A DNA stretch of 64,000 nt. Origin: Phoronis australis. Its lineage: Eukaryota; Animalia; Phoronida. The notes below the pieces were generated by a model. It was not told the origin of the DNA. It saw nothing but the letters and a program-made list of their open reading frames with translations, and ran no database searches. This document shows positions 1 through 64,000 of this stretch, in pieces. The stretch covers positions 2,592,802 to 2,656,801 of the forward strand of contig NMRA01000002.1 in assembly GCA_002633005.1 (NCBI GenBank), given 5' to 3'. Every line of letters starts with the position of its first letter. Position 1 is the stretch's first letter. Position numbers and translations under genes: made by a program.

Positions 1-769
1 GATTTGTAAACTCTTGGGGTCAACGTTTCAAGATATTCTGATGAATTTCCGAAACAGGAAAATTGTCATTATCAATGGATACTAAACCCTATATTAGTCC
101 ACTAATAAAACGTTAATACGCCTTAGTGAAATCTTTGAAACAAAACAATGCTCTGTAATCGTCATGAATCCTCCAAAGTTTGTAGCAATATAGCAAAAGT
201 TTAAAATCTTTTGCTATATCGGCAAACGTGATTAATGGTTTAGGAGAATTCCAGTACGGATGCGTGGAAAGACCACAATTTTCAACACAGTGGCATGTGT
301 CATTTCATGGATGCAAATGTGGGTTATTTATCGTGTAGCAGTAGGTGAAACAAACGATTGTGTGCTCAATCGTGACAAAAAGGTTTATTATCATTGTAAG
401 GCCAGAAAACATGCTCCGTTGCTTTTTTGAAAAGTAAACCTGTAGCGTTGTAGTTTTTAGTTGCTAACTTTTTCCAAAAAAAACAAAATCCTTCCCGAAC
501 GAGCAAATGCGATATGGGATTTGCTTTTTATTCAACTCCGAACAGCTCCGAGTGGGGTGCGGGCTGGCGGCAGTCGTTTCAGTGCTCTAAAAATCGCCTT
601 TTTATCTCCATGGGCGACAGCAAATATGGAAATGGCGTCACAATCCAACATAAAGGATGCAGGTGGTCTGTTGTTTTTGGTGCATATGACTTGGGCTGGC
701 CACGTACATGTAGTTGGTGCCAATGCATGAAACACTTAAACATTGTTATCCTTTAATGTGTTCTTTGTG

Positions 770-1100
770 AAAGAAGTCTTAAAGACTGCCTGTCTTCTTT
801 AAGAAAATGAAGAGACTTTCTTCGTTGTTACAATGCAATATACTTTGTAGACATGTAATGATGCCATTCTTAGCCTATGGAAAGCTGGGCAAGACTCTAG
901 CAGGTGTGTAGTGCTTTGAACTTCAATATCACCCTGGGTTACCCATATGCACCGTGATGTGCCTGTGTCGGGATAGATTACAATAGTTCTTTACGACTTG
1001 AATGGATTGTCTTGTGCTCAATCTAACGTTTTTGAAGCCTTTTGGTTTACTTATATCGGGAAAGTTCCCCTAGTTGCTTTCTACGGAAATTGATATGCGA
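770..1100 (-). mobile_element. Decayed 3' fragment of a non-LTR retrotransposon (LINE) ORF2, second copy of the family at 57943-58320
   Basis: Nucleotide similarity to 57960-58320 (e.g. cttagcctatggaaagctgggcaagactctagcaggtgt vs cttagcctataaaaagctgggcaagactctaccaggtgt). Minus strand gives interrupted CNLSRHRHIT...HLLESCPAFHRLR. Confidence 0.7.
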
Positions 1101-1187
1101 TTTGTGTGGAAAAGGGCTAACTAAACTCGACAGCTGCATTTTTGTTTATTAGTTCAACCGTTTCAAACAAAATTATTGTTGAATTCT

Positions 1188-1331
1188 TCACTGTGGCAAT
1201 TTGAACTTCACCGAGTTTCGTGCTTCTGGCAATGCTTGTAGCCTCGCATTCAGCATAATTTCTGACATTTCATCATTCATCATCTGGCCTGCCACTTCTC
1301 GTTCAATTATCGTGGAATTACGTCGAGTTGC
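1188..1331 (-). CDS. Terminal exon of cassette/gene 1 (ATRRNSTIIEREVAGQ...KLPQ*)
   Basis: Acceptor gtgctttacag|GCA is phase 0, matching the donor at 2237. 47 codons then TGA; AATAAA at 1150-1145. Start resembles terminal exons AAEQSGTRVGRMIIDQ (30655) and AAKGNKTKLGQLILDR (21771). Confidence 0.7.
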   Translation of the reverse strand, partial: ATRRNSTIIEREVAGQMMNDEMSEIMLNARLQALPEARNSVKFKLPQ

Positions 1332-1370
1332 CTGTAAAGCACATTGACAACGATTTGTTTAAAATTCCAT

Positions 1371-1643
1371 TTCACCCTGGTCAGCTGGCTAAAACGGGTA
1401 TAAAATTAGGCTATTTACTCTCACAAAGTCGACCACACAATCAGTCCTCTCCGAGATTGAGTTCCGTTTGCGTATTTTAATGGGAACGAGGAACACCACC
1501 GACTCCCAAAAACGCTTTCTAAATCGAAAATGGTAAATTGACAACGGTAATACAATCCTTTTATGGTAAGGAATCTCGGGAGACCTATTTTATGAGAGTG
1601 AAAAGCCTAATTTGAGGTCGTTTTATCTAGCTAAGCAGGGCAA
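1371..1643. mobile_element. MITE-like element with long imperfect terminal inverted repeats, intronic
   Basis: Left ccctggtcagctggctaaaacg...aaattaggctatttactctcacaaa pairs with the reverse complement of the right end (ccctgcttagctagataaaacg...aaattaggcttttcactctcataaa). Confidence 0.6.
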
Positions 1644-2236
1644 ATTGCAGGCTTCATTCCGAGTTGACTCCGAGCAGACCAATTAAAAATTTTACAACTT
1701 CATGGCTCCGACCGTGGTATTGAGATTTCGTATATGTACAGTATATTGTATACCCGACCGATTTCTGAACACAGGATATTTGTCCGTCTGCACGACGTGA
1801 TTCTGGGACAACTATCCCAGAAGCCTTCGTTCACACATGACTAGTTGAAGATTTCCGTGTTAAATGGAAGAAAATGTTAGAAATATTTTTTTATTCATGC
1901 AGGTAGAAAAGACATCAGCTGCCTCCAAAAATGTCTCTGTACAAAGGAAATGAACAGAAAACCACGTGCCTTTGGCGATTTAGCCAGCTGTGAGGCGCAG
2001 TTTTCCGAAAGGTTTCTGTTACATCGGAATAAACGGGACGTGGAGCATTGCCTCAGACAGTGAAGGTGTTCATATTCCCATATGTGAACAAGCATCTTGG
2101 TAGGACGGGTCTACACCAAAGCAGTAACTCTGCGCCTTTGGTCATGATAGATTTAGCTTTACATTACGATAAAACAAATTTTAGGCAAAGCTATGCGAGT
2201 AACCTCATGATGAGGTGACCATATGCATGTGCTTAC

Positions 2237-5200
2237 CTGATAGAGAACATTCTGAATGATATTGGTAATGACGTGTTCCAGCTTCTCATAGGCTTCCCCT
2301 ACATGCTGACAGCTGCTGCACACTTCTTGAATAAGCGACAACGTTACCATTGGCATAACACCATTAAACACTTCCTGCATAAGTTCTCCGGCCTGCTGAA
2401 TCAACATTAATACTGAAGAAGCGTTATCCTTGCAAGGGTATGCGGCGTGGCCTATCTGGCATCTTACCAGTGGAGGAACGAGTCTTCCACAAATGTCTTC
2501 TTCGAGACCCCGGCAAAAGTTGACGACAAACTGGTACCCATAACTGATGAGCTTGTGCATATTAGAGATGACGTCTACAGAGTCTACGTCGTGATGTACG
2601 TCGCGTTTTGACTTGTGCTGATGAGTTTCTGCGTCAGCATCTTCACTGACACAAATGCCTTCTTCATTTTCGTTATTGCAATGTCTTTCCATCTGAAAAA
2701 CATGTCTGAGGTGAGCGCAATCTTCCGTCACGTTGTCTATATCATCCGTAGCCTGTCGGTCAATGCTAAAATGGTAAGGGCAAAACTCTTGGGTGTCACT
2801 TTTACCGAGGAATTCATCAGACATGCTCATCATAATGGAACAAAGTGGAATGGTAAATTTGGTATCCTCTTCTTCTGCTCGACGTTTTTCTCTGTGGTGA
2901 TGGTGAGTGTGTCTTGAGCTAACTTGATTTTGCTGAACGTAACCTTCTTCGTGCGCTGCATGTACGCGTGAATGGGGAATTTGGTGCAGTCCTTCTTGCA
3001 ACTGCGTTATCTTTTGTTCCCTGTTTTCGTCCATTCTACTCAAATGGGATCCTTCTCCTTCCTCTATACATCCAAATTTCTTCATGTCGTTTTCTAAGTT
3101 GCTTCTAATAGTTCTCTTACTGAGATTTGAATCCTCATTTGTACCAAACTGAACACGAGAGTCATTTAACACGTTAGAAGGTATCTCCGTTCTATGCGGT
3201 ACGAGAAAGGGAGACCTATTTGAAATGCTACCACGCATTTCGGACATGTTAAAATTCCCGCCACTGTCCTGGTCATTTTCCTTAAAAACATCAAATATAG
3301 AAACGAATTGAGATTTGCCTGGACTGATGTCGTTCCCAATTCCTTCTGTTTTAGTCTTCATAGAAGATGATACCATTAAATTGGGGTTCGCATGGGGCTG
3401 TGTTTCTTTTGCACGGGGCATACTTGATCCCAAATGAGAGCTTCGGTTGCTTGCATACATATCCACAGATGTTTGACCTGTTTTGTTACTCTCATTTTCC
3501 CTATTCACAGTTGAAAATTTGTCCATTGATTTAGCTTTAACTGGCACGTTGAAGACTGTATACGGTAATCTATTTGATATACTTCCGCGGATTCCAGTAA
3601 TACCTTCGTATTTTAGCGGAAACTGTTTCTCTACAATGCCATTATCTTGTCTTATGGGTGCGCTAACAAACCCAGGCTGTAAACAAGAATCGTTCATTGG
3701 AGTTCGATTAGAAATACTGCCCCGAACCTCAAACATTTCAGAAGCTTTGTTGGGGAAGGTATCTCTTTTGTCCGCGTTTCCAATACGGTTCACACGGACA
3801 CCAATCCCAAAAGGCCTGTCGGCGCCTAACGAACTATTCCCTCGCACATGAGACATGTCGTCCGTGGTAGTAATCAAACCTGTTTTGTTAGATTTTGTGT
3901 AGTTCGCGTCACTCGTTGTGGAATGAGTGCGAGGATTTCTCAGGTTTGAAAACCCCATAAGGTCCTTGAATTTTGAAACTGCGTTTATCAGACTTCGGTT
4001 TCTTTCCATTCCCTCCATTTTGGTTTTAGTTTGAGTTCCTCGTACTGGGTGAGACTTATCGAAACGTATGACGTTCTCAACGGGAATAGTTTCTGTGAAA
4101 TTCATTTGTGGCGACATGCTGGCATCTGCTTGATTACAATAAATGTGGCTATTAGTTTGGATAGCGCTGGATGTAGTTTGCCGAAGGGTTGGATTCGCGT
4201 TTTGGTTAAATGGCATGAAATAGCTATGATTGTCACCAGTTTCACTACGCCAACTACTACAAGAGGACACTTTGTTTTCATATGAGTCACACGACAGAGC
4301 ATTTCCTCTAGTTGGTTCTGGAGAGGCGTTGTTGTTTTTGCCTCCCTTCTTCTTCTTGCCAGATGCTCCCTTTGCAGGAGGTGATTTCTTACCAGGTGAC
4401 TTTTTACCACCTTTGCCACTTCCTTTGCCACCCCCTTTGCCACTTCCTTTGCCTTTTCCTTTGCCATTCTTTTTCCCGCCTTTAGGAGACGCTTTGCCAC
4501 CTTTACTGGCTTTACCGCCTTCTCCACCTTTACCACTGGCCTTCTCTTTGTCGTCTTTAGCAGGCACGTCTGGATTGACGTTACCGTGTTCTGGAGTTTT
4601 TGGTCTAAATGAGGCTGAATACGAAGGATCTGGAGAGTAAAATCCGGGTGGTTTTGGTATGAACGGTTCAAGTTTTACACGGTCAGAGTATGTGCCTTGT
4701 ATTCCAACCCTGGACAGTGCTTGAGCGAGTACTCCAGATGAGTCAAGAGTGCTAGCAGCTTCATCCATAGCGTCTTGTTGCACAAACGGAAATCTGTTGC
4801 CAATACTGTGGCGGGGCTGGGACCGAGATTGTGGACTAGGGAGGTCATTGAATTTTTGTAAAACGCCCAGCGCTTTTTTGACACTTGATGACTGGAACGG
4901 TTGGTAGTCGTACTTATATATGGGCAATCTTTCGAACAGTTTGTCTTCCGGAGGACCAGACCGCTCTATGTCGAAGTGTTCGTGAACTTTCGGGTGACTA
5001 ATCAAGGCCGAGTGGTCTGGTTGTTGATCCGTGGGTACGTGTTTATGCTGAGGAACGGGTGTAAACTTGTCTTGAACATGAACATGCAGGTTGTCGTAAG
5101 GACCCGGTGGTCTTGTGATAGGGTGCTGCACATTCTGGTTTCCACCTTCGTTAAAATACTGCTGCTGAGATATGATTGGCCGCGGTATACTAAACGGACT

Positions 5201-5503
5201 CATATTTGGTGTTTCCGAACCTAGCCGACGCAAAGCCGACATCGGCTGTTGCTCCTGTCGTTGCTGTTGCTGCTGCTGCAGCTGTTGGTGTTGCTGTTGC
5301 TGCTGCTGCAGCTGTTGGTGTTGCTGGTTCAGCTGTTGATGTTGCTGCCACTGCTGCGTGTTCATTGTTACTGGAAATCCATATTCAGGAAGTTTTCGAC
5401 CAGTGTGCAGAGACTCCGGAAACGAGATCGTTTTCAGCTCCGAGTGCGGTGAATTTGCGGGAACCTGCATATCCGCCGGAGGCGTCACATTCAAAAAGAA
5501 TCT
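2237..5503 (-). CDS. Large exon (1089 codons) of cassette/gene 1: polyQ, SIGNR/SISNR motifs, Gly/Lys tract ending KNNNASP, Cys-containing C-terminal domain
   Basis: ORF 2159..5515; acceptor gtgttttttcag|AGA at 5503 (phase 0); donor CAG|GTAAGC at 2237 (phase 0); homology to the other cassettes. Confidence 0.85.
5246..5357 (-). repeat. Coding CAG/CAA repeat (polyglutamine with H/L interruptions)
   Basis: Plus strand tgctgctgc/tgttgctg runs; translation QQWQQHQQLNQQHQQLQQQQQQHQQLQQQQQQRQEQQ. Confidence 0.9.
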
Positions 5504-6274
5504 CTGAAAAAACACGTCTATTGTGTATTAATTCAATAAATACCAGAACAAGTGCCTCAAGAGCTACGGGAAGATAAAATTTTGTAGGAAAAAAACAATA
5601 AAGCTCGTCTGAAAATTTCCAATCCCTAAGCTTATATGATGCCTAAAAGAATAAACAGTTAAGGAAGAAAAAGGGTGTGGCTAAGGTATACACAGTGACA
5701 GGACAAGACTGGCAGGAGATTGTGCAAATTTCTTCTTCATCAAACTTTCAATTTTACTGTGTTCTGTTGAAATTTAGATTATGTTTCGTAGGTTAACTTT
5801 TCAGAATTTAGAAATGCACTACAGTTAGATAAATTACGTGATGGTGAAATCATAAACGAAGGAAATTTTTCAAGTAACGCTCAACTTGGCTAAATGTCAA
5901 CAACATGAATCCTCAGTTTATCTTACAATTCTGAAGTGATATTTCCATCTATACCAGTACCTTTTCAAGTGAGCAAGATTGCACCTACTTGTGGGTCTAC
6001 AACTTTGTTGATAAATACCCATTTTAGAAATTTTAGACCACCAGTATTCTTAGAGCTTTATTTCTCACATTCCGCGAACGTCTCAGAAAATGCCACTCAC
6101 TGTGTGCGCTCTGATGGCCGGATATTATTTTGAGCTAAATTGACGTCCGCATTACTATTTTCTTTACTGAATTGGGTTGATCCTTTTAACATTGAATTTT
6201 AATGTAAATAAATTCAAATAACAACGTTACTCCGCTGTTAGAATTTAGATATTCATCAACTATACTGTACCTAC

Positions 6275-7168
6275 TTGCGTTGGAGAGGTGCGGTTGAACT
6301 GATTCCAGTGCGAACGCACCAAATGGGGATCTGGTCCAAACCTCTCTGTGAACGACGTTTCCATGTCAGCTCCGGAAATGAAGAATTGTGGACGAGACTT
6401 TTGGAACACTTGACTAATGCAAAATTTTGAGATGCTGTCGTCTATTTGTGGAAATCGGTTCGTTAGACTGTTTTTTCGCTTAGAGTAGTCAACGTCTTCT
6501 CGCTGGTTGAACGTCTTCATTTCATAAAGAACCCTCTTGACACCGGGAAGCATTGCTGGCTCGGATGCCTGCTTGTCAAGCGGTTCATGAGCAAGTGTCG
6601 CTGGAGTTTCAACAGGGCTCCCCCACGTGCGTTTTTCCTCAGATAGTGCTTGTGGCAGGCGTCTTTCGAAATTCGACAGTTTCATTTCTTCAAAGCCATC
6701 GTATGGGTCTTGGTGAACATATTTTTTCTTCCATTCGCAGACAGGCTGCGATTTAACCACATTTGGTGTTTCCACAATCCCTTGCTTAGTTTGCGCGTCT
6801 CTTTTTGGCTCCACGTATGACCAAGCCTTCTGTGTATTATGCTGCAAAAAGTCCGCGTCATAAATAAGATTTTCTTTCGTGTGACGCCCGCGTTCTGGCT
6901 GTGGTGGTGACCATGGCACTTGTATTGTTCCATTGCCGTCTTTCCATGCAACACGATTAAATCCAGGCGGTTTCTTTTCCCGCGCGGGTGGCGATGGGGG
7001 AGCATTTTCAAACGGTCTACTCAGACTCTGCGGGTTGTGAAGTCTATGTAAACTGTTCTCGATGGTAGTTATTTGTTCGTCTTGAAGATACTTTTTTATC
7101 CATTTTGGTCTATTTGAGGCTTCTGGTGACGTTCTGCCGGGAGATTCATGTTGCCCTCTCGGAATCAT
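6275..7168 (-). CDS. Upstream exon (298 codons) of cassette/gene 1
   Basis: ORF 6260..7213; acceptor gttgctcacag|ATG; donor CAA|GTAGGT is phase 0 and fits the acceptor at 5503. Carries a family-motif variant VKRVLYEM...NSLTNRFPQIDD...METSFTER. Confidence 0.75.
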
Positions 7169-10100
7169 CTGTGAGCAACAACCAACACTCTTCAGATTAT
7201 GAACATTGAACACAGAACATGTCGTACATGTACATGAGATGTTTCTTAAGCAAACGCCTGCTATTGTCCTTGAATTTTGTTAGAACTAGACGTTAGGGAA
7301 TTGCGAGTTGCTGATTTCTCTCCTTCCTTTCAACCCAAACATGGAAATCATGATATAATGAATTACGTAATTTATTTATTATAGTGAAAATGTTAAATAG
7401 GTTTATAAAATTTCGCCCAGTCCATCGGGCGTTTTAGTCACTGTTGCCAAGTAAACGAATGAATATCGTCTGCCTTTCAAAAATGCATTATGCGTGGAAC
7501 TTTAAGCTATTTGAAGAGAATAATCATTTTCAGTTAATGAATATCAGAAAAACATCAGAAACTTTTAGCGTCATTATAAAGTGTTCTTTGGAAATCATTA
7601 CTAGCATACAAGGTGAACTTCATCAGCAGTACTGAGATTACACAAAACCCGTAATCTATTTTCTGGCTCAACGTTAGCGTTTCTACCAACTCCTAACTCC
7701 AATGTAAAGTACAAATCCTGATCTGACAAAATTGAGATAAAAACGGTTTATTTGTAACAGATCTGTCTCAAAATGTTATTGCCAGATGTTTTGTTTTTGG
7801 AAAGCTTATTTCTTGCTGATGCTCTGTTTGGGAACAAAGATTTCCTATCACAATATTGAAGGTTCGCGGACATACTTCGTGTGGTCAGCTAACCTAGTTT
7901 ATTATTATCGCATTCAGCCAGCAACGTTTCTCGAACGTAATGTGACTATTTTCAGTGGTTTATCAAATCAACAGAAGGCGTACAACTTTATTCTACTTAT
8001 ATTTTAGGAGTTTGCGGAAACGTTTGACATACAACACTTTCCATTTTACTGGTAAGGCCGCTGATGTAGTTCTAACATTCAGTCGCTTGGAAACGCAGGG
8101 AGTTCGCTTTTGAGCTACGGAATTGAAAATTACGTGCGCAATATTGTCAGTCACAAGACACCTTGAAAGCTAATATGCTAAATGCAGCTGTAACCATTTA
8201 CCTTCTTGCTAAATCTACATCGTATATTTTCTCGCTAACAACCTTCACCGATAAAATCAGTACATACACGTATATTTAACAAAGCGGAGTGCTGTGTAAA
8301 CACACAAATTGTGTAGCGACTATTGGTAGTTTGTGGACTGTTTTAGTAGGTGCGAAGTTTTTATTCCTTCTTGTTTTGCTTATTTCCTTAAGTTATCGAA
8401 ATTTTTACGTCATTAATTGTTCGCAAAATTGTTGTTCTCCTCAAACTTGTGCTTTTATCTAGAGGCAAATTATAGGACCCTGAAATAATTTTTGGCTATT
8501 ACTATTTTTGTGCAAACTCAAGATAAGTGGCTATTAGTCTGCGCTTGAATACGTTCTGCTTTATGCATATGGCTTTCTAGTCAAAGTTTTCACTCAATGA
8601 ATTTTATATCCGTGCTACAAAATTGAGAAAGAACTCGATATTTCGAGTTCAGACTGGAACTTGTAGCATTAATGCTGGGGTCATCAAGTGAAAACTATGA
8701 TTAGAAAATTATCCACGTAAGTTATTATCTACTCTCTAACATATTGAGCTCGAACAAAGGAAATTTAAAAAATGCAAAAATAAATTGAAGTTCGATTTCG
8801 AATAAAAATATGAGACACCGTGGCCAGATTTTAAAGCCCGTGAAATCGTATTCATTGTCATTTTCAAAAGCAAAACGCTTAAAGCTATATTCCGCCCTTT
8901 TTAACTAGCGAAAAACTAGAATCGAATTAAGCCTTTTACAATTTCGAAAACTTCCTTATCACGACTGATAGTACTAGTTAATAATTTCCTGTTACCAAGA
9001 AGAACAAACCCTCAACATCACGGACCGAGGTTTTAGACAATTCCAAAATTCATAAATGCCGCGCAAGGAATTGCACTCATGTAACGCAACAATTACCATT
9101 TCATGTGATTACAGTTGTCGGGTTTGGCTCTTCATTCGAGGACCCGAAATGAGTTTGGAGTGACGGCTAAATCAGGTGAAATGCGTCTTCAGTCTGCAAG
9201 GATAGCTACATGTATATGATGCGGCACTAAGCATCAAGCAATCTAACCTGCCTCAATATAACCATCTTGCAACAGAGCAGCACGTACTACCTGCATATAA
9301 GCACTACTACCCGCGCCTTTATTGAAGCTACGATTAGGTTATTTCCAAGTTATGGTGCAGTCGCCGCCATGTAGAACCAAGGTGTGTGTTTTCAAATTAG
9401 TCTGGCAGCGTAGTGCAAGTGAACTAGACAAAAAAATACGATGAGAATGAAGAAGGTACACAAAGGTATTTAAACTGGATACATTTTTTCTTTAAAAGAC
9501 AAAAAAATCTTACCCTGCATTGTATAAGTAGTATAACTGACCTCGTCGTACGTAGCAGTGTGGTCGCTAATCTGCAGGCTAGGCGAAAGTAATTATGACC
9601 TCGGCAGGTCACCATTTAAAAGTTCCTTGCAGAATACAAAAACATGTATATAGATATTTTTCAGCTCTTGGAATTACCAAATCTTACACTTAAGTTATAT
9701 TTTTAATAAAACATTAACATTTGAGGAGACATTTGACAACGAAGTTGACCTCTCAAGTGTTTTTCGAGGCTAAAATGTGTCCGCTTGCCAATCGTGCACT
9801 TTCCGAGAATAGGACAGGTCCGATTGAACAAGCATTTTCTCGAGGATAACATTGTCTGCGTAAAAAGTCGGTTTTGTCAACAATTCACAATCAAAGATTC
9901 TATTTCCAGTTAGTAAAAATTAACGTGTTTATCACTTAGAAATAGTGTACAAGTGGGACGTGAATGAGAAAAACCCTGGTCATGTTCGAATTATAGACCG
10001 TAGCAAGCGAGGGATGGGGGGGTTTACATGCCCCCCATAGTTTGCAGTCGACATCGTGAAACTGTAATGAACGCATAGGTATAGAGCCCAGAACATGGGA

Positions 10101-10465
10101 CAGTAGAGAAAAGATGGACCAAGCAAAGCATGTAAAAGACGCAAAGTTTAAGAGAACTGTTGCCAACTGTCAGTTTCAGAATTACCTTTTGGGGGTCCAC
10201 GGCCATCAATTTGTTTAGATTCACAAAATGCATTTGAAAGCCTGTTTGTAATCACAGGCTTCGAAAAAGATCGCCAAATCTTGTTTCGCTTTAAATTCAA
10301 GAAGACACTGTGTTTCTCCTTGCCAGGCAATCACCCCCTTTGATAAAGGATATCAGATTCGTCTGAAGCTCGCTTTTTCCTTTACATCTTGAATATCGTA
10401 TGTGGCGATGTACGTTGGAAGCTTGACGACGAAGGACGCCGAATATAACATCAATTAATGCATAC

Positions 10466-10525
10466 CTCCTGTTTTGAAATTACATATCTTTTGTATTCAG
10501 TCCCAGGACGGCCTGGTGATGGCAT
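10466..10525 (-). CDS. Candidate short first coding exon (MPSPGRPGTEYKRYVISKQE) for cassette/gene 1
   Basis: ATG at 10525, 20 open codons, donor GAG|GTATGC in phase 0 compatible with the acceptor at 7168. No other support. Confidence 0.3.
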
Positions 10526-10683
10526 CCAAGTCTACCATTGTCTCTTTCTTCTTACAGCCTTAAGGACTTCAGCTTTAATTTGAAGCCATCTTAAATAGTT
10601 ACCTCAGATTATGTTAAGATGCTTTTTGTTCGTTTTTGTTGTACTCGATAATTTAACTAAAATGTTAATCGTTGGTTAATGTG

Positions 10684-10930
10684 CAGGGGTCCGTTCCAAC
10701 AAAGCTGACTTAGCTAAGACAGCTTTTAGTAAATGTTAACATAAAACTTAAATTTGTCTCAAGACCGTTCCAAGAAATAGATCTTAAATTTGAGTTAAGT
10801 TTATGATAAAAGTTTTGTCTTAATTTAGACTGTCTTACTGCATGAGACAGTTTCAAAATTTGAAAGTTAAGACAAATCTTAGACATAAGTCAAAATTGAA
10901 CTTAAGCCAGTTTCTTGGAACTGACCCCTG
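10684..10930. mobile_element. MITE with ~30 bp imperfect TIRs (possibly PIF/Harbinger-type)
   Basis: caggggtccgttccaacaaagctgacttag ... cttaagccagtttcttggaactgacccctg. Related copies at ~28491, ~48928, ~56340 and ~57310. Confidence 0.75.
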
Positions 10931-10934
10931 GTCC

Positions 10935-11480
10935 TTGGTTATAAACACCAGGACATTTCATATTTCTGCAATTGAATTTTTGTTCTCTTGCAATAACGTT
11001 TTATCCATAACATCAGTAAAAATTATTGTACTTCCGCTTTTATGCAAGTTCTATCCCATCGTGGTCCAAATACTTCTATTGTATCTATAAGCCAGGTATT
11101 AACTTGTCGATATGGTGTCCGTCTGTTACAAAAATGTTGGAATTTAAATTTCAAACAAATCCTTCTAAAATTAGTGGTTAATTAACCGGTGTCATGATTA
11201 ATATCCCAATAATTTTTGGTTTATAAAAACCATCAGTAAAAGTTGTTGTACTCTCTCTTTTATTCAAGTTCATTTTTGAGGGTCTTCTTATCGCTCGGGG
11301 TCCAAACAGTCCGTCTTATTTACAAACCCTATTAAAATCTCGACTTGAGCGATATGGTGTCCATGGTTACTAAACTATCGTTTGCAAGAAATGTTTTGAA
11401 TTTGAAAGTTTAAATAAATTGTGTTAATTAGTCGTTAATTAGTAGGTGTCTGAATAAAAACCCCAGACATTTTGATGTAT
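10935..11480. repeat. Degenerate tandem duplication (roughly 220-250 bp units), probably transposon-derived
   Basis: catcagtaaaa..t.ttgtact...tttat.caagtt and gatatggtgtcc each occur twice; ataaacaccaggacattt (~10941) recurs as ataaaaaccccagacattt (~11455). Confidence 0.55.
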
Positions 11481-11703
11481 GGTTGCATCACTTTAATTTG
11501 AGGGGCAATTCAAACGAAACAGACTTAAAACGAATATTGCACGCAAAATTTTGCTTAAATTTAGTTTTGCAATCATTACTGTAAAGAAAGTCCTCCGGCT
11601 CCTCTAACTGTATCTTTAATTTTACGCAGCCGTTTTTGTCAGAATAGAGACTGAAAATGTTATTAGTTGTATTGTTTTGTTTTGTTTTGTTGTTCTGTTT
11701 GAT

Positions 11704-12302
11704 TGGCATGACCCCTGAGTTAGGTACGGTGATGATGTAATTTGTTTACTGCAGAATAGTATGGAAATTTCTGGAAGACTCTTTGCATAACAGTGATTAA
11801 TGCAGTCTGGAATATTCTCGAGACTAGTACATGTTCGTAGAATGGTTGGGTAGATTCAGGAAAAGAACAAAGCATTAGGCTATAAATACACAAGCAAGAG
11901 TTTGTGTTAGTCAGTTAATCAGAGTTAATCAGAAGTTAAGCACCTCAGCAGTCGGAGTTAATTAGAAGAAAAGAAGTTAAGCAGTTAAAGAGTTGAAGTG
12001 AAGAGAATCAGCAGTTACAGCGATTGTCAATAGACAGCCAGCTATAGAGACAGAAGGTTATTGAATCAACGAGTGTAACAGTTGCTGGAAGTGTCTCAGA
12101 AGTTCATCATAAGTCAAGTCTTCGCAGCACTGGCTGGAGCATAGAACAGACATTACGTCGGACGTTTTGTTTGAGTATGCCTGTGAACATACGATTAATA
12201 AAGGATTAACTCGAACCAGTCTACAGCCTATAGTCGCACCGAAAGCTATTAGCACCGGTCTGTAACAACCTGCGCCCACCCACGCACGGGGAAAACGTGA
12301 CA
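11704..12302 (+). mobile_element. Possible solo LTR
   Basis: ~600 bp beginning tggcatg and ending cgtgaca (imperfect TG..CA inverted ends); TATAAATA at 11881, purine-rich tract, AATAAA near 12197. No convincing TSD. Confidence 0.4.
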
Positions 12303-12755
12303 GTTTTCAATACCGTTGCGAAAGAAACTCATAAAATTTTACTTCAATGACTAGACTGGAAGCTACGTGATTCTTCACTGTACATATCGGATTCCTTCGC
12401 ATTTTACATTATTGATAAACACTACTGTAAATTAACCAAGGTCCATCTTTTAATGACTTCTCAACGTGAAAACCTCAGCTAAAAGAATCGAACTACGTAA
12501 TCTTTTCTTCTGTCAAGCTATTTTCATGATACCGGATCTTAATGCTGACCGAAATATATTTAAAATGTTCACACAGTAAATATCCACCCTTTTGTTTCAC
12601 GTAACATCGAGGCACAGTAGAAAACAATTGTTAAGATCATAAGAGTATAAGAGCGAAAGACTGACCAGTTACAATAAAGTTTTACAAAATGACTGGCGTA
12701 AGTTCATATCGCGTATTTCCTACATTTGCATTTCATTCTTCTGAGAAGCATCAAT

Positions 12756-13274
12756 TTAGAAAGTCCGTTTATCAAACTCTTCCTCAGTTGTCGCTGTAGG
12801 CCTGGCGCTTTGATTCCTTTGCGGCGGTCTTCTACCGCGTTTACCAGACGGCCGTTTGCCCGCGCCTCTTCCAGAACCCTTCTTTCCAGCTCCTCTTCCA
12901 CTGCTTCGCCCCTTTCCTTTACCTTTACCCTTGCCACTCCCTCTCCCTTTACCTTTCCCTCGACCGCGACCTTTGCCGGATGTTGACGGCACGGGCGAAG
13001 CAGGTAGGCGCTTGCGAGGAATGTTGTAAGGGTTATTCAGCGTTGTCATGGCCCGGCGAACACTTGTTGAGCTTGCACGAAGCAAAGTGTGATCTGTAAC
13101 GGGCCTCCAGGAAGAAAATTCGGCTTCCCTATACATTTCATCGTTTGTTAATGCCTGGTGTTGTATTGGTGGTTGTTCGCCTGTTCTCCACGTGGAGTAG
13201 GGCGGCACAGGTTCTGCCGGCCATTTGCGACGATAGGGAACGAAAGAGGCTGGCTTGCACGCTGATTCGAATCT
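12756..13274 (-). CDS. Short terminal exon, mini-cassette 2 (RFESACKPAS...G/K/R tract...RNQSARP...*)
   Basis: ORF 12756..13208 extends to acceptor ctccctacag|AGA at 13274 (phase 0); clear homology to 14242-14994. Confidence 0.75.
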   Translation of the reverse strand, partial: RFESACKPASFVPYRRKWPAEPVPPYSTWRTGEQPPIQHQALTNDEMYREAEFSSWRPVTDHTLLRASSTSVRRAMTTLNNPYNIPRKRLPASPVPSTSGKGRGRGKGKGRGSGKGKGKGKGRSSGRGAGKKGSGRGAGKRPSGKRGRRPPQRNQSARPTATTEEEFDKRTF

Positions 13275-14241
13275 CTGTAGGGAGATGGCATGGTGGATGC
13301 AAACACATTATGTGAATAAAGTCAGTAGTAATATAAAATTGATCATGGTATCACCATAAGCACGTTTAATGTCACAATGAGTTGCAATCCGTTTGCGTGT
13401 TTCAAGAGAAGTTACATAGTTGTCAGTATTATATCTTTATTTTTCTGGGGGATCCGTGATAATCTACATAGGTGTACTTACGAATTAAACAGATTTTATA
13501 CTTTCAAGATGTTGTTAGTGATGCTAAAGAGTGAATATCACTTCATTCAGTGCTGTTTCATTGCTCTGTCTACGATACAGTTTAGTTTAAATTCTATCTG
13601 AAGGCCGAACAGCACAGACATATGTCGGCTGCTTACATCCCCTGTTCATCACTAACTGCGGTTTTATGTCCTCGGATTCAAGGTTCAGACAACATTGGCG
13701 GTTTGATCCCATACCACAGTGCACGGAATACCTCGTCCGCTTATCGTCTGCAGTTACCGTGTATTTGACACGATGTCTTGAGACTGCGTAGTCGTAACGA
13801 AAGACCCATTGGAGCAAGTTGACACTTGAGAGCAGATTGTCAACAGCAAAATGTGCGAAGAGAAAGTTTCTAGTACCCAGGGTGCTGTGGTAGGTATCGT
13901 ACGTGATTAGACGTTGAATGAGCAACGTGTTGTTGACCATATCTAAAACCGAAACAAACCATGAGTTGACGACAGATCTTGACGAAAGTTGAGTCAGAAT
14001 ATTACAACTTGTGTTTCTGAAGAGATTTCAAAACTCGTGCTACTGGGTCTACAACAATCTTGTTCTTGCTATTGTAGTTAGTTGTTGATTTTGCTGTCGT
14101 GATTGAAGCTTCTATCATCAACGTCGTGTAAACAACTTGTTAGTAAAAAACGACCTTATGTGGTTTCCGTTTAACAGGAAAACATTCAACATGGTGCATT
14201 ATTTGTCCACGCCTTTCAAGACGTCAGTAATGCAACATATA

Positions 14242-14994
14242 CTAACCGTCAATTAAATCCAGCAATGCAAAATTTGTTACGGGCAATTTAGATGTAGGAA
14301 CACATTCGATTTCCTTTCTGTAGCAAGGATGGTCTTCCCAAGGCATCTCATTATTTGACGATCTCACATTTGCACGGTCACCACAATAATTGTTTTCTCC
14401 ATTATAAGCCTCATATGCAAGCGACAGCGCCATGAGTCGTCTTTTCATCAGATAAACTGTGTTCTCGTCGGATGCGTCTTCCTTAATCATCCTGCTGCGA
14501 TAAATGCGTTGATCAGAATTTGCTGTCGATAGACTTTCACGCGACAGACCGCAAGAAGTCCCTGGCGTTGCCAATGTCTCGGTTGGTCGTGCACTTTGAT
14601 TTTTCGAAGGCTTGCCTTTTCCGGAACCTTTGCTGCCACTTTTTTTTCCTTTACTGCCTCCGGACCCAGTCTTACCTCTCCCAGATCCCCTTTTACCCTT
14701 CCCAGATCCCTTTTTCCCCTTTCCCCCTTTCTTACTTCCTCCACCATTGCCTTTTCCGCCTTTTCCGCCTTTTCCTCCTTTATCCTTTGCATCCTCATTT
14801 GTGACGAGACTTCCCATGATGGGTTCCCAAGCGTAGTACTCGGCTCCTGAGAACATCTCGTCTGGTCCAAGAGGAACGTGCGGTGGGTCGGGCTGAGGAC
14901 CTATTCTCCACGTTTGGACGGGAGGAGGGCCCGATTCTGGAACGCTTCCACGATATGGGTTCACGGAAGCTGGCTTAGCCGTCGATTCATATCT
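14242..14994 (-). CDS. Short terminal exon, mini-cassette 3 (RYESTAKPAS...G/K tract...KNQSARP...*)
   Basis: ORF 14242..14964 extends to acceptor ttccctacag|AGA at 14994 (phase 0). Shares TWRxGxQP...DEM[FY]xxAE[YF]xxWxP with cassette 2. Confidence 0.8.
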   Translation of the reverse strand, partial: RYESTAKPASVNPYRGSVPESGPPPVQTWRIGPQPDPPHVPLGPDEMFSGAEYYAWEPIMGSLVTNEDAKDKGGKGGKGGKGNGGGSKKGGKGKKGSGKGKRGSGRGKTGSGGSKGKKSGSKGSGKGKPSKNQSARPTETLATPGTSCGLSRESLSTANSDQRIYRSRMIKEDASDENTVYLMKRRLMALSLAYEAYNGENNYCGDRANVRSSNNEMPWEDHPCYRKEIECVPTSKLPVTNFALLDLIDG

Positions 14995-16364
14995 CTGTAG
15001 GGAAAGGTAAAGCTGTTCATGCTATTGCTGAGAAGGTAGGAGTAAAAGTTTACTGTGAAAGATGAGGTACGCCTTCAGGATGCCCGGTTACCAAAATTAA
15101 TGTTTGTTGTTTGCTTTTGAAAAGCCACAAAAACAACTTTTGATCTACACTATTTATCTTCATGAAGTTGGTCGCAAATTGTTCCTTAGTTAATTGGGAG
15201 ACTTTCAAGCAGCAACGTGTTGACTGGTCATGTTTGAACGGATAGTACTGACCTCTAGAGGATGAGGAGAAGGCAAGTTAAGTTCGTTTTTGTTGAAAAC
15301 GCATCACGTCTAATTACATGAACATACACTGTGAATGACCTTTTCACAACCCCAGCATTGCGTGGCACACTGTGCTCCTTGACAATAACAGTGCCATGAA
15401 ATGGACTGCAACACGTGTAAAACCATCAAAAACATTCCCCTTTTTTTCTAGTTGCATTTCCTTCCTGCATAGCGCTTAATTATGCAATCTGACAACGTAC
15501 ATCTATCAAACCGGAATACACAATTTATTGGCATGATAGCATCGGTTTCAATTCAACAAGCCTGGACAATTTTATGACTTGCTGAGGCGGTGTGCCTTTT
15601 TGAGTTACAATCCATTTTTTGTAAGAGCACATTACATGAAAATGCAAAACTAATACTATTTATTTCTCACTTTGCGTTCCAGAAGTTAACAACGTTACAG
15701 TATTGTCACTTAATGAAAATGAACAAAAGGCACACTGCATTATTGCGTGCGATGAAGTTCCATATACAACACCCAGCTTCACACAGCGTTTACGAGATGG
15801 GAGTTACCCTTGACTTTCATCAATTGTAATATTATATCTCATGTCGCAGTTAATGCAAAATTGTTCAACAGTGTCCGTTGCAATTCTGAGATTATTCATT
15901 GAATTCTTAATGGTACAGTCGTCGAGTTGTAGGATCCAACAGTTTTCATGGCACATAGCATCTTGAACCATGTGACTATTCTTGATGATATCTACAAATG
16001 AAAATGAATGCTATGTCATTGATGTATTACTTCGTCAGAAACTCAATCACGTAATATGCACCTCTATTACTATAACAACCACGGAATAACCAAAATATTT
16101 AACTCTGTCAATAAAGAATGGTCGTTCAAGATTGAAGTTCAGATTGTTGTGCTCAACTAAGTATTCTGAACCAACACGTACAATGCAATGATCATAACGT
16201 GTGCGTGTACAATGGCTTGATATAAAATGACTGAAACATGAATGACTACTCACCATGAATCACTCCACGACTTGCGAATGGAGCAACATAAGATTCCTGT
16301 GACCATTTCTCCTTATCACCCAGCATTCCAGTTTGAAAAAAGTTTCTCGCTTTCTGGTATGTGA

Positions 16365-16967
16365 TTATTCTGAGATACGTGAGATTCCGCATCGCTGGTT
16401 TCTGGCCTTTTTTGTTTCCGCTACCTCTCCCACCAGATCCCTTCCCTTTTTTTCCTGAACCTTTTCCACCGGAACCTTTTCCCTTTTTTCCTCCTTTAGT
16501 CCCCTTCTTTTCCTTTCCCGTTTCTTTGCTCGAGCTAAGGGATGCCGAGTAGTCTGACTTTGGCCGCTCTCTCGTTCGTCACCAGCATTAACAACACTGC
16601 TCCCAATGATCGGATCCCAGTCAAAAAACACGTCTCCGCGGACAATTTTCTTTGTACCGAAATATATAGGCATAGGTGTTGAATGTATGTAGATCACAGA
16701 TGAATATGGCTCATTCAAGTACTCCCAAGGCGCTAATCTTTGACTTGCTTTGTTCACGATGCATTGGTGAGAAGGTTGGGGTCGAAGACTTTCTCCGGTT
16801 CGTGCTCTCGAGTAATGAGGAATATTCAACTCATAATTGCTCTTAGGGAAGGGGCGAGGTGCCGACATTTTTCTCAGATGACTGGAATTTCTGTTGGGAG
16901 AGGTATAATACTTTACAGGCTGGCATTTCAGCTCGTCTTGGTATCTACACGTTGGCTTTGTGCTGAA
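16365..16967 (-). pseudogene. Mini-cassette 4: diverged copy whose Gly/Lys tract lies out of frame (frameshifted gene or pseudogene)
   Basis: ORF frame keeps FDWDPIIGS (cf. YAWEPIMGS) and KKARNQ, but KGGKKGKGSGGKGSGKKGKGSGGRGSG is encoded in an alternative frame. Possible phase-0 acceptor catcttag|TTC at 16967. Confidence 0.55.
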
Positions 16968-18251
16968 CTAAGATGAACGCACAGTCACCTGTTTCTGCAC
17001 TAAACCGACCATGGTGCGTTTGCCGACGGCCTTATATCCAGTGCAGCGTACAATGAAGAAGATGAAAACTCTATCTCCGATTCAAATATTTTTTTGCGTT
17101 TATAGACAGCGGTGAGTATTAAAACTGTGGATGAAGATTTTACAAAGGATTGTAACTCAAGATGACATTTCTCACACGTATGGTTGTTATGAACACTCGC
17201 TTGTAAGCAGGCTTTGCGGTAATTTTTGACGGCACTGTTCAAACAAGTAAATTCAAATGAAGAGATGTAAAACCAGATCCCGATGCTAACAGCAGGGGAC
17301 TGTTTCGTGAAAGTGACCTGAGAGCAATAAGGTTTAGATACATAATGGTGAGCGTGTCATAGTCTAGATATAATTGATGGACGTTATATTTATCTCAGTA
17401 ACTAGCTGTTATCAAAGACTTTGCTCTCATGCTTAAAGAAGGTTTAATCACTTTTTAGGAAATAAAAGTGTGGCCAAGCGTCTGGCTTAAAGCTAATACC
17501 ACTTTTCATGGAACAAATCCCAGTTGATTTGCAATCCAGTTTTACAAAAGGTCAATCATAACTCGTTTTCAAGTAGTGTTACCTTCTAGGATAGTTCATG
17601 GTATTTTCGTCATGATACAAGTAACGTAGCGTTGGAAAATGTGTTCATAGTGAAACAGTCATCAGATTTTGTATCAAAATGGATTGCATCTCAAACCGTA
17701 TACACAATAATACGACGACACAAGAGCCCTGCGTCCCTGTGTCCCAAACGTTTTAAGTAACGCAGGGATTCTCAATGTCGAACGTATTTATTATCTTAAA
17801 ATGGGCCACACGCAAAAGGTTTCAAAGGGATACCAGGAATGCATACAAGCAAAGGAGAATTACAGAACCAATCAACTACGGCCAACCAAGGAGCGCGTCC
17901 AATATTTTAAAGGTTTGAGGTACAATCCATTCGGATTGGTCTTCACAGCGCAGATTTCTCCTTTATACGATATCAGCACATGATGTATATAGAATGATCA
18001 AACGTTCCGTCTTATTTGTTGGTTCGATGACAATACGAGTTGACCAGCATATGAATAGTTCCAATAGAACAAAACTATGAAATAAACATTGATTAAAAGA
18101 ATCAATGTAAATCTATTCTCATTGATAGCTGTTTAGATGAGAACCAATTACATTCAAGTAAAATGAACGGAGGTCTAACCCATCTGGGCGTCGTTGATTT
18201 TCGGAAGAGCTGTTCCCGGCTATTGCTTAAAAGTATAAAAATCTGTCAGGT

Positions 18252-19549
18252 TCACAAGTTTTTGCATTGCTTCAGCTCAATGACAGTCCTGTTAAAAAGT
18301 TCAGTAACTACTCGCGATAATATTTGGTACACCTCTCTTTCATTGGCGGCGCCCTCGGTCACTTTGTCAACCAAATCAGGCGACATTCTGCTCATAAGTT
18401 TTTGGGTTGACTTCTTCAATAGATCTATTGAAGGGCCACACGAGACACATTTACAACGTCCTCTTCTGGCGCAGCCACAGATGGACGATCCATTCCTATC
18501 CACTAGCTCATCAGTAGCTCGTTGGCGCATCGATGCTATCAGACCATACGCAAAACGTAACTTGCTCTTCGTGGTTAGTCTGGCCTCCAGTGGCGGGGCC
18601 ACTGTTTTCATTGACTGTTCTTCTGGTAACACTGGCCTCTCGTAAGGTATACAGTAACGTTCTACACAGGAATGACAACTAAGTGGCAGAGTAGTGAACT
18701 CTGACAACTTGCGATAATTGCATAAGTAGTCTTCACTACCACTAGCACTCTCAAATTCTTGTTTTCGAAAATGGTGGACAAACCGAGCAAGCGGCGAGAT
18801 ACCGTGAGCATAGAATCGATCATGCTCTGATTGCTGATTCACTGGCAAGCAATTCATTTTCCTCACATGTGTCATGCTACATTGGTCTAAATAGTTTGTG
18901 TACTCAGAAAATTCAGATTTGCATAAGTTTTGATCGTGCGCTAGTATTGAATCCTTTCTTGTCTTTATGTCTTTTGTTAAATGCTTTAAATGTCTGAAGA
19001 TTCTAGTTTTCACCCGGTCTTTTAAAGCATTCAGAGACTTGTCATCGCGTGGTTTTGAACAAGTATTTCCTTCTTCTCCGCTGGCTGATTTGTAATTGCC
19101 TTTTGGACCCTTTGATTTTGAGTGAAGCTGTTCTGGAGAGCAATGTTCAATAGAACTGTTGATTCCAGAAATTTCCCAAGCGGGTCTTTGGTCAGGAATC
19201 TCGTAGTATCTTGACAGAATTTTCGGAGAGAGTTTGGACGTATCAGTATCTTCATTTTTATGAACATTTGGCGTATTACTAGCCACATTGTAAGACTGTG
19301 CGCACGGCATTCTTCTTTTCCTTGCCCGAACTTCAGCATCACGTTCAGTTAATGGCTGAGCGTGTTTTCCTGATTTCACAAAAGTAGTTCTCGCAAGTGG
19401 ATTCAATACAAAACGTCGAAGTGCTTCAGTATTCATTTGAAGGCGATCCAAACTTTCACGGATAAATATAGCGCTATCTGTCTTGCATTTTGTCGCAGGT
19501 GTTGTACTTGACAACAGACTTTGAACCTTACGCGAGTTTTCCACAATCC
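18252..19549 (-). CDS. Second (terminal) exon of cassette/gene 5
   Basis: ORF 18252..19595; acceptor aatttatag|GG (phase 1). Starts GIVENSRKVQSLL...LQMNTEALRRF, homologous to the exons at 24805 and 32908; ends with the shared Cys domain. Confidence 0.8.
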
Positions 19550-19697
19550 CTATAAATTTATAAAAAATCGGAGTTACTTGAATTGCTTGGTCCATAAGTT
19601 TTCACCACAACTTTTTTGAAGGCAACAATTCAAATTTGAATGAATCAATATATGCCATAATTTTATTAACAACATGTGTTATGATGTTGATACTGAC

Positions 19698-20931
19698 CTT
19701 TGATCAATTTTTCCAACGGGGAACTGGCGAAATAGTTCGGTGCTTGTCCTCTGACATTTTCCTTGGGGTGTTTTTGTCTACTATCTGTTATTTGTTCTCG
19801 CAACAGTTGCCGGTAGCCCTGGGCCGTAAGTGACGTCCTATTACCATATGGGTAAACAGTATAGCGTGCGCCCGAAGTGGCATTTGGTTTTTCCTGTAAA
19901 TGCTGCATTTCATAACGCAAATCACTTCCTTTTTGCTTCATGGTTTTGAAATGAGTCAAAAGGTCATTGAACACTGAAGTCATAGACCAGGAGTCACTAC
20001 TGCTGTAGGCACTTCCGTTTGCACACTGAAAACAGTGCCAAGCGTCGATCACTGCATTCGATCTATCTGGCTCTCCACTGGGCGAGGACCGAAAACGTTT
20101 GTTGTCACCATTGGTGTTATTCTTCAATGGTACCTCATCGTGCGTGTATGGGTACGAGTCGTTTGCAAAGACAGGCCCACTTGGACAGCTGAACAAACTG
20201 CCACACAATGAATGGCCAGCTTTACCAGTCCTGGCACTCTGGTTTCTTGATCGCGCCTTCTTGCCAGCCCTCTTACCAGACCCCTTGCCTTTGGCTCCAG
20301 ATTTTTTGCCTGATCCACCACCCCTACCTTTTCCTACTTTTCCACCTTTGCCACCTTTTCCACCTTTACCTCGTTTACCGCGTCCTCGGCCTTTACCAGT
20401 GGAAGACCCTGAGGCAGCTCCCGAGGCTACTTTTGAACTTGGTTTTGGCTTTGGATCACCAGGTCCACGAGATGCCAATATCGTTTTCGAGTGCAGTTCC
20501 TTGAGTTGCTCGCCATAGTAGTGTTTTTCAGAATACGAGCCCTGCATACCCATCGTCTCTCTGCCTGCCATCCCCGAGGCGAGAGTGGCCTGACCGAGGT
20601 ACGCCTCTGAGGTATAGTCGTCTACGATGGGAAATCTGTTGGAAATGCTGCTTCGAGGCCGCATGATGTCGACTTCTGTCCACGGCCGCTGGTAGTGGTG
20701 AAGCGCGCGTACCGCCCTGTTCACGGTCCTGTTCCAAATTTGTGGAGTTTCTTGTGGTTGTACGTCGTGCATTGGTTGGAATAACTTGTCGTCTGGCAAA
20801 GGATTCGTTTCAATATTTGGCCCATAATGGGTGTAGGAGGGCATTATTTGCTGATTGTTGGGTGGTGCGACCGAGTGATACAGGTGATCCTTCCCAAACT
20901 TAAAGTGCACATTGGAGCGTGACCGTCCAAC
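19698..20931 (-). CDS. First large exon of cassette/gene 5: PDDKLF, RSSISNRFP, Gly/Lys tract, RNQSART
   Basis: ORF 19666..20910; acceptor attaactcag|GTT (phase 0); donor AAAG|GTCAGT (phase 1); 148-nt intron to 19549. Confidence 0.85.
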
Positions 20932-21579
20932 CTGAGTTAATAAAGATAAAAAACGGTTGCCTTTTGCCGTAAAAAGCTGCGCGACAAGACCTTTGCATAA
21001 AATATCGGGTCAATGGTGATGATATATGAATGTTTCCTGAAAACCAAGACATAGCTTCACATATATGCTCTGCTCAAACCGTTAAAATATTGACGCATAC
21101 CTTAGCAGGGCGTAATATATTCTGCCTGATGGGAAATGCACAGAGTTGGTAGACAGGATAAGATCACCGGCACCGATGTTATCCTATTATATATCTGGCA
21201 TGTAGTGGACGTACCTTGCATTCTGGGATCCAACTCAGAGGAGATTCTGGCCGCTAATGTTACACAATTAGTAGAAGAGCATTGCATCAACAATGCGCAC
21301 GCATTCACCACACGTACTTCAAACGCACTCAAAACTTCACACACGAACATCGCAAACACATCGAAGAAGAATTCGTTTAACTTAACTTTTGGGTAATGCA
21401 TTTGGTGACCAAAAACAACAGATGCCAATGCTTTATTCTTTATTCGCATGTATATGCATCAGTTTTAACATGGTATACATCTATAACACAGTTTGTGTGA
21501 CGTAAAACCTCTTGGGACCAAACTGGCCGACTCTGTAGCAAATAGCACAGAAACGTCAGGCTTTAGGCACTGTTTCGTG

Positions 21580-21771
21580 TTACTTGCACTTCACACTTGC
21601 TCCACAAGCTAACTCAAGCGGACGGATGTTCTGGAACGCGTCATAGAATGTTCCGTATACTGTAGCGTTGTTGGTGCGTTGTCTTGGTTTCGTGTAAGCG
21701 CTCAAGCCTTCGACAGACGTCGCACGGTCCAGAATGAGTTGTCCAAGCTTTGTTTTATTCCCCTTGGCAGC
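21580..21771 (-). CDS. Terminal exon of cassette/gene 6 (AAKGNKTKLGQLILDRA...*)
   Basis: Acceptor ttatttcag|GCT (phase 0); 63 codons plus stop; AATAAA signals near 21433-21445. Confidence 0.75.
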   Translation of the reverse strand, partial: AAKGNKTKLGQLILDRATSVEGLSAYTKPRQRTNNATVYGTFYDAFQNIRPLELACGASVKCK

Positions 21772-21801
21772 CTGAAATAAGTTCCAATACGTTTGACTTT
21801 T

Positions 21802-21803
<2 letters not shown>

Positions 21804-21850
<47 letters not shown>
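21804..21850. repeat. (CA)n microsatellite in the last intron of cassette 6
   Basis: About 23 uninterrupted AC units. Confidence 0.95.
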
Positions 21851-21855
<5 letters not shown>

Positions 21856-21947
21856 GTATTATATTCTACAATGAAACACTGACCAAAACTAAATATTCAC
21901 ACAGACGTTTTCGATAGTGTCAAAACAATATATTGCCTAACACATAC

Positions 21948-24805
21948 CTCAAGGAGAACGTACTCGAGTATTCCTGAAACGGCTTTCTTGAGGTTTCCAT
22001 AAGACTCGGTCTTATCAGTACTTTTGGCCGACACCCTTTGCAGAAGGTCGTACGATATTTGTAACATGACTTTATGGCCTACTTCCTCCAGTAGCGCTAG
22101 CGCCTCTTGGTGCATGATTTCCCAGTCAGAAGCAATGTGGTCGCAAAGTGACGTTTTACCATTGAGCATGTCATCTCTTGTTTTGTTACATCGCCTGCAG
22201 CGTTTGAACGACGGTATCATGTCGTTCATGATTTCCTCAATTGCTGTTTCGCACAAAGCGATTACCAGCTCGTAGGCGAACGAAAACAGATTCTGTACGG
22301 GGACGTGGAATTTTTCATCCCCTGCCAAAGCTTGATCTCTTTCTCCTGTCTTTCTGCTGTCTCCCTCTTGCGATTTGTACTCCGGATTTAGTGACTTGGG
22401 TTGAGTTTTAGTTTTCGTGTTCGATGGTGGTGTTTTTCTTCCTTGCTTTGCTTCTTTGTGCGGGACGGTGTACTGTTGCTTGGGTGATGGTGATTTTTTA
22501 AAACGGCTTGGCTGCCCTGAACTAGTGGGACTGTTATAACTCTCCTTATTACCACGGCTAAGGTTAGGAGGAGATTCCTTTTCTTTCTGCTGTGGATTTC
22601 TACTGCGCATACATTGTGGGGGTTTGTTGGACATCGATTGCCAAAATTTTGGTCCGTCATACCGCGATGACTCATCAGGTCCCAGAGCTGGCCAGTCCGG
22701 ATTATGCGAAGAGATAACAGTTGGAGAACTACGATCGTAGATAAATTTGAAGCCATCTCGTGGGCCACAATTTGTGTATCTATTTTCCTGGTCATCATAG
22801 GAAACGTTTTTTCTACTAATGTTATTGCGGTCTTGTTTTAGACCGAGTCTTTCGTCATTGCTGATACGAGACCTAAAATTACCATACACGTTTATCTTTG
22901 GACGAGAATGATCGTGGAAGTAATTAGACTTAAGACGGGAATTTTCGTATGGTCTATCCGTAGGTTGTTGTTTATGAAACTGGTCGTTGTTGCGAAGCTG
23001 GCGTTCAGCAAATTGGCGATTCTGTTTCTCCACTGTGGGCTTGAGAGGCATCTTAGGCTTTGCAATTACTCCGTATGTAACAGAATTTTCGTCAAACGCT
23101 CTATTTTCTGACCGGAAACGTCTCTGAGTCACAAAGCGCGCCACGTCAGACAACTCACGTGTCAAGCTATCCGCAGAGCTCAGCAATTTTTTAAGTTTTC
23201 GACGGGTCTCGGGGTCATCTAGGGAGTCTAAGTCAAGCCTCTCTTTAAGTTTAGCCATATTTGCGCTACTCGTCATGTCCAGTAGCCCACTCGAGCTGGG
23301 GTTGCCATAGTGGTAGCGATCTCGTGGAGTTTTAGTTCTCCTTGGAATGTTATTGTAGATGTACGTGTCTGACCTGAAGTTCGGCGAAGAATTGTTTATA
23401 TCCATTATTTCGTTGTGCAAGCAGTCCAGCGAAGCTTTGGGTAAACTGTTTTTAGACACAAAGCAGTCGCTAGACAGACTTCTTTGCTGAATATTGCTGT
23501 ACGATGTGTTTCCGATACTGTACTTCCTAGACGGCGAGCTGTTATTTAGTTGACCGTCTTGCACATCTATATTTTTGGAACTTGATTCTCCTTTAATAAA
23601 GGACGCTGTATTGTCAAGTGCATTTTCATCACGCTGTTTAGTTGCTAATTCTATGTTTTCCATGGACCCTTCCCGACTAGAGTGTGGAATCGAACCTTGC
23701 TTTGAAATACCGGATTGTTCCCGGTCTGCAAAAGAATCCGTGGTTTCATTTATTTTCTGTGATTTGTCCTCAGATCGAGTGTTGAATTCAAGCTCATCCG
23801 CAAGATCGGCTGACAGTGTTAGATTTTTTCTCGCCGTGTCGGCACAGGCTGCTGAAGTTCGTGCTTTACTGCCCCGTTTAGAACAAGTACTAGTTCTGTT
23901 CGATGCCAGTATATCTTCGTTTCCTTTCGATTGCGTCGATTCTCTTCCCTTCGATTCTCGTTTCTTGCTAACCGAGGGCTGTTTATTGAATTGTTCGCTT
24001 CTTTGCTGGTCATCAAGGCTGAATTTCGTTCTGTTTCCACTTTTGAGATAGTCGTATCTGAAAGGACATTCTGTTGGTGCACACGGGAATGCACAGCGTG
24101 GTATCGACGTTCGTAGCCCATCCGCTCTCGCAGGAGGACAGATGAAATCGCAACAGTGGCCACGTAGGTTAGCCTTCATTTCAGCGCATTTCCGTGTACC
24201 GTAATTGAAAGTATAGTACGGATCGCATTCGGCTCTACACGAGTCAAGTCTGTTGTATTCGTAGGGTGGTCCAACAGGACTATGTGGAGAGTATGTAAAC
24301 TTTTTTAAATGCGGACTCCTGATTGCAAAAGAGTTAGCTGGAGGTTGTCGCACAGGTCGGAGAAAGCAAGAACTGTCTGCCAAAACGGGTCTTGTGTACG
24401 GAGAGCCTTCATCTAAAAATAACTCGTTAAAAATGTTGTCGTACCGCCTGTTCATAGGCATGGGTTGAAGGACTGTGCGCCTTCTATTTGCATACTGGAA
24501 ACCACAAGGTAGAGAATAAACATTTCTAGATGTGGAATCGAACCCTTTATCTTGGTCTCTCTGTAGGTGGAGTGTGCTGGGGCTTCCTTCTGTCGGTGAA
24601 GACCTCGCGCGACTATAGGCACATCTTGGCGGGGATGACGCCACGTATCGCCTATCTCTCAGGGGAAACCGCTGCAGCGTCTCTGCGTTTTGTTGAAGGT
24701 GGTTTACAGTATGGTTAATGAAGTCGACTTCTGAGTTGCGAAAATTGGCAACGCATTCACCGTTGTCCACGAGATCCTGAATTAATCGGGCGTTGTCTAA
24801 TATGT
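21948..24805 (-). CDS. Middle exon (~952 codons) of cassette/gene 6
   Basis: ORF 21897..24770; acceptor tatttttcag|AC (phase 1); donor GAG|GTATGT (phase 0). Begins DILDNARLIQDLVD and ends with the shared Cys domain. Confidence 0.85.
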
Positions 24806-24947
24806 CTGAAAAATACGTAGCTTATCAAACCCATCAAGGCGGTCTAAGTTAGTTCATATATTAAAGTACCGTAAATTGGTCTGCATTGCTAGCTAAAAGC
24901 GGAAAATTATATAGTTTAAAATTGCAAGGAAAATAGTTATTGTTCAC

Positions 24948-27552
24948 CTTGTACTAAAAGTTGAACGCTAGGGTCCTTTTTACGTCTCGTCTTTAGGTTT
25001 GTATCGATGCCATAAATGAACTGTTCCCTCACTGCTGAGTCCAAGTTTCTGTATTGAGCAGACCGTCTATAATTGGCTTCCTCGTCGTGGCAACTTACAG
25101 GCAATTTGTTATGTCGTGCGTATTCAGAAGACTCATTTCTTTTTGAGTTTCTATAATCCTGTATATAACTTGAATTATTGTACCCATTAGTATATGGTGA
25201 CAGTTCGCTGGCAAATCCAATCCTGCTTTTTCGCAGAGCGTCACTTAAACTCATGTCTAAGTCACTTGAACTTCTTGTTTGCAGATAACTAGAGAAATTT
25301 CCAACTCCTCTATTAGACCGATTTTGAGATACCTCAGCGTAATCCGAGTTAACGTGGTCTTGACTTCTGCTAGTCCTAAACAGCTGTCTCGTATTCTTTC
25401 CATGGGACTGCTTTTCCAGAAGTCGAACAGTGGAGGAAGACATTGTCTCTAAACTGCTACCAGCGTTTTGATTTGTAGACAATGTACTCTTCATGTGAGA
25501 TACCTGTGATTCAGAAATACGGGAGAGACGATGAACTACCTGCAGGCTTCCTTCGAACACCTCGGTATTTGATGTTAGGCTACCAAACGACTCCGACCCT
25601 GGGGAAGCGCTCTTGTTTTTACCACCCTTCTTCCCGCCTTTACCAGCGGACTTCTTCCCACCAGCTCCGCCTTTCTTAGCACCCTTTACCTTTACACCCT
25701 TGCCTTTCTTTCCTCCTTTCTTTCCACCTTTGCCTCCTTTTTTACTTGTTTTTCTCTGGCTTTTCTTGCCCTTTCCTTTCTTCTTTTTCTTATTGTCAAG
25801 GTTGTAAACAGAATCAGTTGGAGGACAGAATTGCTGATAGCCAGACCCGTATCTATTACTTATGCTGTACAAGCGTGTGTTCACTCCGGGAAACTTTTCG
25901 AGCGGAGCACTTAATATGTTTTTAGATACTTCAACAATTTTTGAAGATTTGCCAAGCGTTTCTAAAATTTTCCTGTCCTTTTGGGCTTGTGACTGTCGCT
26001 GTTCTACTTCCCAGTTCTCCATTCCGCCAGTGAGAGATCCTTGTACTGAAATATTTTGCGAAGTAGGTTGCACACGGGACAGAGCCGGTGGGACGGTCAT
26101 CGTGCTGGGATTTGGTTTAGCGGCGATAGGTTTAATTGGGAGAGAGAGAGACTGGACAGAAGGCATGCTGGTGGCGGCTGATGCGAATCCTGTGATGGGA
26201 CGAGAATCGCTGAATCCAACAGGTGTATTTCTAGGCATGGGGTTTAGAGGGCTCGTGACTACGCCAGTTGTTTTGTTGGAGTTTCCAAAGCTTCCATAAT
26301 CAGTACCCCAAGGCGACGTAGCGCCAAATGTTACATGACTTGCTTGAGCAGGTTGAAGATTTGTTGTTTGCGAAAGTATATTCATTCTCTGAGTTGGCAC
26401 GACTGCAGGCATTGGAAACTCAATGGGTCGCTCTTGGACAAAACGTGACGCCTGCACCGGTGCAGGGTTAGTTGCTTGAGGAGGATCAAAACTTCTCCTC
26501 GTTTGTCTGGCCTGACTGAGCCAGGTCTCTGTCTCATTTAGTTCCTTTGGGGATTGACTGTTGAACATGTGCATGTACTGTTCGTTATGAAGCAACGGTT
26601 TCTGAGGGGGGGAGTGCCTCTTAGGTTCTTCTGGTGACGGCACTAATGACAAGCCCTCGAACATGCGAAATGGTGAGTTCGTAGCGTTAGTCGCTGCTTC
26701 TGGCATGTTAACGCTTACGGTCGGATGTCCTGCAGCCAGTTTTGACGGAGACGACATCGGAAAGAGCATTACTTTTTGGGCGTTAGGCATAGGTAGGCTA
26801 CCTTGCTCACCAGAGCCAGGTGGTCCACTCTGAAGACGCGCAAACCGCTTCTGTAAATTGGCACTCACAGGATTAGACGGCCTCCTTGTTGAACCGGGGT
26901 CTCCCATTGAGTCACCCGGTCGCCATGACTGGAGAACATGGCCGCTGATATTGTTTGAATTGGTACCAAAGGCATTGCTATCGAATATAGCTAATCCTTT
27001 GACGACGGCCTGAGCTCTACCGAACGCTTCGCTCAGGCCTGTTGTATTTCCTTTATTCTGATTGGTGCAGAATGTGGTTTCAAACTGAGCCTTTGGTATA
27101 CATGACGCATGATGAGTCTTTTCTCTGGGCCTAACGGAATTGGACGGTGGCTCCTTACGACTTACGTCCCGGCTTTCATCATAAACCGTACTTTTTACCT
27201 GCGGGAACCCTTGGGATAAGTCACTGGGCTTAGTGAATTTTGAAAAGACATCCCTTATAGGTATGGATGGTGCTCGAGCAGTTTTTAATGATCCCTTGTC
27301 GGCTTGAACGATGCGAACTTCAACAGGCTTCTCGTTCTGTATCTGATCACGGGGAACAGATTGGTTAATCGGTGTTGTCGTGCATTTGTTTTTTGAAATT
27401 TCGCTCTTATCAATGAAGCGATAACGCGCTATCTTATTGTTTAAGACTGCTTCAAGTTTTGCTTCAAATCCTGGCGGTCTTACGGACATCACTCCCCATG
27501 AGGCCACACCAGCAAACACACCTTGGTACTGCCTTGGGTGACAATTCTCGTC
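24948..27552 (-). CDS. First large exon (~868 codons) of cassette/gene 6: RLYSISNRY, Lys/Gly tract, KNKSASP
   Basis: ORF 24937..27519; acceptor ctaattacag|GAC (phase 0); donor CAAG|GTGAAC (phase 1) after SVQLLVQ; 142-nt intron. Confidence 0.85.
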
Positions 27553-27641
27553 CTGTAATTAGATTATAAACAAAGACTGCTGGTGCATTTAATGTAGAGG
27601 AGTTGTAGTCTGAACAAAGTCTATGCAAAGCTTAAGTCAGA

Positions 27642-27880
27642 CAGTGGCGGTATTTTTTATATTCTAACTCCTTGTCGCACAGTGGCGTAAGCCTTGCCAA
27701 GTTGCAGGTCCGTAATCCATCGGAATGTGAACTTCTTGTTCGGAACACTATCAATGAAATAAAGAAACTGAAACGCAATCTTGCCGCGGTCTGGGGTCTC
27801 TTCACGATATTGCTGTTTTATTTTGCTTGCAGCAGCCAAGGGGGGACGGGCCCCTTGGGCCCCCTTTAAATCCACCTATG
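27642..27880. mobile_element. Non-autonomous TIR element, CA[GT][TA]GGCGGAT-ended family
   Basis: cagtggcgg...ttaaatccacctatg; the minus-strand start resembles the copies at 40929 and 55288. Confidence 0.6.
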
Positions 27881-28490
27881 ATACACTAATGCAGTTGGAT
27901 TTCCCAAGTATTGGGATTTACGAAAAGAAATACACCAGCAACTATGATGCACATTAGTTAGCAGACTGGGTTTGAAACAAAGTGCTACAGTACACAATTC
28001 CCTTCTAAAGGATCAAGTGTCCAGTACACAGTTCACTAAAAGCGACTTTACGTTTGAAACTCGATTCTGATGCTGCCCAATCACATTGCGCGGAATCGGA
28101 AAATTTACCCAAACCGTGCCTTGCAATTGGTCAATTTTCGAGAAGAGTCTCAAGTAAAATTTGGAAGTCTGAGTCATGGGTCCAAGTGATAGCTTTTGCT
28201 CCTTTCCTCATGAACACTAACCCGATGATAAAACTGAACAAAAGTAGACGGTCCACCGGCGCAAGAGTTGGCGCATACGCGAAACAAGCTAATGTCACGT
28301 GGTCAATTTCCTGCCAGTTGGTTACCCGTCGCTACAGACCACGATCTTCCTGGTTAAGGGCGAAACCATTTTATAGGACCTGAATTTCATCTCATAGCGA
28401 TTTTTTTCCAGAATCATCGTTAAAGCGGCGATAAACACAAATTCCGTCAAATAAGTGGATGTTTCATTTAGACCACTGATCTTTATAAAA

Positions 28491-28700
28491 CTGGGTACCA
28501 TTCCAAGAAAACTGACTTAGCTACGACAAATTTTAAAATTCAGCTAATTTTGAGATGAAATTTATTCAAGAAAGAGGTCTTAAGTTTGACATAAGATTCG
28601 TCTTAATTTTGATTAACTTACTAGATGTGAAAGTTTCAGAGTTTAGAAGTCGAGACGAATCTTAAGCGTCAAAATCAATTTAAGTCATTTTCTTGGTCTT
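28491..28700. mobile_element. Diverged copy of the 10684-10930 MITE
   Basis: ttccaagaaaactgacttagctacgac ... tttaagtcattttcttgg matches both ends of that element. Confidence 0.6.
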
Positions 28701-30049
28701 AACTTACGATTTTTAGTTTAAAAGAACAGACAGTTTCTTATTTCTCGAGAATATGCTCGACGTGTAAAATGAACCGCCGTGCCCAACGAATTGCAAAGTC
28801 TGGTTTCAAGCAATAACGAACTGTGATTTCTTTTTCTAAGCCCTGAAAACGCCTCTAATTTGACTAAGGACAATGCGAGACCTATTTCGTGGTCAAGTCA
28901 AGCCTAGGTTCTGATAACGGAAGATGAGTTCATAGCCGCATATAGTAAGCGAGATATAAGTATATGGAACAAAAATGAGAAATACAGAGGTGCTGGAGAA
29001 TTTACATGATGTAAGGTTGCTCAAGCACAGGCGAGGGGTATTTTTTCTCCTTCTGGTCGCCGTTAGTTTCACCCCCGCAAGCGATGCTGCGCTACCCGAT
29101 TTTTCCTTTTTTGCCCCAATGACTCCCGACTAATACGTCTTTGCAAGTTAGTGTGCAATGCTGCAGGTATGAAAGATTTTAGCCATAGTGAAAAAGTGGA
29201 AAAACACACTTACCGTCTAATTTGTTGGACTGTGCAAGACCTAAGGAACTGAAGCGAATGTGACGTCATCTGGGTGATATACGTTTGTGATGTAACTGTC
29301 TGAATGAATGGTGAAACAGTGGTCCTTGGTCTTTGAATGTTGCAGTGAAGAAAACAACACGTGCACAAAATCAAAACCTAACCAAATGCAAACTACCCAA
29401 AAGCCTGGAGACTAAATTCTGAGTGGTTCATTTTACAAATTCACCCATATGCAATACGCGTCACTCCACACATCACACAAGTATCACACGCACACGGGCG
29501 CAAGCTCAGTTTCACAGGATTCTGTAAAGAATTGTAAGGTAGACAAGTGTGTAGTGACTAGCATTAATGAAATGATCTTTAATTAGGCCCAAACATTTGG
29601 CATCTTTTTATACACGATTGTGAACGCGATTGCGTAGACCCTGAGGAACAGGCGAAACGACATTAGATGCCCACTGGCCCTTCTTAGGTGTAAAGATTGG
29701 GACTGATTTTTATTTGTGGACAGGTCTACCTGGAATCCCGGCCAAATGATCATGAAAGAAAAACAACTAAACCTAGATCTAGCTAGTATATTTGTATAAA
29801 AGCAGTATATGATACCAAACCAAAAAGAAAGTCACGATACTTAAAAATAAGCTGTGAAATCTATGTAAAAGAATGTCATTGTCCAGACCATACAGCGATG
29901 CGTAACGTGTATAACGCTGAAACAAGATGTAAAGATAACGAATAAAAAGGTGTCTTTAAGACATGTTGAGGTGTAAATTAAATACATTGGTTATATGCAA
30001 CTGCTTTAAAATGCAAATATGTTAGCACGTTTTTCTTACATCACCTATG

Positions 30050-30655
30050 TCAATCAAAGTATCGCCCCTTGACTCCAGCAAATGTAGCTAACAAAACAAC
30101 TTTCAAGGGTTCTAACAAAAGCGCATGGGCTAACAGAAACCCAAAAACCAACGTTATCCAATTCTTAGTTTCGTTTTTTCCAAATGTAGAACCACGTGTT
30201 AGGCACGTGACTATGCTACATACAAAGCAAGAGACCACTACGCAGACGCAAAACAACTTTGCTACAACATTTATCCAAAACCTGTGCTCCAGTTTTCCGC
30301 CAGCAATCCGCTCAAGACGAAACAGGAAGTTACTTTGCAAGGTTCCACGCTTAAGTTGGAGACTTTCATTTGTCCCATTGCTGTTATTATTAGTGTTTGT
30401 CGTTTTGCCGTCTATTGACTCGCTCTCGGCTGTCGGGACATTGTTGTTACCCGAGCGACTATTGTTGTTTAAGTTAATAACATAAGACTGCTTTTTAGTT
30501 ATACGCTGGCCGACTTCAGATGGCCGGGTATTCTGAGTGCGCGACGTTTTCGTGCGAGCTACAGCTTGTAGGGCTTTAGAGACCATAAGGCGACCTCTGG
30601 AACAGGCTTGATCAATAATCATTCGACCAACTCTTGTCCCGCTTTGCTCAGCAGC
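30050..30655 (-). CDS. Terminal exon encoding two hydrophobic helices resembling TM4-TM5 of polycystin-1-like (PKD1L/REJ) proteins
   Basis: Acceptor catttcag|GCT (phase 0). FWINVVAKLFCVCVVVSCF...FGKNETKNWITLVFGFLLAHALLLEPLKVVLLATF fits the recalled family pattern [YF]G-x(5-6)-W...[QE]P[LI]KV. Stop follows. Confidence 0.75.
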   Translation of the reverse strand, partial: AAEQSGTRVGRMIIDQACSRGRLMVSKALQAVARTKTSRTQNTRPSEVGQRITKKQSYVINLNNNSRSGNNNVPTAESESIDGKTTNTNNNSNGTNESLQLKRGTLQSNFLFRLERIAGGKLEHRFWINVVAKLFCVCVVVSCFVCSIVTCLTRGSTFGKNETKNWITLVFGFLLAHALLLEPLKVVLLATFAGVKGRYFD

Positions 30656-30899
30656 CTGAAATGTATGATTTCGTTACCCAAAGCGCAACTGAAACTATGA
30701 ACATATAGGAGAAATGATCAGGGAAAACAACCTGCTATCATCTGCTGCAGATGAACGGTATTAACAACAAATGGCGGACGTTGACGTCGTTGTGAAACCT
30801 TTGAGCAATATTTAGAATTAAGTATGAAATACATTTGTACAGAGGTTCATACGTAGCGACCAATTCATATTCCATGACAACGTGCCAATATAAACGTAC

Positions 30900-32908
30900 C
30901 TCCAATAGCTCGGCTTCAACAATTTTAGCCACGGCTCCTTCGACCATCATAACTGAATCTGACATGTCTTGGCCAATACAAGCCATCCTTTGAAGCTGGT
31001 CAAGTGAGATCGTGCCCATCGTTCGGTTGGCAACTTCTTCTACCAAACTATGTACTTCGTAATACACCTGTCCAACGTCCGGGAAAAGGTGTTCACATGG
31101 TGAAACTGTGTCCCGAATGATACTTTCCCTCGTTTTACCACATTGGTTGCACACTGGGATGTCGGGTAAGAAGTGTGCCATCATCTCTTCAGTTAACATT
31201 TTACATAGTAATGTGGCATGCTCATAGGCGTACGATATTAAGTGTTCCGCCTGTTTCTGCGGAATGAAATAACTCGACCAATTCTCCCTCCGCCTTAAGT
31301 CATTCTGCCCAAACGTGTAATCAAGTGCGCTGTTTTGTCGTCCATTAACTGTGTTGTGCAAATTTGACTCGGTTTGTTGTTTTCCTTGAACGCGTGGCTG
31401 TTCTTTACTTGTAAATCGCAAACTTACGTCACTATGTAAAATTGGTTGATGAGCCATCACCCTCCCAAATGCATTACTTCCCGACTCTCGACCTTTTAAG
31501 ATAACCCGCCTATTGTCAGTTGGGTCCGCTACGGATTTTGCCGTACGAGAAATGGACTGATCTACGGGTTTGTGCGAGAGCTCATCTGAATGAAATCTAG
31601 ATATATTCATGCCTAAAAAATTACGACGTTTGTGTGTTCCGTGAGTTTTATTCACCACCTGAGTTCCAGACAAGTTGTCGACTGTGCTACCGTCGTCTTG
31701 AAATTTGCAGCAGTTTTTGTAATCGTGTACTCCTTTAAGATCGAAATGTCCAACTGCGTTTTTTAAAGAAAGGTCACCGTTTTCATAACGGTTCTGACCC
31801 TTTGATTTTATTCCATTCGTGACGCAACTGTTGCGACTCGTTATTGAGCCTGTAGAGTTGGAGCGTCTGACAACTCCCGTCGAAGCTTCGTACTTGTCAC
31901 CGAAATGCAGCGCTGCACGAATAGTAAAAGGGCGAGGGGTGTCAGACGTTCTAGTAGGAGAACTGTTTCGGCGTAGGTGGTTCAGTAATGATGTATCGCT
32001 GAATCTAGCAGACGAATGCACGTGGCTTGGAACTGGTGTGCTATACTGCTTTTCCCAATATTCAACTCTTTTCTTCTTCGAAGGGCACACAATTGTTTTA
32101 GTTGCGTTGTCAGTGGTATTTCCACTAGGAAACGTAAACATCGGTTTCTTCCTTCGCGGCGTTGACTGTGCAGCTTGCGCCTGTCGCTTTGCCATGAATT
32201 GTGTCCAATAGTCGCACATGCTGGTGATCATCGACTTACCCTGGCGATCACCTGGCGCGGGCAAAGCTGCTTTACCAGTGGTATGTCTCGTAGATGCTAG
32301 TAACTGGTCACCATAGCAATTATCTAGCCATTGACCATTCGGTGAGATTCTTGAATGACCTGGACTATTTGTCAAATAATTAGGCATCGGAATTTTAGTG
32401 GTGTCTGGTTGACAGGTGTAACCCTGGAGTACGTCATCGATGGGTTTCTTTATGTTGATAGTGCCTCTGGAATCTTGTTTTGCAATAACCGGTCTCACAC
32501 GTGGTGTGAAACAGCGAGTTGAAAGTATGCTTCGTTCCGACTTGTCATTTGAGAGCACTGGATACGTGGAATTTGAGGTGACTGGAATTCTTTTAGCGGA
32601 GTTCTGAGTGTAGATGTTACAGTTATGCAATTGACTTCGTACGACATCTAAATTTTTATCTGGCAAATGGGTACCAGCACTAATACTAGAAAAGACGCCT
32701 TCCGTATCAATCATGCGATTTTTTGGCGGCCGGTCGCTCGTTACGGCATCTCCAAGATCGGGTAATGGTAACCGCTGCAATGTTTTTGCATTGTTGTGGA
32801 GACGCTTCACCGTGTCTGATATGAAACGAATACCTTCCTTATCGAATTCATTCGTGCAACTACCTTTGTCGACCATGTCTTGTATAAGACGAGCATTGTC
32901 CACAATGT
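30900..32908 (-). CDS. Internal exon (~669 codons) of the polycystin-1-like gene loop
   Basis: ORF 30738..32936; acceptor catcattttag|AC (phase 1); donor GAG|GTACGT (phase 0). Begins DIVDNARLIQDMVD and ends with the shared Cys domain. Confidence 0.85.
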
Positions 32909-33416
32909 CTAAAATGATGGTATAACAACTTAACACTTTAAACAGGAGGAGCCCAAAAGCTTGAAACTTTAACTCCTACGTATTGTCGAGTTTATATAAA
33001 ATAGTTGACAAAATAAACTGAGATGCCGGTATCGAAATTTGACATAAATTTGACGCACAAATCTGCCACTAAATGTTACCATCTATTTTTTACCAGAACA
33101 CTTTTCAACTCTAGCAAATTCTTGACAAAATAACTACAGGTGTAGTTCCTCGCCCTCTGTCGAAGTCGCAACTACTAGCCTTGCAAATTCTTTTACAAAA
33201 TATATACAGTTAGGCGTCACATTATAATCTAAGGCTCCACAAAATGTCATTTAATTGCGAAATACTTTAAATAAATTGCCAAATAATTTAGTTCGTCCTA
33301 CGTTTGGCAGATTTCTGTCAAAGGCTGTCCAAAATACTGTACTGTTGTTGCATTTGTAGGGGGTTTCTCTGACAAAATTTGAGTAAAACTAAGCAAGCTA
33401 TATACATGTGGCTTAC

Positions 33417-36400
33417 CTTGGACAAGGCAGTGGACACTGCTTCGAGTAGTTCTCAGGAGCGTTGAACTGTTCTTTTCTTCCAATTTGCCAGGATATCTCT
33501 GAAGGGGGAGGCCCAACGGCTGCCCTGTGACCGTTTGAAGCGATTGAGAATTGAAATGACTGAACCTAGAATTTGCTGCTTCTGTTCCTAGCAACTGATT
33601 ACTACGATGACCAGGTAGATCGAGATCAGAAAATTTGAAAGGACTACTCATACTAGACAGGGTGTTATTGTTGGAACAGGCATACCGGTCATTTCCCTGT
33701 CTTTTAGTTGTTTTCACATCCAATAAAAGCTTTTCTAAAGCATCTAAGACAGACGGAGGGGTGCGCGTAAGGTCAGTTTGCAGTTGGTTTAAATGGTCTT
33801 GCATGTCATTTCTACTGCAAGCTTCATCGCCAAAGTTGCTCTCATTGAACTTGCCTGAAATGGCACTGGTAATTATTTCTTCGGATTGCTGGTGTGCCTG
33901 TAGTTGTTTTACATTGCCATTGGGTTGAACTGTAGAAAACGACGTTTTATCATTTTTATCATATAGCGGTTTGGACGACGTTTCCTCTGCGCTTGTCCGT
34001 GCAGAGAAGAACGCTTTGGAGGCTAAAGATTGTGGCCGCTTGTCAACGCAGTCATAAACCACTGGAACTTTTTTAGTTTGATTTTCCTCTGTTGTAGTCA
34101 TGGGCTCGTCGACGCCGGTTGCTACGTTGGTCATCTCCAGTCTATCGAACATTTCATAGAGTGGTTCCCTTTGTCCAAAGTTTTGGTTTTGCATGCGCTT
34201 CAGAACTCTCTGTACCTGATTGAGCTTTTGTGGTTCCGGTACTACGTAGTCGGTGTGTTTGTTTTTGATGTCTGGACCGTTCGCGAAAGTTTTCACACTG
34301 GGAACGACAAATTTCGGTTCCCTGTTTAATGGAGATTTAAGTGGCACTGCCCGCTTGTGTTCAACCTTTGTGTCCTCGTTGGGCATCGGATCTCTAGAAT
34401 CTGTATTTCTTGCAGACTTTTTCACATGATACTGAGAATCTTTTGGAGTTTTATGTACTCTCACCACCAGACACCCTTGTTGCATTATTTTAGCGGAATT
34501 GTCACGTGTGAGAGCAGTTGGTGTCTCACAGTATTTACCGACACCACTGTTTTCTGTATCGCTGCAATGTAATGCCTCTTTGCCGACACCAAGAGTTCCC
34601 TTCAAAACAGGCTCTTCTGTCTTTCGTTGATGCTTGCATACGGCTGTGTCATTCTTTCCAAATAATGTGTGCATATGGATGTCTCTCGTTTTATGGTAGT
34701 TATCGGTAGACAATAACTGTATTCTAGATGCTGCCAATGTTCTAGCACACTTTTCTTTCGACTTGATTGGTCCTTCTGAAACCAACGAAGCGCCGGTTTT
34801 TTTTAATGTACTGTTACCAGGTCCATTTCTTTGTGTTTTTCTTGTGTTGAACTGAGAAAAAAATGCGCGCTTCCAAAGTGACCTGCGAAAAACGTCGCAC
34901 GCGCTGTGTATACGCGCGGTGCGCGGACTCTCCTCATGGCTTGCATCACGTTGGTGGAGCTGGGCTCCTTCTGCCTGGGTGCTCCTGAGGGTACACTCAT
35001 GGTACTGTGGTGTCGGTGACCTAACTGACCAGTTATTGCCAAACTTTGTTGCATACATCGGCTCAGGCAAGCGTAGCATAGGTACGCTACGCGCTTTACC
35101 ACCTGGTGCAGGATCAATATTTTTACAGTCATTCTTACTCATGCGGTTCCATATTCCAAAGAATTCCGTAGATTTTCTTGCATCATTGTCTGATGTCTGT
35201 GTACAGTTACGATGGTTTTGCACATGATCCCAAGAGGGTGTCTGTTGACAGCTTTCCTTTGTCTGAAAAGTCTTTTGCGAAAATTTATCTCTAGTTGAAA
35301 GCAAACGATTTGACTGGTCTGCGTTGTAATTTGTGAAATGAGGCAGTATACTTGACGTATCAACACCTATATCGTCTGTTTCCGAGTCATATCCAGTGGC
35401 AGCGTTCTGGTTTCGTGATTGTGGTATTCCGCTCGTTTTGTGCATATGGCGAAAAATTCTAACGGTTACTGCAACCGATGAGTCTTTTTCAAGGCTGCTG
35501 CTTTGGGATGCCATGTTAGAGGCATTGGTTGAAAAATTATCAATCGAGAACGGCTCATACACTTCTAAAGCACTATCTCTGGCGCTTTGGTTTTTCGATC
35601 TCCCACGCCCGGCACCACGACCTTTACCAGCAGCCCCACCCTTTCCACCTCCTTTGGCCGAAGCAGGAGATTTCTTAGCACTTGGGGAAGGCGACTTCTT
35701 TCCTCCAGGGGGCGACTTCTTTCCTCCAGGAGGTGACTTCCTTCCTCCAGGGGATGGCTTCTTGTTTACGGGAGACGCCTTTCCTGACTCTGCCTTTCTT
35801 TCTGTAGGAGAATTCTTTTTTGCAGGTGATTTACCTGCGGATGGAGCATTTGCTTTTTCAACTACTTTTTCAGGTTGAGAAGACTTCCCTGACATTTCTC
35901 CCAAGTCACGGTCTGATTTATTTTTTACAGCAGTGCCCCCCTGACTGGAATTAGACATTTTGCGGACCGACTGTGATGTGGAAGCAGTTAGAGTTTTTTC
36001 TCTTGTGACGCTCTGCCCGAGCATGCCAGTTACTTCTCGTCTCCCTGTTTGACTTATTCCCGAAACGCCTACTCCTATTCGCGACGCTTCGGGACTCGGC
36101 GATACACCGGGAGGAAAATACCCCGGATGCGTTCTGCCAGAGATGCTGAGCAGACGGCTGCTCACTCCGGGAACCGATTGGTTCGGTAAAACGTATCTAC
36201 TCTTGCTTTCCGAAACTATTGTAGAGACTTGGCTGATGAGTTTACCAAGCCTCTGTTGTGGAATAGACTGTGATCCATTAATTTCACCTGCGTTATCAGG
36301 TGTCACAAGTTGTGGTGACGTGGCATATTTGTAAGCTGCACCTCCACTTGTGCCAGGAGCAGAGTTTTGCACGTGACTAGTAGGCAATTGGGCGTTGCTG

Positions 36401-39400
36401 CGGACTTGATCTGTTTGAAACATAGAAAACACCCCTGCACCTAAACGTTTTCTGGCCGGAGCCTGGCGGTATTCTGCATCAGCACTAGTCAACTTCGTTT
36501 GCTGCTGTTGAAATGTTATCTTCTGCGCCCTTCGCTGCTGCAGAAACTCCTCCCCCGTCGTCGGCCTGTCTTCGCCCTTAAATATGCGGGCTGCACTGTT
36601 TTCAAAACGCTTGCCAGGTGAGCTAGAAGGCTGAGCATTGATGGCCGCGGCAGGTGCCCTTATTGAATCTTGTAGTATAGTTGGCCTCATGATTCCGACC
36701 TCCTGATGCGTTCTTCTAATCATTGAATGACCGCCTACTTCCGGAATCAGGGCAGCAGATTGTTGATGACCTTGTTGCTCGTTTCTTAAGAATTCAGAAT
36801 CATGTTGTTGGTATAATGTTCGCAATATTTGATGTCCTTTCGTATCATCAGATGTTAGAGCTGACGTAGCGTTGGCAGTTTGATGGTCAGCTGCGAATGC
36901 TTTACCTCCAGTTACCTGCGGAGCCATAATGTCAGCTTGCATATGCTGTTGTTGCATTCGGTTCAGTTGTACTTCTTTAAATTCGTTCGGACTTGATAGA
37001 CTGAACCTTTTAATAGTTTTATCAATAGTTTTCTCGGCTTTCTTGCGAAGTTTGGGAAGGTAATCGTCGGTCACATCTTGTTTGAAAATGGCAAACGAAT
37101 TTGTTTGAAGTCGCTTTGCTGGCTCTGCCCGGTCGGCATGAGTGTCTGGTCCTTTTTCGTCTTGTTTATTTAGCATGTTAGTCTTCTGTACTTCCATATA
37201 TCGCCTACCGTTATCTGATCCTGTAAAGAGCGTTGTGTTTTGTGCCTCTTCAGCTACAGTTGCGGCGTCATCGTCAAATTTCTTAAAAGCTTGATCAAAG
37301 TGGCCTGAACCGGCTTTGATGGGTTCCGAAGTAGGTTGAACAATCGGTGCTTTAGAAATTAGCTCGGACAGTTGCTTTTTCTGTGACGTCTCTAGTGCAT
37401 CAACAACTTCCGTACGCAAGAATGCTCTTCCCCCAAGGATTTTACGCTTAGTATCGGCGTCAAACGGCACGCCTTCGTTAGATTTGGACAGATCCCTAGG
37501 AATTGCATAGCCTGGATTATGCCTGCCACCGATACTCAAAAGTCTGCCGGAATTGACATGGTAATCACCAGGGTAATAAGCTGGTTCACCCGGTACTTTT
37601 TCCTCCAACATTAGAGCTCGGCCTACTAAGAACTTCTTTTTCTCAATTTGTTCGCTCTCGCTGGTGGCTGCATATGTGCCATCCATTATTGCAGCTAATC
37701 CAGGTCGTGACCTAGCACAGATACTCATCAGTCTCTGCTTGGTTGGGGACTCTAATCTTTGTTTAGATTCCAATTCTGCGATTTTAGAGAGCTGTGCTTT
37801 TCTGTTCAATTCTCCTTGTTGCCCTGTAAACTTTGTCTGAGCGCGACCCAGAATGTCTTTCTTGGGATCGCTTCCGCTAAACGGTTTAACAATAAAGCTC
37901 TGCGGGAGTTCTGTAGCCGGTTTTATACTAGACGGATCTCCATAATATTCAGGCATTACCATTGGTGACGGAAGCTTTCTTTCAGCAGAGATAAACCAAG
38001 GGTTCGGCGGTTGCTCATTTCGACCTACCGAATCATTGCCATTGTATATTTTCCGACTTGGAACCTTCGATAGATCAGCAGTTCGTATACCTATTGCAGT
38101 ATGGGGTCGCGTATCCGATGCGTCATTAACTGTTCCAGCGAACCGCTTCTCAACTTGTCTTATGGGTTTGAGTGTTCCAATTGCCTTCAGTGCTGGTTTA
38201 GGTTCTTGCTTGGCTGATTTTGATCCATCAAATATTGCAAAACGATTATTGTTTAGAGCTGGAGAATGTTTAACCGTCAACGCTTCTATTTGCTGCTTTG
38301 GACTTGCGCGTTCCTGTCTCTGGAACATTTTCCAGCGATCCTGGATAAGCGGAGAGTTTTGAACAATTGACGCATCAGGCACTGGTCGCCGTCGGTCTTT
38401 TTCAGGTTCACGTGCAGTAATGCCTGCCGTGGTGGTGGGCATTTTCCGAAGGACCCCTTGAAACTCTGTTGGTGGATGATCAATTGATGCTATTCTAGTT
38501 TGTGTTTTCAATCGAGAATTAGGCGACAGGTAACCAGGTAATGGCACCATCGCAGACGCGCCACTCCAGTAGTCTTGAGGGGAAGGTCGCACTACTTGCG
38601 GAAAATCGGTAGTTGGTTGTATGGTGTGTGTTATTTGTTGTTGTCGTTGTTGGTTTTCAATGTAAGTGTGGTAGTCACCCATGTTTGGCACATTTCTCTG
38701 AAATTGCTCAGAAGCAGGCACCGGGTAGGCACCCCAGTTGAGTGTGTCGTCATATGCTCGAGAGATATGTGACGCCCATTGCTGATTGATAGGTGGCGGA
38801 GGTCCTATGTACACCTGCGGCTTTGATTTTATCCCAGAAGCATCTGAGGTTGGCAGCACCATAGGTTGTTGACCTGCAATGGGGGCTCCGAATGCAAAAT
38901 AGGCAGGCATACGTGCAGCGGATGCTTCTGTATACCTTGTTGTCTCTCCTGGAAATTGTTCCCTTGCTGATGTAAGCCTACCATTAGTATCCTGCCACAT
39001 ACTGGACGTTTGTCGGTCACTGGCTCTGCCCGATCTGATGGCAGACAGTTTTCCTATTGGTGTCTGTAATTCAGAGACTTTTGGAATTATATCTACAAGC
39101 TTTTTCCTCGAATCCACGGCAACGGTTACAAACAACGACCTTCCTGACATCTCTTTTTTCTTTTGAGTAAGTTCCATTAACTCTTCATCAGAAGTTTTAG
39201 GTTCGTCGCCTGGCTCTGCGTAACCAGGCTGTCTCCTACCGCTTATACTAAAGTGCCTTGTAGATTTCCCTTTGTAGTCAGTATCTTTGTGTCCCGGATC
39301 ACAAACCGGATCGACGTTCTCCATCGCTGCTCTCCCACCTAAAGCTTTTTTTCTTTCCACACTGTCGTACAAATCGATAATGTTTCCTAATGATACGTCA

Positions 39401-40029
39401 TTGATGAATGAGACCCCGGGCTGATTCCTGCCGCTGATGCTCATCAATCTCTCAGCTCGTTCCCTTATATCTCCCCTATTCTGTTTGTTGACTGGGATTG
39501 GTTGACCAGCCGGGCGTGGTGGTGTTAACTCTTTTGATTGTCGGGGCGTTGCCTCTTTTTTCTCGCCGTCATCTTTTTGTATACTTACTTCAAAGTCCAC
39601 GCCACCTTTGCCTTTCGTTTTATCTGGCTCTGTGTTCGTAATTTCGACATTGGCCAAATCTCGAAATTTCGTGAGTGGGGGAGATTCCATGATAAGCTGG
39701 GCAAGAGCAATAGGTTCAATTTCCCCCGTACCTTCGTGTGTTTCGTCCTCCATGTCGTTTAGTTTGTAAATATCGATGTAACAATCTGGCTTAGATTCAC
39801 CATCACGCAAAGCATGCACGTCGCTATTAAACGCTTGAGTTAGCGGTGCCATTTGCTCGACAGGCAGCGCCACGACATAACTTTTGGTAATAATGCAGGA
39901 ACCCTGGGTGCCATCAGAGCGAATGGTGGTTACATAACTTCCCGCCAAATTCGATTTGTCCGACAGAGACATGTGCAAGGTACTTCGAGATCCATGCGAG
40001 AATTGAAGAAAACTTCCACAGTGTGATTG
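33417..40029 (-). CDS. Giant exon (~6.6 kb, ~2200 codons): five RLxSISGRxxPG-type motifs, KKSPPGG repeats, Gly/Lys tract, KNQSARD
   Basis: ORF 33298..39978 is open back to a TAG at 40032-40030 (weak phase-0 acceptor acacgtag|CAA; first ATG at 39972). Donor CAAG|GTAAGC (phase 1) after SVHCLVQ. 5' boundary uncertain. Confidence 0.8.
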
Positions 40030-40928
40030 CTACGTGTCTTAAGTGCGCGAGCTCATTATGCAGGGTTAACAATGCTGCTCTCTCTCTTTCTAAAATATGT
40101 ATGTTTCCAAGTCTTGGAAAGGGAACGAGTTACAAACCTTGAACACATTCCGGTGACCTTGAAACATGATCATCTGACTCAAACATACAAGTGTTGCCTA
40201 AAGTTGGTTTCATTTAAGACAAGAGACTGGTTTGATACGAGATCTGTCGAATGTTGGTCGATATTACATTTTTAAACGTCGAGCATTTACTAGCAAAATG
40301 GCATAAATGGGATTAGAGTCGCATGAACGCTTGATCAAGCTGATGTAGTTGAGGAACTTTTTTGCGCTCAATTTCCGCGAAGTTAATGCTTAAGTGAACA
40401 CAGCGTGCGACGGCAAAGTGTATTTAATGTTAGCGTTTCTCACTCAGCGCGAGAACAACCAAACACGGCATAGAACGCCATCTGATGCCGCAATATGTCG
40501 TTATCGCTAGTACAGCGTATTAATTGAAGTGCCCTTCCTAAAAACAGTAAATGGTCTGTTCTTTCTGTTGAGCAATAGCTGAAGCACAGTTAGTTTATTT
40601 AGTTTCCAATAGATGGCGCTCGCCTACAGTACATACATTGTCTGTTACGTCCTCAATTAAGGTCAAGTTAATTTGGAACTTAAAAGCTCTACTCTAAATG
40701 CTGATTTTGCATACACAAAATCACTTATTGCAACACTTTCTATCACAACAACGTCCTTTCTATTTCATGACTGCCCGTCTGTCTGATTTGATATCGACTG
40801 ACCTTATGGTTTTGTGAGGCTATTCTTCCCGTGCACCGGCAATCTACGATCAACTCTGGAATCGTTATCGGTTACTCGCGTTTTGCATAAGTGATCCGAG
40901 TTTGTGGTATACGATTCATATTATTAAG

Positions 40929-41878
40929 CATAGGCGGATTTAGGGGGGGCCCGCCCCCCCCCCCCCTTGGCTGCCGCAAAAACAATGAAACAGTAAGAGC
41001 GTAGGGAAATGGTGAGTNGGGGGGGGGTGGAGCTCAAACCCAATTTCAAGTGTCAAATTCGGAACACGGCGCATTCGTAACGGAACTACACGTATGGCTA
41101 AGTATAGGCTCTCCCGCGATATCCCAGGCGACCGGCAGTGGCGCTGCGCACTACGACTCCGTTTTCGTCGTTTGCTCCACTTTGCAATGAAGAAAATTTA
41201 CTTCATTTTTTAAAGAGAATGGAACCTGAGTGACGATGAAAAAACAGAAGCTGCTGGTAAGATGTGAATTTTAATCGAAGCCTTATTGAATCACTCAGAA
41301 ACTCGCAATACTCTCTTTGTCAAACCTTTTTTTAGGACGATTTCCAAAGCAATCCCGTCATTATTGCCAACACGAAAAACGGATTTGGTCTTTTGGGCAT
41401 TTGAAGACTATTTTAAGTACGACAAATTTGTTAAGAATTGGTGGCACAAAATATAAAACGTATAGCATTACGAAAAGAAGTAGGTTTCGCGCGCAAACGC
41501 TGTGGACCATAAACAAGTAGGTCTTTTAGTATGTGGTAAGTAGTTAAATCGTGTTGGTGTAGTAGTAACGCACGCGCCCTCTAGGCGACAGGTCGTAAGT
41601 TCGAGTCTTTGGTACGTTCATTTTTTTCTGTTTGACACGATCTCCGTGTTTTTTTGTTTTTTTTTTCTCCTTTTTTTCTTGGATAATACTTCAGGAATCA
41701 AGGAAAATGCTTGATTTTTAGAGGTAAAAACAGAAAAATTTCCTGAACGGGCAAACCCCCCTCCCGACCTCCCCCCATTCGGTGCTATGCGCATCTACAA
41801 TTATGGTTCACTTTGCGCAAATGCTTACAGCCGGACAAAATGGTGGGCCCCCTTTGTGATATCCTAGATCCGCCACTG
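40929..41878. mobile_element. Non-autonomous TIR element with 5-bp target-site duplication
   Basis: ttaag|cataggcggatttagg ... tcctagatccgccactg|ttaag. Contains an N at 41018. Confidence 0.75.
41549..41627 (+). other. tRNA-derived (SINE-head-like) segment with Pol III A and B boxes
   Basis: A-box-like TGGTGTAGTAG at 41555, B-box GTTCGAGTC at 41599, T run at 41621. Stems are too degenerate for a functional tRNA. Confidence 0.5.
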
Positions 41879-43352
41879 TTAAGGGAGGAAGGAATGATTT
41901 AATATTAAGTACGTTTCCTCGCGAGCGAATGACGGTAAAGTATATATATATATGTGCGACTCAAAGCACTTGATTTGTATTCTGACAAAAGATTTGCTGT
42001 TCAGTTATAAATTTAGGGCTTTTCACGCGGGTCTCTTTTGCGTATTTTTCCGTTATATTCTCCGCAAAATTTCCCCAGAATTTTTACTCAAGAGAGCAAA
42101 ATTTTCACTTCATACGGTAAGTTATCATTCTAGCCTTGACAACGAAGCAAAGATAATTTAAAACTATCCTTTCTACCGACCTACCCATCTCAGACGACTG
42201 GGGGTAGGGCGAGGGGAAACAAACTATATTTAATGATACGGATTGATGGAAGTTCATCAGCAATATTTGCTCCAAAGCTTTTTTTAGTGTTTCTGACGTT
42301 TTATTGAGTAAACCAATCTTTTTGAAAACGATACCACTTAAATTTAACTTACATACCTACAGACGCTAGTAGTCTTCAAACTATACAACTCCACTGTCTT
42401 GTGTTGGCTCCTTCATTCACTTTCTCGTGTTTCACACATGCGCACACCCAGCCTAAAAATGGTGGGGCTCGAATTTTTGAGAATGTGAACCTTTTACTAA
42501 AAAATCGGGGTACTTTCAGAGCTGTGAATTGTGCATTCGCCAAATTTTGGTAGTTCCTGCCTTTTTAGTGGACTTTTGTCTCCTTTTCTTGGAGTTTTCG
42601 TTTCTCTGAGGCGGACCTTTTTGCCAACTTCTCCCCCGCGAGTGAGCGCATGGTCATAGTGTCTGTTGGGTGGCATTAGCTTCCCACTGCATTCACACAA
42701 TGTTGTCAAGTCTACACATCCTCGTCGGTGGTTGCGATACAGTAATAACACAGTGGTTGAAAGCTATATCAAGGCACGTGACTGCTAATCTTTATTCGAG
42801 CCAAGTGTCAGGAAGTACGATTGGTCAGTTTCGAAGAAGGTCTTGAGTAAAGTTTGTGGCGACGGGTCCTGCACTAAGCAACACCTTTCCCCAACTAGTA
42901 GTAACATTAAGGGAACATTTGTCTCACAAAATCAAGTATGTGCAAAGTATCTAATAACACACTCATAAGGCTTCAACATGATATAGTTCACTTCAGCTAT
43001 GTCTGGTACAAATATACTAAAACAAAGCTTTGTCCACGGAACCAGGTAGACCAGTGCGTTCCATACAAGGGCCAACTACCACGTACCAGGTAAGGTAATC
43101 CCATTATTTAATGTAGATGCAAAAACACCAACACTAAAAATCCTTTATACTATTGAGTGCAAGTGACGTAAACTTCTAATCTTAAAAACCCAACACCCTT
43201 CGGCCTCAATAATTGTTTTCAACCAATATCGACTAAAGTTTGAAAATGATGCTGTTAAGCAAATGCTAATGCCACATACAACTCCCATGCACTCTACATA
43301 CGGCAGTCGCAATCATATCACCATAACCAGCCTCTCTTATAACGACACTTAC

Positions 43353-46300
43353 ATATTCGCCGGGTGCCGTGGGTGTGGAAAACTGCGGGCTTTGGCGTGG
43401 TTCCCCACGAATTCCGCTTTTACTGACAGATTGGCTGGGAAACATTACGCCTTTACTCGGTGACGTATCTAAAAATCCTCTACTGGCGGATGTGCCTGGT
43501 GCTATACGATAGCCACGTGTCCGTTTGTGGCTTGGATTGATTGTGTTTATTCCGCCAATCACACCGCCGCTGTCATTGTAACCGCGAAATGATGCTTTTG
43601 CTGAGGTACCTTGTTCGTCACGACCTGAACTGTACTGGTCCTTGCGTAGGGGCTCGTATCTGGCATTACCGTGACCACGTGACCCTGGTTCTGGTACAAT
43701 ATGATTTCTCCATACCCAGAAAGGCTCATTTGGTACTCTCTCTTCGTTTCTCGGAACAATTTCACCTGACGAGTGAGACTGAAATATACCTCGAATATGC
43801 TGTGCGGCTGGTGTCGCCATTCGATATGTTTCCACGTCTCGAATTCGCTCCGGTAGCGGATTGTTGAATATTTCGTTCTGAACGTCTGGCGGTATTTTGC
43901 TTCTCGACCGTAACAGTTGCAGGTATTGTTCTTTTTCGTCCAGGTCAGGAGGTAAGATGCCCTGAGTGAACGGACTATTAGAGGCAGCCCGTGTGTTAAG
44001 CAGCATTCCTATGTCAAACTCTCTTTGGAACATCCACGGGTTTGGATAGTATGGTCTGTCTGCTGTCATCTCTACCTGACCACCGCGAAGATCCGGACTG
44101 AGGCTGGAAGCGATCATATCGAACGGTGTAAGACCCCAGGATTCTCCGTGTGGCAGTCTATCAGAGGCCACAGTTTTATATTTAGCGGGCACCGGTCTAG
44201 GCTCATACTCTTTTTCATGACCCTTCTTCACATGTTTCAACTCAGTGCGAAGATGCACAAGGTCAGGTTTTTCACCGGCAACCTCCTTCATTCTGTGATG
44301 TTTCCGTTTCTCTACTTGCTCCAAGATAGCAAGGTGTTCGTTAAAGTTTTCAATTGATTCGCCGGGATCGCCACCAACGACATTTTGTGGAATGGCTTTT
44401 ATGTCGATGTGACCTGCCTCCAGTCCTGACTTGGCTGTTTTCTTTTCTTTTGATGGCGAGGCGCCAATCGCCTTGAATGTTTTGCTCGAAGAACTCTTGA
44501 GTGACGATTTAAGTGAAGTTTGGCTTGATTTTAGGCCTGCTGTAGTTGCAGATGTTTCGCCTGTTGCCTTAGTTCCACTTGCGGATGACTTCATCTTTGA
44601 GTCTGATCCCTTTGAACCTTCGGATGTCTTTGAGCCAGCAGAAGTGGTTGACTTTGCCTTTTTTAGTGACGTTGCTGATTTTGACGTTTTAGGAGATGTG
44701 TGTCCTCTGCTTGTCTTACTGTCCTTATTGCCTTTTTCTTTCTTTTTCATTACTGCTGAGCTAGATTTCTTTCCACCAAAGCAAGAAAAACCACCACCTT
44801 TTTTCTTCTGCTTCTTCCCACTCTTCTTACTCCCTGACTCACTTGGCTTGACATCAGGTTTACTTTTGTCCGTTTTGCTCTTGGACTTTTTTACACTCGT
44901 CCCACTCTTGGATTTCTTTGCCGATTTGCCAGATGACTTTTTACCCTTTGAAGATTTCTTCGAAGCAGACGTGTTGACATTACGCTTTCCTCTTTCCGAA
45001 GCTGATTTGTTTGTGTTTCCTCCCCTAATTTTGGGTTTGTTAGGGCTCATTAAGTTGTCGTAGTAAACTCCTTCTTCCTCATATAGTTGCTGCACTATTT
45101 GCTTGTGCCTGTGCTCCATTCTAGCCTCAATCTTTTTGACAATGTCATCTCCTGAAGGTTTGCAGGGTGCTGACATAAAAGACGTTCCCGGGAGGGACCG
45201 ATTCGAACTTTGACTACTTTGCACTTGATTAATTGGTCGATCTCTTGATTTGTTAATGTTCGGGCTAACAGTCGATTTATGTTTGCCTCTTGAGCTCGAT
45301 TTGTTGAGCTTTGGACTCTTGGTCGATTTTTGGCTGCCTTTCGAACTGGATTTGCTGACAGTGGAACTTGTGGTCGATTTCTGACTATTTTTAGACTTCG
45401 ATTTACTGGCTTTGGGACCACTGGTTGATTTCTGGCGGTCTTTAGACTTGGATTTTTTGTTTTTGGGACTCTTTGCTGAATTGTTAAGAGAAAGTCTTGT
45501 CACAAGCGAACATGAATTATAGTGCTCGGATATGATAGTTTTTGATGTAACCCGTCTGCAATAGCTTGAACGGGCATTACACGCTGTTCGCCTTAATTTG
45601 GCACTAGTCTCAGGAAGCTCTGTCTCTTGACAGTTAGCTGATTGATTAAAATTTACGGCATCTTTTTGACCCACACGTGACTCCAGTACATACCGTGTTT
45701 TCTGTGATTTCGCTGGTGACTGTGCTTTAGCCGGGGGAGTTTGTGTTAGTTTCGTCAACAAACCGTCGACAACATTCCTTAAACAATGGACTTTTTCAAG
45801 TTCTTTTTGGGTTTTTAACGGAATAGGAATTGGCAGATTTCGTGGAAATGTAGCTGGTTCAGTTTCGTACATTTCTGTACTCTTAGGGAAAAATTTTCTT
45901 TTTGCACACTCCACCACGTCTTTTAAAGAATCGCAAATTGTAGGCCCTCCTAGTGACGCTTTCAGAATAGCGGATTCACGGCAACGCGGTTTTTCTTTTC
46001 CAGATTCGGCTAGCAGGTCAGGTAATTCGCGTCTGAGCATGTCACGCGACATGCGTAAAGGTCCTGTTGGCTGATGATAAATTTCAGAACTAATAGGCGT
46101 AACCGCATGAGCACTATCGTAAGCTTTTAACAGTGAAGGTGTAGGTGAACCATCCGCAATATCACCGGAGAATCGCTGAGTTATAGACCCTCGTGACCCT
46201 CGGCCTCTATTTAGGGCTTTTGACTCTTCCTTTTCTTTTTCAATGGCTTTTCTTTCTTCTTTTAACTTAACCAAGGCAGCTTTGTCGGCCATATACTCGT

Positions 46301-48679
46301 CATATGCTTTAACTTTATTTGTTTTTGAAGTGAGTGTCTCCATTTCTTCCTTATCTTTGATGTCTTTATCTTGAATCAGTTTCTTTTCCTTTTTAACATT
46401 CGGTTGAGGAGTTACCTTTCCGCTTGGCATCTGCTCGTTTCTCGAGTCAAAATCTTGTTTCCCCTTAGGCTTCTGATAAGTACCTTCGAACCTCTTTATA
46501 GGTTTTCCTTGGTCATCAGTCGGCAAGCTCTTTTCTAAGTTACGAATTGCCTGTCTTATACTTTTTCTTCTTTCAAATTCCAAATGAGGTTTTGCAACTT
46601 CTCTCTCCTTCTCAAGTTTTTCCTTCCAAGAAAATTGTATACTTGAATGTGTGTCCAAACCAGGGCCAAGCCCATAAGTCATCCAACTAGGAATATTGAA
46701 TCCTGACTTTCTTCCACTTTTGGAGAGCTGGGGAATTTTACTGGTACTTGTCCTGCGACTTGTTGGGTACAAAAAGTAGTTGCTGCTATCATCTCGGGTA
46801 CGCGGAGGGGCAAGCTGAATCATAAGCGTGTCCCTTTCGTCTTTACCCTGTTGAAATGTTGTAGTAGGATATTGTTGTGCATTTGACACTGAGCAGTAAA
46901 GGTCGTCGGGCGATCGTCGCTCAAAAGAATAGATACTTTCAAGATCTAACCTAGATCGAGGCACCAAATTACCCGAGGAATGTGTTCTGAAAATGTCCCT
47001 TATGTGTTCTGCTCCTGCTACTGTAGGACGTATGCCTTGTCCTGACTGCACATCCTCCTTACGTCTGCTCAACGGATGCCTTTCCAATTCTAAGCGAACG
47101 TTGGATGGCACTTTGGTACTATTTCGAAGCATTGCAAGGTATTCCTCTTTTTCGGCAAGATCAGGTGGAAGCTGTCCACGGAGAAATGGACTTTTTTGTA
47201 GAAGTCTCTCATTTAAAAGCATTCCAATGTCAAATTCCCTTTGATAAACATCTAGATTAGGAGAATAAGGGCGGTCTAAGGGTTTATTGGGGGACATTGG
47301 ACGAGCACCCGGACTAATGGTAGATGCTGCCATGTCAAATGGACATGTCAACCAGCCGTCCATCGTGGCTGGCTGGTTGGCTACTTCTTTGTATCGTTTT
47401 GGCACCGGTTTTTTAACATATTCCTTCTCGTGTCCCTTCTTCACTTTGGCTAATTTCGTCCGGCATTGCTCCAACTCAAAATGCGTATGGTCTCCTTCTA
47501 GTTCTCGAAATTTTCTTCGGCTTTCGGACATTTCCAAAATCTCCATGCGTTTATTAAATTCCTGCTCAGGCATTGGTTCTCCTCCGATTACCGTATTTTT
47601 GAGAGAATCAGCATCAATGTGAACCAAGTCCTTTACAGACACGGTTTTTTTCACCACGTCTTTTGACCCTATAGGTTTAAACACCTTGCTAGAAGACTTT
47701 TTGAGGATTGGCGAATCCTTTTTTGCCTCCTTCGAGTCTTTGGATCCTTTGCTGCCGCTTTTGCCAGGTTGAGCTACTGGCTGTTTCAAACCACTTTTTT
47801 GTCTGCTAGCCACTTTTTCTTTTGAGCGAGATGCTACTCTAAGGATTGATTTATTCTCAGAGGGCGATCCCGAAGACGTTCCTTTATGACCGCCAGATCG
47901 TGACTTTTTCGGACCTACCTTTACTTTAGAGGCATTTGACGATGGCTTTGAATTCTTTTTATCCGTAGAACTCCTAGTCTTCGAGGGACTCTTTTTCAGG
48001 GTAGAGCTCCTAGACTTCGAGGGACTCTCTGTGATCGTAGAACTCTTAGTCTTCGAGGGACTCTTTTTGACCGTAGAACTCTTAGACTTTGACTTACTCT
48101 TTTTCGCCGTAGGACTCTTTTTTACTTTTTTCTTGTCTTTTGTAGGACTTTTTTCTTTATCCTTCTTCGCCTTTTTCTTGTCTTTTGCCGAGTTGTTGAG
48201 AGAATACAATTTCCCATTTAAGCCAGGTGAGACGGGTGCCACTCTAAAGAAATGGCGATTCCGTTGGACAGTTTTACTATTCGATGCCTTATTGAGCTCT
48301 ATTTGACGGTGCGCGGGCGCTCCTTGTTGGAATATCAAGGGTTTAACTCTTCGTTCACTGCAATGTAAGTCTCCTGGTGACAGATTGCTGCATATTTGGT
48401 TCAAGATGATATCCATTCTGAATCTGCTGCTTTGAGGAATCAGACTTTTCATAGGTTCTACTCTGGGCCTGCTTTGAATGTCACGGCGAATGTTTTTTGG
48501 TTGTTTATTATTTGTTGCAACTGGATAAAGTGAATGCGATTTTGCAGTTTCGCTCACTTTCCTTAGACTGCACGTGTTCGTACACCGATGTTTCTCCCTA
48601 CTTATATACTCGGGGGGTGTTGTAGACATAATGCTGTTGGAAGGAGAGACCGACCTTGGTGCATCTCCGTGCTCACCCC
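43353..48679 (-). CDS. Giant exon (~5.3 kb, ~1775 codons): two Ser/Lys-rich tracts, each followed by a copy of a ~230-aa domain
   Basis: ORF 43266..48740; acceptor ttttattttcag|GG (phase 1); donor TAT|GTAAGT (phase 0). Internal duplication KKGHEKEY...PFDM...QREFDIGMLLN...LPPDL...HSSG. Confidence 0.85.
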
Positions 48680-48927
48680 CTGAAAATAAAATAATACTGT
48701 TTTGCAGTGTCTTAGAAATATCGGTATCATTAAGCAACATATGCCATTCGAAGTGGCTTTATGGAGTATGGCAGTTTAAACCCTTCGCATAGTGGTCATA
48801 TGTGCTTTATTCGGTGACCAACACTTTTGGTAGGATAGTTTTAGTATTTCATGTTCAATTTGTGTACTTTTTATTACGAAATAAACGCAAAAATTTAATT
48901 TTTGTGTGACGTCATCAGTGGATCCGG

Positions 48928-48990
48928 AGGCCCGTTCCAACAAAACTGACTTAGCTAAGACAAATCTTAAATTTTTAGTAAATTTTAAAG
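48928..48990. mobile_element. Truncated end of the 10684 MITE family
   Basis: ccgttccaacaaaactgacttagctaagaca is near-identical to 10691-10721. Confidence 0.6.
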
Positions 48991-49499
48991 GCACTATTTC
49001 CGCTTCAATTTTTTAAAATCTTTATGAAACGGATCTTCACGCAAACACTTTTATTCGAAACTTAATCCCAAATAATAGCCTTCGCCATGGCATCGAATTT
49101 TTTTATAATGAACTGAATTTAATACAGATTTTTTTTTGCTTAATTTTTCATGTTGTGTGGTGCACCAAGAAATAAATGGATGCCGGACGAAGTGTCAATC
49201 GAAGATTCGAGTGTCGAATATGAACTTGGAGTTTCGGTTAATCTCAAGATCGTATACAGGCCTACGTGAACTCGGAATACCCACTCAAATAAACACGTTC
49301 AAGCTACAATAATTAGTTAACGGGTGAAATAAGTGCTTTTGGAACCAATAATTACAGAAATTCGCTACATTGAACAAAATATTCACCAGATTTCTTTAAT
49401 GTGTATTTAATTAAGAGCTCACGCTTACGCGATCTTCAGATTAAGCAAAATTCAAGTTTACGCATACCAAGCAAGTAATGGCAGGCGTTCGGTATAAGA

Positions 49500-52400
49500 T
49501 AGGTTGTTATCCGTTGAAAAGGCTTGGTAATCGTCCTCAAGTTGACTATTACCGCCGTAAAGTTTGAAATGAAGATCAGTTTGGGTGCTGGACTTATCTG
49601 CTATCCCAGATGGCTGTTACACGGTCTCAGTAAGGAAAGATTTTGCTCGACAGGTAAGTCGTCAACGGATGTCCGAGGCGCACTTGTTACAGCAATGCTA
49701 ACCATAAAGTTTTCAGAATGTTATGGTAGATTTATTTTACTGCCAAACAGTACATAATAGAGCACACCGACATTACAATATCCCTGTAGTAAAATTCTTG
49801 GTGTCTTTGACTGAGTATTTTATGCGTTATTTTACTGTTTTAGTTGTTTAACCCTCGGGCTCGGTTTCGTCCACTTGTGTCGTGGATTAATTTGAGCAAA
49901 CAAAGAAGCCACATTTACAAGTGTTTCTCATGTAAAAGTAAGGGGACTCAAGGTAAGGGCTGTTGAAACCAATTAAGATTTGTTATGTCATTGTGTGATC
50001 TAAGGCATAACAGCTAGTCCTGATACTCTAGCAGCCCTACACAACTGACTAGTCTTGTGGTTGTTTATGTTGACTCACAGTCCAGGCATCCAACCTGTCT
50101 ACTTTTGATACTTTCTGCAAGGCTAACTGTGTAGTCTTGTCGTTGTATACAGGACATGCTGATAGTCAATACACCCTGCCAGTGGTAGTCTGGATATTCC
50201 CAAATTGGTGGTTTGTATTAATGTTATTTGGTGTTCTTCAGGGCGTTGCAGCAGTCATGACAGACAAGCATGAGTGGACTGCTCCACTGACAACTACCAG
50301 CACTTTCAACTTGCATAACAGTGAGGGTGTTACTAGAAGGTGCTGATGAAGACAAATGAATTGAGAAGGGGTCATCTCACCATAATGCATTCAAAAGAAC
50401 CCAACATTGCTGAAGAATGCTTCTCTATCAACAGCAGGTACCTATTCTAGCTTTGGATAATGGCACATTATAGCATTCTGCAATGTTAACAGCAACAGAA
50501 AATGTATTGTTTTTACCAAGGTATCAGCAGCCAATTGCCATCTCACGTTAACATCGATTTGATTTTATGTTGTAGAACAAGAGATGTGTTTGGAATTTTC
50601 AACCTGCTGATTCTTATGTTCTCTGGCAAGCGTTTTGCTACTCTCAAGGCCTTGTGTACCGGCTTACCAGAATTCTGCTAGCTATCAAGGATCACAGCAG
50701 GCCATTCCTGGAAGATGAAGCTGGCAATGCAAGGTAATTAATATACATGTAACTGCGCCAAACATGCATTTTGGCTACTGGTGTAGACTCGACTCAGTAT
50801 TCAACAGGGATTTAAAGCTAAATTGTAAGTGGCCATTAGCGGGGTAGTGCTAAAATGTGTGATAATTTAGGACTCTGCTAGAAACAAAGGGGCAAACACA
50901 AAATTGAGATGAAAAGACGTGGGAAGGCCTTTTTTGCAATGAACAAGCCATGCCACGTCCTGTTATGTCCCCAAGGTTACATCAGTGCAGATTATGACAA
51001 AAAGACCACTGCAATGCTTACAAGAAAGTTGAATTTGGTTGTTCCTTGAATGGGAGATGATTTAAATAACCAAAAATTGTGACATATGAATTAAAAATGT
51101 CCGAGTGTGCTCCACATGTCCTGTGTGGGTGTGCATTGTGTGTTTATTTTCGTCCATGCAATGTTTCCTTGTGCATACCTATGTCGCATGATATCTCAAG
51201 AACAGTGCTGTAGTGGGGTGTAGGCGCATGTAGGCGCAGCCAACCACCTTTTGGCATTTGAAGGTAGCGCTTACGCACCGTACAGTGCTCAAGGTGATAC
51301 GGTGGGCTTTTGGCACTTACTTACCACAAATTTTACCACTTCAGCACTGCTCAAGAAGGAAGTTTTGTTTGTATTTTGTGCTGAAGTTTAGATGACAGCC
51401 TTGACTTTGCATTCACGGTCACATTTAGAAAATCAAGATTTTACTTGGAAAACATTTGCCCATGCAATTTTGTGTATTTACACAAAGGTGTAGGTGGCCT
51501 ATCTCCAGGTGTTATTCACATTGTGAAGGTCACAATTTGCAATTACATAGCCCTGAATGCTGCATCTAACCCAGCAACCAACCAAGGGGTTACGTGTTGC
51601 CTAAGGTCATTGTAGCGTTTTCATTTCATTGACGTAATGGACATGAAAATACATCAGTTATGTTTGTGTTCACAAAGGTTGAGAGAGGCTTTCATTAAGA
51701 TTGGTTTCAAAATCATTACCATTTAAAATTATGAAACCCTTGAAAACTATCACATCCTGATAGGCATAGCAGTGACACAGCTTTGAACATTGGGTGGCCT
51801 TCGGTCCTGGGCGGCAGCCCCAGGTGCAGGCCTTCATCTAGGTGGCATCTAGGGTGCCCAACTACACAACCCGACATAACTTTAGACATATTAGGTAGGT
51901 TGCCCTATTTAGCTTTTGGACGCTGAAGTAAATTGTGCCATTTTTTAGCTAACAACAGCCCTGGAAGCTAACTGTCCTGGCCGAATAAGAAAGTTAAGAC
52001 ATGGTGTAAGATGGGATAGACTTTATTACAGACCACAGTAACATTCCACACCATAACAGCAATTTGACTTAAGGTCATAGAAATAGTCAAGAATCATTGG
52101 TCATGGATGCCTTCATTAATTAGAAAACTCATTTTGAACGCCCTATTCTTTAAATCGTGTATGAACCACTTGCTAAATGCTAATATGTGGTGGGGAAAAA
52201 TTCAGCCACCCTGTGACAAATGCTGTTATTTGTATTGTTTTCTCTTCTTGAAATGTATGAAACTCTAATCACTTAATTAACTATATGTAGTATATTTTTA
52301 TATTTTGAATAACGAAAACATGTTATCCAGTGTTTGAAACAACTTCGAAAAAGAACTGAACACTGAAAGAGGTGCATAATGTACTAATTTTTTGTAGAGC

Positions 52401-55260
52401 TTCATATGTTTCACACTCTTCATGTTTCAGGGTAAATCAATGCTGCTGCATTCATTTTCGTGTCTGGCAATGACATTGAAACAATTGTTATTCTTTCTAG
52501 GGGAGCAACTTATCTTCAACAAGAAGAGCAGGAGATGATTGTCCATTCCGGTGAAGGCTTCTAAGAGCTATAATGAGTTGATGATTGTGAAAACCCGGTA
52601 AAAGACATGTCAGACATGCACTGCTTCCATGAACATAAAAGCAAAATGACTCCCGCTTGTTGTCTGACAACATTGCCGTCTTCGAATGATTGCCTTCAGT
52701 AGAAATCAATGCGTCAAAGAAGCTGCCTGACAGAGGTTATTTAAGATGATATGGCAACTGGGTGTTATTCAGTCATGTGCCCTAGTTTGTTGCAGTGGAT
52801 CATCTGGTACTACAGTTTGGTTTATAGTCATGATACATCCAGTTATGCAGAAGTTAACATGTTCAGTCAGGCCGTCGACCTTCAAACTCTGCCATGGGCA
52901 GTTTGTGTAGTGTCAATTTGGAAGCTGTCAAGACTTGTAATTTTCCTCTTTTAAGAGGATTTACTCTCTTTTGGTTTCGATTTCTTCTTTACATTATATT
53001 TCCAATTTCCTCTTTATGTCTCTTTTTGGATCATTATTTTGACTTCTGTACCAAAAATCTCTATCAAAGATCCTAGTATTAATTTGTGGAATGATACATC
53101 ACCTGTCATTGATCATTCCAAGCCCTGAACCTTAACTTTGTGCTAACAATTTCTTTATGGAGCGTTTGGTTTACAGAAACACTTTCTACATGGTAAGATA
53201 CAACTGGTAATACCAGTTTAACTTGTATTACCATTGGATAGTTTTCTTGATTCTTAACTATTTTCTCAGCTAAATGCGTAGTCAGTGGTTTGTCTTCAGG
53301 TGGGTCATAGAGAGGCGGATATTTGTATACAAGGGTCACCATAAAGCTTCTGTGTTACGTAAAATTATGTTTTTAGTGATGTTTTACTGCTTAGGCAATT
53401 CACATTCATATTAAAACCTGCATTTAGAAATCTTGAATTTGAGAGTGATGGTGTTGAACATTACAATATATATTTTGAATGGCTATGCTGTTGGGTTAGA
53501 GGTTATGCTTGTAAGTAAGGTGTGTTACATGAGTAGCAGATTACTCGCAATTGGTCATTGCAAAAGCTATGGAACCTTAAATCAGAAAATGTTGCAACTT
53601 CTGACCAGGAGACTATGTCTGTTGAAAGGATATCCTGTTTTGTTAATTTTGTCTAATCATCTTTCTGTCACCTGCTAATGCATCATTGGCGTTAATCAGG
53701 AAAGACAAAAGCAGGAATCAACTAAAAACTCTTACCCCTATCTCACAAATTAGACATTATGTTCCTTGGTTGTTGGCCTTTCCCACAGTTGCATGCAATT
53801 TGCTAAAAGCGCACGTCATGCTTTTACTGTTTAGCAGACTTTGAAAATTTTTTTGAAATTTTTCTCCAAGTTTTGAGGGTTTTCAATGGTTACAGAGCAT
53901 TAATTTGTTGCAGAGAACTAGGTGGGAAGTCGATTTTAGTATTTTACATTATTTTGAAAAGTTAATCCATTGCTGGTTTTTCGAAATTGGGGCCGTTGCC
54001 CAACATGACGGTAACTAATTTAAGAATGCTATAGGTTCTTGTTGCAAGTCAAAATCCAAATGGACTTTTTATACTAGACTAAGAAATAAAAAGTTCACCC
54101 TGACAGCTGTGCTTTCATCTCACAAAGTAACAATTGTGCACAAGCAGGTTTCAGTGCTCAGCTACAATTGTTGTGTAGCCTGTATGTCCCAATAAAGTCT
54201 GAATATTTTTGTCCAAACACAACTGTGCAACTCTGTCCACATGTCTCCGAAGATGTCCATGTTGTCCCAAGATAAAGTTTCTGTATGCCTGACGCATTCT
54301 GATCAGTCTGTGGCTTCAGTGTCATCACATTTCGTTGCAGCTTGTCTAAGGCAAGTACACCTTCTCCAGGCAAAACACTTGGAAATCCTGAAAGCATTGG
54401 TAAAATATATTATCGTGCGGTTTCGCATTACTGTAGATTTGATAATGAATTATATACAACAACAACTGGTTGATTGGGGTTGACATCCTATATTGGACAA
54501 TCAAAACGTATAGAATTATTTTCATTATTGCAGACTGAACTCACCAATACTTTGGTAAATTGACATTTGGTTTGTTTTGGGTGGGATTTGCTACTGAGAT
54601 TTGATTTGAGTTCTTGGCCAAAGATTTGTTTTTCTTCAAAAAGTGATTTGAATTGTGTGGCTGTATATCTGTTTAAACCTATTGAAGACTCACAACTAAA
54701 GTAGCTATAGGAGTCTTTGAGGTCCTGGTGACATTAATATGAATCACCTTCAAAATGAAAAGGGCAGACCAAAAAAGTACTAAACAATTTTGTAAAATGT
54801 TTCCCACTGATATATGTAGTCTGTAGTCAATACTAAAAACTTTGTAGTGATTAAATTTTTAGACAAAGGTTTAGTGAATACTTACAGGTAATAATGAAAC
54901 GCAGTTAGCAGATTGCTTCCCACAGCATACTTTTATTTCTGATTGGCATTTCTTGACACCTGTGACACGGGCACCATGATGGATCTTCTGATGGTGCTGG
55001 GTAATAATCCAGTGAAGTGACCTCAGGTAGCCTAAATTCTAGACGCGGGGGTTTTGCTTGGCGACATCCAACATTAGGTCACTCAATTCCTTCTTTTATT
55101 CATGCGACTGATTCGACCCTAAAGTGAGAGTAATTCAGTGACAACATTCAGAGTAATGAGAACATTTTTTTATAACTTTTGTTTGTATTGTTGTAGGATT
55201 TATTTGCCAACAAGTACAAAGACAACCACTGTATGACTATCAGATTGGAAATCATCTACT
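49500..55260 (+). ncRNA. Possible multi-exon plus-strand transcript without a long ORF, nested in an intron of the minus-strand gene
   Basis: Alternating plus-strand sites: CAG|GTAAGT 49653, gttttag| 49843, AAG|GTAAGG 49952, tatacag| ~50152, gttgtag| 50575, AAG|GTAATT 50733, tttctag| 52500, attgcag| 54533, gttgtag| ~55196. Boundaries approximate. Confidence 0.3.
51203..51349. mobile_element. hAT-type MITE (147 bp) with 8-bp TSD
   Basis: ctcaagaa|cagtgctgtagtgg ... ccacttcagcactg|ctcaagaa: 14-bp TIR with one mismatch and a perfect 8-bp duplication. Confidence 0.9.
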
Positions 55261-55287
55261 GGTTTAGGATTGGGTTTTGGATTAATT

Positions 55288-55624
55288 CATAGGCGGATTT
55301 AGGGAGGACAGGGGGCCTGGCCCGCCCCCCCCCCCGCCGCAAAAGAAGCAAAACGGCAAGAGCGCGAGGAAATATTGAGTCCACAAATTAATCTCGGTAC
55401 TTAACATGTGGCTGCGGGGGGGGCTCGGACCCGATCGTATCAGGGGACCTGCGTAAACGCCTTCTCATTTTTTTGTTTTTTTAGTCCACTGTTAGCTTTG
55501 TAGTACGAGGACCAGAAATCCGAGCAACCCAATTTTTCGGGCTGGGTTCTCGCATTTAATCGTAAACCACATTTGCCCAAGACAAAATGTTGCCCCCCCT
55601 TATGGTATCCTTGATCCGCCAATG
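55288..55624. mobile_element. Non-autonomous TIR element with 5-bp TSD (same family as 40929)
   Basis: taatt|cataggcggatttagg ... ccttgatccgccaatg|taatt. Confidence 0.75.
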
Positions 55625-56242
55625 TAATTTAGAGATGCAGCCATGGAATCGTTTCTACCCCATGCACTAGGTCCAGAGCTCTATAATTGCAAACCCATGC
55701 AGTCCCTGGGCCTGGAAATTGAACATCACAGTGTCACGCAGGAAACTTATTTTTCGTAAGCAACTGATACCGTGCACCTCCGAGTTGTACATAACCTCCC
55801 AGAAGAGGAAATGTTAACAACCAAGCTCGACGAAGTCATGAATCACTAAGACTGGACTGCAGGTTTAAAACTGAACACAACTCGCGAGGCTGTAGCTTGT
55901 ACACGGATACGTCGATTTCGAATGATTCGGGATAGCGACAGAAATAGTTGAGAGAACCGAGGCTCAGAATAAATTAATCTTGTTGTTTACGAGTAAGAAT
56001 CAAGCTGTGATTTCCAAATGTTTGTACATTCTGATTTCTTGTTTAGCTGGCAAGAAGTCCCAAAACACCTAACTCACCTCGACCGCTTGTGCTTAACATG
56101 TTTCTTTTCCGTCAGCTGATTCGTGTGCATTATGGGTAATCTCTCCACTGGCAAACCCGCATAAATAATAAGGTTTGGCTGAAGGTGCGCCCACTTTTTA
56201 TAAATTTAAAAAATTAATAGTAAAATAACGAGAGTATGTACA

Positions 56243-57171
56243 TGGCTGTAATTTACGAAAAGAGTTAATTTAATTTTAGTGATATCTTTCGATTGGGAAA
56301 GCTCAATTTGTGATCTAAGCAGGTGAAAGTAAAGGAAATAGTGACTTCAAGATAAAACTTCAATTTTCTCCAGACTGTTTCAAGAAAAAGATTTTTCAAG
56401 TTTGAATTAAGTTTTTGATAAAAGTTATCTTAATTTCAACTATTTTACGGGATGTGGAAGTTTCAAAATATGGACGTTAAGACAAATTTTAGACTTAAGT
56501 AAAAATGAACTTAGATTGTCGAAACGCATGCTATCCATAATATTCGTCAATACCCAATAGCAGAAAATGGGACGTGGATGCCACACAAATTATTTTGAGG
56601 CATGACCGAAGCTGGCGCTGAGGCTGGAGTCGGACACTGGACCGAAATAACCGACGAACAACAACGGTTCAAATCTTTCACAATTTTGGAACAGGCAAGA
56701 GAGAAATGAATATTATTTACCAAAAATAAAATCCAGTTAGCATCACTACAATTAGATATGATCGTTTCTCTTAAACGCACCCTTCATTTGAAGAAGTGAA
56801 ATCAGTGTCCGCTATTCGCGACCAGGCTTTGACCGGCCGTCAAAGTACAAACTTCGGTAAGATGTCCAGACCAATACACATATTATTCGAAACTGAAATT
56901 GTTAAAAATTTAAGTCCTGATTCAGTAAAAGTACTGTCCGCAGACTGAGTAGGCTCCGACTCGGCTTCAGTCGCCGAAGACGCCAGTGCGAGAGCAGGGC
57001 AGAGTTCGTATGGCTTCAAACATGAATGGATAGGTTTAACTCATTATCTGTTTCACCTGTGGCCTGAGTGTTGTCTTCACCCCCACTTCCATACCTGTCA
57101 AGCGCTCTATCTAAGTCTTAGTAACTTACAAAATCACTAGTATCCGCCATTGCTTATATATATATATATAT

Positions 57172-57214
<43 letters not shown>

Positions 57215-57441
57215 NTGGCTGTAATTTACGAAAAGAGTTAATTTAATTTTAGTGATATCTTTCGATTGGGAAAGCTCAATTTGTGATCTAAGCAGGTGAA
57301 AGTAAAGGAAATAGTGACTTTAAGATAAAACTTCAATTTTTCTCCAGACTGTTTCAAGAAAAAGATTTTTCAAGTTTGAATTAAGTTTTTGATAAAAGTT
57401 ATCTTAATTTCAACTATTTTACGGGATGCGGAAGTTTCAAA
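56243..57441. repeat. Near-identical ~225-bp direct duplication (56243-56467 and 57216-57441)
   Basis: tggctgtaatttacgaaaagag...ggaagtttcaaaa is repeated with about 3 differences; the second copy starts right after the N at 57215. Confidence 0.9.
57155..57214. repeat. (TA)n microsatellite ending at an N
   Basis: About 30 TA units with one interruption. Confidence 0.95.
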
Positions 57442-57615
57442 AAACGTTATTTTTTCATTAAAATTCAAAATTCCTCAATCATTTCCAAAAGTAAGCGCTT
57501 GTTTGGTTAGTTTAAAGGTAAGAAAATTATTACACGGTTGTATTAACGCTTTATTTTCATCAACCTAAATGGATCAGGTTACATTTCAAGATCTTTCAAC
57601 AAACGTAAAAATTAC

Positions 57616-57751
57616 CTTTGCTGACACCCATGTGGTCTTTCATAAACGCTTGGAAAGAATCTTTTAATTTCTGAACATCCTTTTCTACTAAGCCCGAAAC
57701 AGAAGACAAGGCCTTAGCCGTGAATCGATGTGTTACTTCGTCTGCTAGTTC
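57616..57751 (-). CDS. Small internal exon of the polycystin-1-like gene (ELADEVTHRF...MGVSK)
   Basis: Acceptor cttttcttttag|GAA (phase 0), 136 nt open, donor AAAG|GTAATT (phase 1). Supplies exactly the phase change needed for the acceptor at 48679. Confidence 0.65.
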
Positions 57752-57942
57752 CTAAAAGAAAAGGCAGCAACACACGTAGCATGCTATCTGAACTGTTGAA
57801 GTCAAACGTCATTTACATGTATACGAGACATTACAAAAAAACAGTACAGGTGGCCTGATGTCGCATGCGGTGCATCGGACGTGTCAGGCCTCATGGTTGG
57901 TCCCATTGCACATAACACCTGAGCTACAGCACGTGAGCCCCA

Positions 57943-58320
57943 TTATGGTTCATCGTGAAGGAAGTTTTCAAGGCTGTCAGTCTCCTTTAAGAAAACGGAC
58001 AGACATTTCCATTTGTTGCCATGCATTATATGTTGTAGGCATGTAACAGTGCCATCCAGTAGGTGGCTCCTTAGCCTATAAAAAGCTGGGCAAGACTCTA
58101 CCAGGTGTTTAGGGGATTCTACGTCAGTACCACACTCGGGACGCACTGGGCTCTCCATATGCCCAGTAATGTGTCTGCGTCGGGCTAGGTTACAGTGGCC
58201 CGTCAAAATTTTAATGACGTGTCTTATGCCCAATCTATCAGGCTCAGAAGGTATTTTGAATCTTTTGGTTTGATCACTTTGGGAAAATTCCCCTTGGTCT
58301 CTTTGTAGAAGTTAAGTCAT
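57943..58320 (-). mobile_element. LINE ORF2 3' remnant with degenerate CCHC-type zinc-knuckle region, intronic
   Basis: ILTGHCNL...ECGTDVESPKHLVESCPAFYRLR resembles the LTGH...CxxC..E...H....CP C-terminus of non-LTR retrotransposon ORF2. Confidence 0.75.
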
Positions 58321-58402
58321 GCCCACCGGGCTGCTGACATTGCAAACACGAAAGTTAATTCTGCGTCTGCTTAGATATCACGAATGTCATCCCCTAACGC
58401 AC

Positions 58403-58531
58403 CTTCTCGTTTTTCTGACTTAGAAGCATCACCACACGAGCAGCTGATTTGGTTCTGTCACTGATAACGTAACTGTCACGTGTCATTAAGTCTTTCATCA
58501 GTTTTTCGGCTAGTAGGTCCTCTATCGTGTG
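58403..58531 (-). CDS. Small internal exon of the polycystin-1-like gene (HTIEDLLAEK...QKNEK)
   Basis: Acceptor atttctgttaaag|CAC (phase 0), 43 open codons, donor AAG|GTGCGT (phase 0). Confidence 0.55.
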
Positions 58532-59847
58532 CTTTAACAGAAATTAACAATACCTTTAAAAAAACAATAAAATGCAGTCAATTTCATTTTTGCGTCTATC
58601 GGTGAATTAAAAACAGATATTGACATCATTTTGGCGTGGAGACCTGAGTGACGAAAGTTTTTTTTTTGGTGGGCTTGTTGTTCTTTCAACTTGTGTTCTA
58701 GGTTGTAATAAAGAATTTGATCCCATAAGCGTTGAATAAGTTGAGTGCAATACAGCCATGCGATGTTGCTATCCCGATTGCACTACCAGGACTACTTTAA
58801 CAGGGCAAAAGGTAGGTCAATGACGACTCGACGTTGTCAGTCAGCCGGCTCGGTCATCAAACTTTCCCAACACAGCTTAAAAGTAATAGAGTTGCAGCAG
58901 TATGAATAACACTCATAGCATCTGGTACAAAACTGTTAATCACACAACACTTCTGTCTGTTTTATTTGCTATACACTCTATATTATATCGCTTGCAACCC
59001 ACATGACTCAGGCACCGATTCCTCAGTAACCGCAGTGTTAATTATTGGTGCTATTAAATACTTTCAGAAAATGTTACGAACTTCAATCAAGCCCTGGAAT
59101 ACCAACTCTAGGACTTGACCTATGTATTCCATTGTTAGAGCTTGCGATCCCGAGATTAGAGTTTGCACTGTGAGTTTCTGGCTGTCTGCCTCGACTGGGT
59201 TTGATCGAGTGTTTTAGTTGCCAAATCAAGGTAAATCTCATTGTTTTCTTTTCATTTTGTCATTGTTGTTCATCAAGAAAAGCTCTTGGAGTTTGGTTCC
59301 GGACAACCAGCGATTTCTCGACAAAATTTGCCAACACAATCAGCAATTACACTGGTCTTTCTTTACACGCACCGACGTGTAGGCCTGGGTAGAGACACGG
59401 AATAGTCTGTCCTTCGACATCTTTTCAGCTCCAGTCGACATCTAATTTCGACAGCCTGTCAAACTACATACCGGGAGTTTTTCAACAAGACATTTTTTGG
59501 TGTTAAGTTCACGCAACAGTAGTTTATGGAAAGAAAAAACATTTTGTTTCTGAGTGTTTGTTCTGCAATTATAAGTGAAACATTTTGGCCCTACTAACAG
59601 GTGTGTTTACGTAACTTTCGAAAACTTTGCTCGGAATTGCGTACCCAAGCGTGTGTGGGCGTGTGTGTGGGAGGAATATATACCTTTGAATATTTGCCTG
59701 TATAAAAATAATAATTGCAGGCGGTCTGGTAAACGTTGTACCAGACGTGCGCAGGCCACGCATGTGGGCCCATTGCACTGATCACCTGGAACCATTTTTA
59801 TGCTTTAATAATATTTAGTTAAAACTGAGCTGAGGAGCTAGAGACTG

Positions 59848-60035
59848 GACTCGAGGGTCTAGCAGTGTGAGTCAGTGGGTCTAGCAGTGTGACTCAGTGG
59901 GTCTAGCAGTGTCACTCAGTGGGTCTAGCAGTGTGACTCAGTGGGTCTAGCAGTGTCACTCAGTGGGTCTAGCAGTGTGACTCAGTGGGTCTAGCAGTGC
60001 GACTCGAGGGTCTAGCAGAGTGACTCAGTGGGTCT
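59848..60035. repeat. 22-bp minisatellite, about 8.5 copies
   Basis: Unit gactcagtgggtctagcagtgt with minor variants and no spacers. Confidence 0.95.
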
Positions 60036-61103
60036 CAAACCCACGAAGTTGAGTAAAGAAGGCGGGCATCTATCATACTAGGCCACACCGCCTCCTCGTG
60101 TTTGCATGTAGCCCCGATGCCGTTTTCTTTTTTTAATTGACTTCAGAGCAGATCTGCTACTTGTATTACCTGTAAAATAGAATTTTAAAAAATGGAAAGT
60201 TTACTTTGTAAAAGAATCCAACCCTATATTGTGTGTTGCCGACAGTGTATTTGTCAATTGCCTCGCTCTTAGCGGATGGCCCCAATTTTTTATTTTCCCG
60301 CCATCCTGGCACACCATCAAAATGTCCCGCTTTCTGAAAGTCGGCTACACCATTCTAATTTATCACGCGAAATGCCTATATTTTCAAGTTCGACTAAAGA
60401 AACTGAACGCTTTGTGGGTTTTAGTGGCATTTGAAATTTCTCATTGGACTAAAAAACAAAAAAAACTCCGTCGGATAGACGATTTTGTGTGTTGCGGTGA
60501 ACTTTTCTCCCTTGTGTTTTGCCTTAGACCCAGATATCCCCTTTTATCTGGAAGTCCCGCTTTTCAATCCAGTTGCCCCGTTTTCTTATTCTCGAATGAT
60601 CGTGACAACTATGCAACAGGGGTTCAAAATAGCATTGTCTTTTCCCTACGAATATTGTTATTTTCCAAAATCCACTTTCTTTGGTAACATAACAATCGTA
60701 AAAATGTGTTCCAATTTTTCATGTTTACGGTAAAATGTATCAGGATCACTAAATTTTAAAGAGAAATTCAAAAATCAGCGCAACAACGTAGATTTTCAAA
60801 CTCAACTAATACTTATTTACTGGTAGACAAACTTCAGATTGACATTGATGTCACCGATGTATGAATTCTTATTTAATCAAAAAATATCGAATTGTGTCGC
60901 GGGCCCGCCCTGTTTCACCACGAATTAACAGGGTTCTGTCATTATGTTCTAAGTCTTAGAAGGACCCAAGATTTGTTTTGTATTAGTCACGTTCTACAAA
61001 TGGCCCCTTTGCATCCAAACAGTGCAAACAGGCTAGACATTGGGCCATTGGAGCATTCCTAAATAAACTGACCACCGTGGGCAGGCTACCTGCTTACAAA
61101 GAT

Positions 61104-62781
61104 AACAAGAGCAACGGGGAGCTTTGAAATGCGCCCACGAATGCATTGCAAATGGTGAACTTTTAGGGTTGTTTATTTGTGTCATAAAAATGGCCACCAG
61201 ATGGCGCAAAAATATACAATCCATCCGAAAACGGGAACATGCCATTGCTTCTTTAACAGAAAGCTATTACCCAAATTTCATAGAAATCCATCACCGAACT
61301 TCAGAGAAACAAAGGAAAACAGAATAAAATAAAACTGCCACTAGGGGAACACTATTCATTGGATCCGCCTGAAAGTCGTCGTTGTGCCGATGTAAGTTTC
61401 ATATATATATACACTTACAAATTAAATTAAATAAAAATCCTCCAGTGGGTTTAGGAGATATAGTTATGGTCGCAAAACAAAACAAAACAAAACTACCACT
61501 AAGAGGCGCCACAATAGTCAAACTTGTCATCGTCAACCGTCCTCTTCACACTGAGAACATATACGCCAATTTTCAAAACCATCCTTAGAATGATTTGGTT
61601 GATAGAGGGGTAGACGCCAAAAAACAAACACTAAAATGGCAAAAAATGGCCACTAGGTAGCGCAAAATACTTTTATTCTATCCTAAAACTGGAGGATAGC
61701 GTCATCTCAACAATAGATGCCCGTATTCAAAATTTTATGAAAATCCGTTGAAGACCTTTCAAGATACAGAGGTACACGTAAAACTAAAATTGCCACTAGG
61801 GGGCACACCGGTGATCAAATCCTTCCGAAAGTCGTTGTCATTCGTTGTCAACATCATATAAATACACTTCCTTAATTTAGAAAATATCCTGCTAACGGTT
61901 TAGGAAATACAGCCACTAGGAGGCACCACAGTAGTCAAAGTCGTCGGAAAATCACCCGCAACCGTCCTCTTCATACTGAGTAGGAACATACATGCCAATT
62001 TTCACAAGTGAATAGTGTCATATTATTAATACATGCCTACATGTATGTGCCAAATTTCATGAAAATCGATTGAGGACCTTTGAAGATACAGAGGCAGACA
62101 AAAAAACTAAAATTGCCACTAAGGGGCACAGCGGTATTCGAGTCGGTCCGAAACTAGTAGTCGTCTGTTGTCAACTTCTTATAAGCACATTTACTGCATT
62201 TAATAAAGATCCTGTAGAGCCTTTAGGAGATACAGCTATGGTCGCAAAAACAAACAAAATTGCCACTAGGAGGCGCCACAGTAGTCGAAGTCGTCGGAAA
62301 ATCATCGTCATCCGTCCTCTTCATAGTAAGAACATGCATGCCAATTTTCGCAATCATCCTTAGAGTGGTTTGGTTGACAGAGGGGCGGACGCCAAAAACA
62401 GACTCGAAAATACTAAAAACGGCCACTAGATGGCGCAAAATACATCGAATCCACCCGAAAACGTAAGGATAGCGTCACCTCATTAATAATTGCCTTGTGC
62501 CTAATTTCATGAAAATCGGCTGAGGACCTTTGAAGATACAGAGGCAGATGTAAAAAACTAAAATTGCCACTAGGGGGCACAGCGGTATTTGGATCGGTCC
62601 GAAACTCGTCGCCCTCTGTCGTCAACCCCATAAGTACACACCTGCCAAATTTCAATAAGATCCTGCAAGGGGTTTAGGAGATACAGCCGCGGTCGCCGGA
62701 CGCTGGACGCCTGACGCCAGGACGCCCAGACAGAGATGATGGCAATATGCACCCACATATAAATATGTGGGTGCATAAAAA
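61104..62781 (+). mobile_element. Helentron/HINE (DINE-1-like) non-autonomous element with internal ~150-bp tandem repeats
   Basis: Starts aacaagagc with subterminal atgcgcccac. Internal ~150-bp monomers in a ~455-bp higher-order unit, then a GACG-type microsatellite at ~62698-62733. Ends with a perfect 15-bp stem tatgcacccacatat-aa-atatgtgggtgcata (62746-62777) and an A run. Confidence 0.7.
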
Positions 62782-62834
62782 GCAATAAAACTGAGTGGCT
62801 ATACGACAAACCGTCAGTTGTAATCGTCTCTTGC

Positions 62835-63231
62835 CTGTTTTGAGCCTTCCTCATTGTTATTGTCGAGTTTAGTCCCGTCGTTTGCAGCGTTACCAAGCGA
62901 ATACTTCTCGGATGACGACAGACGCTTTCCGCAGTTGAACAAACGAAAGGTTGTCTCCACAACAAGGCTAAGCCCGTAAGTCACGAGGCAATATGCGCCA
63001 GCTAAAAGCCACGTGCTCTCCAACGGGGCCACACGGCTCGATTCGTCCCCCAGAGTTAGTTTGCGCTGATCGATCAGGTAGACGCACGCACACATGGCAT
63101 TCACGAGGAATAGGCCAATGGTGGTGCTGCACTGCCCACGCGATATCTGGCTCGCCGAGTGGTTACCGCAGATGATGTTCGCCCAGAGATGATATTCCGA
63201 GAATCCTTTGGCAAAGGTGCGCATGAATGCT
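62835..63231 (-). CDS. Exon resembling the TM2-TM3 region of polycystin-1-like (PKD1L/PKDREJ/REJ) proteins
   Basis: ORF 62814..63224; acceptor tcatttttag|A. FSEYHLWANII...SQISRGQCSTTIGLFLVNAMCACVY and WLLAGAYCLVTYGLSLVVETTFR match the recalled HLW...FTRxQR...M and G...LFR family patterns. Candidate donor CAG|GCAAGA (phase 0). Confidence 0.65.
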
Positions 63232-64000
63232 CTAAAAATGATAACAAATTAATAAACAACCACCACAACGGCGCATAAGTTGGATACTTACTACCGTAAA
63301 CTAATCATTCCTAATTCGTGGCCTGTGATCGTGTTTTGCCGCAAAGAAGGCAGTTCAAGTGTGTTAAGCCGCGGAACATTTATGAAAAGGCAGACGTCTG
63401 ATCATAAAACAGACCAGACCCTTAAAAAGCGAGCGCTCAAAAGGGCTTCTCAGCAGGCGTCTTACAAGTTCTCAGAATAGCATTAATACACAAACTAATT
63501 CTAATATTACGTCACTTAAAACGAACGTGCACAACCACATCCTGTCACACGTCGTCGCAGGAGCATAAACTAAAGAGCAAAAGGTTACTTTTTGACCAAA
63601 CTCTGGCGATCACTTTGTGGGCAAACAGAGACTAACCACAAGTTACATCTTTAGTGTAGCGTTCTGACGGCAAGAATGCAGCTCTGCCGTCTGACTCGGA
63701 ACAGGCGATAAAAAGGCAACCGTCTAAAGAAAGTTACCATATTGCTGCGCCGTAAGGCCCATGGGCATCTGAGCGAAACTTCGCTTACACGCGAAACCTC
63801 CAATACGCTAACCACATGGGATGTTAAGCCGCGACAAAGGCATTATTTCGGATATAGGCCATCGATCCAAGTCGCAGCAATACGGGAACATGTGTTTTTT
63901 CAGACAGCGGATCAGACGTCTGATCTACTTCCTGACCGGACTGCGTATGTAAACGCTTACAATACCGCGGTCAGATCTGGGATATCTGTGAGAAGCTAAA

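Follow-up and report, generated by a model that had tools for sequence, protein, structure and literature searches.

The window analysed here is a gap-free stretch of 64,000 nucleotides from the phoronid Phoronis australis (contig NMRA01000002.1, positions 2,592,802 to 2,656,801), and all exons and units are given in window positions on its minus strand (Table 1).

A common exon chain and an array of related units

The upstream part of the locus consists of four exons, running from 63231 to 43353, whose joined frame is open over 1,996 codons and includes two hydrophobic helices. The RNA evidence comes from two samples of one study (runs X1 and X2, 18-19% of each run being read), and the chain was found spliced in series in two of the three raw-read runs. 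In the third run, X3, depth was zero on every exon of the T0-U1-U2 read mapping, indicating that expression is restricted; in the contig set X4, repeats alone were covered in that mapping. Upstream exons do connect 43353 to the two-helix exon, as a sequence-only reading of the locus had proposed, through the joints given in Table 1. The same reading had also offered 58403 as a second common donor, which is contradicted by junction counts that remain flat along the chain (33, 41, 29, 44 and 34; chi-square p 0.38), and this site was rejected at any major level; none of the 12/65 loose ends listed lies at 58403. A loose end was present at 63231 (16/17 reads, agreement 0.98-1.0): this acceptor is fed by an exon beyond the window, and the gene extends upstream. 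The last common exon, E0, contains an internal duplication (44% over 247 aa by self-blastp) and ends at 43353, a phase-0 GT donor, which is the switch point of the gene.

Downstream of this donor come a proximal last exon (T0) and seven units (U1-U7), whose exons are labelled A, B and C. All nine acceptor positions marked in the sequence-only reading (42868, 40029, 27552, 20931, 16967, 14994, 13274, 7168 and 5503) are preceded by an AG and begin in phase 0, and each unit has its own stop after removal of internal introns. Phase-0 acceptors were, by themselves, rejected as weak evidence, since a phase-0 AG near the start of an open reading frame occurs in 92% of random 40-codon stretches. In the proximal exon, U1-U5 and U7, an AATAAA occurs no more than 600 nt from the stop; U6 has variants only. 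The units are homologous, as blastp showed for B1-B2 (35%, E 7e-20) and A5-A6 (47% over 59 aa), and leave-one-out HMMs recovered a C-terminal helical domain in four of four cases (B1, B2, B3 and A7) and an N-terminal helical domain in three of five, B4 reaching only E 0.1 and B5 not being recovered. The shared C-terminal domain is predicted to form helices (pLDDT 88, from a four-sequence alignment), and its model gave no Foldseek match. Six A exons carry a Lys/Gly block that terminates in an NQSAR-like motif, A4 has it only after a frameshift, and the T0 tail is unrelated to the paralogous units. By hydropathy, no unit has further hydrophobic helices beyond a pair in C1 of U1. Neither U5 nor U6 has a Met upstream of codon 47, yet the opening 59 codons of the two share 47% identity, third-position changes numbering 37 versus 23 and 25. 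Such conserved Met-less starts, together with the third-position excess, are what would be expected of units whose start is provided by an upstream exon.

Judged from the letters of the window, U4, which has a stop at codon 201 and its Lys/Gly block in another frame, is likely to be a decaying unit. The exon opening at 7168 ends at a phase-0 donor, 6275, and probably precedes the 5503 exon rather than forming a separate cassette.

Table 1. Features of the locus in window positions; paired read counts refer to runs X1/X2.
Feature	Position	Strand	Description and evidence
Common two-helix exon	62835..63231	-	Phase-2 acceptor; ends at GC donor; joined to 58531 by 21/20 reads; hydropathy and frame check
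Common exon, 129 nt	58403..58531	-	Phase 0 to 0; joints 21/20 in, 21/8 out
Common exon, 136 nt	57616..57751	-	Phase 0 to 1; joints 21/8 in, 31/13 out
E0, last common exon, 5,327 nt	43353..48679	-	Lys/Ser-rich; depth 27-67 in X1/X2
T0, proximal alternative last exon	42780..42894 (3' end approximate)	-	6-aa tail; AATAAA at 42796; counted joint
U1	29854..40029	-	A1 (to 33417), B1 32908-30900, C1 30655-stop 30050; about 3,000 aa
Short U2 5' UTR exon	29214..29274 (5' end approximate)	-	Joint to 27552
U2	21437..27552	-	A2 27552-24948, B2 24805-21948, C2 21771-21580
U3	18252..20931	-	Predicted A3 20931-19698 and B3 19549-18252, 843 aa; candidate own donor upstream, 21101; sequence and homology
U4	15804..16967	-	Predicted A4 16967-16254 (frameshifted) and short B4
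U5, distal alternative tail, 367 aa	13587..14994	-	Predicted A5 14994-14247 and B5 13942-13587, with internal intron
U6, distal alternative tail, 172 aa	12756..13274	-	Single exon; second-best consensus match
Candidate ATG exon	10466..10525	-	Predicted in frame with the 7168 exon
U7	1188..7168	-	Predicted exon 7168-6275, A7 5503-2237, C7 1331-1188; AATAAA at 1150

Transcripts leaving donor 43353 and transcripts that likely start within the array

Splicing joins donor 43353 to two or more mutually exclusive 3' units, some of them 28-30 kb away. The proximal joint was counted directly (8+2 reads) and places the acceptor of the short terminal exon at 42894, and not at 42868 as had been supposed. 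About two in three reads at 43353 continue past 42894, and the loose ends at this donor (25 reads in X1 and 9 in X2) show an agreement of only 0.62. The distal joints derive from the 30-letter majority consensus of these clipped reads, and not from individually counted reads, ranked against 4,126 AG sites (mean 7.4, sd 2.4). The best match was 14994, with 25 of 30 letters in X1 and 27 of 30 in X2, followed by 13274 with 22 and 21 of 30, the next best reaching 16. Both lie at the 28-30 kb distance and, together with 42894, are in frame with E0.

A mixture of these three acceptors accounts for 28 of the 30 consensus letters in X1 and 29 in X2. Acceptor 14994 is required for the X2 fit. Of the best-fitting mixtures, 205 of 207 and 11 of 12 contain 13274, which is not strictly needed, as 29/30 can be attained without it. 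No mixture of up to five of ten candidate acceptors attained 30/30, the agreement simulated for three acceptors (0.68-0.70) is higher than that observed, and a fourth acceptor is likely. A candidate for it is 5503, which is compatible with the mixture and ranks 17th among 2,822 AG sites in X1 and 1,380th in X2; 40029 fits 82 of the 207 X1 mixtures, with 1-7 reads. Use as alternative last exons is shown for 42894 and U5 and is very likely for U6, so that their number is no lower than two and very likely reaches three or more. The proposal that 43353 is joined to alternative 3' cassettes was therefore sound, and the split-read search suggested along with it led to 42894 and, through clipped reads, to 14994 and likely 13274. 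It did not extend to 40029 and 27552: neither is joined to 43353 among the 15/28 joints listed, the weakest listed raw-read rows having 9 reads.

U1 and U2 behave differently. The internal joints of U1 are covered by 59/51 and 56/61 reads, with 3' pile-ups at 29854/29881, and at 39847 the depth reaches no more than 9 and 7, versus a plateau of about 50-75, which means that 40029 is not its main 5' end. The depth step agrees with 39823, a phase-2 AG from which the frame is open (implied plateau 73 and 52, versus 78 and 49 in the neighbouring parts), and the main 5' input of U1 is a candidate site near 39800-39850, not 43353. In U2, the 29214-27552 joint is supported by 16+8 reads (longest overhang 60/52), and an in-frame stop two codons ahead of the junction identifies the 29214 exon as 5' UTR, a coding role being rejected on the same ground. 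The first Met of U2 is codon 22, giving about 1,860 aa with no hydrophobic helix; the A2-B2 joint has 35/30 reads and a B2-C2 intron is predicted. Junction reads amount to 110-117 in U1 and 65 in U2, two to three times the 34 that represent the whole flux through 43353. Most U1 and U2 transcripts are thus shown to be independent of 43353, and both 42868 and 40029 were rejected as main acceptors on RNA joints and depth. The alternative first envisaged, separately started paralogues, holds for U2 and probably for U1; U5 is joined to 43353 by the clipped-read consensus. A reading of the units as successive exons of a single giant protein was rejected, given the stop and 3' pile-ups of U1 and the UTR exon with which U2 begins.

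Possible relation to polycystin-1 receptors and comparison with known cassette arrays

By their motifs, the helices of the common two-helix exon presumably correspond in kind to TM2-TM3 of PKD1, and those of C1 to TM4-TM5; the gene likely encodes a membrane protein related to polycystin-1 receptors, a relationship that rests on this likeness of motifs and gained no support from any search. The model of the two-helix exon, in which the two helices follow an extra one, is weak (pLDDT 54), and Foldseek and VIA-align returned generic helices only (best VIA-align Z 7.5). This exon had no match in PDB sequences, NCBIfam or a word search, and none in HMMER over 1.84 billion representatives, nor did the C1 pair match anything in Pfam, NCBIfam, PDB sequences or a word-indexed search. 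More generally, protein identity searches of Pfam, NCBIfam, PDB sequences and word indexes and a metagenome scan gave nothing useful, and the Atlas gave unnamed clusters of low recognition value.

The likeness to PKD1/REJ proteins (sea urchin SpREJ1-10; human PKD1, PKDREJ and PKD1L1-3) consists, by the PKD1-like motifs, of two helix pairs with a cytoplasmic loop between them; the REJ, GPS and PLAT domains would fall outside this window. Unlike in that family, the loop past the first helix pair measures at least about 1,900 aa, and the second pair resides in a unit whose transcripts, for the most part, are not joined to the first. No TM6-TM11 channel-like domain follows: C1 stops after its second helix, in keeping with the RNA 3' ends. 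According to the accessible part of PMC1934368, sea urchin REJ members have 0, 1, 2 or 6 helices, SpREJ1 is testis-specific, and TM6-TM11 is missing in several members and is not needed for PKD1/REJ membership; that part describes no alternative tails. A literature search, with most subscription papers outside its coverage, found no case of a tail-switching polycystin. If the polycystin reading is true, a split, tail-switching form would be added to a family of receptors with links to sperm signalling.

In mod(mdg4) and lola, common 5' exons are joined to one of several 3' units, yielding different C-termini (PMC4387717 and PMC13490949, in their accessible parts). The present locus works alike, with common 5' exons joined to alternative 3' exons (42894; 14994, likely 13274) and variable units that are paralogous duplicates (A5-A6 at 47%; the Lys/Gly-NQSAR block), and yet it is not a member of that group. 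It encodes a membrane protein and not a BTB/zinc-finger factor (BTB and zinc-finger Pfam domains were absent from 18 + 8 translated stretches), three to four tails are in evidence versus 20-31, all units lie on one strand, and some of the paralogous units act as stand-alone genes inside a long intron. Arrays of 3'-variable cassettes are known mainly from insect BTB genes, and the protein here is of another kind. As the 3' exons of mod(mdg4) have promoters of their own (PMC13490949), a unit with its own start may still be a cassette. The choice between cassettes and a tandem family was therefore drawn too sharply: both are present, U2 having its own 5' exon and U5 being joined to the common chain.

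In chelicerate sDscam and the vertebrate clustered protocadherins, tandem cassettes on a membrane protein are used through alternative promoters and cis- or trans-splicing (PMC9258826, as far as its accessible text goes). Those variable cassettes are 5' and extracellular, whereas the ones described here are 3' and predicted to be cytoplasmic. Tandem exon duplication also gives rise to alternative last exons, chosen via splicing and poly(A) site use; compared with these, the modules here have several exons and reach 3,000 aa in length, and expressed same-strand paralogues are skipped by the splice.

Proposed origin of the array and possible routes to its tails

The locus can be regarded as a hybrid tandem array of paralogues, some serving as alternative tails and others as genes nested in a long intron and likely started separately. 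We consider it probable, with appreciable reserve, that one gene splices 43353 to several alternative last exons, the intervening U1 and U2 likely having their own starts. The most likely route would be cis-splicing over a long range, together with a choice between poly(A) sites, since all units are co-linear on one strand and no trans step is needed. The array may descend from the 3' part of an ancestral polycystin-1-like gene in which an A-B-C module of exons was duplicated repeatedly, some copies having been kept as tails, others having gained a promoter, and U4 decaying. The product would comprise the helices, about 1,900 basic and mostly low-complexity cytoplasmic residues, and a tail of 6, 367 or 172 aa; U1 would be a separate protein holding the missing loop and two helices, the ancestral receptor thus being split in two. 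Its role may be that of a putative membrane-anchored scaffold with exchangeable basic Lys/Gly ends, whose tissue-restricted action would likely be in the male germ line. Tails, units apparently turned into separate genes and a decaying unit are mixed in one array, a snapshot of the passage from exon modules to genes, or the reverse.

To reach 14994 in cis, the splice has to cross at least four active acceptors and some five poly(A) sites, and such frequent bypass of active units is difficult to explain by cis-splicing and readily explained by a trans mechanism. Trans-splicing as in mod(mdg4), in which U5/U6 acceptor pre-mRNAs would arise from putative promoters of their own and the donor transcript would end shortly past 43353, is possible, though on the whole unlikely. 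It would explain the high-frequency bypass of the nested U1 and U2, separate starts do exist within the array (U2), and in mod(mdg4) the 3' exons as a rule have promoters of their own (PMC13490949). Against it, every unit is co-linear on one strand, and intron complementarity is not above background (8-10 nt versus a mean of 9.5), although mod(mdg4) trans-splicing likewise needs none, as stated in the available text of PMC13490949. Across 43352-40030, there is no pseudo-donor with at least 10 of 11 pairings to splicing-U1, four wobble-rich 9/11 sites lying within a repeat at 42183-42363. A 28-30 kb splice across expressed same-strand paralogues makes cis versus trans directly testable.

A more elaborate version, which we regard as doubtful, combines mod(mdg4)-style trans-splicing of a polycystin-1-like receptor to the tail array with a second switch upstream, at which an exon beyond the window would be spliced in frame to 39823; TM2-TM3 and E0 would then be exchanged, as a block, for TM4-TM5 and a loop of 3,000 aa. 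No read joining an upstream exon to 39823 was seen.

It is quite improbable that a haplotype or a near-identical second copy lacks or re-orders the E0-U5 block, making the distal splices short and ordinary. X1 and X2 do have most heterozygous-looking E0 sites in common, and the exonic U1/U2 differences are all near-fixed (seven among the 40 rows listed, with 636 more rows). However, two or more mismatches were present in 16% and 18.5% of U1/U2-mapping exon reads, versus the 2-10% that seven fixed differences and error would be expected to produce, an excess suggesting that both haplotypes express U1 and U2; the figure for E0-mapped reads is 17-20%. Moreover, the window is free of gaps, and U5 versus U6 would remain an alternative choice anyway.

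The full version of the sequence-only reading, about seven tails swapped at 43353 or 58403 with U1 restoring TM4-TM5, is very improbable: its acceptors are all in frame, a fourth one is likely and 40029 enters some X1 mixtures, but the joints listed include none to 40029 or 27552, U1/U2 reads exceed the 43353 flux, which leaves at most a few reads for these units, the loose ends listed do not include 58403, and U4 is frameshifted. A pure tandem family, with every unit started on its own and none linked to upstream exons, fits U2, probably U1, and the candidate first exons at 21101 and 10466, and is barely tenable, being contradicted, unless by template-switch artefacts, by clipped reads that match 14994 in two separate samples and end exactly at the GT donor and AG acceptor, in frame.

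Exon chain and acceptors of donor 43353

The evidence consisted of the 64-kb sequence, two RNA read alignments and database searches, with coordinates on the minus strand. The first alignment covered 24001-44000 with three raw-read runs (X1-X3) and an RNA contig set (X4) at likeness 90, and the second covered 43301-63300 with X1 and X2 at likeness 98, giving 11 joints in all; the cut-offs differ, and depth over the last common exon (E0, 43353-48679) is similar in both. In the second alignment, a chain of four spliced exons connects the two-helix exon with E0 through joints 62835-58531 (21 reads in X1 and 20 in X2, a GC-AG intron at 58532-62834), 58403-57751 (21/8) and 57616-48679 (31/13), yielding an open frame of 1,996 codons with a phase-0 end. 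The clipped, or loose, read ends at 63231 are uniform (16/17 reads), continue the frame and match nothing anywhere in the window, so the gene start lies further upstream. The sequence-only reading had named 58403 as an alternative common donor, an idea that did not hold at any major level: neither 58403 nor 57616 shows a loose end among the 12 of 65 listed, and read numbers stay level from joint to joint of the chain (33, 41, 29, 44, 34; p 0.38).

Within the 8.9-kb intron, antisense spliced reads at 49650-52499 on the plus strand (GT-AG joints 49650-50239, 3/4, and 50731-52499, 8/1) could represent a long non-coding RNA or reads of a repeat copy elsewhere, and a minus-strand joint at 54386-54885 (5/4) has no link to the coding chain among all 11 joints. 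Inside E0, eight X2 molecules share one start at 43478, possibly an early 3' end; the nearest AATAAA lies about 70 nt upstream.

Donor 43353 uses acceptor 42894, with 8/2 reads at a canonical joint (among 15 of 28 joints listed). Its loose ends (25 reads in X1, 9 in X2) show a letter agreement of only 0.62. When their consensus lines were compared over 30 letters with 4,126 minus-strand AG sites, 14994 matched best (25/30 and 27/30), followed by 13274 (22/30 and 21/30), the remaining sites reaching at best 16/30 and the overall mean being 7.4 (sd 2.4). No mixture of up to five of 10 candidate acceptors fitted 30/30, and those at 29/30 with agreement 0.57-0.67 were retained (n=207 for X1, n=12 for X2). 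Acceptor 42894 is present in all of them (207/207 and 12/12), 14994 in 205/207 and 12/12, 13274 in 205/207 and 11/12, and 5503 in 198/207 and 5/12. Dropping 14994 reduces the X2 fit to 21/30; dropping 13274 leaves 29/30 attainable. With 42894 fixed near its counted value, adding 14994 and 13274 gives 28/30 (X1) and 29/30 (X2). Donor 43353 therefore also uses 14994 and very likely 13274. A fourth acceptor is probable, since simulated agreement for three (0.68-0.70) exceeds the observed 0.62; no site stands out for it among 2,822.

Units downstream of the common exon

The sequenced stretch, intron-rich animal DNA, has about 42% GC. Large open frames span 48758 to 2162 and join through GT/AG sites of consistent phase into seven related 3' units, U1-U7, whose exons are named A, B and C.

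Units and candidate first exons (minus strand; U3, U4, U7 and both first exons known from sequence only)
Feature	Position	Description
U1	from 40029	3,075 codons, GT/AG assembly
U2		1,884 codons, GT/AG assembly
U3		843 codons, GT/AG assembly
U4		frameshifted, stop at codon 201
U5		367 codons, GT/AG assembly
U6		172 codons
U7	from 7168 or 5503	1,434 codons (7168) or 1,136 (5503)
Candidate first exon	donor 21101	
Candidate first exon	10525-10466	

The A exons carry a Lys/Gly block terminating in an NQSAR-like motif (six exons, and A4 in shifted frame), and in the shared module a phase-1 intron separates them from the B exons, whose N- and C-terminal helical domains were recovered by leave-one-out HMM in 3/5 and 4/4 cases; a phase-0 C exon is present in three units. 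Hydrophobic helices are confined to U1, whose last exon contains two. Blastn between units found no remaining DNA-level similarity, so the duplications are not recent.

A poly-glutamine tract (5245-5356) lies close to the A7 start. E0 contains an internal duplication (43746-44480 and 46953-47681, 44% identical) of a Lys/Ser-rich block and a domain of about 247 aa, for which Pfam gave no match. Two copies of another stretch (57948-58294 and 760-1071, 68% identical), likewise unmatched in Pfam, presumably resemble the end of a non-LTR retroelement protein. The repeats at 59848-60035, 61185-62696, 40676-42676 and 52639-53972 are a tandem array with a 22-bp unit, a series of related dispersed repeats and two regions whose read depth on both strands comes from repeat copies.

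RNA over U1 and U2

In the first alignment, E0, U1 and U2 are expressed on the minus strand in X1 and X2, X3 has zero depth over their exons (24001-44000, likeness 90) and X4 coverage is limited to repeats. Among 15 of 28 joints listed, canonical ones connect A1-B1 (59/51), B1-C1 (56/61), A2-B2 (35/30) and 29214-27552 (16/8). Neither 43353-40029 nor 43353-27552 is among them; the lowest listed raw-read joint, 9 reads, approximates their ceiling if listing follows support. U1 junctions carry 110-117 reads and U2 junctions 65, versus 34 in total at 43353, which therefore cannot be their main feed. This argues against some seven tails, U1 included, on one receptor: split reads from 43353 were counted to 42894 and read from clipped consensus to 14994, and none is listed to 40029 or 27552.

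U1 RNA has 3' ends at 29854 and 29881, just past the stop. Depth at 39847 is only 9 (X1) and 7 (X2), and the binned means are consistent with a step near 39820-39880, so this is where most U1 RNA starts or is joined by splicing. Close to the step, an AG at 39823, in phase 2 like the intron preceding the 63231 exon and with a branch-point-like motif some 20 nt before it, is a possible entry point for an exon from outside the window.

The exon at donor 29214 has an in-frame stop two codons ahead of its junction with 27552 and is short, with longest overhangs of 60 and 52 (p 0.007 and 0.015, uniform model), so U2 translation starts at its own Met 22. This fits the alternative in the sequence-only reading, paralogues with starts of their own, which donor 29214 was said to favour. 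The 29214 joints look few relative to depth at the A2 start, and a second input to 27552 may exist. A short low-depth X1 transcript lies in the U2 first intron (28692-29073), with molecule pile-ups at both ends.

A hybrid locus and the joining of distal tails

The locus is a hybrid. The products of its membrane-protein gene share a long, predicted cytoplasmic stretch and end in alternative last exons of 6, 367 and 172 aa. The distal tails lie past U1-U4, and at least two of these four units are expressed, likely as separate transcripts. U5 and U6 lack a Met ahead of codon 47, yet they retain protein similarity starting at codon 1, in keeping with a role as tails. Phase-0 acceptors, part of the original argument, are weak evidence taken alone, an in-frame AG occurring in 92% of random 40-codon stretches. 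The 3' cassette system is real, smaller than proposed and set within a tandem paralogue array; the earlier observation is partly confirmed and its interpretation partly supported. The common-plus-variable layout recalls mod(mdg4) and lola, but the Phoronis locus lies outside that gene family and is only a candidate for trans-splicing.

Long-range cis-splicing from E0, coupled with poly(A) choice, is more likely than not the way in which the distal tails are joined, because every part is co-linear and the searches for trans-splicing elements turned up nothing notable. Trans-splicing is the main, less likely rival: roughly two thirds of the 43353 reads skip the proximal exon and so bypass some five poly(A) signals along with four acceptors in active use, and mod(mdg4) 3' exons are transcribed from their own promoters and complementary introns are unnecessary (PMC13490949, PMC4387717). 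A deletion haplotype or second gene copy behind the distal joints is improbable; the proportion of reads with mismatches over U1/U2 tells against it.

Amphipathic helices occur at 30655-30600, 21771-21720 and 1331-1280 and at the ends of B1, B2, B3 and A7; their spacing resembles that of kinase-anchoring (AKAP) helices, and Pfam gave no AKAP-type match for them. Both hydrophobic helix pairs may resemble PKD1-family TM2-TM3 and TM4-TM5 in their motifs, the numbering being that of the sequence-only reading and those motifs; every sequence, domain and structure search run for this likeness came back blank, which leaves it no more than a lead. In sea urchin, REJ proteins have 0-6 helices, one member being testis-specific (PMC1934368). 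We infer a germ-line role from the lack of detectable relatives, on/off expression over three runs and basic low-complexity sequence (pI about 9-11.6).
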